From contig CAZIQO010000002.1 in NCBI GenBank assembly GCA_964541465.1, positions 710 through 64,709 on the forward strand: a DNA stretch of 64,000 nt, written 5' to 3'. Of this stretch, positions 1-64,000 are shown one piece after another. Below the pieces are notes generated by a model. That model was given only the letters and a program-made list of their open reading frames with translations, was not told the origin of the DNA and did not search any database. How positions within the stretch are numbered: the stretch's first letter is position 1; each line of letters starts with the position of its first letter. The translations under genes and the position numbers were made by a program. The stretch is from an uncultured Oscillospiraceae bacterium. Lineage in GTDB: Bacteria > Bacillota > Clostridia > Christensenellales > CAG-138.

Positions 1-1
1 A

Positions 2-469
2 AACGTGCAGTTTGACCCTTCGCAGGAATACAACGATCCGGTGTCGGTCGTCGGCACAACGTCGAACGGATCCGTGCTTACCTACAAGGTGCGGGTGGGC
101 GACGGCCAGACGTACGCGTTCGACTGGTCGGACTCCGCTCGATCGATGAAAGCGGTCCAGGGTTATACCTATATCGCTACGCCCGAGATCAAGAATTGTC
201 TCGGATTTACGCTGACCTTCGAATACGAATTATCGGAAGGAACCATTCATAACGATTCCTGGTCGTTCTGGGTGCGGGAGAATGGAACGGACTGGGTTTA
301 CATATGCGATATCCTGATAACGGAAGGCGTGGAGCATACCGAGGATATCGTATTTGACCGCCCGATTACATTCTCCGAGATCATACTGCAGCCCCAAAAA
401 CAGTACGACTATTTTTCCTACTCCCACTATTACGGCGTAGATCATCTCGTTTTCGATTTGGGCGCATAA
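2..469 (+). CDS. hypothetical protein, C-terminal fragment (frame open to window edge)
   Basis: ORF 5..469 has no in-frame stop back to position 2. Composition is Tyr/Phe/Trp/Asp-rich rather than the Arg/Ala-rich shadow type. No family recognised. Confidence 0.5.
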   Translation, partial: NVQFDPSQEYNDPVSVVGTTSNGSVLTYKVRVGDGQTYAFDWSDSARSMKAVQGYTYIATPEIKNCLGFTLTFEYELSEGTIHNDSWSFWVRENGTDWVYICDILITEGVEHTEDIVFDRPITFSEIILQPQKQYDYFSYSHYYGVDHLVFDLGA

Positions 470-572
470 GCGAATCCCTTGTCCGTTCCTCGGCAGACAA
501 ACGGAGTTTTACACGATCCTGCCAACTGCGCCGGATCAACCGAAAACAATGGAGGTCAAAGGAGACGACAGA

Positions 573-2690
573 ATGATCGATCCGGGAAAACTCTGCATGC
601 GCTGCATGTCGGAACTGCCAAAGCCACGGTGCTTTTGCCCGCACTGCGGCTTCGATAATACCTCCGCCGAAAACGAGGCGCATCAGCTCGAATGCGGCAG
701 TATCCTCGCCGGCGCGTATCTGGTCGGCTGCGCGCTTGGTCAGGGCGGGTTCGGCATCACGTACGTCGGGTGGGACCTCAACCTCAACACCAAGGTCGCA
801 ATCAAGGAATACTACCCGGAAGGCTGTGTCACCCGCGACATGCGCACGCACGCCTCCGTCACGCCGCTTTCCGGCGCGCGCAGCGAGTTCTTTCAGCGCG
901 GCAAGGCGCATTTCGTCAACGAAGCGCAGATCCTCGCCAAATTTGCCGGCGAACCCGGCATCGTCGGCGTGCGCACCTTTTTCCACGAAAACGGCACAGC
1001 GTATATCGTCATGGACTTCGTGGAGGGGGAAACGCTCAAATCGTATGCGGCGCGCCGCGGCGGCAGGCTGCCTTCCGCGGAGGTGCTCCGGCTCTTCCAG
1101 CCCCTCTGCCGGTCGCTCGAGCGCGTGCACAAGGCAGGGCTGCTGCACCGAGACATCAGCCCGGACAATATCATGCTCCGGCCCGACGGAACGCTGGCGC
1201 TGCTGGATTTCGGCGCGGCGCGGCAGATGTCGGTAGCGGGCGAGCATTCCAATACGATCAACGTCAAGCACGGGTTCGCACCCGAGGAGCAGTATCGCAC
1301 GCACGGCGAGCAGGGCGCATGGACGGACGTATACGCGCTCTGCGCGACCATCTACCGCCTGACCACCGGCGTCACCCCGCCGCAGGCGCTCGACCGGCTC
1401 ACCGATGGAACGGTTTTAACGCCGCCGAACCGGCGCGGCGCGGATTTCACCCCCGCGCAGGAACGGGCGCTCCTGCACGGGCTGGCCGTACGCGCCGCCG
1501 ACCGTACGCCAAGCATGCGCCGCCTGGAGGCGGAGCTGTACGGGCCGCCGGACCAGACGGCGCAGCAGACCGGTTGGCCCGACCGCGCGCGGCATAACGG
1601 CCCGCCGGACGGCAGGCGCAGGAAGATCGTCGTTTGGGCGGCGTGCATTGCCGCCGCTGCCTGCGCCGCGGCCGCGCTGCTGCTGCTTGTCAATCATGCG
1701 TTTCAGGGGGAGAACGGCGCCGCGGGTTCCGGCACGCAGACCGCAGCCAGGACGGACGAAGCGGACCGCGCCGTAAGCGCGGCGGCAGCCACGGCCGCCC
1801 CGGCGCAGACAAACGCGCCCACCGCGGCGCCCGTGCTGACCCCCACCCCGGCGCCCAGTCCGGCACACACGCCGTTTCCCGCCGGTTCCATCGAGAGCGG
1901 AATCATCGCCGCGGGTTCGGATTTTACGCTCGCGCTGAAAAGCGACGGAAGCGTTGCGCGCATCGGTTCGGACGCGGTCGACACAAGCGGCTGGTCGGAT
2001 ATCGTTCAGATTTCGGCGCATGAGGAGCACGCCGCCGGGGTTCGCGCGAACGGAACGGTCGCATTCGCCGGCGTCAATGCGGACAACGACGGGAATGTCG
2101 CCGGCTGGTCCAATATCGTGCAGGTCGTGACCGGCTATCACAACACGCTCGGCCTGACGGCGGACGGACACGTCTACTATACCGGGTTCGACCGCAATCA
2201 CCAAAGCGACTGCGCCAAGTGGACCGGCATCGTCAAACTGCTCGGCGGGGACGACCACCACGCGGGCATCAAGGCGGACGGCACGATCGTCGCCGCCGGT
2301 TACAACGGTGCGGGCCAGTGCGATACGTCCGCCCTCAGCGGCGTTGTGGACGGCGCCGTTTCCAGCGGAACGACCTACTGCGTTTTCGCGGACGGAAGCG
2401 TATGCGCCCTCGGCAAGGACTGGTGCGGCGAGGATCAGATCGGCGGCTGGTACGATATCGTGGCCATCTCGGGCGGAGACGAGCATACGGTGGGGCTTAG
2501 AAGGGACGGAACGGTGGTCGCCGCCGGCAGCAACGAATACGGCCAGTGCGAAGTAAGCGCCTGGACGGATATCATCGCCATATGTACCGGCCAGTTCCAC
2601 ACGGTGGGCGTTTGCGCAGACGGCACGCTGGTCGCCACGGGCCTGAACGACCACGGTCAGTGCAACGTTTCGGGTATCCGGCTCTGGTAG
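573..2690 (+). CDS. membrane Ser/Thr protein kinase with N-terminal Cys4 zinc ribbon, one TM helix, Pro/Ala/Thr linker and C-terminal RCC1-like repeats
   Basis: Hanks kinase motifs GQGGFGITY, AIKEY, HRDISPDNIM and DFGAA. CxxC...CxxC near the N-terminus. Hydrophobic segment IVVWAACIAAAACAAAALLLLV. Repeated G.N..GQC units (GYNGAGQCD, GSNEYGQCE, GLNDHGQCN). ATG 573 is preferred over 549 because AAGGAGA lies 7 nt upstream. Confidence 0.9.
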   Translation: MIDPGKLCMRCMSELPKPRCFCPHCGFDNTSAENEAHQLECGSILAGAYLVGCALGQGGFGITYVGWDLNLNTKVAIKEYYPEGCVTRDMRTHASVTPLSGARSEFFQRGKAHFVNEAQILAKFAGEPGIVGVRTFFHENGTAYIVMDFVEGETLKSYAARRGGRLPSAEVLRLFQPLCRSLERVHKAGLLHRDISPDNIMLRPDGTLALLDFGAARQMSVAGEHSNTINVKHGFAPEEQYRTHGEQGAWTDVYALCATIYRLTTGVTPPQALDRLTDGTVLTPPNRRGADFTPAQERALLHGLAVRAADRTPSMRRLEAELYGPPDQTAQQTGWPDRARHNGPPDGRRRKIVVWAACIAAAACAAAALLLLVNHAFQGENGAAGSGTQTAARTDEADRAVSAAAATAAPAQTNAPTAAPVLTPTPAPSPAHTPFPAGSIESGIIAAGSDFTLALKSDGSVARIGSDAVDTSGWSDIVQISAHEEHAAGVRANGTVAFAGVNADNDGNVAGWSNIVQVVTGYHNTLGLTADGHVYYTGFDRNHQSDCAKWTGIVKLLGGDDHHAGIKADGTIVAAGYNGAGQCDTSALSGVVDGAVSSGTTYCVFADGSVCALGKDWCGEDQIGGWYDIVAISGGDEHTVGLRRDGTVVAAGSNEYGQCEVSAWTDIIAICTGQFHTVGVCADGTLVATGLNDHGQCNVSGIRLW

Positions 2691-2707
2691 AAACTCTCTG
2701 TTCTTTC

Positions 2708-2873
2708 ACAGGGGTTTCACCCCTGCACCCCACCCAAGGGACACGTCCCTTGGGAATCCCTGGCCCCGCAAGCTCTTATTTTAAGGCGCTTGCAGAAATG
2801 GGTTCTCAGGGCCGTTACGGCTCGAAGCAGTGGCTTGGAGGCGGAGCCTCCAATGGCCCCCCTTTATCGACAG
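2708..2873. repeat. hairpin-rich intergenic repeat, family A, copy 1
   Basis: About 165 nt, alignable end to end with 30881..31048. Shared blocks: cccctgcaccccacccaagggacacgtcccttgggaat, gaaatgggttctcagggcc, ttggaggcggagcctcca, ctttatcgaca. Contains palindromes ccaagggac-ac-gtcccttgg and ttggaggc-gga-gcctccaa. Confidence 0.85.
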
Positions 2874-2914
2874 GCAGGGGGCCGCGGTTCTGTCCGCGGC
2901 CCCCTGCTTTTTTT
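2874..2914 (+). terminator. rho-independent terminator (kinase gene; A-tract/U-tract arrangement could work bidirectionally for the convergent ALDH gene)
   Basis: 14-bp GC stem gcagggggccgcgg / ccgcggccccctgc with loop ttctgt, followed by T7. Confidence 0.85.
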
Positions 2915-2941
2915 GGTACGGTCTGTATCATCCCCCGCCGC

Positions 2942-4375
2942 TTACAGCACGCCGCGGATGATGTAGGACTTCTCCTGGCTGAACTCCTCGAGCGTGGAAG
3001 CCACGCCCTCGCGCCCGATGCCGGACTGCTTGAACCCGCCGAACGGCTGGTCCAGATGCCGGTAGTTACCGGTGGCGTTGGTCACCACGCCGCCGGCCTT
3101 GAGCTTCGTTGCGATTTTGATGCCGAGCGCGTAGTCGCTCGTGACCACGCCCGCCTGCAGGCCGTATTTCGTCTGATTGGCGAGTTCGATGGCCTCCTCG
3201 ACGGTGTCGAAGGGAATGATCGGGATCACCGGCCCGAAGATCTCGAGGTCCTTTGCGACGGGCATATCCTTCGTGACGTTCGTGAACACCGTCGGTTCGA
3301 GGAAGGTCCCGTTTTTGAGCGTGCCGCCGTAGACGCATTTGGCGCCCTGCGCCTTCAGGTCCGCGATCTGCGCCATGACCTTTTCGGCCGCCGCGGCGGA
3401 GTGCATGCAGCCGTATTCCGTGGACGGATCCGTCGGGTCGCCGCGCTTCACCCGGTCGAGCCGCGCGCAGAGGCGGCGGACCAGCTCGTCGTGGATGCTC
3501 CGGTGCACCAGGAAACGCTTGCTCGCGCAGCAGGTCTGGCCGACGTTGAACACGCGGCCCCAGTAGATCTGTTCCACCGCGTAGTCGATGTCCGCATCCT
3601 TGCAGATGATCAGCGCGTCGTTGCCGCCGAGTTCGAGGAACACCTTGTGCAGATACGGCGCGCTGTCGCTGAGCACGCCAATGCCGGCGGCCGTGGAACC
3701 CGTGATGGACACCGCCTGAATGCCGTCGGTTTTGATGATCTCGTCGGTCACGAACGCGCGGTCCGCGTAGACGACCTGCGCCGCGTCCGCCGGAACCCCC
3801 GCCTCGACAAGGAGCTTGGTCATCTCGATAAGCGTGAGCGGATCGGTCGCCGGAACCTTGATGATCACGGCGTTTCCCATGATCAGCGCGGGGATAACCT
3901 TATGCGCGTACAACTCCAGCGGGAAGTTGAACGGCACGATGCAGAGAAACACGCCGAGCGGCTCGCGGCGCGTGAAGATCAGGTCCGCCTCCAGCCCGGG
4001 CTGGTTGTCATTGATCACCTTGCCGTAGAGATGGTTCGCATGCTGGATAAACCCCTTCGAGATGTTCGCCGTACCGACCGCTTCACCCATCGCCTCGCCG
4101 TAGATCTTGCCCATTTCGCGGCTCAGCGTCAGGCCGAGACGGTCCTTGTTTGCGCCAAGCAGCTCCACGTAGCGCATGAGGATCTCCGTGCGTTTGTACA
4201 GCGGCATCGCGCTCCACGCTTCGAATCCCTTTTTCGCGTTTGCCAGGATCTGCGCGCCGTCGCCTTTTAAGGCCTTGTAAACCGTTCCCACCGTTTCGCC
4301 GTTGGCGGGATTTTTGATGGCGATTTCGCCGGCGCCGGCCGGCCGTGTTTCAAAGCCGTTCAGTTTCATGCCCAT
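2942..4375 (-). CDS. NAD(P)+-dependent aldehyde dehydrogenase
   Basis: 477 aa with ALDH-family motifs ELGGND and FNVGQTCCASKRF (catalytic Cys region). ACGGAGGAC RBS 7 nt upstream of the ATG. Confidence 0.9.
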   Translation of the reverse strand: MGMKLNGFETRPAGAGEIAIKNPANGETVGTVYKALKGDGAQILANAKKGFEAWSAMPLYKRTEILMRYVELLGANKDRLGLTLSREMGKIYGEAMGEAVGTANISKGFIQHANHLYGKVINDNQPGLEADLIFTRREPLGVFLCIVPFNFPLELYAHKVIPALIMGNAVIIKVPATDPLTLIEMTKLLVEAGVPADAAQVVYADRAFVTDEIIKTDGIQAVSITGSTAAGIGVLSDSAPYLHKVFLELGGNDALIICKDADIDYAVEQIYWGRVFNVGQTCCASKRFLVHRSIHDELVRRLCARLDRVKRGDPTDPSTEYGCMHSAAAAEKVMAQIADLKAQGAKCVYGGTLKNGTFLEPTVFTNVTKDMPVAKDLEIFGPVIPIIPFDTVEEAIELANQTKYGLQAGVVTSDYALGIKIATKLKAGGVVTNATGNYRHLDQPFGGFKQSGIGREGVASTLEEFSQEKSYIIRGVL

Positions 4376-4432
4376 CGCGTATGTCCTCCGTTCTTTTTCT
4401 GATTTTTTACCATTCGTTTGTTTATGGACCGT

Positions 4433-5758
4433 TTATGGTACGGCGTTCGCCGCGATCTGCACCGCATCCCACACCGCCGCAAACGGCGGCGCATACCCGA
4501 GGTCCAGCCTGCCGAGCTCGCCTGCGGTCATGCCGCGGTCGACCGCGCAGGCGAACACGTCGATACGCCAGGCGCTCTCGCCCTTTCCCATGATCTGCGC
4601 GCCAAGGACCCGCTTCGTGCCGCGTTCAAAGCAGACGCGGATCGTGACGGGCACGGGCGCCGGATAATACGGCGCGTGGGAAAGCGTCTGCACCGTAACG
4701 TCGTCCGCGTCGAACCCCGCTTCGAGCGCCTCGCGCTTTGCTATGCCGGTCTTGGCCAGTTCGAGCGTCACGCAGCGGAGCATCGCGGTGCCGAGCGCGC
4801 CGCCGAATCCGCCGTCCCGGCCAAGCATACCGTCCGCGGCGAAGCGGCCCTGCTTATTGGCGTTCGTGCCGAGCGGGATATACGCCGGCCGGTTCAGAAC
4901 GCGGTGCCATACCGCCGCGCAGTCGCCCGCGGCATAAACATCCGGAACCGACGTCTCCATGCGTTCGTTCGTAACGATCGCGCCGTTTTTGAGGCGTTCG
5001 ATCTGCGCGTCGCCGAGAAAACGCGTGTTCGGCCGGACACCGACGACGACCACCACGACATCCACGGGGTATTCCCCCCTGTCGGTGCGGACCGTCCGTT
5101 TTCCGTCCTGCCCGCCGATGCCGGCGAGCGCCTCGCCGACGCAAACGAGCGCGCCGTTCTGCTCCAGTTCCTCCTTCGCCGCCTGCCCGAAGTCCGCGTC
5201 GAACCCGTTGAGCAGCCGGGGCAGGGCTTCGAAGAGCATCGTCTTCTTGCCGCGAAGAAGGCAGGCCTCCGCCAGCTCTACGCCGATATACCCGCCGCCC
5301 ACGATCGCAACGCGCATACAGTCCGGCCGATCAAGCGCGTTTCGCAGCGATTCCCCGTCCTGCAGGGTTCTGAGCGTATACACAAACGGCAGGTCCATGC
5401 CGGGCAGCGGCGGGCGCACCGGGGACGCCCCGACGCCGATAAGCAGCTTGTCGTAACATTCATACGTCGTTTGGCCGTCGTGCCGCACTGCGACGGCCTT
5501 TTGTGAGAAGTCGACCGCCGTCGCCTCGTGGAACAGCCGCAGGTCGATTCCCTGCGCGCGGAACTCCTCGGCTTTCCGGATCCGCATGCGGTCCAGCTCG
5601 TCGTTGACGCCTCCAACGTAGTACGGCAGTCCGCAGGCACCGTAGGAAACCTCGCCGCTCTGTTCGAATACGACGACCTCGTTGCCGCTCGATTTCCGCA
5701 CCAGCCGCGAAGCGGCGCTCATGCCGGCCGCATCGCCTCCGAGAATCAGAATCCTCAT
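4433..5758 (-). CDS. FAD-dependent pyridine nucleotide-disulfide oxidoreductase (CoA-disulfide reductase / NADH oxidase family)
   Basis: N-terminal ILILGGDAAG dinucleotide fold. Single redox Cys motif SYGACGLPYYVGG. Second GGGYIGVE NAD(P) fold. Late GDCA motif. Confidence 0.85.
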   Translation of the reverse strand: MRILILGGDAAGMSAASRLVRKSSGNEVVVFEQSGEVSYGACGLPYYVGGVNDELDRMRIRKAEEFRAQGIDLRLFHEATAVDFSQKAVAVRHDGQTTYECYDKLLIGVGASPVRPPLPGMDLPFVYTLRTLQDGESLRNALDRPDCMRVAIVGGGYIGVELAEACLLRGKKTMLFEALPRLLNGFDADFGQAAKEELEQNGALVCVGEALAGIGGQDGKRTVRTDRGEYPVDVVVVVVGVRPNTRFLGDAQIERLKNGAIVTNERMETSVPDVYAAGDCAAVWHRVLNRPAYIPLGTNANKQGRFAADGMLGRDGGFGGALGTAMLRCVTLELAKTGIAKREALEAGFDADDVTVQTLSHAPYYPAPVPVTIRVCFERGTKRVLGAQIMGKGESAWRIDVFACAVDRGMTAGELGRLDLGYAPPFAAVWDAVQIAANAVP

Positions 5759-5773
5759 CGCGTTCCGCTCCGA

Positions 5774-6724
5774 TCAGACGATTACGTTCCGAAGGCCGTT
5801 CCCGCGGATATAGTCGGCCAGCAGCTCGCCCGCCTGGGCGCAGATCCGGTACCCCGAGGCGGCGGAGTAATATGCCGTATGGGGCGTGATCAGCACGTTG
5901 CCGAACGCCGCGAACCGCTTCGCCGCTTCCAGGTCGCCTTCGATCACGTCCAGCGCGGCCCCGCCGATCCTCCCCGATGAAACCGCGTCGTAGAGCGCGT
6001 CCGTGTCGATCAGCGGTCCGCGCGCCGTATTGATGATGTAGGCCTGCGGCTTCATCTTGGAAAAGGCCTCCGCGTTGAGGATATGCTTCGTTTCCGCCGT
6101 AAGCGGCACGTGCAGCAGCAGGAAATCCGAGCGGCGCAGCACATCGTCGAGCGAAACGAGCGTCAGCCCGAGCCGCCCGGCAACATCCTCCGGCAGATAC
6201 GGATCGTACCCGATCAATTCCACGCCGAACGGAATCAGCCGCGGCATGACCTTCTGGGCGATGCCGCCGCAGCCGATGAACCCGACCGTCGCGCCGCACA
6301 TGCCGCGGATCGCGCCGTATTGCTTCGGCGGCTTCCAGCTTCCCGCGCGTACGTCCAGCACCTGCGGAAAGAGCCGGCGCTCCAGCGAAAGCAGCAGGGC
6401 CACCGTATGGTCCGCAACCTCTTCCTGACAGTAACGCGGCAGGTTGCACACATGCACGCCGCGTTCCTTCGCCGCCGCAAGATCGATATTGTCCACGCCG
6501 ATTCCCGCGCGCACGATCACCTGCAGTTTCGGCAGACTGCGGATCACCCGTGCGGAGACCACCGTAAGCGCAACCAGCAGCGCATCCGCGTTTTGCCCGG
6601 CCGCGAGAATGCTCTCCTCGTCCGGCTCGCGGATCAGCTCATAGCTGCCGCCCGCCTCCTCGATCAGCCGCTTTTCGATGCTGCCGTCGGAATATCCCGT
6701 GGATACGTGCAGTACATGAAACAT
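5774..6724 (-). CDS. D-isomer-specific 2-hydroxyacid dehydrogenase family protein
   Basis: GFIGCGGIAQKV NAD fold and the family pattern ...NTARG..ID..AL. Start trimmed to ATG 6724 (MFHVLHV...), which has GGAAGGAG upstream. The track ORF extends to 6805. Confidence 0.85.
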   Translation of the reverse strand: MFHVLHVSTGYSDGSIEKRLIEEAGGSYELIREPDEESILAAGQNADALLVALTVVSARVIRSLPKLQVIVRAGIGVDNIDLAAAKERGVHVCNLPRYCQEEVADHTVALLLSLERRLFPQVLDVRAGSWKPPKQYGAIRGMCGATVGFIGCGGIAQKVMPRLIPFGVELIGYDPYLPEDVAGRLGLTLVSLDDVLRRSDFLLLHVPLTAETKHILNAEAFSKMKPQAYIINTARGPLIDTDALYDAVSSGRIGGAALDVIEGDLEAAKRFAAFGNVLITPHTAYYSAASGYRICAQAGELLADYIRGNGLRNVIV

Positions 6725-6770
6725 TGTTCGCTCCTTCCGTCCGTTCCGTCGCCCGAACGGATCAAACCTG

Positions 6771-6802
6771 ATAAAATGAAACCGGCGAAACGGTTTCGCC
6801 GG
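6771..6802 (-). terminator. rho-independent terminator after the GntR gene
   Basis: On the minus strand: ccggcgaaa-ccg-tttcgccgg (9-bp stem) followed by tttcatttta. Confidence 0.65.
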
Positions 6803-6811
6803 CAAAAGTCG

Positions 6812-7474
6812 TCAACTGAACCGGCGGTAATCGTCCGCCACGCTCAGCAGATGCTCGGCCATGCGCGCGCGCGCGCCTTCCGCGTCGTGCTGGGCAATCG
6901 CGTCCACCAGCCGGATATGCTGCTTGTGCGCGCGCTCCTGTACGCCCGGCAGGGTGGAGGTCTTCTGTCGGCTGATTTCGCCGATTTTGCCGATGCTCGT
7001 AATGAACCGGATCAGAATGGGATTCCCCGTCGCGTAGGCGATTTTCTCATGCAGTTGCTGGTCGACGCGCGCGTCGAACCCCTGACCAATCAGCTCTTTG
7101 AGCTCCGCGATCTGCGCGTCGCTCGCGCGTTCGGCCGCAAGCGCCGCGATCGACGGCTCCAGAATGTTCCGCGCCTCAAAGAGGCTGAACACCGTGGACT
7201 TATCCAGCAGAAACACAAACTGCAGGTGCTCCACAAGTTTGCACGGGTCCAGCGAGGAAATGAACGCCCCCTTTCCCTGATAGATATCGATGACGTTCAT
7301 GATCTCCAGCGTCCTGAGCGCCTCCCGGATGGAAACGCGGCTGACACCGTAGATTTCGAGCAGTTTCTTTTCGCTCGGCAGCTTATCGCCGGGCTTTAAG
7401 CGGCCTTCGACAATGTCGTTGAGGATCTGTTCCACGATCTCCTCGGAGAGGACCTGTCTTTTCGCTCCCAGCAT
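6812..7474 (-). CDS. GntR/FadR-family transcriptional regulator
   Basis: N-terminal winged-HTH pattern LPSEKKLLEIYGVSRVSIREALRTLE, followed by a helical FCD-like C-terminal domain. 220 aa. Confidence 0.9.
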   Translation of the reverse strand: MLGAKRQVLSEEIVEQILNDIVEGRLKPGDKLPSEKKLLEIYGVSRVSIREALRTLEIMNVIDIYQGKGAFISSLDPCKLVEHLQFVFLLDKSTVFSLFEARNILEPSIAALAAERASDAQIAELKELIGQGFDARVDQQLHEKIAYATGNPILIRFITSIGKIGEISRQKTSTLPGVQERAHKQHIRLVDAIAQHDAEGARARMAEHLLSVADDYRRFS

Positions 7475-7519
7475 CGATTGCTTTCCCCCTAAAAAATCAA
7501 CATTCGGCTTTCTGCCGGC

Positions 7520-7945
7520 TCATTGCCGGACCGGCCGGAAAAACGGCAGCGAGACCCCGTCTTCCCGATCGTAAAACTCCACCTGCACCGGCTGCCCGCA
7601 TTGCAGATCGGTTGGATCACAGCCGGCGATATTTGTCAGCAAACGTACGCCTTCGTCAAGATCCACACTCGCCACAACGTATGGGAGCCGCCCTTCCAGC
7701 GACGGATGGAACGCCCTTCGGAACACGACGTAGCTGTAGATCCGCCCCCTTCCGGCGCTCTCGATCCAATCATAGTCGAACGCACTGCATTCCGGGCAGA
7801 CAAAGGACGCGGGCCAGCGGACCTTTCCGCAGCGCGCGCACCTCTGAAACAGCAGCCTGTGCCCGCGGCAGCCCTCCCAGAACGGACGCTCGTCGTGCGT
7901 CATCTTCGGCGCAAACAGCACCTTCGCTTCGCCTTCCGCCATCAT
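7520..7945 (-). CDS. DUF35 Zn-ribbon/OB-fold protein (partner of thiolase-like enzymes)
   Basis: CxxC...CxxC zinc ribbon (CARCGKVRWPASFVCPEC) followed by an OB-fold-like tail. Start MMAEGE at 7945 overlaps the upstream thiolase-like stop (ATGA). The track ORF up to 8194 is a shadow extension. Confidence 0.8.
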   Translation of the reverse strand: MMAEGEAKVLFAPKMTHDERPFWEGCRGHRLLFQRCARCGKVRWPASFVCPECSAFDYDWIESAGRGRIYSYVVFRRAFHPSLEGRLPYVVASVDLDEGVRLLTNIAGCDPTDLQCGQPVQVEFYDREDGVSLPFFRPVRQ

Positions 7946-9138
7946 CGGCCGCCCTCCTTCAGGATCAGCGCGAGGTGGCTTTGATACACCTCGCCGTTGT
8001 CGCTGCAAAGGATGAATTCCGGCCGTTTCGTTCCCGGCAGCACGCCGAGCTGCCGCTCCCCGCAGCGGCCCGTGAGCTGCATCACCGCCTCCGACACCGG
8101 CGTCAGACCCATGCAGTACGATTCGGACAGCAGTCCGCCCGAGGTGTTGACCGGCAGGCTTCCGCCTGGTCCGATGCGCTCGGGGACGAACCATTCTGCC
8201 GAGTCCTTCGGCTCAAAGAAGCCGTAGTCCCGCAGCGTCGCTTCCACCGTATAGGTAAAGCAGTCGTAGATTTCACATGCGCCGATCTCTGCGCGCGTAA
8301 TCCCCGCCATCTCGAAGGCGTCCCTGCCAGCGGGAAACGCGCCGCTTGTTCGGTCCGTGTGAGTCTGCCAGAGCGGCAGCATAGCGGTGTTGCTTACGCC
8401 GAATCCGCTCACCGTGGCGTAGGGCCGGCCGAGTTCCTTCGCGCGCTCCGCCGTCGTGAGCACGATCGCGCGGCCGCCGTCGGTGATCATCGTCGCGTCC
8501 AGGATACGGAACGGCTCCACCAGATACTCGGCGGAGAGGTAGTCCTCCTCGCTCAGCGGTTTTCCGTACATGGCCGCGCGCGGATTGAGGCATGCCCAGC
8601 GCCGCTGGCTGGCCGCGATCCGCTTCCAGACATGCGGTCCCGTGCCGTCCTCGTACATCGCGCGCCGCGCGCACAGCGCATACTTGGCCATCACGCTGAA
8701 ATCGCCGAACGCCGCGCCGTCGTCCGCGGGCGCGCCGCAGTGCAGTTCGCCGACGAACGAGCGCCGCTGCGACCGCCCGTTATCACCGTAACAGACCAGC
8801 ACATACCGGCACACGCCCGTTTCCAGCAGGCCCAGCGCGTGCGTGAGCCAGCTTCGGTAGCAGTACGCCTCCTGGCTCAGCACCGCCGGGCGGATGCCGA
8901 GATGCTGCGCCACAAGAAAGCCCGTAACGTCCAGGTCCTCGCCGAGCGGCTCCAGATGCCGATACAGCAGCAACCCGTCGATATCTTCCTTGCGCAGACC
9001 CGCGTCGGCGATCGCGTTGACGCATGCCTCCAGATGGAAGCTCAGCGCCGTACGCCCGGGCACCTTCCCCTGCGGCGTATACCCAACGCCCACGACGGCG
9101 AGGCGGTCTTTCAGGCGTTCCCTGCCTCCGGCGGACAT
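7942..9138 (-). CDS. thiolase-like protein (SCP-x / Ltp-type, non-canonical thiolase family)
   Basis: 398 aa with a thiolase-fold N-terminus (LAVVGVGYTPQGK...) and a C-terminal GGLLSESYCMGLT-type motif. Translationally coupled to the DUF35 gene. Confidence 0.8.
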   Translation of the reverse strand: MSAGGRERLKDRLAVVGVGYTPQGKVPGRTALSFHLEACVNAIADAGLRKEDIDGLLLYRHLEPLGEDLDVTGFLVAQHLGIRPAVLSQEAYCYRSWLTHALGLLETGVCRYVLVCYGDNGRSQRRSFVGELHCGAPADDGAAFGDFSVMAKYALCARRAMYEDGTGPHVWKRIAASQRRWACLNPRAAMYGKPLSEEDYLSAEYLVEPFRILDATMITDGGRAIVLTTAERAKELGRPYATVSGFGVSNTAMLPLWQTHTDRTSGAFPAGRDAFEMAGITRAEIGACEIYDCFTYTVEATLRDYGFFEPKDSAEWFVPERIGPGGSLPVNTSGGLLSESYCMGLTPVSEAVMQLTGRCGERQLGVLPGTKRPEFILCSDNGEVYQSHLALILKEGGR

Positions 9139-9142
9139 AGGC

Positions 9143-10360
9143 TTACTGATATTCCTTCACGATGCCGACGAACTCCTCCGTAGTGAGCCCGCGCTTCACC
9201 TCCAGGCTGCGCTCCTTGACGCGGGTCAGAATGGCGGGCACGTCGTCCTCGTTTCGGATCGTAAGATTGAGCTTTTCCAGCCAGTAGCGGATGGAGGAGG
9301 TCCCGCTGCCCTTGCCGAGAACGATCGAAACGGGCGGCTGCCCCATCACGGACGGGAGGATGCCGTAGAGCGAGAGCGGGTGCTCCTTCTCCACGTTCGG
9401 CCACCAGGTCGCCGGCATGCCCGCCTCGATCTGGTAGATCTTGTCGCCCAGCACCGGCTGATTGCCGGGTATCTGCACGCCGGCGATCCGGCCCGTTTCG
9501 ATGCCCAGATCATAGAGCCGGTCGAGCTTGATCCCGCTGTCGTAGCCGTACGCCAGCTTGAGCGCGATCGCCACCTGCTCCGTCGCGCCCTGGCCGGCGC
9601 GGGGCCCGAGGCCGAGCAGCGTCGTATGCAGCACGCTCGCGCCCGATTCAAACGCCGCGAGCGCCGTGGCGGTGCCAAGTCCCAGATCGTTATGGAAATG
9701 CGCCTCGACGGGAACGTCGAGCGCGCGCACCGCCTCGCGCACCATATACTTTGCGCCCGGCACGGAAAGCGTGCCCTGCGTGTCCACGATGCTGCAGGAA
9801 TCCACCCAGCTGTGCTGTTTGATATAGCGGACCTTCTCGACGAACGCCTCGGCCGACAGGCGGGAGGAGTCCATCAGGAACAGATCGACGTAGAGCCCGA
9901 GCCGGTGCGCCAGCGCGCAGGCCTCGCACGCGGCCGCGACCGGTTTGGACAGCGGCCAGCGGTAGCCGTACTCCACGAGTTCGTCGTTGCTGGGAATCTC
10001 GATCACAACGCCGAAAACGCCGAGCTGCGCGGCCAGTTCCACGTCGTCCGTTCTTGCGCGGGAAAAGACGAATATCTTGCTCGGCAGCTTCATCCGAACG
10101 ATCTGCCCGATCGCCTCCCGGTCGGATTCCGACACCGCCGGCATGCCCGCCTCGATACGGTGCACACCCACATCGGCAAGCATGCTTGCGATGCGTATCT
10201 TATCGTCTCTTGTAAAGACCACGCCGGGCTGCTGTTCCCCGTCGCGCAGCGTTACGTCGTGCAGTTCCACCTTCTTTGGGAAGTGAAAGTCCTTCACCGC
10301 CCCCGGCGCATAGTCGGAGGGGCTTACAAAATAGTCGTCCGTTCTCCAGATCTCGCTCAT
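9143..10360 (-). CDS. HMGL-like / DRE-TIM metallolyase (pyruvate carboxyltransferase domain; IPMS/homocitrate-synthase-like)
   Basis: Motifs HDVTLRDGEQ and HFHNDLGLGTA (metal ligands). 405 aa. Confidence 0.85.
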   Translation of the reverse strand: MSEIWRTDDYFVSPSDYAPGAVKDFHFPKKVELHDVTLRDGEQQPGVVFTRDDKIRIASMLADVGVHRIEAGMPAVSESDREAIGQIVRMKLPSKIFVFSRARTDDVELAAQLGVFGVVIEIPSNDELVEYGYRWPLSKPVAAACEACALAHRLGLYVDLFLMDSSRLSAEAFVEKVRYIKQHSWVDSCSIVDTQGTLSVPGAKYMVREAVRALDVPVEAHFHNDLGLGTATALAAFESGASVLHTTLLGLGPRAGQGATEQVAIALKLAYGYDSGIKLDRLYDLGIETGRIAGVQIPGNQPVLGDKIYQIEAGMPATWWPNVEKEHPLSLYGILPSVMGQPPVSIVLGKGSGTSSIRYWLEKLNLTIRNEDDVPAILTRVKERSLEVKRGLTTEEFVGIVKEYQ

Positions 10361-10391
10361 TTCCTGTCGTCCTTTCTGTACCGACGGCTCG

Positions 10392-10418
10392 GGCGGAGGT
10401 TCCGTTTGAACCTCCGCC
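10392..10418 (-). other. intercistronic GC hairpin without U-tract
   Basis: ggcggaggtt-ccgtttg-aacctccgcc (10-bp stem) between the VOC and HMGL-like genes. Confidence 0.5.
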
Positions 10419-10462
10419 GCCGCCGGCCGTCAATCCACCCGATTCGGAAGCCTTCCGCCGTT

Positions 10463-10876
10463 TCAGGCGGCGAAGAACTCCCAGATATTTTTGTCGCAAT
10501 CCTGCACATACATCGCATAGGAACCGAAGCGATAAGCCTTCGGCTTTGCAAGGAACACGACGCCGCGTTTTTCAAATTCTTCGCAGACCTCGTCGACGTC
10601 TGCGGGCGTTTTCAGCTTCACGGACGTCAGGAAGTTATGCGCATCCTCCGAAAGGAGGTTCTCCTCGCCCATGATCGCGGCCACGGCGCTGCGCTCCCAG
10701 ATGCCGACCGTCGTCCCGCGGAAATAGTACTCGATAAAGTTCGGGTTTTCGAGCGTCGGCTGAATGCGCTTGGGCTGGAAACCGAACACGTCCTCGTAAA
10801 ACCGGCGTGCGCGCGTAAAGTTGCTCGGGAAAAAGCACACCGCGTTGATCTCGTCAATTTTTTCAAAACAGCTCAT
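10463..10876 (-). CDS. VOC (glyoxalase/bleomycin-resistance/dioxygenase) family protein, paralog 1
   Basis: 137 aa. AAGGAGGTA RBS before ATG 10876. Shares N-terminal ...IN.VCFFP.F...R.FYE.VFGF.P.R.Q and C-terminal NIWEFFA motifs with the proteins at 10909..11373 and 17893..18330. Confidence 0.8.
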   Translation of the reverse strand: MSCFEKIDEINAVCFFPSNFTRARRFYEDVFGFQPKRIQPTLENPNFIEYYFRGTTVGIWERSAVAAIMGEENLLSEDAHNFLTSVKLKTPADVDEVCEEFEKRGVVFLAKPKAYRFGSYAMYVQDCDKNIWEFFAA

Positions 10877-10908
10877 GTGATACCTCCTTGTGTGTGTTCC
10901 GTCGCCGC

Positions 10909-11373
10909 TTACTCGCCGCGCTCGACGAGCGCCGGACCGTCCCCGCCCTCGCACCAGGCGAAGAACTCCCAGATGTTCTTCTCGTTGTCGAGGAAATACG
11001 CCGCGCGGGAGCCGAACGAAAACGTCTCGGGCTTGCTGATGCAGACGACTCCCTTTGCGGTAAACTCCTCGTAGACCGCATCGATATCCTCGACCTTGTT
11101 GAGCTTGACAGCGGTCATGTAGTTATGGCCTTCCCCGCTGATAGCCTGTTCACCGAGGATTGGGCCGGCCTCCTTCCGGTCCCAGAGCGCAATGACCGTG
11201 CCGCGGAACGCATAGTCCACATAGCTGACGGCATCGCCCGTCTCCGCCGACGGCGGCTGGACGCGCCTTGGTTTGAATCCCCAGACCTCTTCGAAGAACT
11301 TCCTGGACGCTTCGAAATCCCTCGGGAAAAAGCAGATGCCGTTGATGTTGTCAAGTTTGTCCTTGTAACTCAT
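10909..11373 (-). CDS. VOC family protein, paralog 2
   Basis: 154 aa beginning MSYKDKLDNINGICFFPRDFEASRKFFEEVWGFKPRRVQ and ending ...NIWEFFAW. The track ORF up to 11493 is an extension. Confidence 0.8.
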   Translation of the reverse strand: MSYKDKLDNINGICFFPRDFEASRKFFEEVWGFKPRRVQPPSAETGDAVSYVDYAFRGTVIALWDRKEAGPILGEQAISGEGHNYMTAVKLNKVEDIDAVYEEFTAKGVVCISKPETFSFGSRAAYFLDNEKNIWEFFAWCEGGDGPALVERGE

Positions 11374-11527
11374 GCCAACCCAGTCCTTTCCTGATCTTCT
11401 TTGTGAACCGCCCGAACCGCCGCGGCTTTGCGCCGGATGGACGTTTCCGCCTTCCACGCAGGCGGGCACCGATAAAAAACCGCTGAAAAACAAGTGCGCA
11501 ATTACAATGGAGTGTTTTTAATTCATT

Positions 11528-11541
11528 ACATATGTTCATAT
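11528..11541. promoter_or_regulatory. operator-like box ACATATGTTCATAT (identical 14-mer at 27409..27422)
   Basis: Lies 12 nt downstream of the -10 of the minus-strand promoter at 11553..11582. Contains the palindrome ACATATGT. Confidence 0.55.
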
Positions 11542-11552
11542 ATTCATATAGC

Positions 11553-11582
11553 ATTATATCAATCGTATGGTGAGCCTGTCAA
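11553..11582 (-). promoter_or_regulatory. sigma-A-type promoter with extended -10 (VOC/HMGL/thiolase operon)
   Basis: On the minus strand: TTGACA (11577..11582), 18-nt spacer ending in TG, then TATAAT (11553..11558). Confidence 0.65.
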
Positions 11583-11763
11583 CCGATTTTCCATTCTTTT
11601 TTCGCTGATGAATGCAGATAGAAACGGTGCTGCTTCGCGGCGGTTTGCCGCTTCTGCACGATAGGATGAGAAGGCGCGCCCGTTTCCGTTCCGCGCGCCG
11701 GCGCAGGCCTGCGGAGAGCCGGTTCGTCGGCTCCCCGCGTGAAAACAGGCACGAATGTTCCGG

Positions 11764-12732
11764 TTATTTCTGACAGACGGGAGATTTGCGGTACAGTTCG
11801 ACAAACGCGGGCACCGAGCAGAATTCCTCCCACGTCAGCCCGCACTCGCCAAGCTCGCGCGGGTTCTGAATCCCCTTCTTGTAATCGCCGTGGTAATCCG
11901 AACCGCCGGAGTAGAAAATGCGTCCGTGGACGTGCCGCTCGACGTCCGCCCAGATTTCCTCGCGGGGGCGCTTATCGCGGCAGGTCGTCTTGTCGTAGGT
12001 GTAGCGGATCTCGATTCCGTCGAGCCCGCCCGCGATCAGCCGGTCGATGAACGTCCAGCGCGGCATCGTCTCGCCGCCGGATTCGACCTGCTCGTCGATC
12101 AGGTACGGGTGCGCAAGGATGGCGATTCCGCCCGCGTCGTGCAGAAGGCGGATCACCTTCAGCGCGTCCGGCTTCTTGCGCTTGACGCCGAAATAGGGAT
12201 CTTCGCGCACAAACAGCTTCGCCGCGCTCCAGTCCGGGAAATACCCTTTTTTTGCGAGCAGATCGAAGATGCGCTTCTTCTGCAGATCCCGAAGTTCGAT
12301 CCTCTCGGGCCCGCTGGAAAGCACCTCGTCGAGCGTGATCCGATACCCGCGCTCGTCGAGCCGCCGGATCGTCTCGGCGTAGGACTCGGCCTTGCTGCCC
12401 GAAACCGCCGCCACCTCCGCGAGGATGGCTGCGTTGTTCCAGTCGCATCCGAGGCCGACGATATGGACGTCCTCCACCTGCGTTTCACAGGAGAATTCGA
12501 TCCCGCGCAGCAGGCACAGCCCGCGCGCCGCGGCGCAGGCGCAGATCTCCTCCGTCGTCCCGTCCGGCTTGAGCACCTCGGACGGCGCGATCACGTCGTG
12601 GTCGCTGATCACGACCACCTTGAGATCGCGGCGCACGGCGTTGCGCACAAATTCGTACGGCGTGTCGTTCCCGTCGGAATGGTTCGTATGCGCGTGCATC
12701 TCGCACGGATAGGTCGCCTTGCCGCTGTTCAC
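11764..12732 (-). CDS. PHP-domain metal-dependent phosphoesterase
   Basis: N-terminal CEMHAHTNHSDG and VISDHD motifs of the PHP family. GTG start overlaps the upstream aldolase stop (GTGA). Confidence 0.8.
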   Translation of the reverse strand: MNSGKATYPCEMHAHTNHSDGNDTPYEFVRNAVRRDLKVVVISDHDVIAPSEVLKPDGTTEEICACAAARGLCLLRGIEFSCETQVEDVHIVGLGCDWNNAAILAEVAAVSGSKAESYAETIRRLDERGYRITLDEVLSSGPERIELRDLQKKRIFDLLAKKGYFPDWSAAKLFVREDPYFGVKRKKPDALKVIRLLHDAGGIAILAHPYLIDEQVESGGETMPRWTFIDRLIAGGLDGIEIRYTYDKTTCRDKRPREEIWADVERHVHGRIFYSGGSDYHGDYKKGIQNPRELGECGLTWEEFCSVPAFVELYRKSPVCQK

Positions 12733-13565
12733 AGCTTTACGTCCTCCCCGCCGAAGAGGCGGATATACTTGCTCATTTCATTGCGGCACGCCTCGTAGAC
12801 CGCAAGATCGAATTTCACCGGCGCGATGTCGGTTTTGAGCAGTTCGCGCGCGGTGTTCAGATAGATGTTCTTAAGCGCGGTGGAGATGTTGATCTTGGCC
12901 GCCCCGAGCGCGACGAGCTTATGGAAGGTCTCTTCGGACAACCCCGTCCCGCCGTGCACGACCAGCGGCGTTTCACGCCTGCCGAGCTGTTCCACGAGTT
13001 CGTAGTTGAGCTTGGGCGCGTGCTTGTATACGCCGTGCGCCGTGCCGATGGCCGGCGCGATCGCGTCGATGCCGGAGGCCTTGACGAACGCCACGGTGTC
13101 GTCGTAGTTCGCCGCGCTGCCCGCCCCGCCGGAGATCTCGTCCTCCACGCCGGAGATCACGCCGATCTCGCCCTCGACCGCCACGCCGCGCGCGTGCGCG
13201 TAGCGGACGACCTCGCCGGTCTTTTCGATGTTCTGCTGCAGCGGCAGCGCCGAAAAGTCCATCATCACCGCGTCCCAGCCCGCGTCCACGCAGGCGAGCG
13301 CAAGCGCCGTATCCCGGCAGTGATCCAGATGCAGCGCAACGCGCACACGCGCGTTTTTGCGAAGGATCTGCACCATATCGAAGATGGGCTGAACGCCGTA
13401 GCTCTTGACCGTGGAGCTCGAAGGCTGCAGGATCACGTCCCGCCTGGCCTGCTCCGCCGCCTCGATGATCGCGCGCGCGGTCGAATAGTTCAGGATGTTG
13501 ATGGACGCCGTGCCGGTCCTGGTCCGCTGGCTGTCCCTGAGAATGTCGATAAACAGATTGTCCAT
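12729..13565 (-). CDS. class II ketose-bisphosphate aldolase family protein (FBA/tagatose-bisphosphate aldolase fold)
   Basis: Motifs HLDH, EGEIG, GTAHG and HGGTG. ATG 13565 is preceded by GGAGGAAG. The track ORF up to 13613 is an extension. Confidence 0.85.
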   Translation of the reverse strand: MDNLFIDILRDSQRTRTGTASINILNYSTARAIIEAAEQARRDVILQPSSSTVKSYGVQPIFDMVQILRKNARVRVALHLDHCRDTALALACVDAGWDAVMMDFSALPLQQNIEKTGEVVRYAHARGVAVEGEIGVISGVEDEISGGAGSAANYDDTVAFVKASGIDAIAPAIGTAHGVYKHAPKLNYELVEQLGRRETPLVVHGGTGLSEETFHKLVALGAAKINISTALKNIYLNTARELLKTDIAPVKFDLAVYEACRNEMSKYIRLFGGEDVKL

Positions 13566-13636
13566 GGTTCTTCCTCCATTTGATGCAGGTTCGTCCGCGG
13601 CCGCGCGGCGCATAAAGCGGTTCTGCCCGCCCGCCG

Positions 13637-14608
13637 TCAGAGCCCGAGCCCCCTGCGGTTCACGATAAACGCCGGCTGCTTTCCGGCAAGATAGTCGGCG
13701 ATTCCTTCCGCGGCGGTCATCGCCACGCGCTCCACGCTCTCTTTCGTCAGTCCCGCACAGTGCGGACTTACGATGAGGTTCGGCGCCGAAAAGAGCGGCT
13801 TTTCCAGTTTCGGCGGCTCCGGTTCAAATACGTCCAGCGCCGCGCCGGCAAGCCTGTTGCCGATCAAAGCCGCCGCGAGCGCGTCCTCGTCGACGATCCC
13901 ACCGCGCGACGTGCAGATCAGATACGCGGCGGGTTTGAGCAGTGCGAGCTTCTCGGCGTTCAGCAGGTTCCGCGTGTCCGGCAGCAGCGGCAGATGCACC
14001 GAAAGCGCGTCGCACCCGGTCAGCACCTCGTCGATCGAGGCGCAGAGCGTCACGTAATCCGGCGCTTTTGTGATAAACGGATCGTACGCCAGAACGGGCA
14101 TGCCGAGCGCCGCGTGCGCCATCTGCGCCATCCGGCGGCCGATGTTGCCGTAGCCCAGTACGCCGAGCGTCTTGCCCTGCAGTTCCACAGACTTGTATTC
14201 GCGGCGCGCCTGAAAGTTCCCGGCGCGTACGTTCGCGTCCATGTAGACGATGCGCTTGCTCAGCGCGAGCAGCTGCGAGAGCGCATGCTCGGCCACCGAC
14301 TGCGCGTTTGCCTGCGGCGTATTCAGCACGAGAATGCCGCGTTTCGTCGCCGCGTCCACATCGACGCTGTCCACGCCGACGCCCGTGCGGCTGACGACCT
14401 TGAGCGTTCCGGCCGCGTCCATGAATTCCGCCGTGATCTTCGCCCACGTGCCGATCTGCAGACAGACCGCGCCGCGGCAGGCGGCTAAAAGCTCGTTTGC
14501 GTCGTTGCCCGTCACCACCGTCACGTCGCCGCTGTGCCGCAGGTATTCCACGATGTTCGGATCGGTCCTCTGACCGATCACGATTTTCTTTCCCATTTTT
14601 CCTTTCAC
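13637..14608 (-). CDS. D-isomer 2-hydroxyacid dehydrogenase (phosphoglycerate-dehydrogenase-like)
   Basis: GVLGYGNIGRRMAQMA NAD fold, plus SRGG.VDE.AL and GAALDVF motifs. The start could be GTG 14608 (overlapping the upstream stop) or ATG 14596. Confidence 0.85.
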   Translation of the reverse strand: MKGKMGKKIVIGQRTDPNIVEYLRHSGDVTVVTGNDANELLAACRGAVCLQIGTWAKITAEFMDAAGTLKVVSRTGVGVDSVDVDAATKRGILVLNTPQANAQSVAEHALSQLLALSKRIVYMDANVRAGNFQARREYKSVELQGKTLGVLGYGNIGRRMAQMAHAALGMPVLAYDPFITKAPDYVTLCASIDEVLTGCDALSVHLPLLPDTRNLLNAEKLALLKPAAYLICTSRGGIVDEDALAAALIGNRLAGAALDVFEPEPPKLEKPLFSAPNLIVSPHCAGLTKESVERVAMTAAEGIADYLAGKQPAFIVNRRGLGL

Positions 14609-16056
14609 CTCGTGCTCGTCCGGATGCGAACGTGCTTGACATGCAGGTATTCGTACAGCCCCTCCGGGCCGTGCTCGTGGCCGAACCCGCTGTCGTACCA
14701 GCCGCCGTACGGCGCGTTGATCACGCCGGCGTCCACGTTGTTGATGGCCACGTTGCCCGCGTTGAGCTCTTCGGCAAACCGCGCGGCGAGCGAAAGGCTC
14801 TCCGTATATGCGATGGCGGCCAGACCGTAGCGGCAGTCGTTGGCAAGGCGGATCGCCTCGTCGACCGTATCGAACGGCATCACGCCCACCGCCGGGCCGA
14901 ACGTTTCCTCGCGCATGACGAGCATATCGTGGTTCGCGTCCCGCAGGATCGCCGGTTCGAAGAAATTGCCCTTCTCATAGGCCTCGCCCGCCGGTTTCTT
15001 CCCGCCGCAGACGAGCTTCGCGCCTTTGCCGAGCGCGTCCGCGATATGCGTCTTCACCGTTTCCACGCCCTTTTTCGTGCACATCGGGCCGAGATCGAAC
15101 CGCCCGGTCAGACCGCTTCCGATCGTGAGCGCGCATGTTTTTTCGGCGAACCGCTTCAGGAATTCCTCGTAAACCGGCCGCTGCACGTAGATGCGGTTGA
15201 CCGCGATGCAGATCTGCCCCATGTTCCGGAAGCTCCTGCGCGTCGCGCCGACGGCGGCCGCCTCGAGGTTCGCGTCCTCGCAGACGATCATCGGCAGACT
15301 CCCGCCGAGTTCGAGCGAAAGATGCCGCAACGAATCCACGCTGCCGGCCATGATGGTTTTGCCGACCGACGTCGAACCGGTGAAGGCGATCTTCCTGATC
15401 GACCTGTCGCCAAGCAGATATCCGCCGACCGCGCCGCCGCGCCCGCTGATTACGTTGAGCACGCCGTTCGGAATCGGCGCCTCCGTCATGGCCTCAACGA
15501 ACGCGATGGGGCTCAGCGGCGTTTCCGACGGCACCTTGAGGATGCACGCGCAGCCGGATGCGATCGAAGCGGCCACCTTCCAAGCCATCAGCTCGATCGG
15601 GTAGTTCCACGGGGAGATGCATGCGACCACGCCGATCGGCTGATAGATTACGCTGCTGACGAACTCGCGGCCGGCGGCGTTCGGAATGATGCGCCCGTAG
15701 ATGCGCTCGCCCTCCTCGGCGTAGTAGCGCAAAATCTCGGCACCCTTCTTCACCTCGCCGAGCGCCTCCAGATACGGCTTGCCCTGCTCGGTGGTCAGAA
15801 TCCCGGCGATCTCCTCCGCGTGCCGGAGCACGCCTTCGGACGCCGCGCGCAATACGGCGCCGCGCGCCTGCGGCGTCTGTTTCGCCCAGGCCGGAAACGC
15901 CCGGTTCGCCGCGGCGACGGCGCGCCCGATATCCTCGCCGGACGCGGCGGGGACCTGCCCCGCGCGTTCGCCGTTTGCCGGGTTCTGCACTTCGATGACG
16001 GCGCCGGCGAGCGCGTCGCACCACGCGCCGTCGATGAGCATTCGTTTGTTCCACAT
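14605..16056 (-). CDS. NAD(P)+-dependent aldehyde dehydrogenase (second copy)
   Basis: 483 aa ALDH family with LELGGSLP and catalytic-Cys region FRNMGQICIAVNRIYV. Confidence 0.9.
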   Translation of the reverse strand: MWNKRMLIDGAWCDALAGAVIEVQNPANGERAGQVPAASGEDIGRAVAAANRAFPAWAKQTPQARGAVLRAASEGVLRHAEEIAGILTTEQGKPYLEALGEVKKGAEILRYYAEEGERIYGRIIPNAAGREFVSSVIYQPIGVVACISPWNYPIELMAWKVAASIASGCACILKVPSETPLSPIAFVEAMTEAPIPNGVLNVISGRGGAVGGYLLGDRSIRKIAFTGSTSVGKTIMAGSVDSLRHLSLELGGSLPMIVCEDANLEAAAVGATRRSFRNMGQICIAVNRIYVQRPVYEEFLKRFAEKTCALTIGSGLTGRFDLGPMCTKKGVETVKTHIADALGKGAKLVCGGKKPAGEAYEKGNFFEPAILRDANHDMLVMREETFGPAVGVMPFDTVDEAIRLANDCRYGLAAIAYTESLSLAARFAEELNAGNVAINNVDAGVINAPYGGWYDSGFGHEHGPEGLYEYLHVKHVRIRTSTR

Positions 16057-16071
16057 CGTCGTTTTCTCCGG

Positions 16072-16968
16072 TTATGAAATCAGTCCCGCGCCGCGGAGCG
16101 TGTCCGCGATCGATTGCCGGACCGGTTCCGCAAGCGGAAGCACCGGCAGGCGCGGATACCCGCCGGCAAACCCGGCCAGATCCATGGCGCACTTGACCGC
16201 CGCCACGCCGCCCTTGCCGGAGACCGCGTGATTGAGGCGGACGATCTCGCGGTTGAGCGCGAAGCATGCCTCGTACTGTTTTTCGGCAAAGAGCGTGTAG
16301 AGCTTCGCCGTCATGTCGGGGAACGCGTCCGCCAGCGAGATCACGCCGCCCGCCGCGCCGCCGATCAGCGCGCTGAGAAAGAAGTTGGCGGAGCCCGCCA
16401 GAACCGCGAAATGTTCCGGCGCCGCCAGCAGGTAGGAGTCCATATTGCCCGTCGACGAGTCCTTCATGCCGACGATGTTTCCGTGCTCCGCAAGGCGCCC
16501 GATCAGCGCCGGGGAGAGCGTGATGCCGCCCGTGAACTGCGGCGCGCAGTACAGAAGGCACGGCTTGTGCACCGCGTCCGCCACATCCGTAAAATAGCGG
16601 TACAGCGCGTCGTCCGTCATCAGTTTTTTGAAGTAGCCCGGCGAAAGGAGCGTAAGGTAATCCGCGCCGATGCGCTCGGCCTCCTTTGCAAACCGGATCG
16701 TTTCATACGTCGATTCCGCGATGCAGCCCGCCATGACGACCTGACGCTTCGATTTATTTTTGACGATGATCTCCAGCACGCGGAGCTTCTCGTCCGTGAG
16801 CATATTCTTGTTTTCACCGTTCGAACCGAGCGCGAGGTACCCTTTCAGCGCGCTGGCCGCGTATTTCTGCATGTTGCGCTCGAGACCCGCGTAGTCGAGC
16901 GTGCCGTCCTTGAAAAACGGCGTGGTGATCGGCGCGAACACGCCGCCGAGCTGTTCTTTATGGTTCAT
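16072..16968 (-). CDS. DapA/N-acetylneuraminate-lyase family class I aldolase or dehydratase
   Basis: GVFAPITTPF, LGSNGE and the Schiff-base lysine context VGMKDSS. ATG 16968 has AAAGGAGGAAG upstream. The track start at 16986 is a TTG extension. Confidence 0.85.
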   Translation of the reverse strand: MNHKEQLGGVFAPITTPFFKDGTLDYAGLERNMQKYAASALKGYLALGSNGENKNMLTDEKLRVLEIIVKNKSKRQVVMAGCIAESTYETIRFAKEAERIGADYLTLLSPGYFKKLMTDDALYRYFTDVADAVHKPCLLYCAPQFTGGITLSPALIGRLAEHGNIVGMKDSSTGNMDSYLLAAPEHFAVLAGSANFFLSALIGGAAGGVISLADAFPDMTAKLYTLFAEKQYEACFALNREIVRLNHAVSGKGGVAAVKCAMDLAGFAGGYPRLPVLPLAEPVRQSIADTLRGAGLIS

Positions 16969-17028
16969 CGCTTCCTCCTTTTCCAAGACGCCGGCCGTCC
17001 GGCATTTTATCGGCGCGCGGCCTGCGGT

Positions 17029-17856
17029 TTACTTAACGTACGCGCCCCTGACGAGGTGCTTCTCCTCGTCCCATCCGGCGAGGATCTTCATCGCTTCCGA
17101 AGCCGCGAGGCAGGCACGCGCTTCGCCGCCGTTGTCGCCCCAGCGGTCGGTGCAGCGGTTGGATATGACGGACAGCACCGCGCCCATGCGCATGTTGTGC
17201 AGATACCCGACCACGAGCTGGCCGGCCGTGTCCATCTCGATATTCGTCACGTGCGCCGACTGCAGGTCCGGGATCAGCTTCTCCGCCCACGACGGCCAGT
17301 ACATGGAACCGTCGTCGGAAAGCGGCCGGCCCTGCCCGATGTAGAACGAGCCGACCGAATAGGTCAGGCCGAAGCCGTACCGGAAGCCCAGCCGTTCGCA
17401 CGCTTCCTTGAGCGCCCATACCACATACGTGTTCGCAAACGCGGGGAACGCCGGCTCCACATAGGAATCCGACGTGCCGTCCTTGCGGATGCACGCGACG
17501 GGGATGATCAGATCGCCGAGCTCGAACTCCGGCACGATGCAGCCGGTCGTCCCCACGCGGATGCAGGTATGCGCGCCCACGACGTTGAGCTCGTGGATGC
17601 AGATCTCCGCGCCGGGGCAGCCGATGCCGGTCGACGTCGTCGCAAGCGGCATGCCCTTGTACGTGCCGGTTACGGTTTTATACTCGCGGTAGTAGGCTAC
17701 TTCCTTCACGTTGTCCCAGTTCTTCGCGATGCGCAGCGTGCGGCCCGGATCGCCGGGCAGCAGCACGTATCCCGGGATGTCGCCCTTCTTGAGCCGCAGA
17801 TGGTATACGCCCGTGTTCTCCGCGTGCGGCGCGGAAGCCTTGTTGATCGTTTCCAT
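17029..17856 (-). CDS. PNP/UDP-family nucleoside phosphorylase (uridine-phosphorylase-like)
   Basis: 275 aa with LPGDPGR, STGIG.PG and VGTTG patterns typical of the PNP_UDP_1 fold. Confidence 0.8.
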   Translation of the reverse strand: METINKASAPHAENTGVYHLRLKKGDIPGYVLLPGDPGRTLRIAKNWDNVKEVAYYREYKTVTGTYKGMPLATTSTGIGCPGAEICIHELNVVGAHTCIRVGTTGCIVPEFELGDLIIPVACIRKDGTSDSYVEPAFPAFANTYVVWALKEACERLGFRYGFGLTYSVGSFYIGQGRPLSDDGSMYWPSWAEKLIPDLQSAHVTNIEMDTAGQLVVGYLHNMRMGAVLSVISNRCTDRWGDNGGEARACLAASEAMKILAGWDEEKHLVRGAYVK

Positions 17857-17892
17857 AGTGTATCCCTCTTCCCTTTTCTGTTCTTCGGCGTC

Positions 17893-18330
17893 TTACAGGA
17901 GTCCCGGGCCGTTGCCCTCTTCCCAAGCGAACACCTCCCAGATGTTGCCCTCGTAATCCGCGAAATACGCCGCCCGGGAACCGAACGGGTACGTCTCCGG
18001 CGCGCGCAGGCACTTCACGCCCCGCCCGACGAGTTCGTTGGCAATATCGTCCACGTCCGAAAGGGCCGGTACCTTGACCGCGATCATATAGTGATGTCCG
18101 AGCTCCCCGAGCGCCTCCCGGTCAAGCAGTTCCAGCACACCGTCGATCTGCCACATGGTGACGGCGGTGCCGTGAAAGTCAAATTCGGCGTAATTTGCAT
18201 GCTCCGCATCCGGCTGCAGGCGCTTGACGCGGAAGCCGAATTTCTCGGTATAGAACCGCAGGCATGCGTTGAAATCCTTGACATAGAGACAGATATCGTT
18301 CAGTTTGTTCAGTTTTTCCAAAGCGCTCAT
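17893..18330 (-). CDS. VOC family protein, paralog 3
   Basis: 145 aa beginning MSALEKLNKLNDICLYVKDFNACLRFYTEKFGFRVKRLQ and ending ...NIWEVFAWEEG. Clear paralog of 10463..10876 and 10909..11373. Confidence 0.8.
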   Translation of the reverse strand: MSALEKLNKLNDICLYVKDFNACLRFYTEKFGFRVKRLQPDAEHANYAEFDFHGTAVTMWQIDGVLELLDREALGELGHHYMIAVKVPALSDVDDIANELVGRGVKCLRAPETYPFGSRAAYFADYEGNIWEVFAWEEGNGPGLL

Positions 18331-18352
18331 CGGATTTCCTCCCTTAAAATAA

Positions 18353-19537
18353 TTACTCTTCGCTGTTGGTCTCCGCTGCGCGGAAAATCCGGATCACGTC
18401 CTCCTCGCCGAGCGGGCGGATGCAGCCGATCTTCCCGCCCCCGCAGGCAAGCTTTGCCATGGCGGCGTAGTCCGCATCGGAACGGACGCCGATCTCCTGC
18501 ATGGTCTGCGGCGCGCCGAGCTCGCGGTAGAACGCACGCAGCCGCCGGATGCCCTCTTTCGCGGTCTCCTCCGGGTGAACCCAGTCCGGCTCCGCACCCA
18601 TCACGCGCACGGCAAACTGCGCAAACCTCGGCACGTTGGAGCGGTAGACGTATTCGACCCAGGCGGGGATCAGCACGGAAAGCGTCGCGCCGTGCACAAT
18701 ATTGTAATACCCGCTCAGCTGCGCGCCCATGCAGTGGCTCGCCCAGTCCTGCGCGCGGCCGATGCCGACAAGGCCGTTGTGCGCCACGACGGAGGAAACC
18801 ATCAGTTCGGCGCGCGCGTCGTAATCGGCCGGGTTCTTCAGCACGCGGCGCGCGTTGTGCATGGCGGATACCATGATCGCCTCGCCCATGCGGTCGGTCA
18901 GATCATTTCCGACCGACGAGGAGAAGTACCGTTCCATCACGTGCGAGATCATGTCCACCACGCCGTATACGGTCTGCTTGCGCGGCAGCGTGAACGTCAG
19001 TTCGGGGTCCATGAGCGTAAAGGCCGGCCGGATGACGTCGCTCATGATGTCCCGCTTCTGCTTTGTGGCCATGTTTGTGATCACGGAGCCGTTGCTCCCC
19101 TCGCTGCCGGTCGCGGGCAGCGTCATGATCGTGCCGACCGGAAGCGCCTGTTCGACCGAGGCCTTACCGAGGTAGAGATCCCATACGTCGCCATCGTACG
19201 CCGTGCCGACCGCGACGGCCTTCGCCGTGTCGATCACGCTGCCGCCGCCGAGCGCGAGCACGAACCCCACCTTCTCTTTGCGGCAGATTTCAATTCCCTT
19301 GTACACCAGATCCAGCGTCGGGTTCGGCTGCACGCCGGGCAGCTCGAAGCACCGAAGTCCAGCGCCCTCGAGCGCGTTCATCACGCGGTCCCGCAGCCCC
19401 GAATCGTAGATGAACCGGTCGCCGTAGTGCGTGAGCAGCACACTGTCGCTGTAGCGCTTCACCTCTTCGCCCGCGAGCGCGATTGCCCCGCGGCGCAGAA
19501 TCATCCTTGTCGGCGATACGAACGAAAAATCATCCAT
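18353..19537 (-). CDS. iron-containing (group III) alcohol dehydrogenase
   Basis: 394 aa with GGGSVIDTAKAVA and a His-rich metal-site region (HVMERYF... HNGLVG... H). BdhA/YqhD-like. Confidence 0.9.
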   Translation of the reverse strand: MDDFSFVSPTRMILRRGAIALAGEEVKRYSDSVLLTHYGDRFIYDSGLRDRVMNALEGAGLRCFELPGVQPNPTLDLVYKGIEICRKEKVGFVLALGGGSVIDTAKAVAVGTAYDGDVWDLYLGKASVEQALPVGTIMTLPATGSEGSNGSVITNMATKQKRDIMSDVIRPAFTLMDPELTFTLPRKQTVYGVVDMISHVMERYFSSSVGNDLTDRMGEAIMVSAMHNARRVLKNPADYDARAELMVSSVVAHNGLVGIGRAQDWASHCMGAQLSGYYNIVHGATLSVLIPAWVEYVYRSNVPRFAQFAVRVMGAEPDWVHPEETAKEGIRRLRAFYRELGAPQTMQEIGVRSDADYAAMAKLACGGGKIGCIRPLGEEDVIRIFRAAETNSEE

Positions 19538-19650
19538 GCTCCGTCCTCTCCTTTTCCTCGACTTCTTTCCCCGGCATCCGGGGAGCCGTTTGTTTCATGC
19601 CTCTTTGCCACACGCGGACCGCCTTTCAGCGATCCGCGTTGCTTGATCCC

Positions 19651-20601
19651 TCAGGAGGCCTTCGCCGTTTCTTTCTTGGTTTTTACCTTCTTGCCCGTCT
19701 GCCTTGCCCGGCGCATCGTCGAACTCAGCGCAAGAGCGATGAGTGCGAACACATACGGGAACGTCTTCACAAGATACGGCGAGATGTTCGACGCGAGCAG
19801 TTCGAAGCGCACGCCGATGGCGTCCGCAACGCCCAGCAGCAGCGCGACGAGCCACGTCGCAATCGGGTCCGCGCCGCCGAACACAAACGCCGTAAACGCC
19901 GTATAACCGCGGCCGGCCACCATGTTTTCCGTAAACGACGTGACGGAAACCGTCGACATATAGGCGCCGCCCAGGCCGCACATGAAACCCGACCACAGGA
20001 TGGCCAGGAGCTTGATGCGATTGGTCTTGATGCCCGCGGCTTCCGCGGTCTCCGGCGACTCGCCGATCGCGCGGACCGCAAGGCCGAAGTGCGTGCGGTA
20101 CAGAACGACGGCCGTGATCAGCGTGATCAGCATGCACAGGTACACCATGTAGTTCTGCCCGCTGAACAGTTCCCCGAGCACGGGGATATCCTTCAGCACG
20201 GGAATGGTGATCGATTTCGCCTTTGTGATCACGTCGGGTTTGAGCGAACCGGACGTATCGAACATCACGCGCAGGAAATAGGACGTAAGCCCCACGCCGA
20301 GCAGGTTGATCGCGATGCTCGCCACGATCGCGTTCGCGTTGAGCTTGAGCACCGCCATCGCGTAGACCAGCGAAAGCAGCATGGAAAACACGACCGCCGT
20401 CACAAGACCCATGATCATGCTCCCGCCGAACCAGCAGACGCCGGCGGTCGCGCTGAACGCGCCGATGAGCATCAGTCCTTCAAGGCCGATATTGAACACA
20501 CCGCAGCGCTGGCACATCAGGCCGCCCATCGCGGCAAGCGCAATCGGCGTCGCGGTCCGGATCGCGGTTGCAAACAGGGACAGGTCAAAATAGTGTCCCA
20601 T
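19651..20601 (-). CDS. ABC transporter permease (BMP/nucleoside-type, NupQ/YufQ-like)
   Basis: 316 aa polytopic membrane protein. Start codon shares one base with the upstream permease stop (TGATG). Confidence 0.85.
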   Translation of the reverse strand: MGHYFDLSLFATAIRTATPIALAAMGGLMCQRCGVFNIGLEGLMLIGAFSATAGVCWFGGSMIMGLVTAVVFSMLLSLVYAMAVLKLNANAIVASIAINLLGVGLTSYFLRVMFDTSGSLKPDVITKAKSITIPVLKDIPVLGELFSGQNYMVYLCMLITLITAVVLYRTHFGLAVRAIGESPETAEAAGIKTNRIKLLAILWSGFMCGLGGAYMSTVSVTSFTENMVAGRGYTAFTAFVFGGADPIATWLVALLLGVADAIGVRFELLASNISPYLVKTFPYVFALIALALSSTMRRARQTGKKVKTKKETAKAS

Positions 20602-21740
20602 CAGCGGCTCACCTCCGTTCCGGCGTCCCCTTCTTCGCCCTGCGGCAGCGTTGCAGGTTCGGAAACCGCCTTGTCTTTTTTATACCGTTTCAGCCACTGT
20701 TTGATGTAGGGCGCCGCGAACGTCGCACTGATGGCAAGCACGATGATGGCCTGCACGATGTCCGCCGTAGCGGCCGGAATGTTTGTGATGCGCTGCATGT
20801 TCGTCATGCCGTTGTCGAGGCACGCGAAGAAGAACGCCGCAAAGATACAGCCGATCGGATTGTTGTTGGCCAGAATCGCCACGACGATGCCGGAGAAGCC
20901 GATCTGCGCGGAGTTGAAGAGATTCACAAACCGATGCTGGACGCCGAGGATCATCACGACGCCCGCGATGCCGGAGATGAATCCGCTGACCATCATGACC
21001 TTGAGGATCGCCGTCTTGGAGCGGATGCCGCCGTAGCGCGCGAATTCCGGATTCTCGCCGGTTACCTTGAGTTCGTACCCGAAGCGCATCCGGTTCATGA
21101 CGAAAGCAAGCAGGAACGCGAGCACGATGCCGATATACAGTCCGGTGTTCGCCTTGCCCAGAACGCTCGAAAGAAAGTAGCTCTCGGACACGTATTCGCT
21201 CGAATTGACGATATTCGGCGTCTTGAGCGGGCCGAGGATGACCGCCTCCGTCACAAGCTCCGCGATGAAGTTGAGCAGCAGCGTCGACACGACCTCGTCC
21301 GCGTTCCAGAGCACCTTCATCAGCGCGGGAATCAGCGCGAACAGCATCCCCGCGATCCCGCCGATGAGAAACAGAAACGGGATGCCCACGACGCGCGAAA
21401 GATTCGGCAGCCACAGCGCGACCACCGTGCAGGCGAGCGCGCCCATGTAATACTGACCGTCGATGCCGAGATTGAAAAAGCCCATTTTAAACGGCATGCA
21501 GACCGCGAGCGCCGTGATCAGAAGAAAGATCATGGCCTTGATCGTGCCGCCGAAGTCCTTCACCAGCCCTCTCCCGATTCCGTCGATCACGCTTCCCCAC
21601 GGATAGCCGGAAAGGCCGAGAAACACGGTCGCGAGGACCAGCGCGAGCACGATCAGAACAACTCTTCCGATGACGGAATGGAGCATGTTCTTGAGCTGCA
21701 TCGTCAAAGCCGCTTTTTTCTTTTCCGATAGTTTCATCAT
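20601..21740 (-). CDS. ABC transporter permease (NupP/YufP-like)
   Basis: 379 aa polytopic membrane protein located between the ATPase and the second permease. Confidence 0.85.
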   Translation of the reverse strand: MMKLSEKKKAALTMQLKNMLHSVIGRVVLIVLALVLATVFLGLSGYPWGSVIDGIGRGLVKDFGGTIKAMIFLLITALAVCMPFKMGFFNLGIDGQYYMGALACTVVALWLPNLSRVVGIPFLFLIGGIAGMLFALIPALMKVLWNADEVVSTLLLNFIAELVTEAVILGPLKTPNIVNSSEYVSESYFLSSVLGKANTGLYIGIVLAFLLAFVMNRMRFGYELKVTGENPEFARYGGIRSKTAILKVMMVSGFISGIAGVVMILGVQHRFVNLFNSAQIGFSGIVVAILANNNPIGCIFAAFFFACLDNGMTNMQRITNIPAATADIVQAIIVLAISATFAAPYIKQWLKRYKKDKAVSEPATLPQGEEGDAGTEVSR

Positions 21741-21744
21741 GGCT

Positions 21745-23274
21745 CTACGCCCTCATTTCTTCCGCGGTCATGCGCTTCGCACCCGACATGTAAAGGCCGA
21801 TCTCGCCTTCGCTGACGGACCCGGCGCGGAAGGACGCAACAATCTCCCCTTCGTACATCACCAAAATCCGGTCCGAAAGTTCGAATATCTCGCTCAGTTC
21901 CGCAGAGATCAGCAGAATTCCCGTTCCCTCGTCGCGAAGCTTGAGCAGCTGCGCATGCATGAATTCGATCGCGCCGATATCCACGCCGCGCGTCGGCTGC
22001 GCCGCGATCAGAAGATCCGGATCGGAGTCGATCTCCCTCGCGTAGATCACCTTCTGGATGTTGCCGCCGGACAGCGTTTTGAGCGCGTATTTCGCGCTGG
22101 GCACCTTGATGCCGAACTTCTCGACCAGATTCTCCGCCATCGTGTCCGTCCGCTTGCGATCGAGCACATGGAACCGCGCGTACGGCGCGCGGTAGTAGCA
22201 GTTCAGAATCAGGTTCTCCTCGATGGAGCAGTGCGCCGCGACGCCGACCCGCATGCGGTCCTCCGGGATATGGGAGATGCCGAGTTCCCTGCGCTGACGG
22301 ATGCTTTTTTTATTGATCGGGACGTTTTCAAAATAGAGCTTCCCGCGCAGCGCCGGACTCTGCCCCGCCACGACCTCCTCGATCTCCGTCTGCCCGTTGC
22401 CCTCCACGCCGGCGATGCCCACGATCTCTCCCTTATGCACGGAAAAGCTCACGTTTCGCACGGCCATGAAGTTACGCGCATTCTTGGCGTACAGGTTCTC
22501 CACGCGCAGGACCTCCTCGCCCGGCGCGTACGGCGCGCGCGGCAGATTGCTCTGCGTCACGTGTCCGACCATCAGGTTGGAAAGCTCCCTTTCGTTCGTC
22601 TCCGAAGCCAGCACGCGGCCGGTCACAACGCCTTTGCGCATGACGGTGATCCGGTTTGCGATGGCCAAAACTTCTTTTAATTTGTGCGTGATAAAGATGA
22701 TTGAGCAGCCGTTGCTCTGCAGATTATGAAGAACGCCGAAAAGAACCTTCGCCTCCGGCGGCGTAAGCACCGCCGTAGGTTCGTCAAAGATCAGGATCTT
22801 CGCATCCCGGTAGAGAAGCTTGACAATTTCGATCCTCTGGCGCTCGCCGACGGAAAGCTCGTAAACCTTCACATCCAGGTCCACGTGGAGCCCGTAGCGG
22901 TCCATGATGTCCTCCACCTTTTTGCGCGCCTTTTTCAGATCGATAAGCACCTTGTCGTGCGCGGAATTGCCGAGCGCTATGTTCTGAAGCGCGGTCAGCG
23001 ACGGCGCCAGCATGAAGTGCTGATGCACCATGCCGACCTGATGCCGGATCGCTTCGAGCGCCGTGCGCATCTCGACTTTCTCTCCAAACAGACGGATGCT
23101 TCCGGCATCCGGCTGAATCAGACCGTAGAGGATATTCATCAGTGTGGTTTTCCCCGCGCCGTTTTCCCCGATTAAACCATGGAGTTCCCCCTCCTCGATC
23201 ACCAGATCCACGTGGTCCACCGCGTGTACGTCGCCGAAGCTCTTGTCTATGCCCCTCATTTCCAGCACTTGCAT
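21745..23274 (-). CDS. ABC transporter ATP-binding protein with duplicated ABC domains
   Basis: 509 aa with Walker A GENGAGKTT, signature LSVGERQR and second signature LSGGNIQK. AGGAGGA RBS. Confidence 0.9.
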   Translation of the reverse strand: MQVLEMRGIDKSFGDVHAVDHVDLVIEEGELHGLIGENGAGKTTLMNILYGLIQPDAGSIRLFGEKVEMRTALEAIRHQVGMVHQHFMLAPSLTALQNIALGNSAHDKVLIDLKKARKKVEDIMDRYGLHVDLDVKVYELSVGERQRIEIVKLLYRDAKILIFDEPTAVLTPPEAKVLFGVLHNLQSNGCSIIFITHKLKEVLAIANRITVMRKGVVTGRVLASETNERELSNLMVGHVTQSNLPRAPYAPGEEVLRVENLYAKNARNFMAVRNVSFSVHKGEIVGIAGVEGNGQTEIEEVVAGQSPALRGKLYFENVPINKKSIRQRRELGISHIPEDRMRVGVAAHCSIEENLILNCYYRAPYARFHVLDRKRTDTMAENLVEKFGIKVPSAKYALKTLSGGNIQKVIYAREIDSDPDLLIAAQPTRGVDIGAIEFMHAQLLKLRDEGTGILLISAELSEIFELSDRILVMYEGEIVASFRAGSVSEGEIGLYMSGAKRMTAEEMRA

Positions 23275-23302
23275 GGGGGTCCTCCTAAATGATAAGATGT
23301 GC

Positions 23303-23339
23303 GGGAATGCGCGGACTCGCAGAAGTTCCGCGCATTCCC
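23303..23339 (-). other. intercistronic stem-loop between the binding-protein and ATPase genes
   Basis: 13-bp stem gggaatgcgcgga / tccgcgcattccc with no clear U-tract. This position is typical of SBP-gene mRNA stabiliser/attenuator hairpins. Confidence 0.6.
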
Positions 23340-23372
23340 TTTCCTGTATTTACCTGTTTTTCCGGTGTTTCA

Positions 23373-24515
23373 TCAGCGGGCCAGGATTGCCGCCCAATCC
23401 GGCGTATCGGTGATGAACTCGACCGTCAGCGCGCCGCTTTCAATCTGAGCGAGCGCTTCGTCAACCTTCGTCCAGGCCGCGTCGACAGCGTCCGCCTTGT
23501 CCGGGACCGCCGCCTTGAAGTTCGCGGTTGCTTCGTCGCTGTAGGCCATAATGCCGTCGTCATACCCTACGACCTGGCTGCCGCCCTGCCAATTGCCGGT
23601 TGCCCACTTTTCGACCGCGTTGTAGAGGTCGACGTCGAAGTAAACGACCCAGCACGCCGGGAGGACCGCCTCATAGCCTTCGCTGAGGTTGTAGGACGTG
23701 TCGCCGATGACCAGCACGTCGCCGGCTTCCTGAGCAGCCTCGTACACACCAACGCGCGCAGCGCCGATATCGGTGCCGATCACGTCGCAGCCGACGGCGA
23801 TCATGGCTTCCGCCTTGGTCTTTGCGGAATCGACGTCTTCATAGCTGTTGTTGTAGATGAACTCTACCTGAGCGTCGGGGTTGGCCCACTTTACGCCCTG
23901 CATGAAGCCGTTGGCTTCCGCGTTGGCCGAGGGCTCCTCAGCACCGAGGATGAAACCGACATGGCCGTCCGTAGACATGCTCGCCGCGAGGATGCCCGCG
24001 ATGAACAGGCCCTTCTGGGTCTGCCAGTTGGTCGTGTAGATGTTGTCGTAGCCTTCAATGTTCTGATACAGGCCGACGAACTTCACATCCGGATAATCCT
24101 TGGCGCACTGCATCACCGCTTCGGACATGAACGAGAAGGTGGTGATGATGAGCTGGCAACCTTCCTCGCAGAGCGCGGCGAGGTCGTCGTAGTAGTTGGC
24201 TTCGTCGAGGGACTCGAGCGTCGTGTAATCCAGATTATAGTCCGCGGATACTCTCTGGAGTCCTTCGAGCATCTGGTCGATGGAGCTGCCGTCGCCGAAG
24301 CGCTGGTTCGCTACGAGCGCAATCTTCGGCTTTGCGGTCTCCTCGGTCGTCTCTTCCGCAGGCGCCTCGGTCGTCTCTTCCACAGGCGCTTCGGTCGCTT
24401 CCGTAGCGGTGGTGGTCTCTTCGGATTCGGTCGTTGTCTTGGCGCAGCCGGCAAACATCACCGAAACAAGCGCCAGCGCTAGCAACAGGGCAAGGAATTT
24501 CTTTGCTTCTTTCAT
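23373..24515 (-). CDS. BMP-family (Med/PnrA-like) ABC substrate-binding lipoprotein
   Basis: Signal peptide plus lipobox MKEAKKFLALLLALALVSVMFAGC, a Thr/Glu-rich linker, then a BMP-type domain. GAAGGAGA RBS before ATG 24515. The 616-aa track ORF is an artefactual extension. Confidence 0.85.
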   Translation of the reverse strand: MKEAKKFLALLLALALVSVMFAGCAKTTTESEETTTATEATEAPVEETTEAPAEETTEETAKPKIALVANQRFGDGSSIDQMLEGLQRVSADYNLDYTTLESLDEANYYDDLAALCEEGCQLIITTFSFMSEAVMQCAKDYPDVKFVGLYQNIEGYDNIYTTNWQTQKGLFIAGILAASMSTDGHVGFILGAEEPSANAEANGFMQGVKWANPDAQVEFIYNNSYEDVDSAKTKAEAMIAVGCDVIGTDIGAARVGVYEAAQEAGDVLVIGDTSYNLSEGYEAVLPACWVVYFDVDLYNAVEKWATGNWQGGSQVVGYDDGIMAYSDEATANFKAAVPDKADAVDAAWTKVDEALAQIESGALTVEFITDTPDWAAILAR

Positions 24516-25885
24516 TAGGGTCTCTCCTTCTTTTCGTATTGTTTCAGCGCAGACGGGCCGTACTTTGAGAGAATCCTCTCGCTGGCCGACTCGGCTGCGC
24601 GGAAAACCACAGTTTCGTCGATCGTTCGGACGGCACGTTCGCGCATCACGGCTTTCCCGCGCACAAACGTGTCCGTCACGTCCCTGCCGCAGGCGCTGTA
24701 CGCCAGATCGGACAGGACGTTTTCGTGTACCCCCAACCGCAGGGGACGCATATGGGTCCCCGTTGCGTCCACCAATATGAAATCCGCCGATTTCCCGACG
24801 GTAAGCGTGCCGATTTCGTTCTCCATTCCAAACACGCGCGCGCCGCCGATGGTGGCCGCTTCGAGCGCCTGCCGCGCCGTCATGCTGCGGATCCCCTTCG
24901 TGATGGTCTGCAGCAGCACCGCGTATTTGATCTCCCCGAACATATCGTTCGTATTGTCCCACATTGCGCCGTCCGTACCGAGTCCAAGGATCACGCCGTC
25001 CGCAATGTATTCTTTCAGCGGCGCCACGCCGTCGCAGATCTTCATTTCGCACACCGGCGTGTTGGCCACGGCCACATCGCCGCTCTTCATGAGCGCGCGG
25101 TCCTCCGCGTTTGCGTAAACCGCATGCGAAGCGACGATCCGGACGCGTCCAAGCAGCCCGTGATCCGCCAGAAACCGCATGGGCGTACAGCCGTACTTTT
25201 CCCGGATCAGGCGCATGCGCCACGGCGTCTCCTGCAGATGCTGGGTCACCATGATCCCCCGCGACTGCGCAAGCGCGATCACGCGTTCCATCAGTTCCGG
25301 TTCAAATGTTTCTTCGGCCACGCTCGAAAGCATGGGGAGAAGTCCGTTCCGCCGGCATTCGGCGATGAATTCGTCCAGATATTCCGCCGTGATATGGCCG
25401 CCCGCCGGGTCCAGCGATTTATCGGTGAAGTATTGCTCCGCCAGCGCGCCGCGGATGCCGACCTGATCCATTGCGCGCACCGAAGAAAGCCCCAGCCCCC
25501 AGTACATATGTTCCGCGAGGAACGTCGTGCCGGACCGGACGGCCTCCAGATAAACCAGTTGCCGCGCAGCATACCGTTCCTCGTCGGTAAGGTCACAGCC
25601 GAACCAGCAGTTTTCAAGGAACGCCTCGTTCTGTTCGGCGAGCGTCATATCGTCGCCAACGCCGCGGAAGATCGTCATATCCCCGTGGCAGTGCCCGTTC
25701 ACAAGGCCCGGCATCACGATACGCCCGTCCGCGTCGACCGTCTCCCCCGCCTCCGCGTTTGGCGCATCCCCGGCGGCGAGCGCAGCAATGCGCCCGTCCC
25801 GAACGCCCATCCAGCCGATAAACGGCTCGCACGCGGGTTCCATGGTTACGAAGATTCCGTTTCGTATCAACAGGTCGAATGTCAT
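24515..25885 (-). CDS. amidohydrolase-superfamily deaminase-like protein (ATZ/TRZ, MtaD/guanine/cytosine-deaminase group)
   Basis: Metal-ligand pattern GHCHGD ... HLQE ... GTDG. 456 aa. Stop overlaps the downstream ATG by 1 nt (TAATG). Confidence 0.8.
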   Translation of the reverse strand: MTFDLLIRNGIFVTMEPACEPFIGWMGVRDGRIAALAAGDAPNAEAGETVDADGRIVMPGLVNGHCHGDMTIFRGVGDDMTLAEQNEAFLENCWFGCDLTDEERYAARQLVYLEAVRSGTTFLAEHMYWGLGLSSVRAMDQVGIRGALAEQYFTDKSLDPAGGHITAEYLDEFIAECRRNGLLPMLSSVAEETFEPELMERVIALAQSRGIMVTQHLQETPWRMRLIREKYGCTPMRFLADHGLLGRVRIVASHAVYANAEDRALMKSGDVAVANTPVCEMKICDGVAPLKEYIADGVILGLGTDGAMWDNTNDMFGEIKYAVLLQTITKGIRSMTARQALEAATIGGARVFGMENEIGTLTVGKSADFILVDATGTHMRPLRLGVHENVLSDLAYSACGRDVTDTFVRGKAVMRERAVRTIDETVVFRAAESASERILSKYGPSALKQYEKKERP

Positions 25886-25924
25886 TTTTACCGTTCCTCG
25901 CGCCCGCCCTGCCGGCGGAATTGG

Positions 25925-27247
25925 TCAGGAATTTCTGTCGATCCGCTCGTAGATCAGCGGGCGGTCCGCAATATCGGCGCGCGACTTGCGAAGCGTAATC
26001 GCATGCCGCAAAGCGGGCACGGACTGCTTGAGCTTCTCCGCGTCCGCCGCGAAGGCCTCGCAGAGCGTCTCGCCCTGCCGGACCGCGTCCCCCACCGCCT
26101 TATGGAACACGATGCCGGCCGTGTAGTCGATCTTGTCGTCCTTTTTCGCGCGCCCCGCGCCCATGACCACCGTCGCGCGGCCGATCTCCTCGGCGTTGAC
26201 AACGTCGAAGTATCCGTCGCTCTGCGCCTGCAGCACAATGCTGCAGGGCTGTTCATAGTAGTTCCACGGATGCTCCAGCACATCCGCATTTCCGCCCTGC
26301 CGGCCGATGAACTCCAGGAATTTTTTATAGGCGGAACCGTCGTGCAGCGACTGCTCCGCGCGCGCACGGCACACATCGCGCGTGCCTTTTCCGGCAAGCG
26401 TAAGCATTTCCGTCACAAGCACGAGGCATACCTCGGTCAGATCGGCCGGGCCTTCGCCGCGCAGCGTCTCCGCGGTCTCCATCACCTCGAGAAGATTGCC
26501 GACATACCGGCCGAGCGGCCGGTCCATGCGCGTGAGGATCGCCACGGTTTCCTTGCCGTGATGTTCGCCGATCTGCACCATCAGCCGCGCGACCGCGCGC
26601 GCCGCGTCGAGGTCCTTGAAAAATGCGCCGCTGCCCACCTTGACGTCCAGAACGAATTTGTCCGCGCCGGAGGCGAGCTTCTTGCTCATGATGCTGCTCG
26701 CAATCAGCGGCACGCTGTTTGCCGTGCCGGTCACGTCGCGGATGGCGTAGATCTTCTTGTCCGCGGGGGCCACGTTTGCCGTCTGCCCCGTCACCGCAAG
26801 GCCGATTTCATTGACGTTGCGGATGAATGCCTCCTCCGAAAGCGCAATATTGAAGGAAGGGATCGATTCCAGCTTGTCGATCGTCCCGCCGCCGAAGCCC
26901 AGCCCGCGGCCGGACATCTTGGCGATCTTTCCGCCGCACGCGGCGATGATCGGCGCAAGGATCATCGTGGTCTTGTCCCCGATGCCGCCGGTGCTGTGCT
27001 TGTCCACCTTGACGCCGGAGATACCGGAAAGGTCCAGCATATCGCCGGAGCGCGCCATGGCGTCCGTAAGCTGCGCCGTCTCCGTCGCGTTCATTCCGTT
27101 GATGTAGACGGCCATGATGAACGCCGCAGCCTGATAATCGGGGATCTCGCCGGAGCAGAATCCCTCCACGAACTGCGCAATTTCACTCTCGGTCAGTTCA
27201 TGACCGTTCGCTTTTCTTTCGATAATATCACAGAAGCGCTGCGCCAT
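25925..27247 (-). CDS. pdp: pyrimidine-nucleoside (thymidine) phosphorylase
   Basis: 440 aa. Near-invariant family blocks AAFIMAVYINGM and VDKHSTGGIGDKTT, with full-length architecture. Confidence 0.92.
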   Translation of the reverse strand: MAQRFCDIIERKANGHELTESEIAQFVEGFCSGEIPDYQAAAFIMAVYINGMNATETAQLTDAMARSGDMLDLSGISGVKVDKHSTGGIGDKTTMILAPIIAACGGKIAKMSGRGLGFGGGTIDKLESIPSFNIALSEEAFIRNVNEIGLAVTGQTANVAPADKKIYAIRDVTGTANSVPLIASSIMSKKLASGADKFVLDVKVGSGAFFKDLDAARAVARLMVQIGEHHGKETVAILTRMDRPLGRYVGNLLEVMETAETLRGEGPADLTEVCLVLVTEMLTLAGKGTRDVCRARAEQSLHDGSAYKKFLEFIGRQGGNADVLEHPWNYYEQPCSIVLQAQSDGYFDVVNAEEIGRATVVMGAGRAKKDDKIDYTAGIVFHKAVGDAVRQGETLCEAFAADAEKLKQSVPALRHAITLRKSRADIADRPLIYERIDRNS

Positions 27248-27407
27248 ACTGCCGCTCTCCTTTACTGATGAAGTGAACCAAGCCGTGCCGTCCTGTGTTC
27301 CTCAGCGGTCGCGTTTCCGGTTCGCAAAATGCGCCGAACGATCGCTTCCGCCTGTCGTTTACTGTCTATCGTCTCACCGGCAAACTGCCGGGTGTTTTGC
27401 AAGAGCT

Positions 27408-27425
27408 AACATATGTTCATATGTT
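27408..27425. promoter_or_regulatory. operator-like inverted repeat AACATATG-TT-CATATGTT
   Basis: Perfect 8-bp arms. Lies 7 nt downstream of the pdp -10 element. Its core 14-mer is identical to 11528..11541. Confidence 0.6.
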
Positions 27426-27432
27426 GTTATTT

Positions 27433-27461
27433 ATATTAGCAATCGGCACCGCGTTTGTCAA
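27433..27461 (-). promoter_or_regulatory. sigma-A-type promoter of the pdp/nucleoside operon
   Basis: On the minus strand: TTGACA (27456..27461), 17-nt spacer, TAATAT (27433..27438). Confidence 0.65.
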
Positions 27462-27534
27462 TAGAACGCGATTTCTGCCGGACGGACCGCCGGGAAGCTT
27501 TTCCTTCGCTGCATCCCGTTCCGGAGGCCCGCCG

Positions 27535-28323
27535 TCAGTACGGCGTATTGCCGCCGTCGATGCTGATCGCCTGCCCGCGGATGATAACCGCCGCGTCGCT
27601 GACGAGAAACGCCACGACCCTGCCGACCTCGTACGGCTGCACCAGCCGTCCCAGCTGCGGCGGCCCCCAGGTCTTGCGGCAGTCTGCCACGGTGACCTTG
27701 CCGCCGGTGGCCTTTTCGGTATCGAGCATGCAGTTGCGGAGCATGTCCGTATCGACCGCGCCGGGGCACACCGCGTTGACGTTGATCCCGTTTTTCGCCC
27801 ACTCCTTGGCCATGCTCTGAGTCAGATTCGCCACAGCCGCCTTGGACGCGTTGTAATCCGCCATGCCCTCGAAGCAGACCTTCGCGGCGTTGGAGGAGAT
27901 ATTCAGAATGTTGCCCGGCTTCCCTTTTGCAATCAGTCGCTTTACAAATGCGCGGCTCATGTTAAACAGGCCGCTCACGTTGACCGCAAAGGTTAAGTCA
28001 AACGTTTTCTGCGGAATCTCCATGATCGGACGCCCCAGGCACACGCCGGCGTTGTTGACCAAAATGTCAACCGTCTGATACGCGCGTTCCGCCGCGTCCA
28101 GGGCGCTCTCAATCGAACCGGTATCGGTCAGGTCCAGTTTGGTCTGCAAAACGGTGCCGTATGCGGAAAGTTCCTTTTTCGCCGCCTCGAGCCTTGCGTC
28201 GTCCAGATCGCCCAGAACGACCTTCGCGCCCTCCTCGAGCAGCGCCCGCGCAATCCCGCGGCCCATTGCGCTCGCTCCGCCCGTTACGAACGCCACACGG
28301 TTTTGCAAAGTATTCGCCGCCAT
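27535..28323 (-). CDS. short-chain dehydrogenase/reductase (SDR)
   Basis: VAFVTGGASAMGRGIA cofactor motif, NNAG, and a Y...K active-site region (DYNASKAA). ATG 28323 is preceded by GGAGGGAA. The track ORF up to 28533 is an extension. Confidence 0.88.
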   Translation of the reverse strand: MAANTLQNRVAFVTGGASAMGRGIARALLEEGAKVVLGDLDDARLEAAKKELSAYGTVLQTKLDLTDTGSIESALDAAERAYQTVDILVNNAGVCLGRPIMEIPQKTFDLTFAVNVSGLFNMSRAFVKRLIAKGKPGNILNISSNAAKVCFEGMADYNASKAAVANLTQSMAKEWAKNGINVNAVCPGAVDTDMLRNCMLDTEKATGGKVTVADCRKTWGPPQLGRLVQPYEVGRVVAFLVSDAAVIIRGQAISIDGGNTPY

Positions 28324-28345
28324 ATCTTCATTCCCTCCGATCGGT

Positions 28346-29146
28346 TCAGTCGTTGTCGTATGCCGGCGCAAGCAGCACGCCGCCGTCCACCGTAATGGTC
28401 TGTCCGGTAACGAACCCGGCCAGCGGAGACCCGAGGAAGACGCACACATTGCCCATATCCTCGGGCGTTGCGATCCGGCCCAGAGGCGCGCGCGCAGAAT
28501 AGCTCTCGCGCCAGCCCGGCACGAACTCGTCAAGACGCGGCGCGTCGATCAGGCCCGGCGCGATGCAGTTGACGCGGATGCCGTACTTGCCGAACTCGTG
28601 CGCCAGACACTTGGTCAGCATTTCGATAGCCGCCTTGGAAACGCCGTAATGCACCAACGTATCGCTCGGGTTCGTCGCGTTGATCGAGGATACGTTCACG
28701 ATCGCGCCGCCCGTTTTCTGCTCCTTCATCACGCGCGCAACGCTCTGGCAAACGAAGAATACGCCGCGCGTATTGCTGTTCTGCATATCGTCCCAGTCCT
28801 GCTCGGTCATGCCGAACACCGTCTGGTGCGGATAGATGCCGGCGTTGTTCACCAGACAATCGATGGAGCCGAACCGTTTCGTGATCGCGGCGACCACCGC
28901 GTCGATCTCGGCGGTCTTGCGCTGATCCAGACAGAACGCGTCCGCATCGACGCCAAGCGCGCGGAATTCCTTCACCTTTTCCGCCGCCGCATCGCGGCTG
29001 GTGCGGTAGGTGATGCAGACGTTCGCCCCCGCCTGCGCAAAACGCTTCGCAATCCCCGCGCCCGCGCCCTGCGCCGCGCCGGTGATCACAACGGTCTTGC
29101 CGGTGTAATCGACCGCCTGGCAAACAAGATTCTTCTCCATAGCCAT
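28346..29146 (-). CDS. short-chain dehydrogenase/reductase (SDR)
   Basis: VVITGAAQGAGAGIA, NNAG and HYGVSKAA motifs. 266 aa. Confidence 0.88.
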   Translation of the reverse strand: MAMEKNLVCQAVDYTGKTVVITGAAQGAGAGIAKRFAQAGANVCITYRTSRDAAAEKVKEFRALGVDADAFCLDQRKTAEIDAVVAAITKRFGSIDCLVNNAGIYPHQTVFGMTEQDWDDMQNSNTRGVFFVCQSVARVMKEQKTGGAIVNVSSINATNPSDTLVHYGVSKAAIEMLTKCLAHEFGKYGIRVNCIAPGLIDAPRLDEFVPGWRESYSARAPLGRIATPEDMGNVCVFLGSPLAGFVTGQTITVDGGVLLAPAYDND

Positions 29147-29372
29147 TGTCCTTTCCTTTCGGCGGCACCATCATGCGTTCCACCAAACGCCTGCGCTCAC
29201 CGGATCTCCGTCTTTTTGATTATCATAATTCCCATTGCTTTGCTATATACGTTCTTCATAATCGCTGCATTTTGTTCTTTTTATCGTGTCTCGGTCGTCA
29301 TCCCGGCTAATATATGAACTAATTTATCTTATATATTTAGAATGCGGTGGCTTTTACGCCCCCGTATTGATC

Positions 29373-29401
29373 ATAATAGTCGTATTATGTTCATTTGTCA
29401 A
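29373..29401 (-). promoter_or_regulatory. sigma-A-type promoter of the SDR pair
   Basis: On the minus strand: TTGACA (29396..29401), 17-nt spacer, TATTAT (29373..29378). The spacer contains a TATGTTCAT box (29386..29394). Confidence 0.55.
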
Positions 29402-29404
29402 GGG

Positions 29405-29433
29405 TTGACACGGGCAAAAAATGCGTTCATAAT
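29405..29433 (+). promoter_or_regulatory. sigma-A-type promoter of the DeoR regulator/cupin genes
   Basis: TTGACA (29405..29410), 17-nt spacer, CATAAT (29428..29433). Followed by the palindrome TATGATCATA. Confidence 0.55.
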
Positions 29434-29481
29434 GGGTTATATGATCATACTATTCATATAATTTGCAAAGCGGATGGTATT

Positions 29482-30273
29482 ATGGGGAAGAATTCCAGGG
29501 GGAGCATCGACCAGCGCCGCAAAGAGATCATTTGCTATATGGCGGCTCACTCCAATATTACAATCGACGAACTCGCCGAGCGCATCAGCGCGTCGAGCGT
29601 TACGATTCGCCGCGATATCAACCAGCTGATATCGGAAAAAATGGTGGCCCGCAGCGGCGCGGGACGGTTTTCCCTGCTGCACGACCCAGCGTTTGACGAC
29701 CGGTACTTTCGGCGGTACTCCGCGCACCACGCGGAAAAGGTGCTTATCGCGCACACGGCGATCGATCTCGTCCCGGAGGGCAAGGTAATCGGTATCGATT
29801 CGAGCTCCACGTGTCTGGAGTTCGGCAAGCTGCTGACGAAGAAAAACGACATCACGGTGGTTACGAACAATCTTTTCGTGCCCCACTACCTGATGTCGCA
29901 TAAGAGTCTTCACATGCACTGCATCGGCGGCTGGGTGCATCTGAGCAGCAATTCCACCGAGGGACCCGCCGCGTGCAAGGAGATCTCGGGGTTCAATTAC
30001 GACGTCGTCTTTTTCTCCGCCAGCGGGCTCGACTACGTCAGCGGGCTGAGCAATTTTGAGATGGAGGGCATCGACACCAAGCTCGCCTTCCTTCACAACG
30101 CCGCAAAGAACATCCTGCTGATCGACAGTTCGAAGTTCGGACAGAAATCCTCCCGGAATTTCCTTCCGCTTTCGGAGGTCGATATGATCGTCACGGACGA
30201 CGGCATCACCCCGGAAAACCTGACCGCGCTGAATCGGACCGGAATACCGTATCTGCTCGCCAAAAAATTCTGA
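29482..30273 (+). CDS. DeoR-family transcriptional regulator
   Basis: N-terminal HTH ITIDELAERISASSVTIRRDINQL plus a DeoR C-terminal sugar-phosphate sensor domain. Start set at ATG 29482 (MGKNSRGS...). Confidence 0.88.
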   Translation: MGKNSRGSIDQRRKEIICYMAAHSNITIDELAERISASSVTIRRDINQLISEKMVARSGAGRFSLLHDPAFDDRYFRRYSAHHAEKVLIAHTAIDLVPEGKVIGIDSSSTCLEFGKLLTKKNDITVVTNNLFVPHYLMSHKSLHMHCIGGWVHLSSNSTEGPAACKEISGFNYDVVFFSASGLDYVSGLSNFEMEGIDTKLAFLHNAAKNILLIDSSKFGQKSSRNFLPLSEVDMIVTDDGITPENLTALNRTGIPYLLAKKF

Positions 30274-30289
30274 AAGCCGGGGCTGAATC

Positions 30290-30811
30290 ATGAAAAGACT
30301 CCCTTCCGCGCGCCAGCTCATTGAACATTATCATATGACGCCGCTGCCGAACGAGGGCGGCGTCCGTTACGAATCCTATTTCAGCGACGAAATGCTCCCG
30401 ATCGAGGCGATACCGGGCCGCGGCGGCGACCGGCCGATCGGCTCCGCAATCGTCTATCTGCTGACCAGGGACACGTTTTCCCGCATGCACCGCCTCAAGT
30501 CGGATGAAATCTACCATTTCTACTTCGGCGCCGCGCTGGAAATGCTGCAGCTCTTCCCCGACGGTACCGGGAAGATCGTCCGCATCGGGTCCGACATCCT
30601 GCACGGCGAGGAGCCGCAGGTCATGGTTCCGCGCGGCGTGTGGCAGGGGTCCCGCCTGGTCGGCAAAGGGGACTACGCGTTCCTCGGCAACACGATGGCG
30701 CCTTCGTTCGACCCCGCCGATTATGAGGACGGCGACCTTGAGACGCTTTCCGCCGCGTATCCGCAGTTTCGCGAACTGCTCTCGATCCTCTGCCGTCCGC
30801 CCAAATACTGA
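30290..30811 (+). CDS. cupin-fold protein (DUF985-like)
   Basis: 173 aa with the pattern L.PHPEGG-like (LPNEGGVRYESY), ...SAIVYLL... and H.LKSDEIYHFY, typical of the DUF985 cupin family. Confidence 0.75.
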   Translation: MKRLPSARQLIEHYHMTPLPNEGGVRYESYFSDEMLPIEAIPGRGGDRPIGSAIVYLLTRDTFSRMHRLKSDEIYHFYFGAALEMLQLFPDGTGKIVRIGSDILHGEEPQVMVPRGVWQGSRLVGKGDYAFLGNTMAPSFDPADYEDGDLETLSAAYPQFRELLSILCRPPKY

Positions 30812-30830
30812 TCCTGCGTTTGCATCCGCC

Positions 30831-30858
30831 GCGCCGCCGGTTCTTCAGCCGGCGGCGC
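30831..30858. repeat. 28-nt GC hairpin, left copy (flanks repeat A copy 2)
   Basis: gcgccgccgg-ttcttcag-ccggcggcgc. 26/28 identical to 31053..31080, and the differences are confined to the loop. Confidence 0.8.
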
Positions 30859-30880
30859 TCAGTCTGCCAAAATTTTTTTT

Positions 30881-31048
30881 ACAGGAGTTTTACCCCTGCA
30901 CCCCACCCAAGGGACACGTCCCTTGGGAATTCCTGTACCCCGCAAACGCCCTGTTCCAGGGCGTTTGCGGAAATGGGTTCTCAGGGCCATTACGGCCCTG
31001 CGCGGTAGGTTGGAGGCGGAGCCTCCAGCGCCCCTCTTTATCGACAAG
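30881..31048. repeat. hairpin-rich intergenic repeat, family A, copy 2
   Basis: Aligns with 2708..2873. The central hairpin here is a perfect 14-bp stem (ccgcaaacgccctg-ttc-cagggcgtttgcgg), whereas copy 1 keeps only the outer 6 bp with one compensatory G:C to A:T change. Confidence 0.85.
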
Positions 31049-31052
31049 CTGC

Positions 31053-31080
31053 GCGCCGCCGGTCTTTCAGCCGGCGGCGC
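31053..31080. repeat. 28-nt GC hairpin, right copy
   Basis: gcgccgccgg-tctttcag-ccggcggcgc, immediately 3' of repeat A copy 2. Confidence 0.8.
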
Positions 31081-31147
31081 TTTGCAAATCCGAATCCTTT
31101 GCGCCGCGCACAGAAGCATTGCGGCGGGTGTCCGCCTTTTTTTACGT

Positions 31148-32029
31148 TCAGCGCACGGCTTCCGACCGGGCGCCGGTGTTCGCCGCCCGGTCCAGCAAGG
31201 CGGCAAAACGGCTCCCGGTCGCTTCGACGTTTTGCCTCCAGCCGTCGTCCCTGCACCACAGCTCCGCGGTGAACATCCGTACACCCAACTCGTATGCGGT
31301 GCGTATCGCCGCCGAAAAATCCACATGCCCTTCCCCCGCGACCAGATCGCGGTAGATTCCCGGCGCGCTTTCTTTGAGGTGCACGGCGGCGATATGCCCG
31401 CGCCCGCAGAGCAGGTCCGCGCGCACGGCGGCCGCGTCGCCATGCGCGGCGTTCGTCAGGTTCCCCACATCGGGATATACCTGAAGAAACGGCGAATCCA
31501 TCGCCTCAACATACCGCATGGCCTTCTGCACCGTATCCAGAAACGGCGTCTCCATCGTCTCGAACGCCAGTATGACGCCGGCGCGCGCTGCAATCTCCAC
31601 GCAGCGGCGCAGATTTTCGGAAAAGAGCGCGCGCGTGCGCTCCGTGGACGGCTCATAGTACGTATCGTAGCCCGCGAGCTGGATGATGCGTATGCCGAGG
31701 TCCGCCGCCAGGTGAACCGCCTTTTGCAGGATGTCCATCCCCCGCGCGCGCACCGTATCGTCTTCCGAGCCGATCGGGTATTTCCGGTGTCCGCTCAGGC
31801 ACATCGTCGAGATCGGCACGCCGCTAGCAAACATTTCCTCCGCCAGCGCGCGGCGCTCCGCGGCCGTCCACTCGAGCCGGGCAAGCCGTTCCTCCGTTTC
31901 GTCCACGCTGAGCTCAAGCCAGTTGAACCCGCATTCGGCGGCGCATACCAGCTTCCGCGGAAGCGTCATTCCGGCGGGCAGCGCCTTTTCATAAAGCCCG
32001 AGCCTGTACTCCTTTTCGTACCCGTTCAC
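31148..32029 (-). CDS. sugar-phosphate 3-epimerase of the UlaE/SgbU (L-xylulose-5-P / L-ribulose-5-P 3-epimerase) xylose-isomerase-like TIM family
   Basis: 293 aa. LGLYEKALP start, ...ELSVDE..., IIQLAGYD and FETMETPF patterns match the UlaE/SgbU family. GTG start directly abuts the kinase stop. Confidence 0.8.
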   Translation of the reverse strand: MNGYEKEYRLGLYEKALPAGMTLPRKLVCAAECGFNWLELSVDETEERLARLEWTAAERRALAEEMFASGVPISTMCLSGHRKYPIGSEDDTVRARGMDILQKAVHLAADLGIRIIQLAGYDTYYEPSTERTRALFSENLRRCVEIAARAGVILAFETMETPFLDTVQKAMRYVEAMDSPFLQVYPDVGNLTNAAHGDAAAVRADLLCGRGHIAAVHLKESAPGIYRDLVAGEGHVDFSAAIRTAYELGVRMFTAELWCRDDGWRQNVEATGSRFAALLDRAANTGARSEAVR

Positions 32030-33550
32030 TTAAAACGCCTTTCCTTCGTCCCATACGCAGCCGAGCGCGCCGACGACTTTTTGATAGAGCGCGTATTTTT
32101 GGTCGTACGCCGCGGCGTTTTCCTCGTTCGACCGCACGGCGCGCGAGAGCTTCGTCATGTGCGCGGCCGCGTCCGCAAGATCCGCATATTCGCCCGCCGC
32201 GACCGCCGCCGCCATCGCGCAGCCGAGCGTTCCCGTTTCCCGCGCCTGCACCGTTTCGACGGGCAGCCGCATCACGTCGGCGAACATCTGCGTCCAGACC
32301 GCCGAACGCGCCGCGCCGCCCGCGAGGCGGATGCCCTCCGGCGGCGTTTCGCGCGTTTTCAGCAGGCGCTCCAGATGCTGCCGGTGCGAAAACGCGACTC
32401 CTTCGTAGACGCTTCGCGTCAGATGCGCGCGCGTATGGTAACCGCTCAGTCCGATGAATCCGCCCGTCGCGTTCGGATGCTCGTTGCTCCCGAACAGAAA
32501 CGGCAGGAAGACCGGGCAGGACTCCGACGCTGGCAAGCCTTCGACCCACGCGTTTTCCCGTTCGTAAACGCTTGTTCCGCTTTGTCCGCACGCTTCGGCC
32601 AGTTCCGGCAGGAGCGTGTGCACATACCACTCGTTATTGCCCGCCGAGGTCGGGCTGCATTCCTCCACAAGGTAGCGGCCCGGGATGCAGAAGAGCGAGT
32701 TCATCAGCGCGCTTCCGTCCAGAACGGGGGTTTCCCGGACGTATTCGTTGATGCTCCAGGTGCCGGCGATCATGCAGACGTGCGTGTCGTCGGTACAGCC
32801 GACCGCGAGCGCGCACGCGTCGATGTCGAACATGCCGCCCGCCACCGGCGTTCCTTCCAGCAGCCCCGTCTGCGCGGCCGCCCCGCGGCTCACCTGCCCG
32901 CAGATCTCGGTCGTACCGCACAGCGGCGGGAGCGCGCCCCGCATCCGTTCCAGACCGAAGAGCCGCAAGAGTTCCTCGTCGTATTCGGCGGTATGGAGGT
33001 TCAGAAGGTTCGCGCCGGAATAGTCCGTCCGTTCCGCGCGCGCGGCGCCGGTCAGCCGGAAGCGGATATAGTCCTTGCACTCGAACACCCATTGCGTCCG
33101 CTCGAGCGCGTCCGGCTCGTTGTCGGCCAGCCACCGCAGCAGCGCCACGGGCTGGCAGGCGAGCACATGCTGGCAGGAGCGCCGGAACGCCTCGCGCTCC
33201 GTGCCGTCCGCCTTCCATCTTTCCGCATACGCCCAGGCGCGGCCGTCCGTGGAGCAGATGCCGTTCCGCACGGGCTTTCCGGATTTACCCCAGAGGTAGA
33301 GCCCCTTGCCGTGCCCGCAGACCGCGGCTGCCGCGATGTCCGCCGACCTGACGCCGGACGCCTCCAGCACGCTGCGGATCACGCGGCAGTTCGATTGCCA
33401 CATCTCCTCCATGTCGCGCTCTGCAAATCCGGGGCGCGGCGCGATGATAGCCGTCTCCGCCGACCGGGTGCACGCCTCGCGTCCGCCGGAATCGTAGAGC
33501 GACGCCTTCGTGCTGGTTCCTCCGTTGTCGAGTCCCAGATAATACCGCAT
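32030..33550 (-). CDS. FGGY-family carbohydrate kinase, LyxK (L-xylulose/3-keto-L-gulonate kinase)-like
   Basis: 506 aa. LGLDNGGTSTKA, PGFAERDMEEMWQ, LLRWL..NEP and ALPPLCGTTEICG blocks parallel my recollection of E. coli LyxK. Confidence 0.8.
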   Translation of the reverse strand: MRYYLGLDNGGTSTKASLYDSGGREACTRSAETAIIAPRPGFAERDMEEMWQSNCRVIRSVLEASGVRSADIAAAAVCGHGKGLYLWGKSGKPVRNGICSTDGRAWAYAERWKADGTEREAFRRSCQHVLACQPVALLRWLADNEPDALERTQWVFECKDYIRFRLTGAARAERTDYSGANLLNLHTAEYDEELLRLFGLERMRGALPPLCGTTEICGQVSRGAAAQTGLLEGTPVAGGMFDIDACALAVGCTDDTHVCMIAGTWSINEYVRETPVLDGSALMNSLFCIPGRYLVEECSPTSAGNNEWYVHTLLPELAEACGQSGTSVYERENAWVEGLPASESCPVFLPFLFGSNEHPNATGGFIGLSGYHTRAHLTRSVYEGVAFSHRQHLERLLKTRETPPEGIRLAGGAARSAVWTQMFADVMRLPVETVQARETGTLGCAMAAAVAAGEYADLADAAAHMTKLSRAVRSNEENAAAYDQKYALYQKVVGALGCVWDEGKAF

Positions 33551-33570
33551 AGGTCCTCCTCGCTTTGCCG

Positions 33571-34515
33571 TTACAATCCGCGCAGCAGCTCGAAGAGATG
33601 CGCCTTATACGCCGCCGCGTCCACCGTCGAGCAGATCTCCACCTTCGTGCCGGTCTCCGGGTGCATATTGGACTTGTCGATCCCGAAGTATCCGTAGCTG
33701 GTTTCGCCTTTCGTTTCGATGGTGCAGTTGGCGCGGTACACGTCCTTCTGCACCTCCGGCCAGAGCGCGGCGATCATGATGATGGAGTCGATGATGCCGA
33801 CCGCGTCCCTGCCCCACTTTTTGCGGTCGTACGCCCGCACGCTCTGCGTACAGCGCACCGCAAACTGCGAAAGCGGCGTGCCGGCGCTCTCGATATAGTC
33901 GAAATCCGCGCTCGAAAGCGGCGTTTCGCCGCGGCAGACGTCCCAGGTGACCCACGTCATGTTCATGCCGGATTTCAGCACGACGTCCGCCGCCTCCGCG
34001 TCCACATAGATATTGAACTCGCCCGCAGGCGTCGCGTTTCCCTGATCGAACCCCGTGCCGCCCATGATATACGCCTTCTTCACGTTTTCGGCGATGCGCG
34101 GCTCCTTGAGGTACGCCATGGCAAGGTTCGTCAGCGGACCCAGCGTGACGATTTCGATTTCGCCGGGGTTCGCCATCACAAGATCGATGATGGCGTCCAT
34201 CGCGTGCTTGCCGCCGGGCTTCGTTTCCGGCCACGGCAGGTTCATATTGCTCAGGCCGTCCCTGCCGTGCACCTCGCCCGCGCCATACGGGCGTTCGTGC
34301 AGGAGCGCGCGCGCCATGCCGCGGTAGACGGGCGGCCGGTATGTTCCGGCCCGCTCCACGGCGATGAGCGCGTTCTTCACGCAGTAATCGAGCTTCACGT
34401 TGCCCATCACGACCGTAATCGCTTCCACCTCCACCCGGTCCGTCGCGCGCAGCGCGCACAGCAGCGCCCATACGTCGTCGTTGCCCGTATCCGTATCGAT
34501 GAGAAATCTGCGCAT
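33571..34515 (-). CDS. nucleoside hydrolase (IUNH family)
   Basis: N-terminal fingerprint IDTDTGNDDVWAL. 314 aa, with typical length and fold signature. Confidence 0.88.
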   Translation of the reverse strand: MRRFLIDTDTGNDDVWALLCALRATDRVEVEAITVVMGNVKLDYCVKNALIAVERAGTYRPPVYRGMARALLHERPYGAGEVHGRDGLSNMNLPWPETKPGGKHAMDAIIDLVMANPGEIEIVTLGPLTNLAMAYLKEPRIAENVKKAYIMGGTGFDQGNATPAGEFNIYVDAEAADVVLKSGMNMTWVTWDVCRGETPLSSADFDYIESAGTPLSQFAVRCTQSVRAYDRKKWGRDAVGIIDSIIMIAALWPEVQKDVYRANCTIETKGETSYGYFGIDKSNMHPETGTKVEICSTVDAAAYKAHLFELLRGL

Positions 34516-34530
34516 ATGCTTCCTTTCTGT

Positions 34531-35790
34531 TTACCGCTGCGGCATGACGCGCCGCTCGTAATCCCTGACCGCCCCGAGCCAGTCCAGCCCCACCGGAATG
34601 TTCTGTTTCAGGCACGCGTAGTCCCAAACCGCTTCGTACGGCAGAAACTTGTTCTCCTCGAGCCGGACGAGCCGCGCGGTCAGATCGCCCGCCCGCTCCG
34701 CCTTGGCGATTTCGCCGTAAGGCTCGAGGCAGGCCTTGAGCAGCGCCCGGCGCGTGTTGCGCATGGCGATCCCCCAGCAGGCGACGCGGTTCATCGAGGC
34801 GTCGAAATAATCCTGCGCCACGAACACGCGCTCGTCGTATCCGTTGACGATGATCTCGCGGCACACGTTCTGCAGCGCGTCGTCCCAGAGCACGACGTGG
34901 TCGGAATCCCACCGTACGCCGCGGCTCGTGTGCAGCAGCACATGATCGAGGTACTGGAGCACGGCGCTGAGCTTGTCGCCGATATCCTCCGTCGGGTGAA
35001 AATGCCCCATGTCGATGCAGTAGGTCTTTCTGCGCGTGATCGCGTAGCCGAGCGAAAACTCGTGGCTCGCGACCGTGTAGCTCTCGATGCCGAAACCGAA
35101 GAGCTTGCTTTCGAGCGCGTCGATCTCGAGCGTCTCCGGCATTTGTTCCGCAAAGATCGCGTCGAGCGACTCCGCCATGCGGTTTCGGTACCGCGCGCGC
35201 TCCGCCGGAACGTCCTTGAACCCGTCCGGCATCCAGAAGTTCACCACGCACGGAACCCCCAGCAGTTCGCCGAACGCGCGCCCGATCTCGCGGCAGTGCT
35301 TGCCGTGCTCGATCCAGAACGCGCGCACGCCCGAATCCTCGCTTGCGAGCGTGAAATTGCCGTCCATCCTGGCATGCGAAAAGAACGTGGGGTTAAAGTC
35401 GAGCCCAAGAGAACGCGCCTTCGCCCAGTCCGCCCAGTCCCGGAATTCCTCGATCGTGTATGCGTCGCGGTCGATCGTTTTTCCATGCTTTTCCGCGTAG
35501 GACGCATGCAGGTTCAGCTTCGTTCTGCCCGGAACCAGGCCGAGCGCGAACGCGATGTCCGCGCGAAGCTCGTCCGGCGTGCGCGGGCAGCCCGGATAGC
35601 TGCCGGTCACGGCGATGCCGCCCGTGAGTCCGCCGCCGTTTTCAAACCCGTGAAAATCGTCGCCCTGCCAGCAGTGCATGGAGATCGGTATCCGCTCCGC
35701 GCGCTCGATCGCCGCCTTGACGTCCACGCCCAGCCCGCCGTAGATCTCCTCGGCGCGTCGAAACCCCTGCAGTATCTCAGATTCCGTCAT
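34531..35790 (-). CDS. rhaA: L-rhamnose-isomerase-type aldose-ketose isomerase
   Basis: 419 aa, collinear with E. coli RhaA as I recall it: PISMHCWQGDD..GFEN, LNLHA.Y, LGLDFNPT.FSH, FHPTE and RWDSDHVV blocks. Confidence 0.88.
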   Translation of the reverse strand: MTESEILQGFRRAEEIYGGLGVDVKAAIERAERIPISMHCWQGDDFHGFENGGGLTGGIAVTGSYPGCPRTPDELRADIAFALGLVPGRTKLNLHASYAEKHGKTIDRDAYTIEEFRDWADWAKARSLGLDFNPTFFSHARMDGNFTLASEDSGVRAFWIEHGKHCREIGRAFGELLGVPCVVNFWMPDGFKDVPAERARYRNRMAESLDAIFAEQMPETLEIDALESKLFGFGIESYTVASHEFSLGYAITRRKTYCIDMGHFHPTEDIGDKLSAVLQYLDHVLLHTSRGVRWDSDHVVLWDDALQNVCREIIVNGYDERVFVAQDYFDASMNRVACWGIAMRNTRRALLKACLEPYGEIAKAERAGDLTARLVRLEENKFLPYEAVWDYACLKQNIPVGLDWLGAVRDYERRVMPQR

Positions 35791-35878
35791 ATTCGTCCCG
35801 CTTTCCTTTTTTTCTGCCGCTTTGTGTTGCCGATGAAATAGAAGCTCCGGATCGTTTTTGTTTGCCTGTTACAGTTCG

Positions 35879-35907
35879 ATTCTATTCGGAATTTTTCTGT
35901 GCGTCAA
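35879..35907 (-). promoter_or_regulatory. sigma-A-type promoter of the rhaA-like operon
   Basis: On the minus strand: TTGACG (35902..35907), 17-nt spacer, TAGAAT (35879..35884). Confidence 0.55.
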
Positions 35908-35918
35908 CATCCGCATGC

Positions 35919-35936
35919 AAGAATCGTAAAATTCTT
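35919..35936. promoter_or_regulatory. inverted repeat AAGAAT-cgtaaa-ATTCTT between divergent promoters (candidate LacI-type operator)
   Basis: 6-bp arms. Position lies between the rhaA-operon and lacI-type promoters. Confidence 0.3.
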
Positions 35937-35989
35937 TTACTTTTTTTGAGCGATATTTCGATTTAATTTCAATTCTATCTCCCAACGGC

Positions 35990-36018
35990 TTGCACCTGAC
36001 GCGGCATTGCGGTATGAT
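35990..36018 (+). promoter_or_regulatory. sigma-A-type promoter of the LacI-family regulator
   Basis: TTGCAC (35990..35995), 17-nt spacer, TATGAT (36013..36018). Confidence 0.5.
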
Positions 36019-36077
36019 GTAACCATATTTTCCCCATGAATAACAGAGCGATTTCAGTTCGGAACTGCGGAGAAGGC

Positions 36078-37112
36078 ATGACGGCAAAAACACTCAAGGA
36101 AATTGCGGCGGAAACCGGCGTATCGGCGTCCATGGTTTCGCTGGTGCTGCACGACCGCGTCGGCGTCGGGAAGGAAAACCGCGGGCGCATCGCGCAGGCG
36201 CTGCGCGCAAACGGATACCGGATCCAGAAGGGACCGCGAAGCGGCGAAACCGGCAGTCTGTGCTTCCTGAAATTCAGCCTGCACGGCATGCTGGTCAACG
36301 GCAATCCGGGCTTTGTCAACGCCATCATCGACGCGGTGGAGAAGGAATCCAGCGCGCGCGGGTATTCCCTCGTGATGACCAACATGGACGAGCGGACCAT
36401 GCCCGCGGTGCTGGCCGGACTCGCCGAGCATCCGCCATCCGGCGTGATCCTGCTCGGCACGGAACTGGACGCCCGCCATCTTCCTTTGATCGGCGCCATC
36501 TCCGCGCCGTTCGTAATCGTGGACAGCCCGATGGAGTTCGAGCGCTGCGCGTGCGTGACGATGAACAACCAGGACGCGATCTGCGAGGCCGTCGGCTACC
36601 TTGCGCGGCTGGGGCATCCGGCGATCGGCTTCCTGGCAAACGCCGTTCCGGGCGGCAACTGCTTAAGCCGGCGCAACGCGTTTGAGCGCGCCGTGCGGCT
36701 GCTCGGCCGACCGTTCGATCCCGGTCTGATCTACAGCGTTTCGCCGACGATGGAGGGCGCGTACCAGTCCGTCCGCGCGCTGCTGGAGCAGGGAACGACC
36801 TTTCCGTCCGCGCTCGTGGCCAACAACGACAGTATCGCCCTCGGCGCGGTCAAGGCCTTCCGCGAAGCCGGGCTTCGCGTTCCGGAGGACATCGCTATCA
36901 TCGGCTTCGACGATATCGGTTTTTCCGCGATCGCGGACCCGCCGCTGACGACCATGCGCGTTTCCTGCGCGGCGATCGGTCAGCTCACGGTGCGCCTTCT
37001 CTGCGACAGAATCGCCGACCCGTCGCAACCTTTGATCAAGCTGCAGGTCTGCCCCGACCTGATCGTGCGGCAAAGTACCTGCGCCTACGCGCCAGAGCGC
37101 GCGAATCCCTGA
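36078..37112 (+). CDS. LacI-family transcriptional regulator
   Basis: HTH LKEIAAETGVSASMVSLVL followed by a periplasmic-binding-protein-like sugar sensor domain. ATG 36078 (GGAGAAGG upstream) is preferred over 36036. Confidence 0.88.
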   Translation: MTAKTLKEIAAETGVSASMVSLVLHDRVGVGKENRGRIAQALRANGYRIQKGPRSGETGSLCFLKFSLHGMLVNGNPGFVNAIIDAVEKESSARGYSLVMTNMDERTMPAVLAGLAEHPPSGVILLGTELDARHLPLIGAISAPFVIVDSPMEFERCACVTMNNQDAICEAVGYLARLGHPAIGFLANAVPGGNCLSRRNAFERAVRLLGRPFDPGLIYSVSPTMEGAYQSVRALLEQGTTFPSALVANNDSIALGAVKAFREAGLRVPEDIAIIGFDDIGFSAIADPPLTTMRVSCAAIGQLTVRLLCDRIADPSQPLIKLQVCPDLIVRQSTCAYAPERANP

Positions 37113-37155
37113 TCTTATTGCGGCGCGGCCGCAGAAAAAGAGGCGTATCGACAGT

Positions 37156-37767
37156 ATGCAGACCGTCACCCCGGAAAAAATCCTAGCAGTATCGTCCGTC
37201 TCGTTCCGCACCTACGGCGGAATCGTGGACGGCTATCCCTGCGCCGAACTCATCAAACGGCTGGCGCAGACGGATGCGCCGGCCGATTGCGTGAACTATA
37301 TCGCTTCGTTGGACAGTCTGGAATCCTGCGCGGAGTTCGCCGCGCTGCAGAACGGCTTTTTCGGCGGCCTTGCCTGTCAGGCGGGCGTGTGCAGCGGATA
37401 CACCACGCGCGTCGACGCGCTGGAATACCACCGCTGCAGCGAGCTGCTGCTCTTCGGCACCGACGCCGTGCTGCTGCTCGGCCACCGCTGGGAGATCGAA
37501 GACGGGCAATATGATTTCGGGAGGCTGGAGGCGTTTTTTGTTCCGCGCGGAACGCTGCTGGAGCTCTTTGCCACAACGCTGCACTATTCGCCCTGCGCCG
37601 CCGCGCCGAACGAGCCGTTTCGCGCGGCCGTCGTGCTGCCGCGCGGCACCAACGGCGCGTATCCATTGCCCCGCGGGCAGAACGCGGAAGCGCGTCTGCT
37701 CGAAGCCGCGAACAAATGGGTCGTTCACGCCGCGCGTCCGGCGGAGATCCTGCCGCTCCTCGTTTGA
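37156..37767 (+). CDS. hypothetical protein (tentatively DUF4867 / ureidoglycolate-lyase-like fold)
   Basis: 203-aa ORF with normal composition, 43 nt downstream of the LacI gene. Family assignment is from memory only. Confidence 0.55.
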   Translation: MQTVTPEKILAVSSVSFRTYGGIVDGYPCAELIKRLAQTDAPADCVNYIASLDSLESCAEFAALQNGFFGGLACQAGVCSGYTTRVDALEYHRCSELLLFGTDAVLLLGHRWEIEDGQYDFGRLEAFFVPRGTLLELFATTLHYSPCAAAPNEPFRAAVVLPRGTNGAYPLPRGQNAEARLLEAANKWVVHAARPAEILPLLV

Positions 37768-37773
37768 ATATCC

Positions 37774-38571
37774 TCAGTCGATGAGTCCAAAGTGACGCAG
37801 CGCAAACGCAATGCCGTCTTCGTCGATCCGCTTCGTGACGAAGTAGGCTTTTTCATGGAGTTCCTTCACCGCGTTGCCCATCAGAACGCTCGTTCCGGCG
37901 CAGCCAAGCATCTCGAGGTCGTTCGGTCCGTCCCCGAACGCAAACGTCCGCGCCATATCGCCGCCCAGGCGCGAAACCACCGTCCGGATGCCCGTCGCCT
38001 TCGTATACCCCAGCGGCACGCATTCGTAAAACGCGTACCGGTCGATCGCATGAAAGTACCTGCCGATGGCGGCGAGAAACGCGTCCATGTCCGCCGCCGG
38101 ACTTTTCCACGCCAGGAATTTTTCAAACCGGAACGACGGGCTGTCGACGTCCGTCGAAACGTGCACGCCCATGCGTCCCAGCCGGTGCCGCTCCCGTTCG
38201 TTTTCGGCGCTGAGCGGTCTGGTCAGATCGTAGCAGACGCCTTCCTTCGATTCGTACGTCGTTTCGACGCGGCACGTCCTGCTTAAGTCGCGTATCGTCC
38301 GGCAGAGCGCCGCCGGCACGACGACGTCCTGCACGATCGTATCCTGCAGGCGGATATACAGCCCGCCGGAACAGACGGTCCCGTCGAATCCGATGGCAAG
38401 CACCTGCGGCTCGATATGGGTGTACGGCCTTCCCGTGTTGACAAAGGCAAGGTGGCCGCGCGCGCGCGCCCGGCGGATCGCGTCGGCGGCGCTCGTCGGG
38501 ACCGTGTGCGTGTCCTCGGTGACCAGGGTGCCGTCGACATCAAAAAACAGCATGCATCTATTCTTGTTCAT
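37774..38571 (-). CDS. HAD-superfamily Cof-type (IIB) phosphatase
   Basis: Motif I FFDVDGTL, plus later GDGPND (motif IV). Start set at ATG 38571. The track ORF up to 38784 is an extension. Confidence 0.85.
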   Translation of the reverse strand: MNKNRCMLFFDVDGTLVTEDTHTVPTSAADAIRRARARGHLAFVNTGRPYTHIEPQVLAIGFDGTVCSGGLYIRLQDTIVQDVVVPAALCRTIRDLSRTCRVETTYESKEGVCYDLTRPLSAENERERHRLGRMGVHVSTDVDSPSFRFEKFLAWKSPAADMDAFLAAIGRYFHAIDRYAFYECVPLGYTKATGIRTVVSRLGGDMARTFAFGDGPNDLEMLGCAGTSVLMGNAVKELHEKAYFVTKRIDEDGIAFALRHFGLID

Positions 38572-38577
38572 CGCTTC

Positions 38578-38606
38578 AGTATAGCGAATTTTCCTCTGCC
38601 AAGCAA
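38578..38606 (-). promoter_or_regulatory. promoter placing the predicted TSS on the HAD start codon (leaderless candidate)
   Basis: On the minus strand: TTGCTT (38601..38606), 17-nt spacer, TATACT (38578..38583), then 6 nt (gaagcg) to the ATG. No SD sequence. Confidence 0.4.
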
Positions 38607-38840
38607 TCGAAATGCAGCCGAACGCATCTCTTTTTCCGGGGATGAAGTCTTCGCACGCCGCTGTCCTCCCCGCCGCGGCTGATGGACAGATCGGACCCGG
38701 CATGGTATCATGCAGCCGAACGGAATGTGCCGGGCCGCCGTTTCCGAATAAAGCGGCGCCGAAAAAAATCATACGGCGCGGCAACCTTTCCGCCTCCTCT
38801 GAAGTGTTCCTGTTGCAGTAAACAAACGGAGGAAATTACT

Positions 38841-40091
38841 ATGAAGAAAATCATCGCTCTCGCGCTTGCGGCGCTGCTGCTGACCGCCGGCTGCACGCCG
38901 GGCGGCAAGGTAACCTCGCTGACGGAGGATGTCGAGCCCTCTTCGGAGGAAGCTACCGCCGCCGAACCCTGCTCCGACTACGATCCCGCGGTAACGTTCG
39001 GGCTGTCGCTGTTTTCAAAAGCCGCCGAGAACGGGGACGAAAACCCCGTGCTTTCGCCGCTGTCGGCATACCTCTGCCTCGCCATGGTGCAGAACGGAGC
39101 CGGTTCGGACACGCTGAAAGAATTCGAGCAGGTGCTCGGCGCGGACACCGACGGCGTCAATTCCATCTCCCGCGCGCTGATTCAGTCGCTCACCTCGACC
39201 GAGGGCGACACAAAGCTCTCCATCGCCGATTCCGCGTGGGCCGACGACGACCACGCGCAGATCCGCGAGGACTACCTGCAAACGATCACGGACAACTTCG
39301 GCGCGGACGTGTTCACCGCCGATCTGCCGTCCGATGCGGCTCTCCAGGCGATCAACGCCTGGGTCAATGAAAAAACCAACGGGCTGATCCCGACGCTGCA
39401 CGAGCAGAACTACCCGGACAGCACGGTGCTCGTGCTGCTCAGCACGATCTATCTCAAGGCGAAGTGGCAGAACGAATTCCTTGGCAGCGACACCTACGAC
39501 GGCGATTTTACGCCTGCCGGCGGCGCGGCCGTCAGCGTACCCTTTCTGCACGCGCAGGAGAGCCGGCGCGATTATATCAATGCCGACGGCGCGGAAGGCA
39601 TCCTTCTTCCGTACAACGACGGGAAGACCGCGTTCATCGCGCTGCGTCCGACGGACGGAAGCGATATCCGTGCGTTCATTTCGTCCCTGACCGCGGAGCG
39701 GCTCGCCGCCTATATCGGCTCCGCGAGCGAAACGCTCGTCAACTTCTCCATGCCGAAATACACGATCGAATACTCGCTCTACCTCAACGACATCCTCAAG
39801 GAAATGGGGCTGAACCTCGTGTTCGATTCCGGCAGCGCGGACCTTTCCGGGATGGGAACGGGCGTGAACGGCCCGCTGTATCTTTCCTGGGTGTTCCAGA
39901 AGGTCAAGATCGAGGTCAACGAGGAGGGCACGGAAGCCGCCGCCGTCACGGAGGCCGCGATGACGGAAAGCGCGATGATGCCGACCGAGCCGCCGGCGGA
40001 ACTCCATCTCGACAGCCCGTTCTTCTATGCGGTCGTGGATCTTTCGTCCGGCGTGCCGCTGTTCATGGGCGTGCTGGACGACCCCTCGTAA
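38841..40091 (+). CDS. serpin-family protease inhibitor, lipoprotein
   Basis: Lipobox LLLTAGC. Serpin hinge EEGTEAAAVTEA followed by a reactive-centre loop ...AMTESAMMPTEPP and a C-terminal PFFY... block. ACGGAGGAA RBS before ATG 38841. Confidence 0.88.
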   Translation: MKKIIALALAALLLTAGCTPGGKVTSLTEDVEPSSEEATAAEPCSDYDPAVTFGLSLFSKAAENGDENPVLSPLSAYLCLAMVQNGAGSDTLKEFEQVLGADTDGVNSISRALIQSLTSTEGDTKLSIADSAWADDDHAQIREDYLQTITDNFGADVFTADLPSDAALQAINAWVNEKTNGLIPTLHEQNYPDSTVLVLLSTIYLKAKWQNEFLGSDTYDGDFTPAGGAAVSVPFLHAQESRRDYINADGAEGILLPYNDGKTAFIALRPTDGSDIRAFISSLTAERLAAYIGSASETLVNFSMPKYTIEYSLYLNDILKEMGLNLVFDSGSADLSGMGTGVNGPLYLSWVFQKVKIEVNEEGTEAAAVTEAAMTESAMMPTEPPAELHLDSPFFYAVVDLSSGVPLFMGVLDDPS

Positions 40092-40109
40092 ACGATAACG
40101 ATAAGGGAG

Positions 40110-41552
40110 ATGACATACTTGCGTAAAACCAGACGGATTCTGCCGATCCTGCTGATTGTTGCGCTGCTGGGATGCGCGTGCGCCGCGCCCGCGGAGCAGG
40201 CCGCGGCCCCGTCCATAACCGCCACGCCGGAAATCGTGGTGGAAACAACCGCCGAACCCGACGAAACAACCGCCGAACCGGCCGCCGAGACGACCGCCGA
40301 TCCGCAGACGAATCTCGTGGCCATGCTGCCGGTTTTTGATTCGATCCTCCGCGCCATGAACGGAACCGGCGCGGCGCGGTACGCGCCGGACGATCCGGAA
40401 TTCGTCTGGACGGTGCTGTACCTTCTGAGCGTCAACTGGGGCGACACGCAGTCCCAGATCACGATCGGCAACGGCACGGCCGCCGTCGGCCGCGCGGTCA
40501 TGACGGCGTTCCTCTCCGCCGCGTTCTGCGGCGCGACGGATCTGCCCGCCGTGCCGGACGATCTTGGCAGGACGATCGCCTATAACGAGACCGACTGCGC
40601 CTATTCCATCGCGCTCTCCGACGCCGGCGATTCCGAAACGAAGCTCGGCGAATCCTCCTTCTCGGACGACGGGACCGTTTCCACAACGGCCGGCCTGTAT
40701 GGCGCGGACGGCGCGGAGATCCTGTCGGTCCGGTTCACGCTGGGTGAAAACCCGAACCTTCAGGACATCCCGGAGCCGCTGTCGCGTTACTGCGTGACCG
40801 CCGCGGAACCGGTCGAAGGCTCTTCTGCGGTCTGGCGGGAGCTGGACGCGTCGCAGCCGATCCTGGCGGATCTGGACGGCGACGGCGAAGCCGAGACCGT
40901 TTCGATTCTGGTCGACGACGAACGGCATACGACCACCGTCACCATAACGGACGGAAGCGCCGTGCTCACCAACGAAATCGAAGTCGCCCTGTGCGGGCCA
41001 ACCTGCCATCTCGGCGACGCGCTCACGGGCGATGGGAGCGTGGAGCTGTACCTGTCCGGGGACATGGCCTCCGACGACTACGCCACCGAGATCTACCGGC
41101 TCAGCGACGGCAGGCTGGAACGAACGGAGCTTTACGGCACCGTGGAATCCGCCGACGGAAGCGGTCTCGTTACGGTGAACACCGTGGTCAACGTCCTCGG
41201 CACCTACGGCGCGACCTGTCAATACCGCATGGAGGACGATTTTACGTTCGCGCCGGCCACGCCGTATACGATCAGCCGCTACGACGGCGACTGGGCCGAC
41301 CGGAAGCTGACCCTGATCCGGGACGGTTTCCCCGCGCTTCCTGCGGACCAGAGCGACAGCGAGCCCGTCGCGCTGCCCGCGGGAACCAGGCTCATGCTGA
41401 CGGAGACCGACGAGCAGAGCTATGCGATTCTGGAACGGGCGGACGGCGCGCTGTTCCGCGTTGAAGTGAGCAGAGCGCAGGACGACTGGCGTTGGAGCAT
41501 CGACGGCGTATTCGAGGAGGATTGGTTCGACAACCTCTCCTACGCCGGATAG
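40110..41552 (+). CDS. hypothetical lipoprotein with an FG-GAP/VCBS-like DLDGDGEAE motif
   Basis: Signal peptide plus lipobox ILLIVALLGCA. 18 nt downstream of the serpin gene. The start may instead be TTG 40119, which has better SD spacing. Confidence 0.7.
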   Translation: MTYLRKTRRILPILLIVALLGCACAAPAEQAAAPSITATPEIVVETTAEPDETTAEPAAETTADPQTNLVAMLPVFDSILRAMNGTGAARYAPDDPEFVWTVLYLLSVNWGDTQSQITIGNGTAAVGRAVMTAFLSAAFCGATDLPAVPDDLGRTIAYNETDCAYSIALSDAGDSETKLGESSFSDDGTVSTTAGLYGADGAEILSVRFTLGENPNLQDIPEPLSRYCVTAAEPVEGSSAVWRELDASQPILADLDGDGEAETVSILVDDERHTTTVTITDGSAVLTNEIEVALCGPTCHLGDALTGDGSVELYLSGDMASDDYATEIYRLSDGRLERTELYGTVESADGSGLVTVNTVVNVLGTYGATCQYRMEDDFTFAPATPYTISRYDGDWADRKLTLIRDGFPALPADQSDSEPVALPAGTRLMLTETDEQSYAILERADGALFRVEVSRAQDDWRWSIDGVFEEDWFDNLSYAG

Positions 41553-41693
41553 CCGCCGCACCCGTCGGAACGGAATATAAAAAACCGGCCCGCGACGCTT
41601 TGTGGATTCGATCCACCGGCGATACGCAGGTCGGCATTTTTTTATTCTTTTAACAAAATTCAATGAAACCCGTTTACCGACGCAAAACGTGCA

Positions 41694-42224
41694 TTATGCG
41701 TTCCAACTCTCGACGATCGGCAGAAGCGTCCGATACAGCGCCTCCCGGTTCTCCTTCGTGATCATATACACGCTTGCGTTCGGGTGCGCGCGCACCTCGT
41801 TGAGAAACGGCACGTCGAAGCGCGCCTTCACCGCCGCAAGCACGGGGATTTTGCCGTCGAGCGCTTCAAACACCTTTTTCACGAACGCTTCGCTCCCGGC
41901 TTCCATGAACCCAAGCTCGTCCATCACGATCAGCCCGTCCGGCTCCGCCTGCAGGTACGCAACGCCCAGCGTCTCAAAGGCCGCGAGATTGATGTTGTGC
42001 ACCTTGGAATCGCAGGTGCCGATGCGGTTCTCGTCCGTCTGCACGCGTTCAGCCGCGCCGGCAGGATGGATATAGATCGGATGAAACCCGGTTTCGTCCG
42101 CCGCGAGCCGCTTCGTGACGAACCCGTAGACGGGGCGCACATTGTGCTCGAGCAGACGCTGAATCAGCGTGCTCTTGCCCACGCCCACCTCGCCGCAGAG
42201 CAGGATGTGTTTTCGCTCCTTCAT
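41694..42224 (-). CDS. P-loop NTPase (THEP1/NTPase_1-like)
   Basis: Walker A LLCGEVGVGKST and Walker B-like LIVMDELG. 176 aa. ATG overlaps the XdhC-family stop (ATGA). Confidence 0.75.
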   Translation of the reverse strand: MKERKHILLCGEVGVGKSTLIQRLLEHNVRPVYGFVTKRLAADETGFHPIYIHPAGAAERVQTDENRIGTCDSKVHNINLAAFETLGVAYLQAEPDGLIVMDELGFMEAGSEAFVKKVFEALDGKIPVLAAVKARFDVPFLNEVRAHPNASVYMITKENREALYRTLLPIVESWNA

Positions 42225-43252
42225 GCTTTACTCCCTCCGCACCGTTTCGCGCGGCACAGGATCAGTTCCGCCGCGATGCTGACGGCGATCTCGGCCGGCG
42301 TCTCGGCCAGGACCTCCAAGCCGATCGGCGTATGCACGCGGGAAAGCGCCTCCTCCGGAATGCCCGCCTCGATCAGGCGTTTATTGGTGGCGGCGATCTT
42401 ATGCCGGCTGCCGATCACGCCGATATAGGCCGCGTCCGTGCGGAGCGCCTGCTCGAGCACTTCGAAATCGGCCTGGTGGCCGCGCGTCATGATGACGACA
42501 TAGTCGTCCGCCGTGATCGCAATGTGCCGCGAAAGCTCCGTATACGCGCCGACGACGGTGCCAACCGCCGCCGGAAACAGCGCCGGGTCCGCGAATTCCT
42601 CGCGGTCCTCGTATACGATCACCGAAAAATCGACATGGGTAATCGCCGGGACCAGTTCCCGGGAGACATGTCCGCCGCCGAACACATACACGTATCCCGC
42701 GCGGGTGAGCGGCTCGACATAGTACCCCGGCTCGCCTCGTTTCAGCATTGCCCGCGCACCGACCAGCGGCAGAATCTCCTCTTCCGGAACGCCGTCGAGA
42801 AACAGCAGCCCCGTATCGCGCGCGTAGACGCCCGTGCGCGCACCGGCGCCTTCCGAAAGCACGGTGACGAGCCACGCGTTCTTGCGCTGCGGAAACAGCG
42901 AAAGCACGCTTTCCGCCAGCCGGATCGCCTCCGGGTCGCCGCCGGCGAAGAACTGGAAGCACACGACCACCTGACCGCCGCAGATCATGCCGATATCCGC
43001 CGTCTGGTTTTTCGTGAGCACGAACCGGTGCGTAAACGCCTTCCGGCCGGCAAGCGCCTGCTTCGCCAGCCGGATGCTCTCGTATTCCACGGCGCCGCCG
43101 CCGACGGTTCCGAGGGAGGAGCCGTCGGCAAACACCGCCATCTTCGCGCCGCTGCCGCGCGGCGTGGAACCCGAGCTTGCGATGATGGTGCACAGCACGA
43201 GGTCCTCGCCGCGCACTAGCGCATCGCGAATGCCGGTAAACAGCTTTTCCAT
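42221..43252 (-). CDS. XdhC/CoxI-family accessory protein
   Basis: N-terminal XdhC_CoxI pattern (LCTIIASSGSTPRGSGAKM...GTVGGG) and a C-terminal Rossmann-like XdhC_C domain (VYVFGGGHVS). Confidence 0.85.
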   Translation of the reverse strand: MEKLFTGIRDALVRGEDLVLCTIIASSGSTPRGSGAKMAVFADGSSLGTVGGGAVEYESIRLAKQALAGRKAFTHRFVLTKNQTADIGMICGGQVVVCFQFFAGGDPEAIRLAESVLSLFPQRKNAWLVTVLSEGAGARTGVYARDTGLLFLDGVPEEEILPLVGARAMLKRGEPGYYVEPLTRAGYVYVFGGGHVSRELVPAITHVDFSVIVYEDREEFADPALFPAAVGTVVGAYTELSRHIAITADDYVVIMTRGHQADFEVLEQALRTDAAYIGVIGSRHKIAATNKRLIEAGIPEEALSRVHTPIGLEVLAETPAEIAVSIAAELILCRAKRCGGSKA

Positions 43253-43260
43253 ACCGTCCG

Positions 43261-44415
43261 TTAGGCCGCGGGCGTCTCTTCTGCCTGCTGCGCGCCGATG
43301 GAGTTGGCGACCAGCGAGTCGTACTGGTCCTGGGTCAGGTCGCAGTGGTAGAAGAGCTTGAAGTACTCCGTCACCTCCGTCTGCAGGTCATACTGCGCGG
43401 TGTCCGGATACAGCAGCTGCGCCATCCACATCATGCCGAGGCAGCGCTGCACGGACGGCGGGAAGCCCATCCAGTTGTACGGCCCGAACGGAACCTCGTA
43501 ATACGTGCCGTTCTTGATCGCCGTCACCTGCTGCCAGGTCGGGTCGGACGCGACGGTCGAATAGATGCTGCCGGGCGCGAACAGGATCACGTCCGGGTCC
43601 CACGTAAGGATCTGCTCCATATCCACCTCGTTGCCGCTGCCCTTGCTGGACGGGCTGTCCACAACGGCGAGGTTGTTGGACAGCAGGTCGATCACCTCCG
43701 CGTGATAGCTTCCCTGTGCAATCACGTTCAGGCCCTGGTCGCCGAGGCAGTAGAGCAGATTGACCTTCTCCACGCTGTTCGCGATCTCTGTCGTGCGATC
43801 GTAGATCCTGGTGCAGTACGCCGCCAGCGTCGCCGCCTCGTCCTGCATGTTCAGAAGCTCGCCGAGCTTCGTGTACGCGTCCGCCATGGTCGCCGTAGTC
43901 GCGGTGATATGCACGAACGGAATGCCCGTCTGCTCCTGCAGCGCGTCGAGATCCTCCACGATGGTGTCCTTCGGCTCGCCCACGTCGATGACGACCTCCG
44001 CGCCGCTGTTGAGCAGCGTTTCAAGGTTCAGCTCGCCCTTGCCGCCGTAGAGCTGGCCGAGCTCGGGCAGGTTGTAGTATTCGGTCTTGAGGTACTGCGC
44101 CGCGGTTTCGTCCCATGCGGACGCGATGCCGGCGAGCTTGTCCGGGCAGAGCGCGAACAGCACGATCTGCGCGAGCGGGCCGGATACGGCGACCTTCTCG
44201 ATGTCTGCCGGCACCTCGACCACGCGGCCGACGGAGTCCGTAAACGATACGGTCGTCGGCGCCGGTTCCTCGGTTGCGGCGGGTTCCTCCGTAGCCGCGG
44301 GCGCCTCCGTCGCGGGCGCTTCCGTAGCCGCGGTCTCGGTCGCTTGCTGCGCGGAGCAGCCGAACAGCGATACGGCCATGACGACCGCAAGCAGGATGGC
44401 AAAAATCTTCTTCAT
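43261..44415 (-). CDS. ABC substrate-binding lipoprotein, FecB/BtuF (siderophore/haem/cobalamin) type
   Basis: Lipobox AVSLFGCS, an Ala/Thr/Glu/Pro linker, then periplasmic-binding-protein type 2 architecture (VVEVPADIEKVAV...). Confidence 0.8.
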   Translation of the reverse strand: MKKIFAILLAVVMAVSLFGCSAQQATETAATEAPATEAPAATEEPAATEEPAPTTVSFTDSVGRVVEVPADIEKVAVSGPLAQIVLFALCPDKLAGIASAWDETAAQYLKTEYYNLPELGQLYGGKGELNLETLLNSGAEVVIDVGEPKDTIVEDLDALQEQTGIPFVHITATTATMADAYTKLGELLNMQDEAATLAAYCTRIYDRTTEIANSVEKVNLLYCLGDQGLNVIAQGSYHAEVIDLLSNNLAVVDSPSSKGSGNEVDMEQILTWDPDVILFAPGSIYSTVASDPTWQQVTAIKNGTYYEVPFGPYNWMGFPPSVQRCLGMMWMAQLLYPDTAQYDLQTEVTEYFKLFYHCDLTQDQYDSLVANSIGAQQAEETPAA

Positions 44416-44436
44416 CTTTTTTTCCTCCCGATTGAT

Positions 44437-45174
44437 TTACTTTATGGAATCGGGGATATTCCCCGTGTCCACCGCGATCACGCCGACCGGACTCGGCGAA
44501 GGCAGGTAATAGGGAAACGCGTCCGACGCGCGCGTTTCCAGCAGACTTTTTACATCGGTCCGCGTAACGCCGCGCGCGTCGTCCTCCCTGCGGAACGTTT
44601 CAAAGAACGAAACGGCGTCCTCCAGCGAACGAAACGGCTGCCCCATCTCCACTTCGAACGTCTCTTTTTCATAGGGGACGCCCAGTTCGTCAAGCGCCTG
44701 CTCTGCGCGCGGAAACGTGAACCGCTCCAGCGGCGTTTCGCCGAGCGTAAAGCGGTGCTTCGCGCCGTTCCGCTTGATCAGGATCACTTTGCCGCGGCAC
44801 TGCGCTTTCGCCGCGCGGAGCGTTTCCGAAACGCGCCCGAAGAAACAGAACACCATCGCATCGTACGGCCGCTCCGGCCGCATCGAAAACAGATCGCCCT
44901 GCCGGATCTCAATATTGCCGATCCCGTTTTCCCTCGCGTTCCGCTCCAGCACCGCGAGCGCTTCGGCGCAGGAATCCACGGCGGTGACCGTTTCGCAGTA
45001 TTTTGCGAGCGCAAGGCTCAGGTAGCCGAGCCCGCAGCCCGCGTCGCACACCGAGCCGCGCTTTGTCAGATACGGCAGGATGCGCTCCGCGATCCGTTCG
45101 TCGAACCCCACCTGCTCCGCGGCGTCGATACGGAAGCGGATGCTCTGCTCCGTCCACCGAAACATCAGCCGCAC
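44437..45174 (-). CDS. class I SAM-dependent methyltransferase
   Basis: Motif I VCDAGCGLGYLSLALA and a post-I acidic residue (AVD). 245 aa. The start overlaps the ATPase gene end by 10 nt. Confidence 0.8.
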   Translation of the reverse strand: MRLMFRWTEQSIRFRIDAAEQVGFDERIAERILPYLTKRGSVCDAGCGLGYLSLALAKYCETVTAVDSCAEALAVLERNARENGIGNIEIRQGDLFSMRPERPYDAMVFCFFGRVSETLRAAKAQCRGKVILIKRNGAKHRFTLGETPLERFTFPRAEQALDELGVPYEKETFEVEMGQPFRSLEDAVSFFETFRREDDARGVTRTDVKSLLETRASDAFPYYLPSPSPVGVIAVDTGNIPDSIK

Positions 45175-45944
45175 CTCCCGTCCACCACCGGCGAGAGCAG
45201 CGGGCCGTGCTCCGTTTCCACAAACTGCACCTCCACGCCGTACAGCCGCCGGATCAGCGCCCGGTCCAGCACGCGCGCCGGCTCCCCGAACGCAACGACC
45301 CGGCCGTCGAGCAGCGCGAGCGCCGCATCGGCGTACCAGAGCGCGTGCTGCGGGTTATGCGTGGAAAGCAGCACGGTATATCCGTCGTCCGCCAGCGCAC
45401 GCGCCTGCTTGAGCACGCGCACCTGATTTCCGTAATCCAGGCTCGCGGTCGGTTCGTCCATGAGCAGCGTTTTCGCCTGCTGCGCGAGCGCGCGCGCAAT
45501 CAGCACAAGTTGCTGCTCGCCGCCCGAGAGATGCGAAAAGTTCTTCTCCGCCAGATGGGAGATCCCCAGGTGCTCGAGCGCCGCCCCGACCGCCTCGAGT
45601 TCGCGCTTCCCCGGCACGGACAGCGAGGAGATCTGATGCGACGTGCCCATGAGCACCATATCGCGCACGGAATAGGAGAACGTCTGCGCGTGCGTCTGCG
45701 GGATATACGCGATCCGGTGCGCCAGCTCCCGCGCGGAAAGCGAATGCGCGTTTACGCCGTCCACCGCGATCGTACCCGAATAGCGCGTCTGCAGCCCCAG
45801 AATGCACCGGAACAGCGTCGTCTTGCCCACGCCGTTCGGCCCGAGCACAGCGAGCATCCGCCCGTTTTCCGCCGAACAGGAAACGTCCGTCAGCACCGCG
45901 CGCGTGCAGTAGGAAAAGCTCAGGTTTTGCACGGCGATGCTCAC
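45165..45944 (-). CDS. ABC transporter ATP-binding protein (FecE/BtuD type)
   Basis: Walker A GPNGVGKTT, signature LSGGEQQ, Walker B LLMDEP. GTG 45944 is preceded by GAGGGAGAA and overlaps the permease stop (GTGA). The 603-aa track ORF is an extension. Confidence 0.88.
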   Translation of the reverse strand: MSIAVQNLSFSYCTRAVLTDVSCSAENGRMLAVLGPNGVGKTTLFRCILGLQTRYSGTIAVDGVNAHSLSARELAHRIAYIPQTHAQTFSYSVRDMVLMGTSHQISSLSVPGKRELEAVGAALEHLGISHLAEKNFSHLSGGEQQLVLIARALAQQAKTLLMDEPTASLDYGNQVRVLKQARALADDGYTVLLSTHNPQHALWYADAALALLDGRVVAFGEPARVLDRALIRRLYGVEVQFVETEHGPLLSPVVDGRCG

Positions 45945-47008
45945 AGCGTTTTCTCCCTCTTCGTGATCAGATAGATGAAGAACGGCGCGCCGATGAACGC
46001 GGTCAGGATGCCGATGGGGATTTCCACGGCAAGAAGATTGCGCGAAACATCGTCCACGAGCAGCAGAAACGCCGCGCCCGCGATCATCGAGGCGGGCAGC
46101 AGATACCGGTAGTTGCAGCCGACCAGCTTGCGGCACAGGTGCGGAATCACCAGCCCCACCCAGCCGATCATGCCGCTGACCGAAACGCTCGCCGCCGTGA
46201 CCAGCGTGGAGCATACGATCACGAAAAACCGCAGCCGGTTCGTGTTGACGCCGAGCGTATGCGCCTCCTCGTCCCCGAGGGTGAGGATGTTGATCCGCCA
46301 GCGGAGCAGCAGCAGCGGAACGAGCCCGATGGACATCGGCACAACGACGAACCCGACGTCCTTCAGCTTCGAGCCGGAAAGGCTCCCCATCAGCCAGTAG
46401 GTGATCGCCGGAAGCTGATCCGTCGGATCGGCGACAAGTTTGACATAGGACGTGCCCGCCTTGAACAGCGAACCGACCATGATGCCGGCCAGGATCAGGT
46501 TGACCACCTTCAGACCAGGCGCACGCTGCGCGATCAGAAACACGGCGCAGACCGTGATCATGCTGAAGATAAACGCCGAAAGCGTGATCATGCGCGTCGA
46601 GCCGCCAAGCAGGATCGCCAGCGCCGCGCCGAACGCCGCGCCCGAGGAAGCGCCGAGGATATCCGGCGCGGCCATGGGGTTTTGAAACACGCCCTGAAAG
46701 GACGCCCCGGCGGCGGAAAGCGAGCACCCGACCAGGCACGCCATCACGATGCGCGGCAGACGGATGTTGACGACCGCCGTCTCCATCTTGTCCGTCCAGG
46801 TCTGGGCGAGCGGCACGACGCGGTCGAGCAGGATGCGGAACACCTCGCCGAACGGAACGCCGTACCGCCCGAGCGAAAACGAGCCGAAAAACAGCACCGC
46901 CAGAATCGCCGTCAGCAGAAGCAGCATCCGCACAGGTCCGATCCGTTTCGTTTCTTTTTTCGTCCGCGCCGCGCATCCGGCCCGCCGTATCCCGTTTTCC
47001 GATTGCAT
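45941..47008 (-). CDS. FecCD/BtuC-family ABC permease
   Basis: About 355 aa polytopic protein with RLPRIVMA..VG..L..AG..FQ..F.NP.A.P..LG family blocks. Confidence 0.88.
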   Translation of the reverse strand: MQSENGIRRAGCAARTKKETKRIGPVRMLLLLTAILAVLFFGSFSLGRYGVPFGEVFRILLDRVVPLAQTWTDKMETAVVNIRLPRIVMACLVGCSLSAAGASFQGVFQNPMAAPDILGASSGAAFGAALAILLGGSTRMITLSAFIFSMITVCAVFLIAQRAPGLKVVNLILAGIMVGSLFKAGTSYVKLVADPTDQLPAITYWLMGSLSGSKLKDVGFVVVPMSIGLVPLLLLRWRINILTLGDEEAHTLGVNTNRLRFFVIVCSTLVTAASVSVSGMIGWVGLVIPHLCRKLVGCNYRYLLPASMIAGAAFLLLVDDVSRNLLAVEIPIGILTAFIGAPFFIYLITKREKTL

Positions 47009-47040
47009 CAATATTTTCCTAAAAAAATAACGCTTCCTTT

Positions 47041-47069
47041 ATTATAGGTGCTTTTTTGCCGGATGTCCA
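47041..47069 (-). promoter_or_regulatory. sigma-A-type promoter of the six-gene ABC/MTase/XdhC/NTPase operon
   Basis: On the minus strand: TGGACA (47064..47069), 17-nt spacer, TATAAT (47041..47046). Only about 30 nt separate it from the start codon. Confidence 0.6.
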
Positions 47070-47262
47070 GTGAAAGGCGCGAAGAAGCGGAAATATATTT
47101 CAGCGCGTCAAACACATTTTTTACAGCAGACGCGGCATGGAAAACGGCGCCTGCGCAAATTGACAGTCACCGGCGCCGTGGGATACAATGAATCATAACA
47201 GGGCAGCGGAATGCCGGCGGACGATCCGGCCGACCGCCAAACGGGAAACGGGAGGAAAAGTC

Positions 47263-47898
47263 ATGCTGTTCGGGGACGGTTCGCTCAAGGAATTCGCGGA
47301 CGCCGCAAAGGCCGCGGTCCGCGACACGTCGAATTTCAACTGGACGTTCATCGCGCTGCTCGCGTTCGTCGTGATGATCTACGTCGACGAAATCTACAAG
47401 AAGAATTACAAGGCGGTCGCCGCCGCGCTGATGCTCTACAGCGTACACTGGCTCTACGAAATCGCGAACGCCGTGATCTGCTATTTTTCCGGGTACGCGC
47501 TCTGGACCGTATCGCCGGAGAGCACGTCCTACATCCTGCTCATCGGCGTGAGCTGGGAGCTCTCGATGATGTTCGCCGTGGCGGGCTTTACATCGAAGCT
47601 GCTGCCGAAGGACAAGGATAAAAAGCTCCTCGGCGTCAACAACCGCGTCGCGTTCGCGTTCGGCAGCGCGCTGTTCTTTTCTCTGGTCGAGATCTTTCTC
47701 GCGTCCACACCCGCGTTCATCTGGGTCTATCCCTGGTGGGGCGCGATCCCCGTGTTCATCACCGTCTATATCCCGTTCTTCCTCGCGTCGTACCTCATCT
47801 ACGACAAGGAGCCGAAAACACAGAAAAAGTGGATTGCCTCGCTTGCCGGCGTCAACGTCGTGCTGCTTGCAACGCTGATCCCGCTCGGCGTCATCTGA
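47263..47898 (+). CDS. hypothetical integral membrane protein
   Basis: 211 aa with several hydrophobic helices. GGGAGGAAAAG RBS before ATG 47263. Confidence 0.7.
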   Translation: MLFGDGSLKEFADAAKAAVRDTSNFNWTFIALLAFVVMIYVDEIYKKNYKAVAAALMLYSVHWLYEIANAVICYFSGYALWTVSPESTSYILLIGVSWELSMMFAVAGFTSKLLPKDKDKKLLGVNNRVAFAFGSALFFSLVEIFLASTPAFIWVYPWWGAIPVFITVYIPFFLASYLIYDKEPKTQKKWIASLAGVNVVLLATLIPLGVI

Positions 47899-47903
47899 CG
47901 CGC

Positions 47904-48488
47904 GTGCGGCGCGCGCTCGCCTGCCTGCTTGCCGCGGCGGCGCTGTTTGGGTGCGCGGCAACGCCCACGGAGCAGCCCGTATCTACGACCGCGCCGGCCG
48001 GGACGGCGTCGCCCGCCCCGTCGCCGATTTCGATACCGGAGCCGACGCCGACGGCGGCCGAAACCGTCGAGGTGACGCTCTATGTGCCGGACGCGGACCG
48101 CACGGGGCTTATGGCGGAGCGCGCGCAGGCGGAGGATTCGCCGCGCGGCCTTCTCGGCGCGCTCGTGGACGCGGGCGCGTTGCCGGATGTCGATTTTGGG
48201 CGGAATATCACGTTTTCCGTCGGGGACGAGGCCGTGACGATCGGCGGCGAAACGGCAGACGCGCGCGTCGTGCGGCTCGATCTTTCCGACGCGTTCGGGC
48301 AGGCGGTGGTCCTCGCCGGCGCGCCGGACGGCGACCTGATGGTACAGAGTCTGGTCAATACGTTCCTGACCCGCTATGAAGCGGACGCGCTGATTCTGAC
48401 CATCGAGGGCACGGTGCTCCAAACCATGCGCCGCAGTTATGAATCTGCGATCGTTTTCGACGCGTACGCCGAAACGAGCGACGGCTGA
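47904..48488 (+). CDS. putative lipoprotein (GerMN-like, tentative)
   Basis: GTG start gives VRRALACLLAAAALFGCA (lipobox), a Pro/Thr/Ala linker, then a domain of about 130 aa. No clear SD, so the start is uncertain. Confidence 0.55.
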   Translation: MRRALACLLAAAALFGCAATPTEQPVSTTAPAGTASPAPSPISIPEPTPTAAETVEVTLYVPDADRTGLMAERAQAEDSPRGLLGALVDAGALPDVDFGRNITFSVGDEAVTIGGETADARVVRLDLSDAFGQAVVLAGAPDGDLMVQSLVNTFLTRYEADALILTIEGTVLQTMRRSYESAIVFDAYAETSDG

Positions 48489-48527
48489 CCGCGATATTCG
48501 TGTAACGGAAGGAATTCGGTTTTACAC

Positions 48528-49385
48528 ATGCAGATGCTTTGGAACGTGATACTCGTTACGACGATCGCCGGCATCGGCGGCACGGGACTCGGCGGCGCCG
48601 TGAGCGCGTGCATCCGCCGCGACTCGACGCGAACCGTCAGCCTGCTGCTCAGCTTCGCGGGCGGCGTCATGCTCTCGGTCGTCTGCTTCGACCTGATCGG
48701 GGAGGAGCTCTTCGAATCGGGCGCGCCCCCGACGACCGAGCTGATGTGGATCGTGATCGGCCTGACGGTCGGATACGCAGTCGTTTCGCTTCTGAACTAC
48801 TGGATCGACCGCTGCACGAACCACGAGGTCCGGCACGTTGCAAACGGCGCAGGGCATCCGAAAACCGCGGACGACCTGGACGAGCTGATCCACAGCGACC
48901 ATTTCACCGAGCACAGAAAGCGCAACAACTCGCTCTTTACAGCGGGGGTGATCATGGCCGCGGCCATCGCGCTGCACAACCTCCCGGAGGGCATGGTGAT
49001 CGGCGCGGCGTACGCCGACTGCCCGCAGAGCGGTATCTGGTGCGGAAGCGGGCTCCTCGTCGCATCGGTAATCGGGCTGCACAACATTCCGGAGGGCATG
49101 GCGGTGGCGGTGCCGCTGATTGCCGGCGGCGCAAGACGCTGGAAGGCTCTTCTGGTCACGGCCGCGAGCGGCTTCCCCACGGTCGTCGGCGCGGTGATCG
49201 GGTATCTGCTCGGCGCGATGGGCCCCGTCTGGCACGTTCTCTCGCTTGGCTTCGCCAGCGGCGCCATGCTGTATGTGGTGTTCGGCGAGCTTCTGCCCGA
49301 GTCGATTTTGATGTGGAAATCCAAGCTGCCCGCGCTCGCCACGGTCGTCGGCATCGTCGTCGGGCTGATCATCATCATCGAATAG
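48528..49385 (+). CDS. ZIP-family divalent metal transporter (ZupT-like)
   Basis: HNLPEGMVIGAAY and HNIPEGMAVAVPL motifs. 285 aa membrane protein. Confidence 0.88.
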   Translation: MQMLWNVILVTTIAGIGGTGLGGAVSACIRRDSTRTVSLLLSFAGGVMLSVVCFDLIGEELFESGAPPTTELMWIVIGLTVGYAVVSLLNYWIDRCTNHEVRHVANGAGHPKTADDLDELIHSDHFTEHRKRNNSLFTAGVIMAAAIALHNLPEGMVIGAAYADCPQSGIWCGSGLLVASVIGLHNIPEGMAVAVPLIAGGARRWKALLVTAASGFPTVVGAVIGYLLGAMGPVWHVLSLGFASGAMLYVVFGELLPESILMWKSKLPALATVVGIVVGLIIIIE

Positions 49386-49415
49386 CGGATCATACAAAAG
49401 CCGGCGCCGGGCAAG

Positions 49416-49527
49416 CCATCGAAAACCCTGGTTTTCGATGGAAACCGCTGCGGCGGAAATTTGGCTGAACTTTCATTCTTGCATTGTCGAATTGGCGCAG
49501 CAATTTGACTGGAGCTCCGTTTATCAG
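49416..49527. repeat. intergenic repeat, family B, copy L
   Basis: About 112 nt. Its reverse complement aligns to 51636..51848 apart from an insertion of about 99 nt in that copy. Begins with an 11-bp hairpin ccatcgaaaac-cctg-gttttcgatgg. Confidence 0.8.
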
Positions 49528-49559
49528 CTACCGGCGTGCACACGCCGGGCATAGGTTTC

Positions 49560-49590
49560 GGGCCGCGCGTTTCCCGCGCGGCCCTCTTTT
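49560..49590 (+). terminator. rho-independent terminator
   Basis: gggccgcgcg-tttcc-cgcgcggccc followed by tctttt. Confidence 0.7.
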
Positions 49591-49602
49591 ATGATCCTCC
49601 GA

Positions 49603-49974
49603 TTATTCCTTCGCACTCAGCAGCCGCTCCACCGCGCTTTCCTCCGTGGGAGCAAAAAAGATATCGTTCCCCCGGTTGCTTTCATAGATAAAATCCATCA
49701 GCGGCCGGCTGGTATAGCGGGAGAAATCGCCGTAGACGGCCAGCTTGACGCGGTAGTTGACAAACTTCTGCAGGATTTCGCCCGCAAGGCGGGTGCTGAG
49801 CACGAAGAACTCCTCCGTCAGCGCTTCTTTATTCAGCGCGATGCGCGAGCAGCCGGTTTCATATTCGATTGACGCGAGAAAATCCAGTGCGGACTGCACA
49901 TCGCCGATCACGACTTCCCCGCTTTTTACGACGGCGACGGAACTCCCGTTTCGTTCCACGACCCTTGTTTCCAT
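49603..49974 (-). CDS. small conserved protein (DUF4180-like)
   Basis: 123 aa. The pattern FF.LST.LAGEILQKF.NY..KLA.YGDFS.Y.S..L.DFI.ESN.G..IFF matches my recollection of DUF4180. Confidence 0.65.
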   Translation of the reverse strand: METRVVERNGSSVAVVKSGEVVIGDVQSALDFLASIEYETGCSRIALNKEALTEEFFVLSTRLAGEILQKFVNYRVKLAVYGDFSRYTSRPLMDFIYESNRGNDIFFAPTEESAVERLLSAKE

Positions 49975-50016
49975 ATTCCGTTTCCCCCCCTGATTTACAA
50001 TGCGGGTTCCCCGCCG

Positions 50017-50922
50017 TCAGCCGGCCGGCCCTGCCGCCGGCCATCGCTCCATCAGCGCGCGCATGTCGTCCGGCAGGTCGGAGCGAAGTTCCAGCCGTTC
50101 GCCGGTGAGCGGATGCGTTAGCGACAGCTCCGCGGAATGCAGTGCCGGCCGCGCGATCAGCGCCCGGTCCTCCGTTCCATAGAGCCAGTCCCCCGCCAGC
50201 GGGTACCCGATCGACGCAAGATGGACGCGGAGTTGATGCGTCCGTCCCGTGCGCGGGATCATCCGAAGCAAAGTGAAGCGTTCGTTCCAGGCGAGCGTTT
50301 CATATTCGGTGCGGGCGTAAACCCCGTCGACCCGCACGGCCCGCTTGTAGATCGACCCCTCCGCAAAACCGATCGGCCCTTCGATCACGCCGCGCGGCGG
50401 CTCGACCCGGCCGACCGCGACGCCCTCGTATATGCGAAGAAACGCGTCCGTATGCAGCATGCGGCGCAGACGCTCGTGCAGGTAGGCGCTTTTTGCAAGC
50501 ACCATCAGCCCCGTCGTTCCGCGGTCGAGCCGGCTGACGGGATGCGGCGTCACGTTTCCGCCCAGATAGTGACAGACGGCGTTTTCCAGCGTGCATTCCA
50601 AAGGGTCCCGGGACGACTGATGCGCCGCAATGCCCGCGGGCTTGTCGAGAACGAGGATATCCTCGTCCTCGAAGCGCACGTTCAGCGGAAACGGCATCGG
50701 AACGGTCCGGTCGGAAGGAAGGTCGCCGATCTCGAACGTCAGCAGGTCCCCCTCGCGCACACGGGCGGTGACGTAGCAGCACGCGCCGTTGAGCAGAATG
50801 CCCTGCTCCCGGCGTTTGAGGCGCGAGAGATGCGCGCCGGAAACGAGCATCTCTTCCTTCAGCAGGCTTTTGACGGACCGTCCGTCCTGCTCCGGACCGA
50901 TCCTGAGCGAAAGCGTCCGCAT
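50017..50922 (-). CDS. RluA-family pseudouridine synthase with N-terminal S4-like domain
   Basis: Catalytic block HRLDRGTTGLMVLAK (here VSRLDRGTTGLMVLAK) and RTGRTHQLRVHLA motif. 301 aa. Confidence 0.9.
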   Translation of the reverse strand: MRTLSLRIGPEQDGRSVKSLLKEEMLVSGAHLSRLKRREQGILLNGACCYVTARVREGDLLTFEIGDLPSDRTVPMPFPLNVRFEDEDILVLDKPAGIAAHQSSRDPLECTLENAVCHYLGGNVTPHPVSRLDRGTTGLMVLAKSAYLHERLRRMLHTDAFLRIYEGVAVGRVEPPRGVIEGPIGFAEGSIYKRAVRVDGVYARTEYETLAWNERFTLLRMIPRTGRTHQLRVHLASIGYPLAGDWLYGTEDRALIARPALHSAELSLTHPLTGERLELRSDLPDDMRALMERWPAAGPAG

Positions 50923-51161
50923 CCGCCGCTGCCTCCTTCCCGAACGGTTTCCAGTTTTGCTTTCCTAACTGTAACCCGGCCGCGGGCAAAAGAAAAGGCC
51001 ATGGCGGCGATTTCGTTTGAATTTCGGATTTTTCGTGATCTTTTTTCCGTTTTCTGTCATGCGGCGGTAAAATGCGATATACTATTGATGTCGGACAAGC
51101 GTGCGGCGAACCGCGCGTTTTGGACTTATCCTTATCATCGTACAAAAAGGAGGCCTTTCCC

Positions 51162-51476
51162 ATGGCAGTGATCCAGATTACAAACGACAATTTCAAAACA
51201 GAAGTACTGGAATCGGAGGGCCCCGTACTGGTCGACTTCTGGGCGCCCTGGTGCGGACCGTGCCGCATGGTGTCCCCGATCGTCGACGAAATTGCGGAGG
51301 AAACGCCGTCCATCAAGGTCGGCAAGGTCAACATCGACGAGCAGCCGGAGCTGGCCTCCCTCTACAGCGTCATGAGCATTCCGACGCTGATGGTGTTCCG
51401 GAACGGACAGATGCGGGAGAAAGCCGTCGGCGCGCGCAACAAGGCGTTCATCCAGAAGATGATCGACAACCCGTAA
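51162..51476 (+). CDS. trxA: thioredoxin
   Basis: 104 aa with active site WAPWCGPC. AAAGGAGG RBS. The track ORF from 51072 is an extension. Confidence 0.92.
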   Translation: MAVIQITNDNFKTEVLESEGPVLVDFWAPWCGPCRMVSPIVDEIAEETPSIKVGKVNIDEQPELASLYSVMSIPTLMVFRNGQMREKAVGARNKAFIQKMIDNP

Positions 51477-51606
51477 GTCCGGCAGACGGCTTAGCGGCGT
51501 CCTCCGCTCCCCGGCATGCAGACCCGGCGTTCGCCGTTCTGCGGGCGGGTGGATGTTCGGCGCACGCCCTCTGCAAGCGGAACTGAAACAATGATAGAGC
51601 AAGATG

Positions 51607-51633
51607 CAAAAAAGCGGCTGAGGCCGCTTTTTC
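51607..51633. terminator. bidirectional-type intrinsic terminator
   Basis: aaaaaagcggc-tgag-gccgcttttt: A-tract, 6-7 bp GC stem, then U-tract. Confidence 0.7.
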
Positions 51634-51635
51634 AG

Positions 51636-51848
51636 TTTATCAACAAAGTTCCGGTCAAATTGCTGCGTCAATTTGACAATGGAAAAATGAAAGTTTAACC
51701 AAACAATCCGTCAAAGCCAGCGGCGTGTACGGTGGTTTTGACACGCTTCATGCAGCAAAACCGACAGTCGGCGCAGCCGACCGAGGCCGATGCTGCATGC
51801 AAATTCCCGCCACAGCGGCTTCCGTCGAAAAACATTGGTTTTCGACGG
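51636..51848. repeat. intergenic repeat, family B, copy R (inverted relative to copy L; carries an internal insertion of about 99 nt at 51701..51799)
   Basis: Its reverse complement aligns with 49416..49527. The terminal hairpin ccgtcgaaaa...ttttcgacgg differs from copy L by a compensatory A:T to G:C change. Confidence 0.8.
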
Positions 51849-51903
51849 TCTGAAAAAAAAGGCTCAGACCGCTTTTTTGCGTGCGTTCGGACGGATGCCT
51901 GTC

Positions 51904-52596
51904 CTATTCGTAAACGGTTTCGACGGAAACGACGCCCTCCATGTGCGAAAGGGCTTCCATCAGGGGCGCAAAACTGCCGCGGTCGGGCAGCATCAGGTGC
52001 AGGTAGACATGCCGCCTGAGGCGGTCCGCATCGAACGAAAAACTGAATTCCTCGATGATGCAGCCCATGCGCTGCAGGTCGGACTGCAGCGATACGAGGG
52101 TGTTGCCCTCCATGGAAAGCGTCATCTGCATGATGAGGCGGTTGCTCTTCCTGCGCTGCCTGTGGGCTAGGTTTCGCAGTACGCGCAGCACGACGATCAT
52201 CATCGCCGTCACGGCGATGGCAAGCACATAGTTGCCGCATCCGCAGGCAAGGCCGACGCAGGACACGCACCAGAGGCTGCCCGCCGTGGTCAGCCCGCGA
52301 ACCGAAATTCCTTCCTTGATGATGGTCCCGGCGCAGAGAAAGCCGATGCCGCTGATCACCTGCGCGCCGAGCCGGGCGGGGTCGAGGTTCATCACGCCCG
52401 AATACTTGATCACGAGATACTCCCCGCAGCACATCACCAGCGACGCGCCTACGGCAACCAGAATATGCGTGCGCATGCCCGCGTTGCGCTGAACGTGCTC
52501 GCGTTCGTAACCGATGATGCCCGCCAGCAGCGCGGCAAGCGCAATGCGCCCGAACATATAAAGGGTGTCGGTCCAGTCGATTGGCATATGCAGCAA
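51904..52596 (-). CDS. MgtC/SapB-family membrane protein with C-terminal ACT-like domain
   Basis: GIIGYERE, GMRTH and GA.VISGIGFLCAG family blocks. 230 aa. TTG start has GGAGGTG 8 nt upstream. The alternative start is ATG 52587. Confidence 0.85.
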   Translation of the reverse strand: MLHMPIDWTDTLYMFGRIALAALLAGIIGYEREHVQRNAGMRTHILVAVGASLVMCCGEYLVIKYSGVMNLDPARLGAQVISGIGFLCAGTIIKEGISVRGLTTAGSLWCVSCVGLACGCGNYVLAIAVTAMMIVVLRVLRNLAHRQRRKSNRLIMQMTLSMEGNTLVSLQSDLQRMGCIIEEFSFSFDADRLRRHVYLHLMLPDRGSFAPLMEALSHMEGVVSVETVYE

Positions 52597-52673
52597 GGAA
52601 ACAGCACCTCCCCGTTAAAATCGCCGCATCCGGCCGGACAATACCGGACAAATATATGCATGAATCCTCGGAT

Positions 52674-54038
52674 TTATAACCCCGTGCGATCGGCCATACC
52701 GCCGCACGCCTTCCACAGCGCGTCCGCGCGGCGCGTCCATTCGTCAAATCCATTTTCCTCGGGCGGATAGGCAGCATACAGCTTCCGGATGCGTTCGCCG
52801 CCGTGCATGCCGCCAAACAGAGAACGGAGGGTGGAGACGCGGAGCTTTCCGCAGAACACGCCGCCGTGCATGCGAAGCGCCATCGACATCCGTTCGCCGA
52901 ACGGAAAGCGGGACGGCCCGCCGCTGCCGAAGCTCTGAAAGAACGTTTCACTGAACATAACGTCCTTCATAAATAAGAAGTCGTCCTCCGCGGCGCTCAT
53001 GGACATGGCCCCGCGAATCGCCGCCAGTTGCGCGGCGAAAGCCTTCCCCTGCGCTTCCACATAGCGCTTGTTGATCGGCCAGAGCCGCGCGCGGGTCAGA
53101 TAACCGCCTTCGTCCAGCAGGCGGCCGACTACGTCGGCGGCGATTTCAAGCTGCACCATGCTCGCGGCCACGCCCTCGCCGGAGGAGGGTTTCGTCAGGC
53201 ACGCCGCGTCGCCGGACGCCAAAAATCCGTCCGCAACAAACGAATACGGCGGACGGCGGCAGGGCGTCGTTCCGCGCTCGATGCGCTTCACCGTATAGCG
53301 CGGCAGAGAAACGGCTTTCTCAAGCGCGGCGAACGCCTTCTCGCCGGCTTCGTAGGAAAACTGCGCGCGCACGCCGAGGATCGCGCCGGTCGGGTTCGCA
53401 TCCGGCGCCTCCCAGGTTTGGTAGAACGGCCAGGCACGGATTCCCTTCACGTAATCGCGCGGATCATGATAGGCCGCGCAGCGCAGCGTAACAAAGGATT
53501 TCTCCGCGTCGGAAATGATAAAATTCTCCGCGCCATAGCCGTCCGGCAGTTTTGTCCGCGCAACCGACGGAATCCCCGAGCAATCGGCGACGAGTTTTGC
53601 ACGGACCGGTTCCGTGCGTCCGTCCCGCTCGATCGACGCGCCGGCGACGCGCCCGTTTTCGTAAAGAAAATCGACGAACGACGCGCCGTAGGAAAACTTC
53701 GCCCCCGCCTCCGCCGCCCAGCGGTTCATGCGGGCGACGTAGCGCGGCATATGCATGCCGACGGTCGCGCCGGCCATCGGCTTCGGGTGCCGCCCGAACG
53801 CGGAGCAGACAACCCCGCCCGTGCACGCAAACGCAAAATCGTCGTCCTGCTCCGGCAGCGGCAGTCCGAACCGCTTCAGATCGGATTCGCCTATCCGGAA
53901 GACGTCCAGCCGTCTGCCGAGCTGGGCCCTCTCCAGCCGGTCGATCACCAGAACGCTGTGGCCCGCCTCGGCGATCCGGCGCGCAAAGAAACTGCCGGAC
54001 GTAGCCGCGCCGACAATCAGTACGTCATATTGTTCCAT
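52674..54038 (-). CDS. FAD-dependent oxidoreductase (geranylgeranyl-reductase/FixC-like flavoprotein)
   Basis: N-terminal YDVLIVGAATSGSFFARRIAEAG dinucleotide fold and a later GDAA motif. AAGGAGA RBS before ATG 54038. Confidence 0.8.
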   Translation of the reverse strand: MEQYDVLIVGAATSGSFFARRIAEAGHSVLVIDRLERAQLGRRLDVFRIGESDLKRFGLPLPEQDDDFAFACTGGVVCSAFGRHPKPMAGATVGMHMPRYVARMNRWAAEAGAKFSYGASFVDFLYENGRVAGASIERDGRTEPVRAKLVADCSGIPSVARTKLPDGYGAENFIISDAEKSFVTLRCAAYHDPRDYVKGIRAWPFYQTWEAPDANPTGAILGVRAQFSYEAGEKAFAALEKAVSLPRYTVKRIERGTTPCRRPPYSFVADGFLASGDAACLTKPSSGEGVAASMVQLEIAADVVGRLLDEGGYLTRARLWPINKRYVEAQGKAFAAQLAAIRGAMSMSAAEDDFLFMKDVMFSETFFQSFGSGGPSRFPFGERMSMALRMHGGVFCGKLRVSTLRSLFGGMHGGERIRKLYAAYPPEENGFDEWTRRADALWKACGGMADRTGL

Positions 54039-54133
54039 GCCGCCGTCTCCTTTCCCGGACGCACGGGAAAACCCGCGCCCGCCCACGGCAAGCCGCAGTC
54101 CATTCCGCTCAGGGTTACAGACAGTATAGCATA

Positions 54134-54160
54134 TAAAAAACGCGGCGGGAAAGGCCGCGT
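54134..54160 (-). terminator. rho-independent terminator after the ANTAR regulator gene
   Basis: On the minus strand: acgcggc-ctttccc-gccgcgt followed by tttttta. Confidence 0.75.
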
Positions 54161-54198
54161 CCGAAAAGCGACGGTGGAATGGGAACCGCGCGCTGCGT

Positions 54199-54795
54199 TC
54201 AGTCGCCCGCGTCGAGCGAGCGGATCAGCGTCTGCGCGACGAGTCTGCGCGTCTGGCGCGCGTCCATGGCGAGCTTCTCGATATAGCGGTGCGCGCTCGC
54301 CTCGTCCATGCCGCGCCGTTCGATGAGCATCCACTTCGCGCGGTTGACCACGCGGATCTCCTCCATCTTTTCCTCCAAAGTGACGGTGCGTCGCTCCATC
54401 GCAACCAGCTTGGCGCGCGTGGCGGCAAGAAGCGAGAGCGTCTGGCGGATCGTCTGCGCGGAGCAGGGCTTACAGACCGTCAGTACGCCCGCGTCCTCCA
54501 TCTGCTCGGAAACCTGCTCGTATGTCTCGGCCGGCACGAGCAGCACGATGCCGCAGAGCCGGTCCGCCGTCAGGTCCTGCGCAAGCTGCGTGCCGAATTC
54601 ATCCGGCAGCGGCAGATTGACGATCACGATCGAAAACGGCGTGTCGACCAGCAGGCGCCGCGCCTCCGCGGCGGAGCTGCGCGTCGCCACGGGCCAGAAG
54701 CGCGATGGCGACAGCGCGCCCGCGATGGATTCGCATGCGCGTTTCGTTCCCGCAACGATCAGCACGCTGTTCTGCTTTCCTCCGTCGTACGCCAA
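54199..54795 (-). CDS. ANTAR-domain RNA-binding antiterminator with degenerate (pseudo-)receiver domain
   Basis: C-terminal ANTAR helices (IRVVNRAKWMLIERRGMDEASAHRYIEKLAMDARQTRRLVAQTLI). The N-terminal CheY-like fold has Ala-Gly in place of the acidic pair and Asn in place of the phospho-acceptor Asp (SIVIVNLPLP). Confidence 0.85.
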   Translation of the reverse strand: MAYDGGKQNSVLIVAGTKRACESIAGALSPSRFWPVATRSSAAEARRLLVDTPFSIVIVNLPLPDEFGTQLAQDLTADRLCGIVLLVPAETYEQVSEQMEDAGVLTVCKPCSAQTIRQTLSLLAATRAKLVAMERRTVTLEEKMEEIRVVNRAKWMLIERRGMDEASAHRYIEKLAMDARQTRRLVAQTLIRSLDAGD

Positions 54796-54815
54796 GTCAC
54801 CGCCTCCCGCCGGGA

Positions 54816-56030
54816 TTACCCGGCGAATGTTTCGTACGCGTCGAACACGCCGTCCGGCAGAACGCCGCGCACGAAGGAACTGCCGGACGCAAAGGCGAAC
54901 GCCTCTTCGCGCGAGCCGGGCAGCGCCGTAAGCGGCCCGGTCACGGACGCGTCCGCCGTATAGAGGTTCACATTGGTCGACGGCGGCGGTACGAGCCCGC
55001 GCTTCACGCCGTCGAGCCCCGCCGCAAGGATCAGCGCGAACATCAGATACGGATTGCCGGAAGAATCGGGCGAACGCAGTTCAATGCGCGCGTACTCCCC
55101 CTTCGCGGCGGGAATGCGGATCAGCTGTGAGCGGTTCTCCGGCGACCAGGTTACGTATTTGGGCGCCTTGTGCTCGCCGAAGCGCGCATAGGAGAGCGGA
55201 TGGGGATTCAAAAACGCGGTGATCTCCACGATATGCTCCATCAGCCCCGCCATGAACGCGTCCCGCGCGGCATCCGATTTCGGCGCCGCGAGCGAAAGAT
55301 TGACGTGCAGGCCGTTGCCGCAGTCGTCCGGCAGCGGCTTTGGCGAAAAGTCGGCCCAGAGGCCGTTGCGCATGGCGACCGTGCGCACCACCGACGGAAA
55401 CGTGACCGCGTTGTCCGCGGCGGAGAGCGCCTCGCCGTAACGGAAGTCGATCTCGTTCTGCCCCGGCCCGTTCTCATGGTGCGAGCTTTCGGGCCGGATG
55501 CCCATTTCACAGAGCGTCAGGCAGATCTCCCGCCGCACGTTCTCCCCGCGGTCGAGCGGCGCGATGTCCATATACCGCGCGCCGTCGAGCGGGATCTTCG
55601 TCGCGTTGCCGTCCGCGTCCAGCCGGAAAAGGTAAAATTCAAACTCCGTTCCGATGTTTACGATCACCCCCTCCGAGGCGGCCCCGGCGATCACGCGCTT
55701 GAGAATGTTGCGCGAGTCGAGCGGGAAGATCGTTCCGTCGGGACGGCGGATATCGCAGAACAGCCGCACGACCCGCCCGTGGCTGGGCCGCCAGGGCAGC
55801 ACGGTGAGCGTCTGCGGATCCGGATACAGCAGCAGGTCGGAACGCGTTTCGTCCCCGAACCCGCGAATGGCCGACGCGTCGAACGAGATGCCGTCGGAAA
55901 ACGCGCGGCTGAGCTCGTCCGGCATGACCGAGATGTTCTTGAGCACGCCGAACACGTCGCAAAACGCGAGGCGGATGAACTTCACGTCCTCCGCGGCGGC
56001 ATAGTCGATGATCTCCTGCGCGGTATACAT
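54816..56030 (-). CDS. glnA: glutamine synthetase family protein (short, type I-like, 404 aa)
   Basis: Beta-grasp N-domain (VKFIRLAFCDVFG), plus catalytic-domain blocks GTEFEFYLF, HHENGPGQNEIDF and RIELRSPDSSGNPYL. Confidence 0.85.
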   Translation of the reverse strand: MYTAQEIIDYAAAEDVKFIRLAFCDVFGVLKNISVMPDELSRAFSDGISFDASAIRGFGDETRSDLLLYPDPQTLTVLPWRPSHGRVVRLFCDIRRPDGTIFPLDSRNILKRVIAGAASEGVIVNIGTEFEFYLFRLDADGNATKIPLDGARYMDIAPLDRGENVRREICLTLCEMGIRPESSHHENGPGQNEIDFRYGEALSAADNAVTFPSVVRTVAMRNGLWADFSPKPLPDDCGNGLHVNLSLAAPKSDAARDAFMAGLMEHIVEITAFLNPHPLSYARFGEHKAPKYVTWSPENRSQLIRIPAAKGEYARIELRSPDSSGNPYLMFALILAAGLDGVKRGLVPPPSTNVNLYTADASVTGPLTALPGSREEAFAFASGSSFVRGVLPDGVFDAYETFAG

Positions 56031-56057
56031 TTGCCTGCACCCTCTCCTGTTTTTTCG

Positions 56058-56801
56058 TCAGTTGGCCACATACAGCTGGCGGTAAGGATCGTTGGAATTC
56101 GGCGTCAGCAGCCAAAACGGCGTGCCGTCGTCGGGAATCGTCCTTTCAAACAGTGTAACATATTTTTGAAGATACGGCTCAATCCGGGAAAGATCCTCCC
56201 GGTTTGCCTCGCATACGCGCACCTGCCGCGGCAGACGTTCGCGGCGGATGTTGCCGCGCACATAGATCGCGCCGCCGTGCATGCCCGTGCCGCAGAAGTA
56301 CCCGAGCACCTCGTCCGGCCGGTCGAGCCCCAGCACCACGATCACGCCGCCCGCCTGATATTCCCCAAGGAAGCTCCCGCAGGATCCGCCGATCACCAGC
56401 ACGGGCGATTTCTCCCCGTACGCCTTCATGTGCACGCCCGCGCGGTAACCGGCGCTGTCGCGCACATAGATGCACCCGCCTCGCATGCTGTAGCCCACCG
56501 TGTCGCCCACCGAGCCGTGCACGATGATCTCCCCGTCGTTCATCGTGTCTCCGGCCGCGTCCTGCGCGTTTCCGTAGATCACGATGCGTCCGCCGTTGAG
56601 ATAGGCGCCGAGCGCGTTGCCCGCCGTGCCGCGCACCGTGAGCGTGCCGCGCTCCATGGCGTCGCCGATGTAGCGCTGTCCGAGCGCGCCGACGATCTCC
56701 ACGTCCGGCCCGGACTGCCGGATGCAGGCGTTCAGCGCGCGATGGTCCGCGCCGCGCGCATCGATGCGGCGGATCGCGGACGACGACTGGTCCTGTTCCA
56801 T
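56058..56801 (-). CDS. glutamate synthase GXGXG (alpha-subunit C-terminal) domain protein
   Basis: Repeated beta-helix GXGXG-type turns (VRGTAGNALGAYLNGGRIVIYGNAQDAAGDTMNDGEIIVHGSVGDTVGYSMRGG). GGAAGGTGA RBS before ATG 56801. Confidence 0.85.
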   Translation of the reverse strand: MEQDQSSSAIRRIDARGADHRALNACIRQSGPDVEIVGALGQRYIGDAMERGTLTVRGTAGNALGAYLNGGRIVIYGNAQDAAGDTMNDGEIIVHGSVGDTVGYSMRGGCIYVRDSAGYRAGVHMKAYGEKSPVLVIGGSCGSFLGEYQAGGVIVVLGLDRPDEVLGYFCGTGMHGGAIYVRGNIRRERLPRQVRVCEANREDLSRIEPYLQKYVTLFERTIPDDGTPFWLLTPNSNDPYRQLYVAN

Positions 56802-56888
56802 ACGTTCACCTTCCAAAACTCTCAAATCTGTCTGAAAAACGCATCCCGCCGGACTGCCGTCCATTGGAAAACCTCACGAAAATACCGG

Positions 56889-58394
56889 CTACTCGCCAGC
56901 GTGGCGGACGCCGAGCACCCTTAGCTCGGTTTCGTTGAGCCCCACACCGCGCAGCATGGCGCGGTTCCCGCACAGCGCCTCGATCGAGTTGATGCCCATG
57001 CCGCCCATAAACTCCTTGATCTCGCGGTTCCAGGCGGTCACGAGGTTGACGAGCCTCTCCGCGCCCTCCGCCGGATCGAGCCGCGCGACCAGCTCCGGCC
57101 GCTGCGTCGCGATGCCCCAGTTGCAGATGCCGCTGTGGCAGGAGCGGCACAGCCTGCAGCCGAGCGCAATCATGGCGGCGGTTGCGATATACACCGCGTT
57201 GGCGCCGAGCGCGATGGCCTTGACCACGTCCGCGCTCGAGCGGATGCTCCCGCCGACGAGAAGCGACACGTCGTTTCGGATGCCCTCCTCACGCAGCCGC
57301 TCGTCCACGGCCGCAAGCGCGAGCTCCACGGGGATACCGACGTTGTCGCGGATGCGGGTCGGCGCCGCGCCGGTACCGCCCCGGAAGCCGTCGATGGCGA
57401 TGATGTCCGCGCCGCTTCGCGCGATGCCGCTTGCGATCGCCGCGATGTTGTGCACGGCCGCCACCTTGACGATGACCGGCTTTTTATAGCACGTGGCCTC
57501 CTTGAGCGAGCCGACGAGCTGCTGGAGGTCCTCGATGGAATAGATGTCGTGATGCGGCGCGGGCGAAATCGCGTCCGAGCCCTCCGGGATCATGCGGGTT
57601 TTGGAGATTTCCCCCACGATCTTCGCGCCCGGCAGATGCCCGCCGATACCGGGCTTCGCGCCCTGGCCCATCTTGATCTCGATGGCCGCGCCGGAGCAGA
57701 GGTAATCCTTATGCACGCCGAACCGACCGGACGCGACCTGGACGATCGTATGCTCCACATACGGGTACAGCGACTCGTGCAACCCGCCCTCGCCGGTATT
57801 ATAATAGGTATTCAGCGCGACGGCCGCGCGCGCGAGCGCCTCGTGCACGTTGAGGCTGACCGAGCCGTAGCTCATGGCGGAAAACAGCACCGGCACGCTG
57901 AGCTCGAGCTGCGGCGGCAGGTCGGTCAGCATCGCGCCGCTCTCCGTCCGCGCGACCGAGAGCGACTTTTTGCCGAGGAACGTGCGCGTCTCCATCGGCT
58001 CGCGGAGCGGGTCGATCGACGGGTTCGTCACCTGGGACGCGTTGACGAGCAGCTTGTCCCAGTAGACCGGGTAGGGCAGCGGCGTGCCCATCGACGAGAG
58101 CAGCATGCCGCCGCTGTCCGCCTGACGGCGGATCTCCTTGATCGCGTCGCTGCTCCAGTTGTGGTTTTCGCGCAGCGTGTTCGGGTTCTTCACGATCTGG
58201 AGCGCGCGCGTGGGGCAAAGCGCGACGCAGCGCTGGCAGTCGACGCACTTGGTCTCGTCCGCGACCATGCGGCCCGTGCGGCTGTCGAAACGGTGCACGC
58301 CGAACGCGCACTGCCGCTCGCAGATGCGGCAGACGGTGCAGCGGCTTTCGTTGCGGACGACGTCGAATTCCGGAAAGATGTTATTTACAGGCAT
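56889..58394 (-). CDS. archaeal-type glutamate synthase FMN/Fe-S subunit with N-terminal 2x[4Fe-4S] ferredoxin domain
   Basis: CTVCRICERQC and CVDCQRCVALCP ferredoxin clusters. GltB central-domain blocks (MSYGS.S, GEGG, KMGQGAKPG.GGHLPG, GG.GA.P). ATG 58394 overlaps the upstream gene by 10 nt and has GGGGAGGAA upstream. Confidence 0.88.
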   Translation of the reverse strand: MPVNNIFPEFDVVRNESRCTVCRICERQCAFGVHRFDSRTGRMVADETKCVDCQRCVALCPTRALQIVKNPNTLRENHNWSSDAIKEIRRQADSGGMLLSSMGTPLPYPVYWDKLLVNASQVTNPSIDPLREPMETRTFLGKKSLSVARTESGAMLTDLPPQLELSVPVLFSAMSYGSVSLNVHEALARAAVALNTYYNTGEGGLHESLYPYVEHTIVQVASGRFGVHKDYLCSGAAIEIKMGQGAKPGIGGHLPGAKIVGEISKTRMIPEGSDAISPAPHHDIYSIEDLQQLVGSLKEATCYKKPVIVKVAAVHNIAAIASGIARSGADIIAIDGFRGGTGAAPTRIRDNVGIPVELALAAVDERLREEGIRNDVSLLVGGSIRSSADVVKAIALGANAVYIATAAMIALGCRLCRSCHSGICNWGIATQRPELVARLDPAEGAERLVNLVTAWNREIKEFMGGMGINSIEALCGNRAMLRGVGLNETELRVLGVRHAGE

Positions 58395-59488
58395 GCGTGT
58401 TCCTCCCCGCCGAGCGTAACGATCACGGGCTGGCCGCCGCGCGGCGCGTAGAGCCGGTCGAGCTCGGGCTCCATGCAGCGGATGGCGCATTCCTCGCTGC
58501 CCACGTACACCCGCTCGCCCTTCTCCCCCACCACGAGCGAGCGGAGCTTGAGCCGGTCGTTGAGCGCCATCATGCCGCCCTCGAACCCGAGCAGGATCGA
58601 AAACGGACCCGTTACGAGCAGGCTCCCGAACGTATTGCGCAGGTATGTCAGCCGTCGCTGCTCCTTTTCGTCCTTCGTCGCGATCGTGCTCCAGAACGGC
58701 GCGGCGATTACGTTGGCCATCTCCGCGGGCGTAAACTTCAATTTGCGCAGCAGGTAATCCGCGATATAGGTGAGCACCTCCGTGTCGGTCTGCAGCGTGC
58801 AGCGGTAGCCGAACATCTCGATGAAGCGCCGGTTCGTATCGTAGCTGGAAATCTCGCCGTTATGCACGACCGAATAGTCCAGCAGCGCGAACGGATGCGC
58901 GCCGCCCCACCAGCCGGGCGTGTTTGTGGGATACCGCCCGTGCCCCGTCCAGCAATAGCCCTCGTATTCCTCGATGCGGTAGAAGTTCGCGATGTCCTCG
59001 GGGTATCCGACGCCCTTGAACACGCCCATGTTCTTTCCGCTGGAAAACACATAGCAGCCCTTGAACGTGGAATTGATGTGGATCACCGCGCGCGCGACGT
59101 ACTCCTTTTCGTCGAGCTGGCTGTCGCGCAGGCGGTTCTGGTGCGGCGCTACGAAATACCGCCAGATCAGCGGCTCGTCGGTGACCTTACGCGTTTTGCG
59201 GATCGGTATCTTGGACAGATTGACCACCTCGAACACATGGTCGAGGTATTTTTCGCAGGTCTCGCGCGCGTCCGTATCGTCGTAGAATACGTGCAGCGCA
59301 TAAAATTCCTTGTTCTGCGGGTAGATGCCATACCCGGCAAACCCGCCGCCTAGTCCGTTGGACCGCTCGTGCATGCACGTCATGGCCTTCGCAACAAGAC
59401 TCCCGGGGATGGCTGCGCCGTCCCTGGAAAACACCCCTGCGATCGCGCAGCCCGATGGAATGCGGGTTTCGCCCTCCCGAAGCGACAT
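58385..59488 (-). CDS. class II glutamine amidotransferase (GltB N-terminal domain-like) subunit
   Basis: Nucleophile context SGCAIAGV after a short pro-sequence, plus RSNGLGGGFAGYG and VVHNGEISSY blocks. ATG 59488 is preceded by AGGAGA. The track ORF up to 59623 is an extension. Confidence 0.8.
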   Translation of the reverse strand: MSLREGETRIPSGCAIAGVFSRDGAAIPGSLVAKAMTCMHERSNGLGGGFAGYGIYPQNKEFYALHVFYDDTDARETCEKYLDHVFEVVNLSKIPIRKTRKVTDEPLIWRYFVAPHQNRLRDSQLDEKEYVARAVIHINSTFKGCYVFSSGKNMGVFKGVGYPEDIANFYRIEEYEGYCWTGHGRYPTNTPGWWGGAHPFALLDYSVVHNGEISSYDTNRRFIEMFGYRCTLQTDTEVLTYIADYLLRKLKFTPAEMANVIAAPFWSTIATKDEKEQRRLTYLRNTFGSLLVTGPFSILLGFEGGMMALNDRLKLRSLVVGEKGERVYVGSEECAIRCMEPELDRLYAPRGGQPVIVTLGGEEHACL

Positions 59489-59594
59489 ATCGGCTCTCCT
59501 GTTCCGCTCCATGCCGCCGCTTTCGTCCGCCGGACGCAAAACGCCCGCGCGGCGTAAAAAATCCGGCGGCGGCATAAACGCCGTTATTGTCGGG

Positions 59595-59623
59595 AGTATA
59601 CCGAAATCATGCAGTCCTGTCAA
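59595..59623 (-). promoter_or_regulatory. sigma-A-type promoter of the GOGAT-GS-ANTAR operon
   Basis: On the minus strand: TTGACA (59618..59623), 17-nt spacer, TATACT (59595..59600). Gives a leader of about 100 nt. Confidence 0.65.
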
Positions 59624-59739
59624 GCTAAAAATGAATGATATATACTTAAAAATTGCATAATTACGGATTTAATTCAATTTTGGTGGTAATTTGTTCAAAC
59701 CATGCGATTTCATGAATTGAATCCTGCAGAAATTAGGGA

Positions 59740-59768
59740 TTGACAGGTTCCGCACATGGCTGTATAAT
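59740..59768 (+). promoter_or_regulatory. consensus sigma-A promoter upstream of glnN
   Basis: TTGACA (59740..59745), 17-nt spacer, TATAAT (59763..59768). Confidence 0.7.
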
Positions 59769-59788
59769 ACGCGCATATTATAAAAAAA

Positions 59789-59834
59789 CGGCAAAGGCGC
59801 CGCGGGTAGTCTGCGGGACTTTGTCGCTTTTTTA
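59789..59834 (+). terminator. intrinsic terminator-like hairpin inside the glnN leader
   Basis: cggcaaaggcgccgcgg-guagu-cugcgggacuuugucg followed by CUUUUUU and preceded by A7. Lies between the promoter and ATG 59870. Confidence 0.6.
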
Positions 59835-59869
59835 TATATAACGAACGGACGAAGGGAAAGTGAATCGCC

Positions 59870-61963
<2,094 letters not shown>

Positions 61964-61988
61964 CTCTGATTCCGGGAGGGAAAGAAAC

Positions 61989-63566
61989 ATGTGCTCCATT
62001 ATGGGATATCTGGGCAAGCGCATCTCGCTGGATCTGCTTGTGGACGGATTCTACAAAACGGTGTCGCGGGGGCCGGACCTCTCGCGCATGCTCAACGTCG
62101 GGGACGGATACCTGATGTTCCACCGGCTTTCGATCATGGGCCTGGACAAGAACGGCATGCAGCCGTTTGAGCTTAACGGCGACGCGGTGGTCTGCAACGG
62201 CGAACTGTACGGTTTCCGCAAAATGCGGGAAGCGCTGTTCCCGAATTACGAATTCAAGAGCGGCTCCGACTGCGAGCTGCTGCTGCCGATGTATCAGCGC
62301 TACGGCGTCGAACTCTTCCATATGCTCGACGCGGAATTCGCGCTGGTCCTCTACGATCACAAAACCGATTCGCTCATCGCCGCGCGCGACCCGCTCGGCA
62401 TCCGGCCGCTGTTTTACGGCTTCGACGCGGACGGCGAGATCCTCTTTGCAAGCGAGGCCAAGAACCTGACCGGCCTGGTCGAAACCGTCCATCCCTTCCC
62501 GCCGGGACACTACTGGAAGGACGGCAAATTCGTGCGGTTCGCGGATCTGACCACCGTTTCGGATTATTCAAAGGACGATCTCGACGCCGTCACGCGGAAC
62601 ATCCGCGAAAAACTTACGGCGGGCGTGGTCAAGCGCTTGGACGCGGACGTGCCGGTCGGCTTCCTGCTCAGCGGCGGGCTGGACAGCTCGCTGGTCTGCG
62701 CGATCGCAAACCGGTATCTGCCCCACCCGATCAAGACATTCTCCATCGGCATGCGCGACGACGCGATCGACTGCAAGTACGCCCGCCAGGTGGCGGACTA
62801 CCTCGGCGCGGAGCACAGCGAGGTCATCATCACGCCGTCGGACGCCATCGGCGCGCTGCGCACGGTCGTGCGCGTGCTGGAGACCTACGACATCACGACC
62901 ATCCGCGCGAGCGTGGGCATGTACCTCGTGTGCAAGTATGTCCACGAGCACACCGATATCCGCGTGATCCTCACCGGCGAGATCTCCGACGAGCTGTTCG
63001 GCTACAAATACACCGATTTCGCGCCGGATGCCGAGGCGTTCCAGCAGGAGGCCAAGAAGCGCGTCGACGAAATCTACATGTACGACGTGCTGCGCGCGGA
63101 CCGCTGCATCTCCGCAAATTCCCTGGAGGCGCGCGTTCCGTTCGGCGACCTCGATTTTGTCCGGTACGTCATGCAGGTCGATCCGTCCCTCAAGATGAAC
63201 CGCTTCGGCAAGGGCAAATATCTGCTCCGCCGCGCGTTTGAGGGCGACTATCTGCCGCACGATATCCTTTACCGCGAGAAGGCGGCGTTCTCCGACGCGG
63301 TCGGCCATTCCCTTGTGGACCACCTCAAGGCGTATGCCGAGAAGCTCTACACCGACGAGGAATTCGAAAGCCGGCGCGCCAAGTATTCGTTCGCAACGCC
63401 CTTTACGAAGGAATCGCTGCTCTACCGCGAGCTCTTCGAGGCCGAATATCCCGGCCAGGCGCAGATGGTCAAGGACTTCTGGATGCCCAACCGTTCCTGG
63501 AAGGGCTGCGACGTCAACGACCCGTCCGCGCGCGTTCTGTCGAACTACGGCATGAGCGCGGTATAA
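61989..63566 (+). CDS. asnB: asparagine synthase (glutamine-hydrolysing)
   Basis: N-terminal MC nucleophile (MCSIMGY), PP-loop SGGLDSS. 525 aa. GGGAGGGAAAG RBS. The track ORF from 61938 is an extension. Confidence 0.9.
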   Translation: MCSIMGYLGKRISLDLLVDGFYKTVSRGPDLSRMLNVGDGYLMFHRLSIMGLDKNGMQPFELNGDAVVCNGELYGFRKMREALFPNYEFKSGSDCELLLPMYQRYGVELFHMLDAEFALVLYDHKTDSLIAARDPLGIRPLFYGFDADGEILFASEAKNLTGLVETVHPFPPGHYWKDGKFVRFADLTTVSDYSKDDLDAVTRNIREKLTAGVVKRLDADVPVGFLLSGGLDSSLVCAIANRYLPHPIKTFSIGMRDDAIDCKYARQVADYLGAEHSEVIITPSDAIGALRTVVRVLETYDITTIRASVGMYLVCKYVHEHTDIRVILTGEISDELFGYKYTDFAPDAEAFQQEAKKRVDEIYMYDVLRADRCISANSLEARVPFGDLDFVRYVMQVDPSLKMNRFGKGKYLLRRAFEGDYLPHDILYREKAAFSDAVGHSLVDHLKAYAEKLYTDEEFESRRAKYSFATPFTKESLLYRELFEAEYPGQAQMVKDFWMPNRSWKGCDVNDPSARVLSNYGMSAV

Positions 63567-63625
63567 GGCATTATTTCCGCTTCCTCCTGAAGCCGTGGGA
63601 ATTCGCTCCTCCCGCGGCGCGCAAG

Positions 63626-63664
63626 GCGGTCCCCGACGGCGAGAATCGGGGGCCGCATTTTTTT
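63626..63664 (+). terminator. rho-independent terminator after asnB
   Basis: gcggtccccga-cggcgagaa-tcgggggccgc (11-bp stem with one G:U) followed by attttttt. Confidence 0.8.
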
Positions 63665-63695
63665 GCGCAATCGTACGGCGCGGCGGATTTCCCTC

Positions 63696-63724
63696 TTGCG
63701 CGGCTAATATCCGGCTGCTATAAT
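63696..63724 (+). promoter_or_regulatory. sigma-A-type promoter of the TetR-family gene
   Basis: TTGCGC, 17-nt spacer, TATAAT (63719..63724). Confidence 0.55.
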
Positions 63725-63732
63725 TAAATCAT

Positions 63733-63756
63733 CAAACAATTCGTTTGTTTATAAAC
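63733..63756. promoter_or_regulatory. palindromic operator candidates CAAAC-aattc-GTTTG and GTTTATAAAC
   Basis: Two adjacent palindromes immediately downstream of the -10, the typical position for TetR autoregulation. Confidence 0.4.
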
Positions 63757-63797
63757 TATATACGGAAGCACGATAAAAAAAGAAAAGGCAGGCGGCA

Positions 63798-64000
63798 ATG
63801 CGAAACAAGCTGGACGAGCAGGTGATCCTGCAGGCGGCGCTCAAGGTGTTTTCCCGCTACGGCTACAAAAAATCGACGCTTGAGGACATCGCGGGCGAGC
63901 TGAACATGACGAACACCGCCATCTACGCATACGCGCCGAGTAAGCGCGCCCTCTACGAGCAGACGGTGCGCTTCGTCATGCTGCGCTGGCAGACGAGCGT
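63798..64000 (+). CDS. TetR/AcrR-family transcriptional regulator, N-terminal fragment (runs off the window)
   Basis: Own translation: MRNKLDEQVILQAALKVFSRYGYKKSTLEDIAGELNMTNTAIYAYAPSKRALY, the canonical TetR HTH. Absent from the track because no stop lies in the window. Confidence 0.8.
   Translation, partial: MRNKLDEQVILQAALKVFSRYGYKKSTLEDIAGELNMTNTAIYAYAPSKRALYEQTVRFVMLRWQTS

Follow-up and report, generated by a model that had tools for sequence, protein, structure and literature searches.

The window analysed here, 64,000 nucleotides of DNA from an uncultured Oscillospiraceae bacterium, contains a gene cassette that is conserved from Clostridia to Chloroflexota and probably encodes an undescribed route for breaking C-C bonds. 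In our preferred but tentative reading, the five genes of the operon encode the central enzymes of a catabolic cassette in which C-C cleavage gives pyruvate, an aldehyde and acetyl-CoA. The first-pass annotation had proposed an undescribed module for C-C cleavage or condensation; this stands as a reading, with cleavage now favored, since the DRE-TIM protein lacks the Claisen motifs and the thiolase-like protein is a hybrid of thiolase cysteines and aldolase tyrosines, so that C-C bonds are probably broken. No published description of the conserved cassette was found.

All genes annotated in the first pass were recovered on the minus strand, and in the order given there: two VOC paralogues (VOC1, 154 residues, 10909..11373, PF00903, 44.4 bits; VOC2, 137 residues, 10463..10876, PF00903), a LeuA/homocitrate-synthase-like DRE-TIM protein (405 residues, 9143..10360; PF00682, E 8.5e-51), a thiolase-fold hybrid (398 residues, 7942..9138; PF22691), a DUF35 protein with Cys4 zinc ribbon and OB fold (141 residues, 7520..7945; PF12172 and PF01796), and then a GntR/FCD regulator similar to NanR, LldR and GlcC (220 residues, 6812..7474; PF00392, PF07729 and NCBIfam matches) and a hairpin. 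Between the DRE-TIM stop and the thiolase-like start lie 4 nt, and the stop of the thiolase-like gene overlaps the DUF35 start in an ATGA read directly at 7945..7942, in keeping with the translational coupling claimed earlier. VOC1 was taken to start at the ATG at 11373, which is preceded by a AGGAAAGGA ribosome site; a TTG at 11493 was dropped for this reason.

The strong extended -10 promoter called earlier is indeed present at 11553..11582 (minus strand), where TTGACA and TATAAT, separated by 18 nt and with a TG upstream of the -10, match the sigma-70 hexamers at 12 of 12 positions. Immediately 3' of the -10 lies an operator-like box, ACATATGTTCATAT, with an overlapping degenerate copy (11528..11549) and the core palindrome ATATG-NN-CATAT. 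The 64 kb contain exactly two copies of the box, at 11528 and 27409, against 0.02 expected by chance; the second copy (27409-27422) belongs to the promoter of the sister operon upstream, which thus does carry the same operator, as had been noted. The core is also found right behind a -10-like element 5' of the cassette in loci L087 (3719) and L001 (3308), and in imperfect versions at the cassettes of L081 and L096. The GntR/FCD gene accompanies all HMGL-type cassettes, and its product likely binds the ATATG-NN-CATAT operator. The 5' leader of about 170 nt (11374..11545, minus strand) had no Rfam match at E<=1 and folded no better than shuffled sequences (z +0.9).

How far does the unit extend? 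The terminator reported after the GntR gene corresponds to a hairpin at 6803..6781 (minus strand) with a 10-bp GC stem and a U-rich tail, and the five-gene core, the regulator and the hairpin are as annotated, but the conserved unit continues past the hairpin. Beyond it lie, all on the minus strand, a D-isomer-specific 2-hydroxyacid dehydrogenase (2HADH; 317 residues, 5774..6727; PF02826, PF00389), a CoA-disulfide-reductase/NADH-oxidase-like flavoprotein that retains Cys42 (CoADR-like; 441 residues, 4433..5758) and a non-acylating aldehyde dehydrogenase (ALDH; 477 residues, 2942..4375; PF00171, E 9e-141). In relatives these three genes run on from the GntR gene without a break, with 13-107 nt between GntR and 2HADH; the hairpin is possibly a partial terminator that may separate them transcriptionally in this genome. 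Orthologues of the 2HADH occupy the same position with 57-64% identity in L001, L081 and L087 and 43% in L088; the ALDH orthologue of L081 is 78% identical.

At least five further contig lineages (Bacillota and one Anaerolineaceae) carry the cassette genes together with a Bmp-type ABC importer, and the order VOC-VOC-DRE-TIM-thiolase-like-DUF35-GntR is kept in several distinct lineages, one Chloroflexota contig among them. Loci L081/L082 read Bmp, ABC, two permeases, VOC, VOC, HMGL, thiolase-like, DUF35, GntR, 2HADH, CoADR-like and ALDH, L087 and L001/L002 match this order, and L096 holds the cassette core alone. The usual tail in relatives consists of a D-2-hydroxyacid dehydrogenase, a CoADR-like flavoprotein and an aldehyde-oxidizing enzyme; in L088 (Anaerolineaceae) an aldehyde:ferredoxin oxidoreductase (AFOR) and OsmC replace ALDH and the CoADR-like gene. 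Whereas relatives have the importer within the cassette, the window has it in the sister operon (Bmp lipoprotein, double-ABC ATPase and two permeases, 19651..24470, minus strand). This transporter is the only part of the upstream operon shared with relatives' cassettes, from which the nucleoside phosphorylase, aldolase and phosphatase genes are absent. The earlier proposal that the upstream cluster produces the intermediate used by the module therefore keeps its shared operator, which is real, but such dependence is confined to this genome at best.

Within the preferred cleavage reading, an imported, probably carboxylate-type compound, which in this genome possibly comes from a nucleoside sugar, would be prepared by the VOC pair through isomerization or epimerization. 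In the next step the DRE-TIM enzyme would serve as a metal-dependent aldolase or lyase of 2-oxoacids rather than as a synthase that condenses acetyl-CoA, and its products would be a short aldehyde and a 2-oxoacid, either pyruvate or a related one. A CoA-linked C-C step by the thiolase-like/DUF35 complex would give acetyl-CoA, either by retro-aldol cleavage in the manner of Ltp2 and Sal or by thiolysis of a beta-dicarbonyl via an acyl-Cys93 intermediate. Dehydrogenases would remove the 2-oxoacid and the aldehyde, acetyl-CoA would pass to acetate kinase, and GntR would repress both the cassette promoter and the importer/nucleoside operon via the common ATATG-NN-CATAT box. Acetate kinase is present in the genome. 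Searches of the genome, which is 84% complete so that absences are provisional, turned up no PF00108 thiolase, real Hbd, crotonase, HMG-CoA synthase or family I or III CoA-transferase; the cassette itself contains no CoA ligase, CoA-transferase or hydratase.

VOC2 is modeled by AlphaFold as a VOC fold (pLDDT 95) and belongs to a rare subfamily (71 cluster representatives out of 1.8 billion reach E<=1e-3), and the first VOC of L081 is 60% identical to VOC1; in the VOC proteins only two of the four usual metal ligands are conserved and no functional homologue was found, which speaks against the preferred reading, as does the fact that the CoADR-like protein, whose gene is the most constant neighbor of the thiolase-like/DUF35 pair (10 of 12 clade loci), has no role in it. 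Both would find a place if the cassette detoxified reactive aldehydes with CoA as the thiol: the VOC proteins would act like glyoxalase I on the hemithioacetal of a 2-oxoaldehyde and CoA, the CoADR-like enzyme, in whose place L088 has OsmC, would maintain reduced CoA, and the 2-hydroxyacyl-CoA or D-2-hydroxyacid formed would go to the thiolase-like/DUF35 complex and the dehydrogenases. The VOC fold, the D-2-hydroxyacid dehydrogenase of the cassette and a third VOC paralogue, adjoining a YqhD-like aldehyde reductase gene in the sister operon, are in line with this. Nevertheless, we consider it quite improbable, as only half of the usual glyoxalase metal ligands are conserved, the DRE-TIM enzyme is left without a role, the thiolase-like/DUF35/CoADR trios of L083 and L094 lack VOC genes, and the dedicated ABC importer and substrate-type repressor point to nutrient catabolism.

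Returning to the cleavage reading, its first C-C step rests on the DRE-TIM protein. 'HMGL-like lyase', as this protein had been called, is right as a Pfam name but not as an identity, since homocitrate and isopropylmalate synthases are closest (best PDB match 6ktq, a homocitrate synthase, 3.9e-44). The protein carries HDVTLRDGEQ and HFHNDLG, and R39, D40, E42, Q43, H221 and H223 are invariant, indicating that the metal and 2-oxoacid site is retained. Where solved homocitrate and isopropylmalate synthases have H-x-x-G-x-H, however, it has (I/x)-E-(A/S)-G-(M/I)-P, and the E-D-A-x-R motif is replaced by (M/I)-D-(S/A)-x-R. Loss of the motif of Claisen-condensing members favors lyase or aldolase chemistry over condensation, and we propose a 2-oxoacid aldolase or lyase. 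DmpG-type aldolases differ as well, with His after the RDG motif instead of Gln and with a communication domain that is absent here, so that the term aldolase rests on the lost motifs and on gene context. Paralogues of about 40% identity adjoin genes for GntR, 2HADH, LarA-like, UxaA-like dehydratase and AFOR proteins, in sugar-acid-type clusters that have no thiolase-like gene.

The thiolase-like protein keeps both thiolase cysteines, C93, which aligns to the Cys of the EAACASG motif in the thiolases 7yvy and 6esq, and C293. Both catalytic histidines are tyrosines, as the HDCF of true thiolases reads Y291-D-C293-F and the histidine of G-H-x-x-G is Y341; a full canonical thiolase site is thus not present. 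None of the four residues C93, Y291, C293 and Y341 varies among 26 sequences that span several phyla. In true thiolases the catalytic histidines hold the thioester enolate. Their replacement makes it very improbable that the cassette combines an ordinary archaeal-type thiolase/DUF35 pair with a LeuA-type synthase in a biosynthetic Claisen condensation module acting via acetoacetyl-CoA or an alkylmalate. The retained cysteines would suit this disfavored assignment, as would the annotation of homologues as thiolase or isopropylmalate synthase in the sources and the best NCBIfam matches ('acetyl-CoA acetyltransferase' subfamilies and 'homocitrate synthase'), but all NCBIfam scores, including every match of the DRE-TIM protein, lie well under the curated cut-offs, the HxxGxH motif is gone, the missing HMG-CoA synthase, Hbd and crotonase count against it, and importer, FCD repressor and ALDH make up a catabolic setting.

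The DUF35 partner has invariant zinc-ribbon cysteines (C36, C39, C50 and C53), and of 80 genome loci, 79 have its gene next to that of the thiolase-like protein. Among the fold matches of the thiolase-like protein are the DUF35-containing PhlABC and MucABC complexes, which use a Cys nucleophile on substrates other than CoA esters. It could be imagined, as a narrower form of one branch of the preferred reading, that the pair is a CoA-dependent beta-dicarbonyl lyase for a free diketone or 2,4-dioxoacid supplied by the VOC isomerases: Cys93 would attack a carbonyl, the C-C bond would break and the acyl group would pass to CoA, giving acetyl-CoA without ATP or NAD, while the DRE-TIM enzyme would process the 2-oxoacid fragment. 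For this the conservation of the cysteines, not the histidines, the lack of a CoA-activating enzyme in the cassette and of a CoA-transferase among the genes found, the presence of acetate kinase and the precedent of diketone thiolysis by LsrF can be cited. We regard it as unlikely, because the diketone-forming step cannot be named, the closest characterized solved relatives are acyl-CoA aldolases, and the acylating ALDH gene immediately 5' of the pair in L003, L004, L085 and L095 (in L085 and L095 within a kinase/isomerase/class II aldolase operon) suits a CoA-ester substrate better.

The top fold match, 4u4e, is uncharacterized; the aldolases Ltp2 (6ok1) and Sal (9myr) follow, ahead of true thiolases. 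A strict acyl-CoA retro-aldolase of their type, in an aldolytic variant of beta-oxidation, would split a 3-hydroxyacyl-CoA from elsewhere into acetyl-CoA and an aldehyde that ALDH or AFOR oxidizes, as in Sal/Sad, with Cys93 a relic or regulatory residue. Genes for ALDH, acylating ALDH or AFOR in the same gene string (9 of 12 loci of the window's clade) and a CoA ligase and MaoC hydratase immediately upstream of the pair in L020 agree with this as they do with the preferred reading, for which the kinase/isomerase/class II aldolase operon around the pair in L085 and L095 also speaks. Since the cassette has neither hydratase nor CoA-activating gene, and neither CoA-transferases nor crotonase turned up in the 84% complete genome, such an enzyme would, however, be without a 3-hydroxyacyl-CoA source, and this strict form too appears unlikely. 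The preferred reading shares with it the active-site comparison, which was based on published work on these aldolases: Tyr294 and Tyr344 are catalytic in Ltp2, as are Tyr302 and Cys304 in Sal, and Sal has Gly where the thiolase-like protein has Cys93 (PMC12329534). The tyrosines in place of histidines are thus common to Ltp2, Sal and the thiolase-like protein, whereas Cys93, a position at which the known aldolases do not need a Cys, is invariant across phyla in the latter, which argues against the strict retro-aldolase and weighs on the preferred reading as well.

In the window the genes are read from the minus strand behind a promoter (11582..11553) that consists of TTGACA, an 18-nt spacer and TG-n-TATAAT, with 12 of 12 matches. 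A leader of about 170 nt (11374-11545), for which neither an Rfam match nor anything unusual in the predicted folding was found, leads into two VOC genes, VOC1 (10909-11373) and VOC2 (10463-10876), both PF00903, the gene for a PF00682 "HMGL-like" protein of 405 residues, here called the DRE-TIM protein (9143-10360), the gene for a thiolase-fold protein of 398 residues (7942-9138, PF22691), the gene for a DUF35 protein of 141 residues (7520-7945, PF12172 and PF01796) and a GntR/FCD regulator gene (6812-7474), all on the minus strand. As read directly in the sequence, the DRE-TIM and thiolase-like genes are separated by 4 nt, and the stop of the latter overlaps the DUF35 start in an ATGA. A 10-bp GC hairpin with a U-rich tail lies 3' of the GntR gene, and downstream of it, again on the minus strand, are genes for a D-2-hydroxyacid dehydrogenase (2HADH, 5774-6727), a flavoprotein resembling CoA-disulfide reductases and NADH oxidases (CoADR-like, 4433-5758) and an aldehyde dehydrogenase (ALDH, 2942-4375). 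Since promoter, genes, overlap, hairpin and operator box were all recovered in the sequence, the operon as described in the first-pass annotation, from promoter and gene order to ATGA overlap, GntR gene and terminator, is correct. Beyond the ALDH gene a plus-strand 16-bp GC hairpin with a T-run (2872-2909) separates it from a convergent kinase gene on the plus strand; this hairpin may terminate both genes, the terminator pattern fitting its plus-strand form only.

Only two copies of the operator box ACATATGTTCATAT are present in the window, at 11528 and 27409, with 0.02 copies expected by chance, which confirms that the upstream cluster carries the same operator as the cassette promoter. Its core, ATATG-NN-CATAT, is found directly 3' of a -10-like element upstream of the cassettes in L087 and L001, two loci of other genomes discussed below, and in degenerate form upstream of those in L081 and L096. 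The NCBIfam neighbours of the GntR protein are NanR, LldR and GlcC, all carboxylate sensors, and this cassette-encoded FCD-type regulator is the obvious candidate repressor.

How far is this arrangement maintained in other organisms? In L081 and L082, where the thiolase-like protein is 77% identical to that of the window, the order is Bmp lipoprotein, double-ABC ATPase and two permeases of an ABC importer, VOC, VOC, DRE-TIM, thiolase-like, DUF35, GntR, 2HADH, CoADR-like and ALDH. L087 and the human-gut Clostridiales MAGs L001 and L002 have the same cassette except that one VOC gene precedes the ATPase gene, and L096 contains the core only, from Bmp to GntR. In L088, from an Anaerolineaceae MAG, a 2HADH gene accompanies the core, and an aldehyde:ferredoxin oxidoreductase (AFOR) and an OsmC gene replace the ALDH and CoADR-like genes. 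The operon is thus real and conserved across phyla. The adjacency proposed in the first-pass annotation is therefore kept in relatives; the unit was drawn too small, as importer, 2HADH, CoADR-like and ALDH genes also belong to it. The cassette is nevertheless rare. Among 399 sampled genomes of the same class only paralogues of about 40% identity were encountered: besides the window's own genome, six of the 399 gave a DRE-TIM match at E<=1e-80, all of them such paralogues, and in the three of these six that were examined the thiolase-like gene was not found. True DRE-TIM orthologues come from metagenome assemblies, and a sequencing-run search located the DNA of the window itself in two activated-sludge DNA runs (0.94-0.95 of words), which probably represent the samples it came from; the search listed no RNA run that contains it. 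A literature search found no paper on this gene combination and no description of the operon.

In the window the importer (19651-24470) is part of the sister operon (11764-27461), whose promoter bears the shared operator. This operon further encodes a pyrimidine-nucleoside phosphorylase, an amidohydrolase resembling MTA/5'-deoxyadenosine deaminases, a YqhD-like Fe-ADH, a third VOC paralogue (17893-18330), a uridine-phosphorylase-like and a DapA-like protein, an ALDH of the alpha-ketoglutarate-semialdehyde/succinate-semialdehyde type, a PGDH-like 2HADH, a class II ketose-bisphosphate aldolase-like (FBA-II-like) protein and a PHP-domain protein; neither deoB nor deoC is found within it. The cassettes of the other genomes are without the nucleoside phosphorylase, deaminase, DapA-like, FBA-II-like and PHP genes, and the importer is the only general link between the cassette and the sister operon. 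The earlier proposal that the module acts on an intermediate made by the upstream cluster would therefore apply to this genome at best, as the relatives share with that cluster the importer and not the nucleoside, aldolase or PHP genes.

What kind of enzyme is the thiolase-like protein? For the alignment a profile of 26 homologues was compared with solved chains. C93 aligns with the nucleophilic cysteine in E-A-A-C-A-S-G of the Pyrococcus and Methanothermococcus thiolases (7yvy, 6esq) and is placed where the N-terminal active-site helix starts, as is the nucleophile of true thiolases. Y291-D-C293-F aligns with H-D-(C/A)-F of the same thiolases, so that the acid/base cysteine is retained in C293, and Y341 aligns with the histidine of the thiolase G-H-x-x-G motif. 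C93, Y291, C293 and Y341 are invariant in the 26 homologues, which range from Clostridia to Desulfurella, Syntrophales and Dehalococcoidia. Both histidines of true thiolases, the catalytic and oxyanion-hole residues found in HDCF and GHxxG, are hence tyrosines throughout the family. Inspection of the active site, a point left over from the first-pass annotation, thus revealed that the canonical thiolase site is absent even as both cysteines are kept. Ltp2 uses Tyr294, of YDHF, and Tyr344, and Sal uses Tyr302 and Cys304, of YDCY, with a glycine at the nucleophile position and a glutamine at that of the second tyrosine (PMC12329534). Based on the alignment and these residue roles, the thiolase-like protein brings together the two tyrosines of Ltp2, the tyrosine and cysteine of Sal and both of the cysteines found in true thiolases. 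Its AlphaFold model (pLDDT 83) matches, in this order, the uncharacterised 4u4e, Ltp2 (6ok1), Sal (9myr) and then thiolases. The DUF35 protein scores above the cut-offs of PF01796 (82.1 bits) and PF12172 (35.1 bits), its invariant C36, C39, C50 and C53 form a canonical Cys4 zinc ribbon, and in 79 of 80 genome loci its gene and that of the thiolase-like protein are direct neighbours.

In a quick maximum-likelihood tree of 88 thiolase-like sequences, with SH-aLRT support only, a clade of 12 rows (support 96) separates from the other 76 sequences and holds every sequence linked to the cassette. Those outside belong to Thermodesulfobacteriota, Dehalococcoidia and Campylobacterota and are found in varied contexts, the thiolase-like/DUF35 pair often being without a recurring neighbour. 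Within the clade a CoADR-like gene is present in 10 of the 12 loci and an aldehyde-oxidising enzyme in nine. A separate orthologue group for the thiolase-like proteins of HMGL-type clusters was considered and rejected, as they interleave with sequences linked to CoADR-like and acylating-ALDH genes. L003 and L004, the latter from a Lachnospiraceae isolate, hold together genes for an acylating-type ALDH, the thiolase-like protein, DUF35 and the CoADR-like protein. In L085 and L095 the same four genes are embedded in an operon whose other products include a sugar ABC transporter, a kinase of the APH family, an isomerase of the IF-2B family and a class II aldolase. This operon (L085:411-13646, L095:1-12637), which also contains a DeoR regulator, an Fe-ADH and an MFS transporter, resembles a "DHAP shunt" for 5-deoxypentose or methylthioribose, a name that its genes suggest, to which the thiolase-like cassette has been added. 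In L083:10001-12949 and L094:9001-11947 the thiolase-like, DUF35 and CoADR-like genes form a bare trio that is flanked by housekeeping genes; the carriers are a Syntrophomonadaceae MAG and another contig; start/stop gaps are 3 nt or overlaps, and the L094 flavoprotein is called as two ORFs, possibly due to a frameshift. Outside the clade, an AFOR gene is near the pair in L051, L056 and L057, and in L020:7667-11585, from a Desulfobacteraceae MAG, genes for an ADP-forming acyl-CoA synthetase-like protein and a double-hotdog MaoC hydratase lie directly 5' of the pair, an arrangement of hydratase and aldolase resembling Shy and Sal. The theme that recurs in these neighbourhoods is a short aldehyde or acyl unit delivered by an aldolase.

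The second C-C enzyme is equally atypical. The best matches of the DRE-TIM protein are homocitrate and isopropylmalate synthases (6ktq at 3.9e-44 in the PDB, the NifV model at 3e-76 in NCBIfam), and every score against curated models is about half the respective cut-off, the best in NCBIfam being 256.9 versus 462.9 bits; an ESM Atlas search returned family names only. R39, D40, E42, Q43, H221 and H223 are invariant, so that the metal and 2-oxoacid site (R-D-G-x-Q and H-x-H) is in place. The HxxGxH motif in the accessory subdomain of the synthases is needed for enolisation of acetyl-CoA, a step in which its histidine takes part. This motif is H-K-A-G-V-H in 6ktq and H-E-S-G-I-H in 3rmj; its counterpart is I-E-A-G-M-P here and, family-wide, x-x-E-S-G-I-P, and E-D-A-x-R is replaced by (M/I)-D-(S/A)-x-R across the subfamily; the accessory domain is required for isopropylmalate synthase catalysis (PMC9860122). 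The altered motifs, including the loss of HxxGxH, recur in the paralogues of about 40% identity from other Clostridia. An identity as HMG-CoA lyase can be set aside (39.8 bits versus a cut-off of 246, with PDB matches only at E 1e-5 to 1e-4). Aldolases of the DmpG/BphI type have a histidine after the R-D-G-x motif. At this position the DRE-TIM protein has Gln43, and its match to the DmpG/BphI family, which covers residues 148-285 only, scores 71 bits where the cut-off is 286, so by sequence it is not such an aldolase either. The sugar-acid-type context of the paralogues, taken with the lost motifs, suggests that the DRE-TIM protein serves sugar-acid-type catabolism as a 2-oxoacid aldolase or lyase rather than as a synthase. 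In L090:4626-10240, L091:4752-9408 and L092:5424-9929 paralogues occur with GntR, 2HADH, LarA-like, UxaA-like dehydratase and AFOR genes and without a thiolase-like gene; these loci are a second uncharacterised cluster type.

For the VOC proteins the fold is certain, PF00903 scoring above its cut-off and the VOC2 model (pLDDT 95) matching VOC proteins with a Foldseek probability of 1.0. Metalloenzymes of this superfamily such as glyoxalase I and methylmalonyl-CoA epimerase have a paired beta-alpha-beta-beta-beta fold and four ligands, H/E, E/Q, H and E. By our own mapping the third (His, in one sequence Cys) and the fourth (an invariant Glu) are conserved and the first two are not. The two paralogues and the third one of the sister operon belong to a very small subfamily, for which a search of 1.8 billion representatives gave 71 at E<=1e-3, and no functional relative was found among PDB sequence and fold matches, which are uncharacterised proteins, drug-binding proteins and epimerases of 12-24% identity. 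The fused VOC-VOC proteins P0249 and P0250 were set aside as a sign of joint action, being 26-29% identical and from unrelated contexts. Most cassettes have two VOC genes along with the DRE-TIM gene, those of L001 and L087 show one, and none is found in the acylating-ALDH contexts; this places the VOC proteins in the upper, substrate-specific part of the pathway. The CoADR-like protein contains the motif S-Y-G-A-C-G-L-P-Y with the redox-active cysteine at about residue 42, reaches 450.2 bits against the NF007123 cut-off of 458 and has a Thermus NADH oxidase as best PDB match.

The genome background constrains what the pair might do. In the 2.7-Mb assembly (157 contigs, 84% complete) PF00108 thiolase, crotonase, HMG-CoA synthase and family I/III CoA-transferase were not found and neither was a convincing 3-hydroxyacyl-CoA dehydrogenase; an acetate kinase is present. 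Because the thiolase, dehydrogenase, crotonase and CoA-transferases were not found, the pair is not part of beta-oxidation or a butyrate pathway in this genome. At this completeness there is also no obvious maker or consumer of 3-hydroxyacyl-CoA, which favours flux towards acetyl-CoA and leaves room for a cleavage via Cys93 in which the substrate is something other than a CoA ester. For its class, acyl-CoA metabolism in this genome is very scant.

At a confidence somewhat short of even, we regard the cassette as a catabolic cleavage module that yields a 2-oxoacid, an aldehyde and acetyl-CoA. Retro-aldol and thiolytic variants of such a module are explicit alternatives. A bolder version of the cleavage module, which we consider improbable, would make the pair a new thiolase-superfamily enzyme. 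Its substrate would be a free beta-dicarbonyl or hydroxy-carbonyl compound derived from sugar, to be cleaved with CoA via an acyl-Cys93, with the tyrosines in place of the histidines that bind the thioester. With a LeuA-derived aldolase and a pair of VOC isomerases at its side, it would constitute a kinase-free and ATP-free route from an imported compound to acetyl-CoA, and on to ATP via acetate kinase, in anaerobes almost without other acyl-CoA metabolism, the CoADR-like protein serving as dedicated redox partner. A family that combines residues of thiolases with those of Ltp2 and Sal and is widespread in anaerobes of several phyla obtains in the cassette its first defined metabolic setting. 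There it is accompanied by an importer, by a repressor whose operator can be recognised, by another atypical C-C enzyme and by dehydrogenases for aldehydes and 2-hydroxyacids, and this makes its function directly testable. The LeuA-derived DRE-TIM subgroup is likewise marked out, having lost the Claisen motifs and recurring in clusters of the sugar-acid type; should it prove to be an aldolase, catabolism would have recruited a condensing synthase. New acetyl-CoA-linked aldolases or C-C lyases would be useful biocatalysts.

To our knowledge, thiolase-fold/DUF35 pairs are known in a few settings only, namely steroid side chains, benzylsuccinate, archaeal mevalonate and acylphloroglucinols. With the archaeal thiolase/HMG-CoA synthase/DUF35 complex the cassette has in common a thiolase-fold subunit, a free-standing Cys4 DUF35 protein, the nucleophile cysteine and the cysteine of the HDCF type. 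It differs in that both catalytic histidines are tyrosines and in that the third gene of the operon encodes a DRE-TIM barrel, not a KAS III-like protein; HMG-CoA synthase (PF08540) was found neither in the window's own genome (84% complete) nor in the cassette neighbourhoods of L081/L082, L087, L088 and L096. TcLtp2-ChsH2 (6ok1), the retro-aldolase of the steroid C3 side chain, shares the SCP2-thiolase fold and the DUF35 partner, Y291 and Y341 match its Tyr294 and Tyr344, and it is the second-best fold match of the model. The motif, however, is YDCF here and YDHF there, the thiolase nucleophile C93 is kept here, and DUF35 is a free-standing protein of 141 residues, whereas in ChsH2 it is the C-terminal domain of a MaoC hydratase; a MaoC gene is absent from the cluster of the window, as is any steroid context, the carriers being anaerobes. 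CtSal-Shy (9myr), the aldolase of the bile-acid C5 side chain, likewise has a DUF35 partner and the Tyr and Cys of Y-D-C-(Y/F), and in the pathway logic an aldehyde dehydrogenase comes next, as Sad does after Sal (PMC12329534). Sal has a glycine in place of Cys93, a glutamine (Gln352) in place of Tyr341 and a Cys3His instead of a Cys4 zinc site, and its hydratase partner has no counterpart here.

On the side of the DRE-TIM protein, LeuA, CimA and NifV-type homocitrate synthases (6ktq, 3rmj) are the best sequence matches and share the R-D-G-E-Q and H-x-H residues and a C-terminal accessory subdomain of similar length, but the HxxGxH helix motif and the EDAxR glutamate are replaced throughout the subfamily, a regulatory domain is absent and the gene context is catabolic. 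DmpG/DmpF (BphI/BphJ) offer a parallel in that a PF00682 metal-dependent TIM barrel gene adjoins that of an enzyme with an active-site cysteine, which would handle the aldehyde or acyl product in a catabolic setting with pyruvate as likely product. Unlike DmpG, the barrel is LeuA/homocitrate-synthase-like (E 3e-76 versus 7e-20 for DmpG) and lacks the communication domain, Pfam giving PF00682 only, and where DmpG is paired with an acylating aldehyde dehydrogenase, the partner here is a thiolase-fold enzyme. As both C-C enzymes depart from their relatives at the defining residues, neither fits a thiolase, an aldolase of the Ltp2/Sal kind or a LeuA-type synthase.

Follow-up and report, generated by a model that had tools for sequence, protein, structure and literature searches.

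A predicted 14-gene nucleoside operon of an uncultured Christensenellaceae bacterium and a possible side route for the nucleoside sugar

Gene content, boundaries and regulatory sites

The window, a stretch of 64,000 nucleotides from an uncultured gut-type Christensenellaceae bacterium, carries a minus-strand run of 14 co-directional genes from 27247 down to 11764. The family names given to all 14 in the first-pass annotation were confirmed by Pfam. Intergenic gaps, in gene order, are 39, -1, 98, 4, -1, 113, 22, 36, 42, 15, -4, 23 and -4 nt, with five start/stop overlaps; the earlier description of 14 genes behind a promoter with gaps of about 110 nt or less was borne out, the largest being 113 nt. 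The features are as follows.

29395..30273, plus: divergent DeoR-family regulator (HTH_DeoR and DeoRC sugar-phosphate sensor domain; Pfam)
27535..29146, minus: two SDR genes, 28346-29146 and 27535 to ~28323 (Pfam)
27433..27461, minus: sigma-70-like promoter in front of the 14 genes, TTGACA-17-TAATAT with extended TG (10/12 positions)
27409..27430, minus: operator-like box directly 3' of the -10, with ATATGAACATATGT and the palindrome AACATATGTT (repeat family D4)
25925..27247, minus: pdp, pyrimidine-nucleoside phosphorylase (Pdp/DeoA family), 440 aa (Pfam; TIGR02644 537 bits, cut-off 409)
24515..25885, minus: TRZ/ATZ-type amidohydrolase (Amidohydro_1), probable nucleoside/base deaminase, 456 aa (Pfam)
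23373..24515, minus: BMP/PnrA-family substrate-binding lipoprotein, 380 aa (Pfam PF02608; lipobox FAGC)
21745..23274, minus: ABC ATPase, two ATP-binding domains (ABC_tran x2), 509 aa (Pfam)
20601..21740, minus: ABC permease (BPD_transp_2), 379 aa (Pfam)
19651..20601, minus: ABC permease (BPD_transp_2), 316 aa (Pfam)
18353..19537, minus: iron-type alcohol dehydrogenase Fe-ADH, probable aldehyde reductase, 394 aa (Pfam; YqhD-like, below cut-off)
17893..18330, minus: VOC/glyoxalase-fold protein, 145 aa (Pfam)
17029..17856, minus: uridine-phosphorylase-type (Udp-like) enzyme (PNP_UDP_1), 275 aa (TIGR01718 215.6 bits, below the 280.3 cut-off)
16072..16986, minus: DapA/DHDPS-family lyase, probable pyruvate-dependent aldolase, 304 aa (below all NCBIfam cut-offs)
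14605..16056, minus: NAD(P)-dependent aldehyde dehydrogenase (Aldedh; ALDH), 483 aa (SSADH-like, below cut-off)
13637..14608, minus: D-2-hydroxyacid dehydrogenase (2-Hacid_dh; PGDH/glyoxylate-reductase-like), 323 aa (Pfam, NCBIfam)
12729..13613, minus: FBA2, class II (Zn) DHAP-type aldolase, uncharacterised subfamily, 294 aa (PF01116 254 bits)
11764..12732, minus: PHP-family trinuclear-metal phosphoesterase, 322 aa (PF02811)
11528..11582, minus: promoter after the PHP stop with operator box (promoter 11582..11553 matches 12/12 positions)

The start of the BMP gene was corrected to the ATG at 24515, which overlaps the amidohydrolase stop (TAATG) and gives the lipoprotein signal MKEAKKFLALLLALALVSVMFAG/C. 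FBA2 and PHP are joined by a 4-nt overlap, through which PHP is predicted to be translationally coupled to FBA2. A coding-strand scan listed no terminator-like site in either of the two widest gaps between genes. The gap of 113 nt contains hairpins that lack a T run, and the one of 98 nt, behind the BMP gene, a 13-bp hairpin whose T run is only partial. We infer that the 14 genes are co-transcribed as one operon for exogenous pyrimidine nucleosides.

A promoter scan returned only 3 promoter-like sites in 19.8 kb versus 5.0 ± 2.4 in shuffles; because such sites are no commoner than in shuffles, the match at 27461..27433 alone is weak evidence. The perfect promoter behind the PHP stop bounds the 14-gene unit and heads a VOC-VOC-HMGL-like-thiolase-like-DUF35-GntR unit. 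The VOC protein at 17893-18330 is 40–41% identical to those encoded at 10909-11493 and 10463-10954. The operator-like box at 27409..27430 matches the copy at 11528-11549 at 86%, and the SDR pair upstream has its own promoter-like site and operator half-sites at ~29300-29400. From these motifs the 14-gene unit is predicted to belong to a regulon of three co-directional promoters with a common ATATGAACATATGT-type operator, flanked by the divergent DeoR-family regulator, a candidate repressor of the regulon, and by a distal GntR/FCD regulator.

Nucleoside genes and conservation of the gene set

Remote structure matches of the BMP lipoprotein were PnrA, TmpC and BmpD. The nearest solved structure to the TRZ/ATZ amidohydrolase was the MTA/SAH deaminase 4f0r (E 2.5e-47), its best NCBIfam matches all being below cut-off. 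The Udp-like enzyme, 77–81% identical to the copies of relatives, was aligned to E. coli Udp and keeps His8, Arg30, Arg48, Arg91, Thr94, Phe162, Gln166, Arg168, Met197 and Arg223, with Glu198 replaced by Asp. The kept residues are taken to be those with which E. coli Udp binds uracil and phosphate, Gln166, Arg168 and Arg223 presumably serving uracil and His8 the 5'-OH. Pyrimidine specificity is suggested because these residues are kept and Pdp lies above the TIGR02644 cut-off.

The closest known systems are the deo/nup-pdp operons (E. coli deoCABD with DeoR; Bacillus subtilis dra-nupC-pdp) and the BMP/PnrA importers. Nucleoside uptake, phosphorolysis by DeoA/Pdp-family and Udp-type enzymes and an adjoining DeoR-family gene are shared with the former, and a PnrA-family substrate-binding lipoprotein with the latter. 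Unlike in deo/nup-pdp, a TRZ/ATZ amidohydrolase stands where Cdd would be, seven enzymes are added, including the Zn-dependent DHAP-type aldolase, which is of another class, and the PHP phosphoesterase, and deoB and deoC lie outside the operon on other contigs. In a profile search of the genome, deoB was located at C1:34411-35535 (464.6 bits, cut-off 341.2; deoB-punA arrangement) and deoC at C42:6313-6936 (260.3 bits, cut-off 117.3); neither was found on the window's own contig, and ribokinase had no genome match above its cut-off. The first-pass statement that the cluster occurs instead of deoB/deoC thus holds locally and fails genome-wide. Both genes were also above cut-off in 5/5 relatives tested, so that a second sugar route is not required and the reading that the cluster stands in for DeoB/DeoC is not supported.

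The same gene set, in shuffled order, was found in at least four species of the genus (G006, G017, G020, G021). It comprises FBA2, PHP, Fe-ADH, the TRZ/ATZ deaminase, VOC, the BMP/ABC importer, the Udp-like phosphorylase and the DapA-like lyase, arranged in the relatives as GntR-FBA2-PHP-FeADH-amidohydrolase-VOC-BMP-Udp-ABC-perm-perm-DapA, with the DapA-family gene at the end of the cluster. Conservation thus extends to the set, and not to the exact gene order. ALDH and the 2-hydroxyacid dehydrogenase are missing from the relatives' clusters and are species-specific additions. A related amidohydrolase-BMP-Udp-ABC module adjoins PHP or FBA2-PHP in Lachnospiraceae (L049, L071, L084, L086); the nucleoside and distal modules therefore co-occur in other genomes, within the genus and beyond it, and the link between the two halves of the operon is real.

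It was considered whether the operon is a mosaic, in which the first six genes and Udp form an ordinary nucleoside unit feeding DeoB/DeoC and the remaining genes, though co-transcribed or co-regulated with them, serve another catabolic route (its substrate being, for example, a polyol, an acid sugar or some conjugate) that has no intermediates in common with the nucleoside sugar. The canonical deoB and deoC of the genome, the many non-nucleoside contexts of FBA2-PHP, the species-specific ALDH and 2-hydroxyacid dehydrogenase, and a BMP protein only 34–35% identical to the relatives' BMP would agree with such a division. It is nevertheless judged unlikely, as at least four other species of the genus keep these families together in spite of the different order, the enzyme genes are interleaved with the transporter genes, the link is seen again in Lachnospiraceae, and the operon has no second transporter.

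The aldolase-phosphoesterase pair

Among 80 species-level loci, FBA2 lies immediately 5' of PHP in 53, with spacings of -38 to +141 nt, and the two form a single 596-aa fusion in a further 7, giving 60/80 paired or fused; the pair is widespread, yet has no characterised member, and is carried by only a minority of the genus. Its partners in these loci were FGGY kinase (42), a deoC equivalog (33), transketolase (21), HAD (20), Fe-ADH (17), a TAL-like protein (16) and RpiB (5); in about 10, glycerol kinase was present along with glycerol-3-P dehydrogenase-like genes. These counts point to sugar-phosphate and aldehyde chemistry, and the common tie to deoC, kinase and transketolase to (deoxy)pentose phosphate metabolism. 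Some loci have peptidases or an Opp-type transporter without sugar enzymes, and one same-genus context is peptidase-rich.

FBA2 scored 220 bits against TIGR01859 (cut-off 343) and was under every curated cut-off. The HLDH, TAHG, HGGTG and KINIST motifs (Zn, catalytic, DHAP-phosphate) are kept, and the distal-phosphate arginine (DPR) is replaced by V, L, I or M in 19/19 family members, whereas the housekeeping FBA on contig C5 retains it. A hydrophobic residue at this position speaks for a ketose-1-phosphate substrate whose tail is uncharged; the arginine is also absent from tagatose-bisphosphate aldolases, however, so its loss is no proof of a monophosphate substrate. Compared with class IIb aldolases (B. 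methanolicus FBA-C/FBA-P 7nc7/7ncc, S. aureus 4to8, KbaY 8q57, YdjI 6ofu), FBA2 is ~40% identical and shares the Zn ligands, the catalytic Asp-His and the DHAP-phosphate motifs; it differs in the hydrophobic residue and the low curated scores and, from the fructose-/tagatose-bisphosphate aldolases, in its adjacent or fused PHP gene.

In PHP, all nine metal ligands are invariant (compared with PMC9410882), and a competent hydrolase is predicted on that account. All its NCBIfam matches were far below cut-off, and the nearest characterised relatives, which act on nucleotides and RNA, were very distant matches (E 1e-8 to 1e-14). The nucleotide 5'-phosphate pocket is missing, RNase AM Arg107 and Arg110 being aligned with Ala115 and an invariant Tyr118. 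Like the COG0613 enzymes C. violaceum Cv1693, a 3',5'-nucleotide bisphosphatase (2yb1), and E. coli RNase AM/YciV (7ug9; PMC9410882), PHP has the PHP fold with insertion domain and all nine trinuclear-site ligands; unlike them, it is tied in the genome to an aldolase, and not to RNA or sulfur metabolism.

An anabolic function of the pair was also weighed, in which DHAP would be joined to an aldose phosphate (G3P or E4P) and the 1-phosphate irreversibly removed in an FBP/SBP-type reaction, in operons for triose-level substrates (deoxyribose via DeoC, glycerol, nucleosides, peptides); in concert with transketolase, the TAL-like protein and RpiB, the pair would supply hexose and pentose phosphates. 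In the present operon, FBA2-PHP would act after DeoB/DeoC, with acetaldehyde handled by Fe-ADH and ALDH. Known FBP aldolase/phosphatase systems follow the same principle of an aldolase fused or adjacent to a phosphatase. The deoC, transketolase, TAL-like, RpiB and glycerol partners counted above and the peptidase-rich context fit this function, as do the nearest solved aldolases (the glycolytic and gluconeogenic FBAs of Bacillus methanolicus), the removal of one phosphate from bisphosphorylated ribose by characterised PHP relatives, and the absence of class II and III FBPases from 39/40 genus genomes, the present genome also being without class I. Against it stand the loss of the distal-phosphate arginine throughout FBA2 and the VOC and DapA-like genes of the conserved set, which are left unexplained. 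Class III FBPase is moreover present in 18/26 other carrier genomes and the pair is confined to a genus minority, so that it fills no FBPase gap; the anabolic function is regarded as somewhat unlikely.

Possible fates of the nucleoside sugar

The operon suggests that the nucleoside sugar has a hitherto undescribed side route, beside the textbook route encoded elsewhere in the genome. Nucleosides would be imported by the BMP lipoprotein and ABC transporter, cytosine-type bases or nucleosides would be deaminated by the TRZ/ATZ amidohydrolase, and Pdp and the uridine-phosphorylase-type enzyme would yield uracil or thymine and (deoxy)ribose-1-phosphate, for which the route via DeoB/DeoC would be open. 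A second outlet may be formed by FBA2-PHP, Fe-ADH, VOC and the DapA-like lyase, together here with ALDH and the 2-hydroxyacid dehydrogenase. Our tentative reading, which we hold to be possible but short of probable, is that after import, deamination and phosphorolysis part of the pentose phosphate is converted to DHAP and a short aldehyde. The aldose-1-phosphate would be isomerised to a ketose-1-phosphate by one of two MtnA-like isomerases encoded elsewhere, and FBA2 would cut the sugar-derived phosphorylated pentulose into DHAP and a short neutral aldehyde, in the simplest case ribulose-1-phosphate into DHAP and glycolaldehyde. Reduction, oxidation or condensation of the aldehyde would fall to Fe-ADH, ALDH, the 2-hydroxyacid dehydrogenase and the DapA-like lyase. 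PHP would act in a step beside FBA2, where its most likely task would be to strip a bisphosphorylated intermediate of its second phosphate.

Of the first-pass proposal that the distal half encodes a non-canonical sugar route, module co-occurrence and the pentose-phosphate partners speak in favour, and the replacement of DeoB/DeoC is not upheld. Neither an isomerase nor a kinase is encoded in the 14-gene operon, which counts against the pentulose-1-phosphate reading, as do the loci where the pair lies with peptidases or an Opp-type transporter and sugar enzymes are missing; the frequent deoC partner is not explained by pentulose-1-phosphate cleavage, and a triose-level role fits it as well. The distal enzymes reached no NCBIfam equivalog cut-off and therefore map to no known pathway. 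The 2-oxoglutarate-semialdehyde route previously read from the neighbouring DapA and ALDH genes was not upheld, the nearest solved structure to the lyase being human 4-hydroxy-2-oxoglutarate aldolase and ALDH lying outside the conserved set.

The non-carboxylating pentose bisphosphate pathway of halophilic archaea reportedly uses a phosphatase of the HAD type together with a fuculose-type class II aldolase, families unlike those of the operon. Its logic (PMC9700705) is that of our model: ribose-1-phosphate is formed by a nucleoside phosphorylase, and phosphatase and aldolase take adjacent steps to DHAP and glycolaldehyde, followed by aldehyde reduction. It also depends on two enzymes absent from the operon, ribose-1-P kinase and ribose-1,5-bisphosphate isomerase. 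The IF-2B proteins of the genome score as MtnA-like, and not as R15P isomerase.

The DHAP shunt (MtnP or MtnN/MtnK, MtnA, Ald2; PMC12632272) likewise leads from nucleoside to sugar-1-P and ketose-1-P and ends in DHAP and an aldehyde, followed by alcohol dehydrogenase. The operon differs from it in its pyrimidine-type phosphorylases, its PHP partner, the absence of MtnA and an aldolase of PF01116 versus PF00596. A variant of the shunt could serve imported 5'-deoxy-nucleosides (MTA or 5'-deoxyadenosine) by deamination to the inosine form, phosphorolysis, isomerisation of the 5-deoxy-pentose-1-P and FBA2 cleavage to DHAP and acetaldehyde or methylthioacetaldehyde, the aldehyde being reduced by Fe-ADH. 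The amidohydrolase is nearest to MTA/SAH deaminase and 5'-deoxyadenosine deaminase models, a deoxy tail would match FBA2's hydrophobic distal pocket, the Fe-ADH gene is adjacent, MtnA-like isomerases are present in the genome, and a precedent is given by strains of E. coli that possess the DHAP shunt, for which exogenous MTA and 5'-deoxyadenosine are reported to serve as sole sources of carbon (PMC12632272). Such a variant is nonetheless very improbable, since both phosphorylases are pyrimidine-type (Gln166, Arg168, Arg223 and His8 being kept in the Udp-like enzyme), every amidohydrolase score is far below the cut-offs, and an MTAP-like/MtnA-like pair (contig C6) as well as four PF00596 aldolases are already encoded in the genome.

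In support of our tentative reading, contig C17 carries a paralogous cluster of pdp2 (53% identity), an isomerase of the MtnA family (273.7 bits, cut-off 271), an SDR pair and a DHAP-type class II aldolase; each SDR of 27535..29146 is 53% identical to one SDR of this cluster. It is of the DHAP-shunt type, but with a pyrimidine phosphorylase, and phosphorylase-isomerase-aldolase chemistry is thus plausibly present in the organism.

Organization of the operon and its putative regulon

The own genome (2.7 Mb, 157 contigs, 84% complete) carries the window on contig C2. The operon comprises 14 co-directional minus-strand ORFs (27247 down to 11764), and the families named for them in the first-pass annotation were all matched in Pfam: Pdp, a TRZ/ATZ-type amidohydrolase, a BMP binding lipoprotein, an ABC ATPase, two permeases, an iron alcohol dehydrogenase (Fe-ADH), a VOC protein, a PNP/UDP-family phosphorylase (Udp-like, 17029–17856), a DapA-family lyase (16072–16986), an aldehyde dehydrogenase (ALDH), a 2-hydroxyacid dehydrogenase, a class II (Zn) DHAP-type aldolase (FBA2, 12729–13613) and a PHP phosphoesterase (11764–12732). 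The close spacing described there was also found, with gaps of 39, −1, 98, 4, −1, 113, 22, 36, 42, 15, −4, 23 and −4 nt in gene order. The only correction needed to the gene list was the start of the BMP gene, which was moved to the ATG at 24515 and overlaps the preceding stop; the product has a lipoprotein signal ending FAG/C. A terminator scan of the two largest gaps found no terminator-like site on the coding strand, the hairpins of the 113-nt gap having no T run, and an Rfam scan of 6000–30000 found no riboswitch or leader family at gathering score. Promoters, regulator genes and neighbouring operons were located as follows.

27461..27433, minus strand: operon promoter, 10/12 consensus positions, extended TG
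11582..11553, minus strand: second promoter, 3′ of the last operon gene, perfect 12/12
7520–11493, from the second promoter: downstream, putatively co-regulated operon; two VOC proteins, HMGL-like DRE-TIM enzyme, thiolase-like protein, DUF35/ChsH2-type OB-fold protein
6812–7474, minus strand: GntR/FCD regulator gene, 3′ of the VOC-VOC-HMGL unit; candidate regulator of the regulon
29395–30273, plus strand: DeoR-family regulator gene, divergent from the third-promoter region; candidate regulator of the regulon
31148–37112: neighbouring LacI-linked operon; RhaA-type isomerase, IUNH nucleoside hydrolase, FGGY kinase, xylose-isomerase-like/epimerase-like TIM-barrel protein

The box ATATGAACATATGT, with the palindromic core ACATATGT, lies directly 3′ of the −10 element at both promoters (27409–27430 and 11528–11549), which are 16 kb apart. 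Half-sites of the box accompany a third promoter-like site, TTGACA-17-TATTAT at ~29300–29400, preceding two SDR genes located immediately upstream of the operon. The two boxes and the half-sites imply one regulon from ~6812 to ~29400, and on these sites the 14-gene operon is predicted to be the central unit of three, spanning about 22 kb. The two VOC paralogs of the downstream operon are 40–44% identical to the VOC protein within the 14-gene operon. The LacI-linked operon may provide a hydrolase-based route for nucleoside sugars without ribokinase, and, taken together, the region resembles an island for nucleoside use.

A GC-rich hairpin of 13 bp with only a partial T run was seen directly 3′ of the BMP gene (23320–23357, minus strand). 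Hairpins after binding-protein genes are usual in ABC operons, and this one probably stabilises the mRNA or acts as an attenuator, so that more binding protein is made per transporter.

Pyrimidine nucleoside genes and their link to the distal enzymes

Pdp scored 537 bits against the pyrimidine-nucleoside phosphorylase cut-off of 409 (TIGR02644), passing it, and has the complete three-domain DeoA-type architecture (Glycos_trans_3N, Glycos_transf_3 and PYNP_C). The Udp-like enzyme fell below the uridine phosphorylase cut-off (215.6 against 280.3 bits, TIGR01718); aligned to 1k3f and 1tgv, it keeps His8, Arg30, Arg48, Arg91, Thr94, Phe162, Gln166, Arg168, Met197 and Arg223, the sole change being Glu198 to Asp. 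We take these residues of E. coli Udp to be the phosphate-, ribose- and uracil-binding ones, with Glu198 binding ribose; the change to Asp may reflect an altered sugar preference. Because Pdp passes its cut-off and the Udp-like enzyme keeps the E. coli Udp binding residues, both operon phosphorylases are assigned to the pyrimidine type. The amidohydrolase belongs to the TRZ/ATZ-type deaminases, scores far below every cut-off and has an MTA/SAH deaminase as its nearest solved structure. A purine or 5′-deoxyadenosine reading of this deaminase–phosphorylase pair is weakened by the uracil-binding residues of the Udp-like enzyme, and a 5′-deoxynucleoside shunt is very improbable. The BMP protein is distantly related to the nucleoside receptors PnrA, TmpC and BmpD. 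With a PnrA-like protein bearing a lipobox, a two-domain ATPase and two BPD_transp_2 permeases, the ABC system is by gene content predicted to be a BMP/PnrA-type nucleoside importer.

The link between this nucleoside half and the distal half of the operon is real and is the main result. The two modules, whose association had been proposed from the window, co-occur in four same-genus species and in Lachnospiraceae. The four species (G006, G017, G020 and G021) carry a compact cluster in the order (GntR)-FBA2-PHP-FeADH-amidohydrolase-VOC-BMP-Udp-ABC-perm-perm-DapA, part of which was also found on a truncated contig of G012. Identity to the window proteins ranges from 34% (BMP) to 81% (Udp). The content is that of the window operon minus pdp, ALDH and the 2-hydroxyacid dehydrogenase; the order differs, with enzymes interleaved with transporter genes, so that of the suggested conservation of exact gene order the gene set held in the four species and the order did not. 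In three Mediterraneibacter species (Lachnospiraceae), an amidohydrolase-BMP-Udp-ABC module adjoins transketolase-DeoR-PHP, and FBA2-PHP in Diplocloster has neighbours from the same transporter and amidohydrolase families. Beside this co-occurrence, a mosaic operon is quite unlikely. The operon very probably imports, deaminates and phosphorolyses pyrimidine nucleosides, with the FBA2-PHP/Fe-ADH/VOC/DapA set functionally tied to it.

The distal set had been listed as unassigned, and none of the seven remaining enzymes reached any equivalog cut-off. The solved structure nearest to the DapA-family protein is that of human 4-hydroxy-2-oxoglutarate aldolase. A 2-oxoglutarate-semialdehyde route for DapA plus ALDH, raised in the first-pass annotation, was rejected as poorly supported, given the missing pentonate and hexarate dehydratases and the affinity of the lyase to 4-hydroxy-2-oxoacid aldolase. 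The same annotation had these enzymes standing instead of deoB and deoC. Neither gene is in the operon, but the cell has both above cut-off, deoB on contig C1 (followed by a punA-type PNP) and deoC on C42; unlike in the canonical deo operon, they are encoded on other contigs than the phosphorylases. Five relatives with the aldolase–PHP pair all have deoB, deoC and an IF-2B isomerase.

Active sites and distribution of the aldolase–PHP pair

FBA2 scored below the class II FBA cut-offs (220.1 against 343 bits, TIGR01859; 210.6 against 423, PRK12857). Its motifs HLDH, TAHG, HGGTG and KINIST (N-x-S-T) were invariant in 19/19 family members and align with solved FBAs; they hold the Zn ligands, the catalytic Asp and the site for the DHAP phosphate. 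The position of the DPR arginine, which we take to be E. coli Arg331, binder of the FBP C6 phosphate, was V, L, I or M in all 19. The housekeeping FBA of the own genome keeps DPR, and PRK stands at this site in the alignments covering the region for B. methanolicus FBA-P (7ncc) and S. aureus (4to8). Since KbaY-type tagatose-bisphosphate aldolases likewise have no DPR arginine, the substitution is suggestive, not conclusive, of an uncharged distal group on the FBA2 substrate.

PHP scored far below the COG0613 cut-offs (70.6 against 400 bits, NF041577; 69.4 against 375, NF047791). Nine residues (H13, H15, D20, H45, E79, H90, H208, D279 and H281) were invariant in 16 sequences and correspond to the trinuclear metal centre residues of RNase AM (PMC9410882). 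The nucleotide 5′-phosphate pocket of RNase AM (Arg107/Arg110/Arg141) was not found in PHP: in the insertion domain, where the alignment is of low confidence, Arg107 and Arg110 align with Ala115 and the invariant Tyr118. Several Lys and Arg of this domain are invariant. With the nine ligands kept, the RNase AM arginines replaced and these basic residues conserved, PHP is predicted to be catalytically competent as a phosphohydrolase and to have a substrate pocket of its own.

In a pattern scan covering one genome per species, at least 463 loci encoded a PHP relative. For the best 80 of the 463, ORFs were clustered and the cluster representatives were labelled with Pfam and NCBIfam. In 53 of these 80 loci FBA2 immediately precedes PHP on the same strand (gaps of −38 to +141 nt), and in 7 the two are fused in one protein of ~596 aa, for example:

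L055:9161–10951 (Eubacterium barkeri): F_bP_aldolase at 4–279, PHP from 291

The other fusions are at L058, L070, L079, L082, L094 and L097, fused carriers including E. aggregans and Pseudoramibacter. Carriers of the pair include Acetobacterium, Eubacterium, Lachnospiraceae and Anaerotruncus among Clostridia, and extend to Verrucomicrobiota, Lentisphaerota, Kiritimatiellia and Planctomycetota. Other Christensenellales have GntR-FBA2-PHP with a small unknown protein and an Opp-type transporter.

Partners within 10 kb, best 80 of 463 loci
FGGY kinase (xylulokinase-like, below cut-off): 42/80
GntR/UTRA regulator: 38/80
deoC equivalogs, often 2–5 copies (158.9 bits, cut-off 117.3): 33/80
Transketolase: 21/80
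HAD phosphatase: 20/80
Fe-ADH: 17/80
TAL-like protein: 16/80
DapA family: 11/80
Nucleoside module: 8/80

In one same-genus genome (L026, G022:C1:2407000–2426999), DapA-FBA2-PHP was seen within a peptidase-rich operon (M20, S58/DmpA-racemase and M29) that also encodes a beta-lactamase-fold protein, an amidohydrolase, an MFS transporter and an FGGY kinase, with a sigma-54 gene nearby.

Source names of the PHP relatives were just ‘PHP domain-containing protein’ or ‘TrpH’, and an ESM Atlas look-up returned only ‘PHP domain protein’ clusters. Literature searches on the aldolase–PHP pair, on deoC/FGGY clusters in acetogens and on Christensenellaceae nucleoside genes returned no paper on the pair. 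The pair is widespread and apparently characterised by no one; it is tied to nucleoside modules in two Clostridia families, and in other places to genes for DeoC, a kinase and transketolase. The nucleoside half of the operon is ordinary; what appears new is its conserved coupling to this uncharacterised, sometimes fused pair, the wide distribution of the pair, and a paralogous cluster on contig C17.

Candidate routes for the nucleoside sugar

In guts and sediments, nucleosides rank among the major sources of carbon and nitrogen, and their sugar is usually assumed to pass through DeoB/DeoC and the pentose phosphate pathway. The C17 cluster bears on other fates.

C17:17457–22613 of the own genome (locus L116, about 4458–9614): five genes in a row

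It encodes a second Pdp (53% identical to the window Pdp), an MtnA-family sugar-1-phosphate isomerase (273.7 bits, cut-off 271), two SDRs (reciprocal matches, at 53% each, of the pair upstream of the operon), and a PF00596 class II, DHAP-type aldolase. The phosphorylase-isomerase-aldolase layout is that of the DHAP shunt, but with a phosphorylase of pyrimidine type; to our knowledge, clusters of this kind have not been described. It makes ketose-1-phosphate cleavage of nucleoside-derived sugar-1-phosphates plausible in this organism and offers a source of the isomerase missing from the operon. In contrast to the DHAP shunt (MtnP/MtnK-MtnA-Ald2), the operon itself has neither an MtnA-type isomerase nor a PF00596 aldolase, families found elsewhere in the genome on C17, C6, C35 and C78. 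It also differs from the non-carboxylating pentose bisphosphate pathway, which uses a ribose-1,5-bisphosphate isomerase and a ribose-1-phosphate kinase: the two IF-2B proteins of the genome scored 163.6 and 116 bits against the isomerase cut-off of 314.1 (TIGR00511), and the operon encodes no kinase.

The best mechanistic model is, as a whole, tentative. Part of the pentose phosphate would be converted to a pentulose phosphate, which FBA2 would split into DHAP and a short neutral aldehyde (in the simplest case, ribulose-1-P giving glycolaldehyde). PHP would act in a step adjacent to FBA2, probably trimming a bisphosphate, and the aldehyde would be disposed of by Fe-ADH, ALDH, the 2-hydroxyacid dehydrogenase and the DapA-like lyase. 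The broader proposal, that FBA2-PHP is a two-step unit of an undescribed (deoxy)pentose phosphate shunt in anaerobic Bacillota and the PVC group (Planctomycetota-Verrucomicrobiota-Chlamydiota), wired in Christensenellaceae to nucleoside import and phosphorolysis, is more doubtful. The proposed route resembles in its logic both the haloarchaeal non-carboxylating pentose bisphosphate pathway (PMC9700705) and the DHAP shunt (PMC12632272), using enzymes of other families. If true, the shunt would turn nucleoside sugar into DHAP and a C2 aldehyde, bypassing phosphopentomutase, transketolase and DeoC, and would be a bacterial counterpart of the haloarchaeal pathway with different enzyme families. 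Its chemistry is directly testable in cultured carriers (Acetobacterium woodii, Eubacterium limosum/callanderi and Anaerotruncus massiliensis). Once solved, it would give a function to two large annotation bins, ‘FBA-like’ and ‘TrpH-like’, and could uncover a new way in which anaerobic communities form C2 aldehydes, ethylene glycol or glycolate; the two-enzyme module would then deserve higher interest.

The main rival to a catabolic shunt is an anabolic aldolase-then-bisphosphatase unit for substrates entering at the triose level, which would better account for the deoC, glycerol gene, transketolase and peptidase contexts of the pair. It conflicts with the missing distal arginine of FBA2 and with the class III FBPase present in 18/26 carrier genomes, and is judged unlikely.

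That PHP replaces a missing FBPase was considered and rejected. No class I, II or III FBPase was found in the own genome, but among 40 genomes of the genus class II (GlpX) was found in 0/40 and class III was absent in 39/40, with or without the pair. Together with the 18/26 other carriers that have class III, this makes FBPase distribution uninformative to negative. A PPi-dependent PFK is one possibility for gluconeogenesis in the genus.

Follow-up and report, generated by a model that had tools for sequence, protein, structure and literature searches.

The locus described here raises the question of which sugar is released by a nucleoside hydrolase whose gene lies among those of a RhaA-type isomerase, a LyxK-like kinase and an SgbU-like epimerase. 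Enzymes of the IUNH family free D-ribose, and LyxK, SgbU and AraD make up the L-xylulose-5-phosphate route, so that the stereochemistry of the hydrolase product conflicts with that of the pathway encoded around it. The initial annotation of the 64,000-nucleotide stretch analysed (hereafter the window) had proposed that the hydrolase feeds its pentose to the isomerase, kinase and 3-epimerase rather than to ribokinase. The genomic linkage and the neighbouring importers found in other genomes speak for this proposal; the stereochemical conflict stands beside it.

The first gene of the operon, on the minus strand, encodes the RhaA-type aldose-ketose isomerase (34531..35790; PF06134, 537 bits). It is followed by the genes for an IUNH-family nucleoside hydrolase (33571..34515; PF01156, 256 bits, motif DTDTGNDD), an FGGY pentulokinase of the LyxK clade (32030..33550; FGGY_N and FGGY_C domains) and a UlaE/SgbU-type pentulose-5-phosphate 3-epimerase (31148..32029; NF009689, 333 bits against a cut-off of 200). 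Open reading frames and domain profiles thus agree with the enzyme types first assigned. The three successive junctions measure 15, 20 and 0 nt, with a ribosome-binding site before each gene, and the epimerase start abuts the kinase stop codon, as had been noticed. From this arrangement, the four genes look like a compact, translationally coupled operon served by a single promoter. A sigma-70-like sequence (TTGACG-17-TAGAAT, 10 of 12 consensus matches) is indeed present at 35879..35907 on the minus strand, where the promoter had been placed, and the operon leader contains no Rfam element.

The LacI-family regulator (36036..37112, plus strand; LacI HTH and Peripla_BP_3 domains) is divergent, also as described. 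Its nearest curated models are PurR, RbsR, CytR and UriR, all with scores below the cut-offs, and orthologs with 39–52% identity occur in related clusters. The weak palindrome AGAATCGTAAAATTCT (35920..35935), between the divergent promoters, is a possible LacI operator, a proposal that I make with low confidence: GAAT-N6/8-ATTC words resembling it are found in the intergenic regions of two related clusters (L033 and L030), and no similar palindrome precedes araD. Downstream of lacI and co-transcribed with it lies a gene missing from the first gene list, which encodes a DUF4867 metal-binding cupin (37156..37767, plus strand; PF16161, 189 bits).

The presence of the hydrolase gene in the operon is not a one-off insertion. 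RhaA and IUNH genes are adjacent in at least 15 genomes, one from the Victivallaceae and the others from Anaerotruncus, Oscillibacter and further Oscillospiraceae. The pair is accompanied there by genes for the kinase, the epimerase and LacI, in many cases by AraD and DUF4867 as well, and by an ABC importer of its own, either of the Bmp/PnrA nucleoside type or PotD-like. In phylogenetic trees, the hydrolase-linked RhaA genes fall into two separate lineages while the linked hydrolases form one subfamily, which indicates that RhaA joined the hydrolase on more than one occasion. Conservation of the hydrolase in related operons, a point on which the original proposal depended, therefore holds across these genomes and fails in the closest one. 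The G445 genome, of the same genus, contains a rhaA-kinase-epimerase-araD operon (RhaA 73% and kinase 65% identical) that is devoid of the hydrolase and adjoins an RbsB-like sugar ABC system.

The G445 operon argues for a reading in which two pathways are merely neighbours: the rhaA-kinase-epimerase(-araD) cassette would take a free rare pentose imported elsewhere, and the hydrolase, co-regulated or inserted, would send its ribose to ribokinase. Also consistent with this reading are a similar free-sugar cluster in G019, the absence of the hydrolase from all 39 other genomes of the genus searched, and ribokinase-like genes in every genome checked. Conversely, the hydrolase gene sits between those of the isomerase and the kinase with gaps of only 15 and 20 nt, and directly follows RhaA in the two lineages mentioned above. 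Moreover, the sole importer of the A. massiliensis operon is a nucleoside-type Bmp system, so that the hydrolyzed nucleoside is the only visible source of sugar there. Two independent pathways are, on balance, unlikely.

The distribution of DUF4867 argues in the same direction, since it tracks the combination of RhaA and hydrolase: the gene is present in A. massiliensis and in seven of the eight RhaA-bearing PotD-type clusters, and absent from all seven PotD-type loci that have no RhaA. The protein matches PDB 9GYY, with the metal residues E-x-H-x3-E and H conserved. It thereby resembles SftX/SqvB of sulfoglycolysis, which belongs to the same family, has the same metal-binding residues and is likewise a genomic neighbour of an aldose isomerase and of an enzyme that consumes a ketose, although it serves another sugar pathway (PDB 9GYY, PMC11968277).

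An ordinary L-rhamnose operon carrying a passenger gene is a further reading, already disfavoured and very improbable. The isomerase is 49% identical to E. coli RhaA and scores barely above the cut-off of the NCBIfam L-rhamnose isomerase model NF002203 (578.9 against 572); in contrast, it falls below that of the second curated model, TIGR01748 (536 against 585). Its sister in the tree is the G445 RhaA (support 100/100), and the clade containing both is separate from the canonical RhaA found in rhamnose contexts within the same order. The LyxK-linked RhaA clade, including the isomerase of the window, differs from canonical RhaA by V45L/F, Q60A and S270A/G. The kinase is of the LyxK type and scores only 58 bits as a RhaB. 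Finally, the genome, which is 84% complete, gives no tblastn match to RhaB, RhaD or RhaM; RhaEW is not found either.

In the hydrolase, the calcium motif DTDTGNDD (residues 7–14) and D243 are invariant in 31 members of the subfamily and align with those of solved enzymes, and N39, H83, N160, E166, N168 and D243 are all conserved. Four of these, Asn39, Asn160, Glu166 and Asn168 (Crithidia numbering), which I take to be the contacts to the ribose hydroxyls, are invariant in the subfamily. By alignment, then, every residue that binds calcium or the 2', 3' and 5' hydroxyls of ribose is kept. The leaving-group His, on the other hand, is replaced by Ile242, invariant in the subfamily, at a position occupied by His in the plant enzyme 4kpo and by Pro in 3t8i; no catalytic His directly precedes the C-terminal Asp, as it does in the IU-/CU-preferring enzymes of Group I. 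Among solved structures, the S. solfataricus purine nucleosidase 3t8i is the best match. The subfamily is tight (support 100/100), its members always lie beside an ABC importer, and those interleaved with the RhaA-linked ones adjoin ribokinase-like PfkB, DeoC or Pynp genes, while the sister group is found in a LacI-RbsK-IUNH-Bmp arrangement in Brevibacillus. These contexts point to D-ribose as the hydrolase product.

By family, the kinase and the epimerase belong to the L-xylulose-5-phosphate route. The kinase is 39% identical to E. coli LyxK (346 bits, against 150 for LsrK and 119 for XylB, no other FGGY kinase scoring above 150) and is placed in the LyxK clade with 98% support, which bears out the class first given to it. 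Its orthologs in the same genus (59–65% identity) belong to rhaA or araA operons; since the genomes in which they occur (59–61% identity) in araA-araD-sgbU-kinase operons have no canonical AraB, they argue for flexibility in the substrate of the kinase. The metal and catalytic residues of UlaE/SgbU are presumably Glu155, Asp185, His211 and Glu251. The epimerase, 45–48% identical to UlaE and SgbU, conserves, besides the N-terminal loops, the four residues that correspond by alignment to the metal-binding and catalytic positions of 3CQH. I know of no documented activity of a LyxK-clade kinase on D-ribulose, nor of an SgbU-type epimerase on D-ribulose-5-phosphate.

Two elements that the initial annotation considered missing were found. 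It is correct that the window contains no AraD, as a search of the 64 kb confirmed. However, the pathway is not incomplete in the genome, which encodes outside the operon the AraD/SgbE 4-epimerase required for a complete route from L-lyxose to D-xylulose-5-phosphate (contig C6:43847-44533; 360 bits against a cut-off of 257; 61–67% identity to E. coli SgbE/AraD); furthermore, five relatives (L030, L031, L047, G043 and G044) carry AraD within their cluster or next to it. Similarly, the window was said to have no transporter, yet a tblastn search with the transporter of the A. massiliensis cluster locates a Bmp/PnrA-type nucleoside ABC system at ~19672..24332 on the minus strand, in a neighbouring Pynp operon 7 kb away (ATPase 42%, permeases 34–35% and binding protein 26% identical). 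Although it belongs to a separate operon, this transporter likely supplies the substrate.

The genes present, their families, the organisation of the operon and its conserved linkage are observed; from them I infer the substrates of every step as follows. The nucleoside-type ABC transporter would import a ribonucleoside, probably of the purine type or another N-riboside, which the hydrolase would cleave into base and pentose. The isomerase, reading the configuration of C2 and C3 only, would convert the pentose into a 2-ketopentose, with the DUF4867 cupin probably aiding ketofuranose opening or anomerisation. The kinase would then add a phosphate to C5 and the SgbU-like enzyme would flip C3, delivering xylulose-5-phosphate to the pentose phosphate pathway, while LacI would keep the operon repressed in the absence of an effector derived from a nucleoside or from ribose. 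The pentose passing through the module is most likely D-ribose, converted successively into D-ribulose, D-ribulose-5-phosphate and D-xylulose-5-phosphate, a ribokinase-independent route that would have been assembled from a mobile kinase/3-epimerase/4-epimerase cassette. That the operon belongs to a conserved catabolic module of gut Clostridia in which D-ribose bypasses ribokinase is the explanation I tentatively favour, at a probability somewhat short of even.

The D-ribose route is favoured because the hydrolase retains the calcium and ribose-hydroxyl residues and has relatives in ribokinase, DeoC and Pynp contexts, and because loss of the epimerase seems tolerated: A. colihominis DSM 17241 keeps RhaA, IUNH and the kinase, and its epimerase is truncated. 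A further reason is that RhaA-family enzymes from Firmicutes isomerise both D-ribose and L-lyxose, reading only C2 and C3 (PMC11485043), and that the context of the kinase is flexible. Several observations count against this route. Contig C26 of the same genome carries a classical locus with a Bmp-ABC system, two IUNH genes and a ribokinase-like gene; as ribokinase-like genes are found in all genomes checked, beside the cluster itself in L046 and L050, a second ribose route looks redundant. D-ribulose-5-phosphate is already a central metabolite and Rpe is present, yet the 3-epimerase is intact in eight of the nine assessable clusters. AraD accompanies five clusters, though it would have no role in D-ribose catabolism, and the closest operon is the one that has no hydrolase.

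The main rival hypothesis, improbable as it is, supposes that the operon acts on a natural nucleoside or N-glycoside so far unrecognised, in which the sugar is configured like L-lyxose, the 4-epimer of ribose. Hydrolysis would yield L-lyxose, which RhaA would convert into L-xylulose, LyxK into L-xylulose-5-phosphate, SgbU into L-ribulose-5-phosphate and AraD into D-xylulose-5-phosphate. This is the sole reading that needs all four conserved enzymes, and it mirrors the L-lyxose route of E. coli. It agrees with the position of the kinase among LyxK proteins, the UlaE catalytic residues kept in the epimerase, the AraD genes just described and the substitutions shared by LyxK-linked RhaA clades, and it accounts for the coexistence of ribokinase-like genes with the module. 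Against it, the hydrolase has retained the residues for binding a D-ribofuranoside at its 5'-hydroxyl, its closest relatives reside in ordinary nucleoside contexts, and three hydrolase-bearing genomes have neither RhaA nor the kinase. The literature searched revealed no natural L-lyxosyl N-glycoside, and none is known to me. Still more doubtful is catabolism, by this Christensenellaceae bacterium and the Oscillospiraceae of the gut, of an unrecognised L-lyxose nucleoside (a ribonucleoside epimerised at 4') or of some other N-glycoside of L-lyxose.

No description of a hydrolase-RhaA-LyxK-SgbU module was found in the literature searched, but each half of it has counterparts. The E. coli L-lyxose/L-xylulose route (RhaA; LyxK, SgbU and SgbE of the cryptic yiaK-S operon; UlaE/UlaF) draws on these four enzyme families as well, with the steps in an identical logical order. 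It differs in that, here, the isomerase, kinase and epimerase share an operon with a nucleoside hydrolase, a DUF4867 cupin is attached, the genome encodes neither an SgbH/UlaD decarboxylase nor YiaK, and the importers in relatives are of the nucleoside or PotD-like type instead of sugar/diketogulonate systems. The hydrolase-ribokinase loci (E. coli rih and rbsK, Corynebacterium uriR-uriH, Bacteroides ribose utilisation) likewise combine IUNH, often with LacI and a nucleoside or ribose importer, and some Bacteroides rus loci include ADP-ribosylglycohydrolases (bioRxiv 10.1101/574913), as do the PotD-type clusters of this analysis; the operon described here, however, has no PfkB gene, and an aldose isomerase, an FGGY pentulokinase and a 3-epimerase stand in for ribokinase. 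A precedent for the proposed kinase step is provided by D-ribulose use in EHEC (Aau transporter and AraB) and by Rbl of Citrobacter rodentium, where an L-series pentulokinase phosphorylates D-ribulose for the pentose phosphate pathway, E. coli AraB doing so in vivo (bioRxiv 10.1101/2025.02.06.636802). In those systems free D-ribulose is imported, whereas here the ketose would form inside the cell from a hydrolyzed nucleoside.

The module would give the clostridial LyxK/SgbU-type genes a testable physiological role and would offer one to the unexplained DUF4867 family, and as cultured Anaerotruncus strains carry it, both can be addressed directly. In the gut, nucleosides rank among the major nutrients, and textbooks describe the use of their sugar by way of ribokinase or phosphorolysis. 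If an aldose isomerase, FGGY pentulokinase and sugar-phosphate epimerases take up the sugar instead, the module would constitute a third route. If that sugar is not ribose, the module points to an unrecognised natural nucleoside; an L-lyxose nucleoside, in particular, would explain why enzymes of the LyxK, SgbU and AraD types are so constantly present and would add a new class to the natural nucleosides of the gut.

The operon lies on the minus strand, in an assembly (contig C2:710-64709 for the window) that is 84% complete, with 2.7 Mb and 62% G+C. It comprises the genes for a RhaA-family isomerase (34531-35790), an IUNH hydrolase (33571-34515), an FGGY kinase (32030-33550) and a UlaE/SgbU-type epimerase (31148-32029), separated in that order by 15, 20 and 0 nt, with a ribosome-binding site at each junction. 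A promoter, TTGACG-17-TAGAAT (35907..35879, minus strand), precedes the operon. Divergent from it, on the plus strand, are the gene for a LacI regulator (36036-37112) and then a DUF4867 gene (37156-37767) that the initial annotation did not mention. The sole candidate for a LacI operator is a weak palindrome with 5-bp arms, not repeated upstream of araD, and no riboswitch was found in the window or in seven related loci. Downstream of the epimerase stop codon are two G+C-rich hairpins (31040-31136) without a minus-strand T-run; the first is terminator-like for the plus strand only. Convergent with the DUF4867 gene is a gene for a Cof-type HAD phosphatase (37774-38784, minus strand), which is not kept in related clusters and whose substrate could be a nucleotide or a sugar phosphate.

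The proteins were compared with those of the annotated E. coli K-12 record. The kinase is closest to LyxK (39% identity, 346 bits, against 150 bits for LsrK and 119 bits for XylB), and LyxK and all cluster kinases form one clade with 98% support; a survey of the FGGY family had restricted LyxK to some Gammaproteobacteria (PMC3245297). The epimerase shares 45-48% identity with UlaE and SgbU and keeps all four residues that correspond to metal and catalytic positions in the UlaE structure 3CQH; the isomerase shares 49% identity with RhaA. The hydrolase, whose closest solved structure is the Sulfolobus purine nucleosidase, retains DTDTGNDD, N39, H83, N160, E166, N168 and D243, and has Ile at the position of the group I catalytic His. 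In the DUF4867 protein the metal-binding residues seen in PDB 9GYY are retained, and this family has been proposed to act on the ring or anomeric form of a ketose (PMC11968277).

An ordinary L-rhamnose operon was rejected, since tblastn detected none of RhaB, RhaD, RhaM, XylA and FucI in this 84% complete assembly. Likewise, a 5'-deoxynucleoside/DHAP shunt (isomerase, 1-kinase, aldolase) was rejected because the kinase, being of LyxK type, is a distal kinase, because the clusters' genes of the class II aldolase family are clear AraD (~350 bits), and because the hydrolase retains the 5'-hydroxyl contacts.

Hundreds of metagenome homologs share 50-87% identity with the hydrolase, P0001-P0003 among them at 85-87%. 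Scanning species genomes with the hydrolase alignment as query recovered 49 loci, the hydrolase sequence alone none; their gene content was mapped by tblastn with known proteins. The hydrolase gene has rhaA immediately upstream of it in at least 15 genomes, which bears out the conservation in relatives that the initial annotation had proposed to check. Two architectures were seen. In the first, which carries a Bmp nucleoside ABC system, DUF4867 and LacI of Anaerotruncus massiliensis are divergent from rhaA-IUNH-Bmp ABC-kinase-epimerase-araD; a Bacteroides-labelled MAG, Onthomonas and two genomes of Oscillospiraceae have clusters of this kind as well. The second has the gene order PotD-like ABC-rhaA-IUNH-Fe-ADH-DUF4867-ADP-ribosylglycohydrolase fusion, from which LacI-epimerase-kinase(-araD) diverges; A. 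colihominis, Oscillibacter and others show it. Five genomes have araD within the cluster or immediately next to it.

Several features of individual clusters may be recorded here. The fusion kept beside the hydrolase in PotD-type clusters is a 696-aa protein (L037:11823-13913; homologs in loci L036, L038, L039, L044-L047, L050 and L051) with an N-terminal ADP-ribosylglycohydrolase domain and a 390-aa C-terminal part that matches no NCBIfam model. In the type strain A. colihominis DSM 17241 (L037/L089, ~649.3-649.9 kb) the SgbU-like epimerase is truncated, with ~70-95 residues left to align, and AraD is far from the cluster; strain JM4-15 has the full-length epimerase (L039 1453-2265). Adjoining lacI of the Onthomonas cluster is an Ldh_2 family gene (L033:10777-12216), the family to which the 2,3-diketo-L-gulonate reductase YiaK belongs.

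In the RhaA tree, hydrolase-linked isomerases fall into two separate lineages, one a deep clade and the other the sister group of canonical RhaA from rhamnose contexts in Christensenellales, whereas the hydrolases form a single subfamily divided by transporter type. RhaA was thus recruited beside the hydrolase more than once, which argues for selection on the pairing. Mixed among the RhaA-linked hydrolases are others whose neighbours are ribokinase-like PfkB genes, DeoC or Pynp; in three of these genomes both RhaA and the kinase are wholly absent.

None of the 39 other genomes of the genus has the hydrolase, and a sample of 400 genomes from the order yielded just one that does. The RhaA nearest to the window's (73% identity, support 100/100) belongs to the same-genus relative G445, whose kinase is 65% identical; there a rhamnose isomerase-kinase-epimerase-araD operon stands without hydrolase beside an RbsB-like sugar ABC system. 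A like operon lacking the hydrolase, which the initial annotation had named as refuting its reading, is seen in this one relative. That hydrolase and sugar genes are co-located without shared flux, as the G445 operon might suggest and the repeated recruitment of RhaA would not, is considered improbable. In G445, the segment divergent from this operon (L091:203-7659) holds the genes of the RbsB-like system together with those for a regulator of the AraC type, another FGGY kinase and an AraA/SftI-like isomerase of 492 aa.

In five other genomes of the genus (L093-L097, in G442, G007, G020, G002 and G019, respectively), orthologs of the LyxK-like kinase lie in araA-araD-epimerase-kinase operons, the epimerase being SgbU-like, and canonical AraB is absent. 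The LyxK-clade kinase therefore probably acts there as an L-ribulokinase, and is probably not strictly L-xylulose-specific. By this distribution, the kinase, 3-epimerase and 4-epimerase behave as a mobile cassette. The 3-epimerase of these five operons has no obvious role.

The initial annotation had seen neither a 4-epimerase nor a transporter in the window. AraD is in fact encoded in the same genome, on contig C6 (43847-44533, 360 bits against a cut-off of 257), not adjacent to AraA, which is at the edge of contig C28. As for the transporter, the window does contain one, of the Bmp/PnrA ABC type (~19672-24332), flanked by genes for pyrimidine nucleoside phosphorylase and a YqhD-like Fe-alcohol dehydrogenase. 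The latter (18374-19555, minus strand) ends this nucleoside operon and shares 39% identity with the Fe-ADH encoded after the hydrolase in PotD-type clusters. A classical nucleoside locus on contig C26 (21423-29035, L082) combines Bmp-type ABC genes/permeases, a ribokinase-like PfkB gene and two tandem IUNH genes (312 and 309 bits) 35% identical to the operon hydrolase; the operon in the window is therefore a second hydrolase system of a different kind.

The linkage supports a single pathway in which an importer would bring in the substrate, the hydrolase would split it, and the freed aldose would be isomerised to the ketose, phosphorylated at C5 and epimerised at C3. Two explanations of this design were discarded: a phosphoketolase as the reason for aiming at xylulose-5-P, because the gene was searched for and is absent, and a missing Rpe as the reason for the extra epimerase, because the genome has two Rpe genes.

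The sole difference between D-ribose and L-lyxose is at C4, a position not read by RhaA. D-ribose is tentatively proposed as the pentose, with a confidence slightly under even, because of the hydrolase active site, the genomic contexts of its relatives, the nucleoside importers, the fact that many RhaA enzymes are documented to act on D-ribose (PMC11485043) and the precedent of AraB phosphorylating D-ribulose (bioRxiv 10.1101/2025.02.06.636802). Supply by an L-lyxose-type nucleoside seems unlikely; in its favour, LyxK, SgbU and AraD as a set make sense only for L-xylulose-5-P, and these genomes already have ribokinase and Rpe. A C4-tolerant module could handle both sugars.

A full-text search of the literature found no description of this gene combination. 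Its nearest known counterparts are the L-lyxose route of E. coli and the nucleoside hydrolase-ribokinase loci, including the rus systems of Bacteroides. The new element is the coupling of L-lyxose-type enzymes to a nucleoside hydrolase and nucleoside importers.
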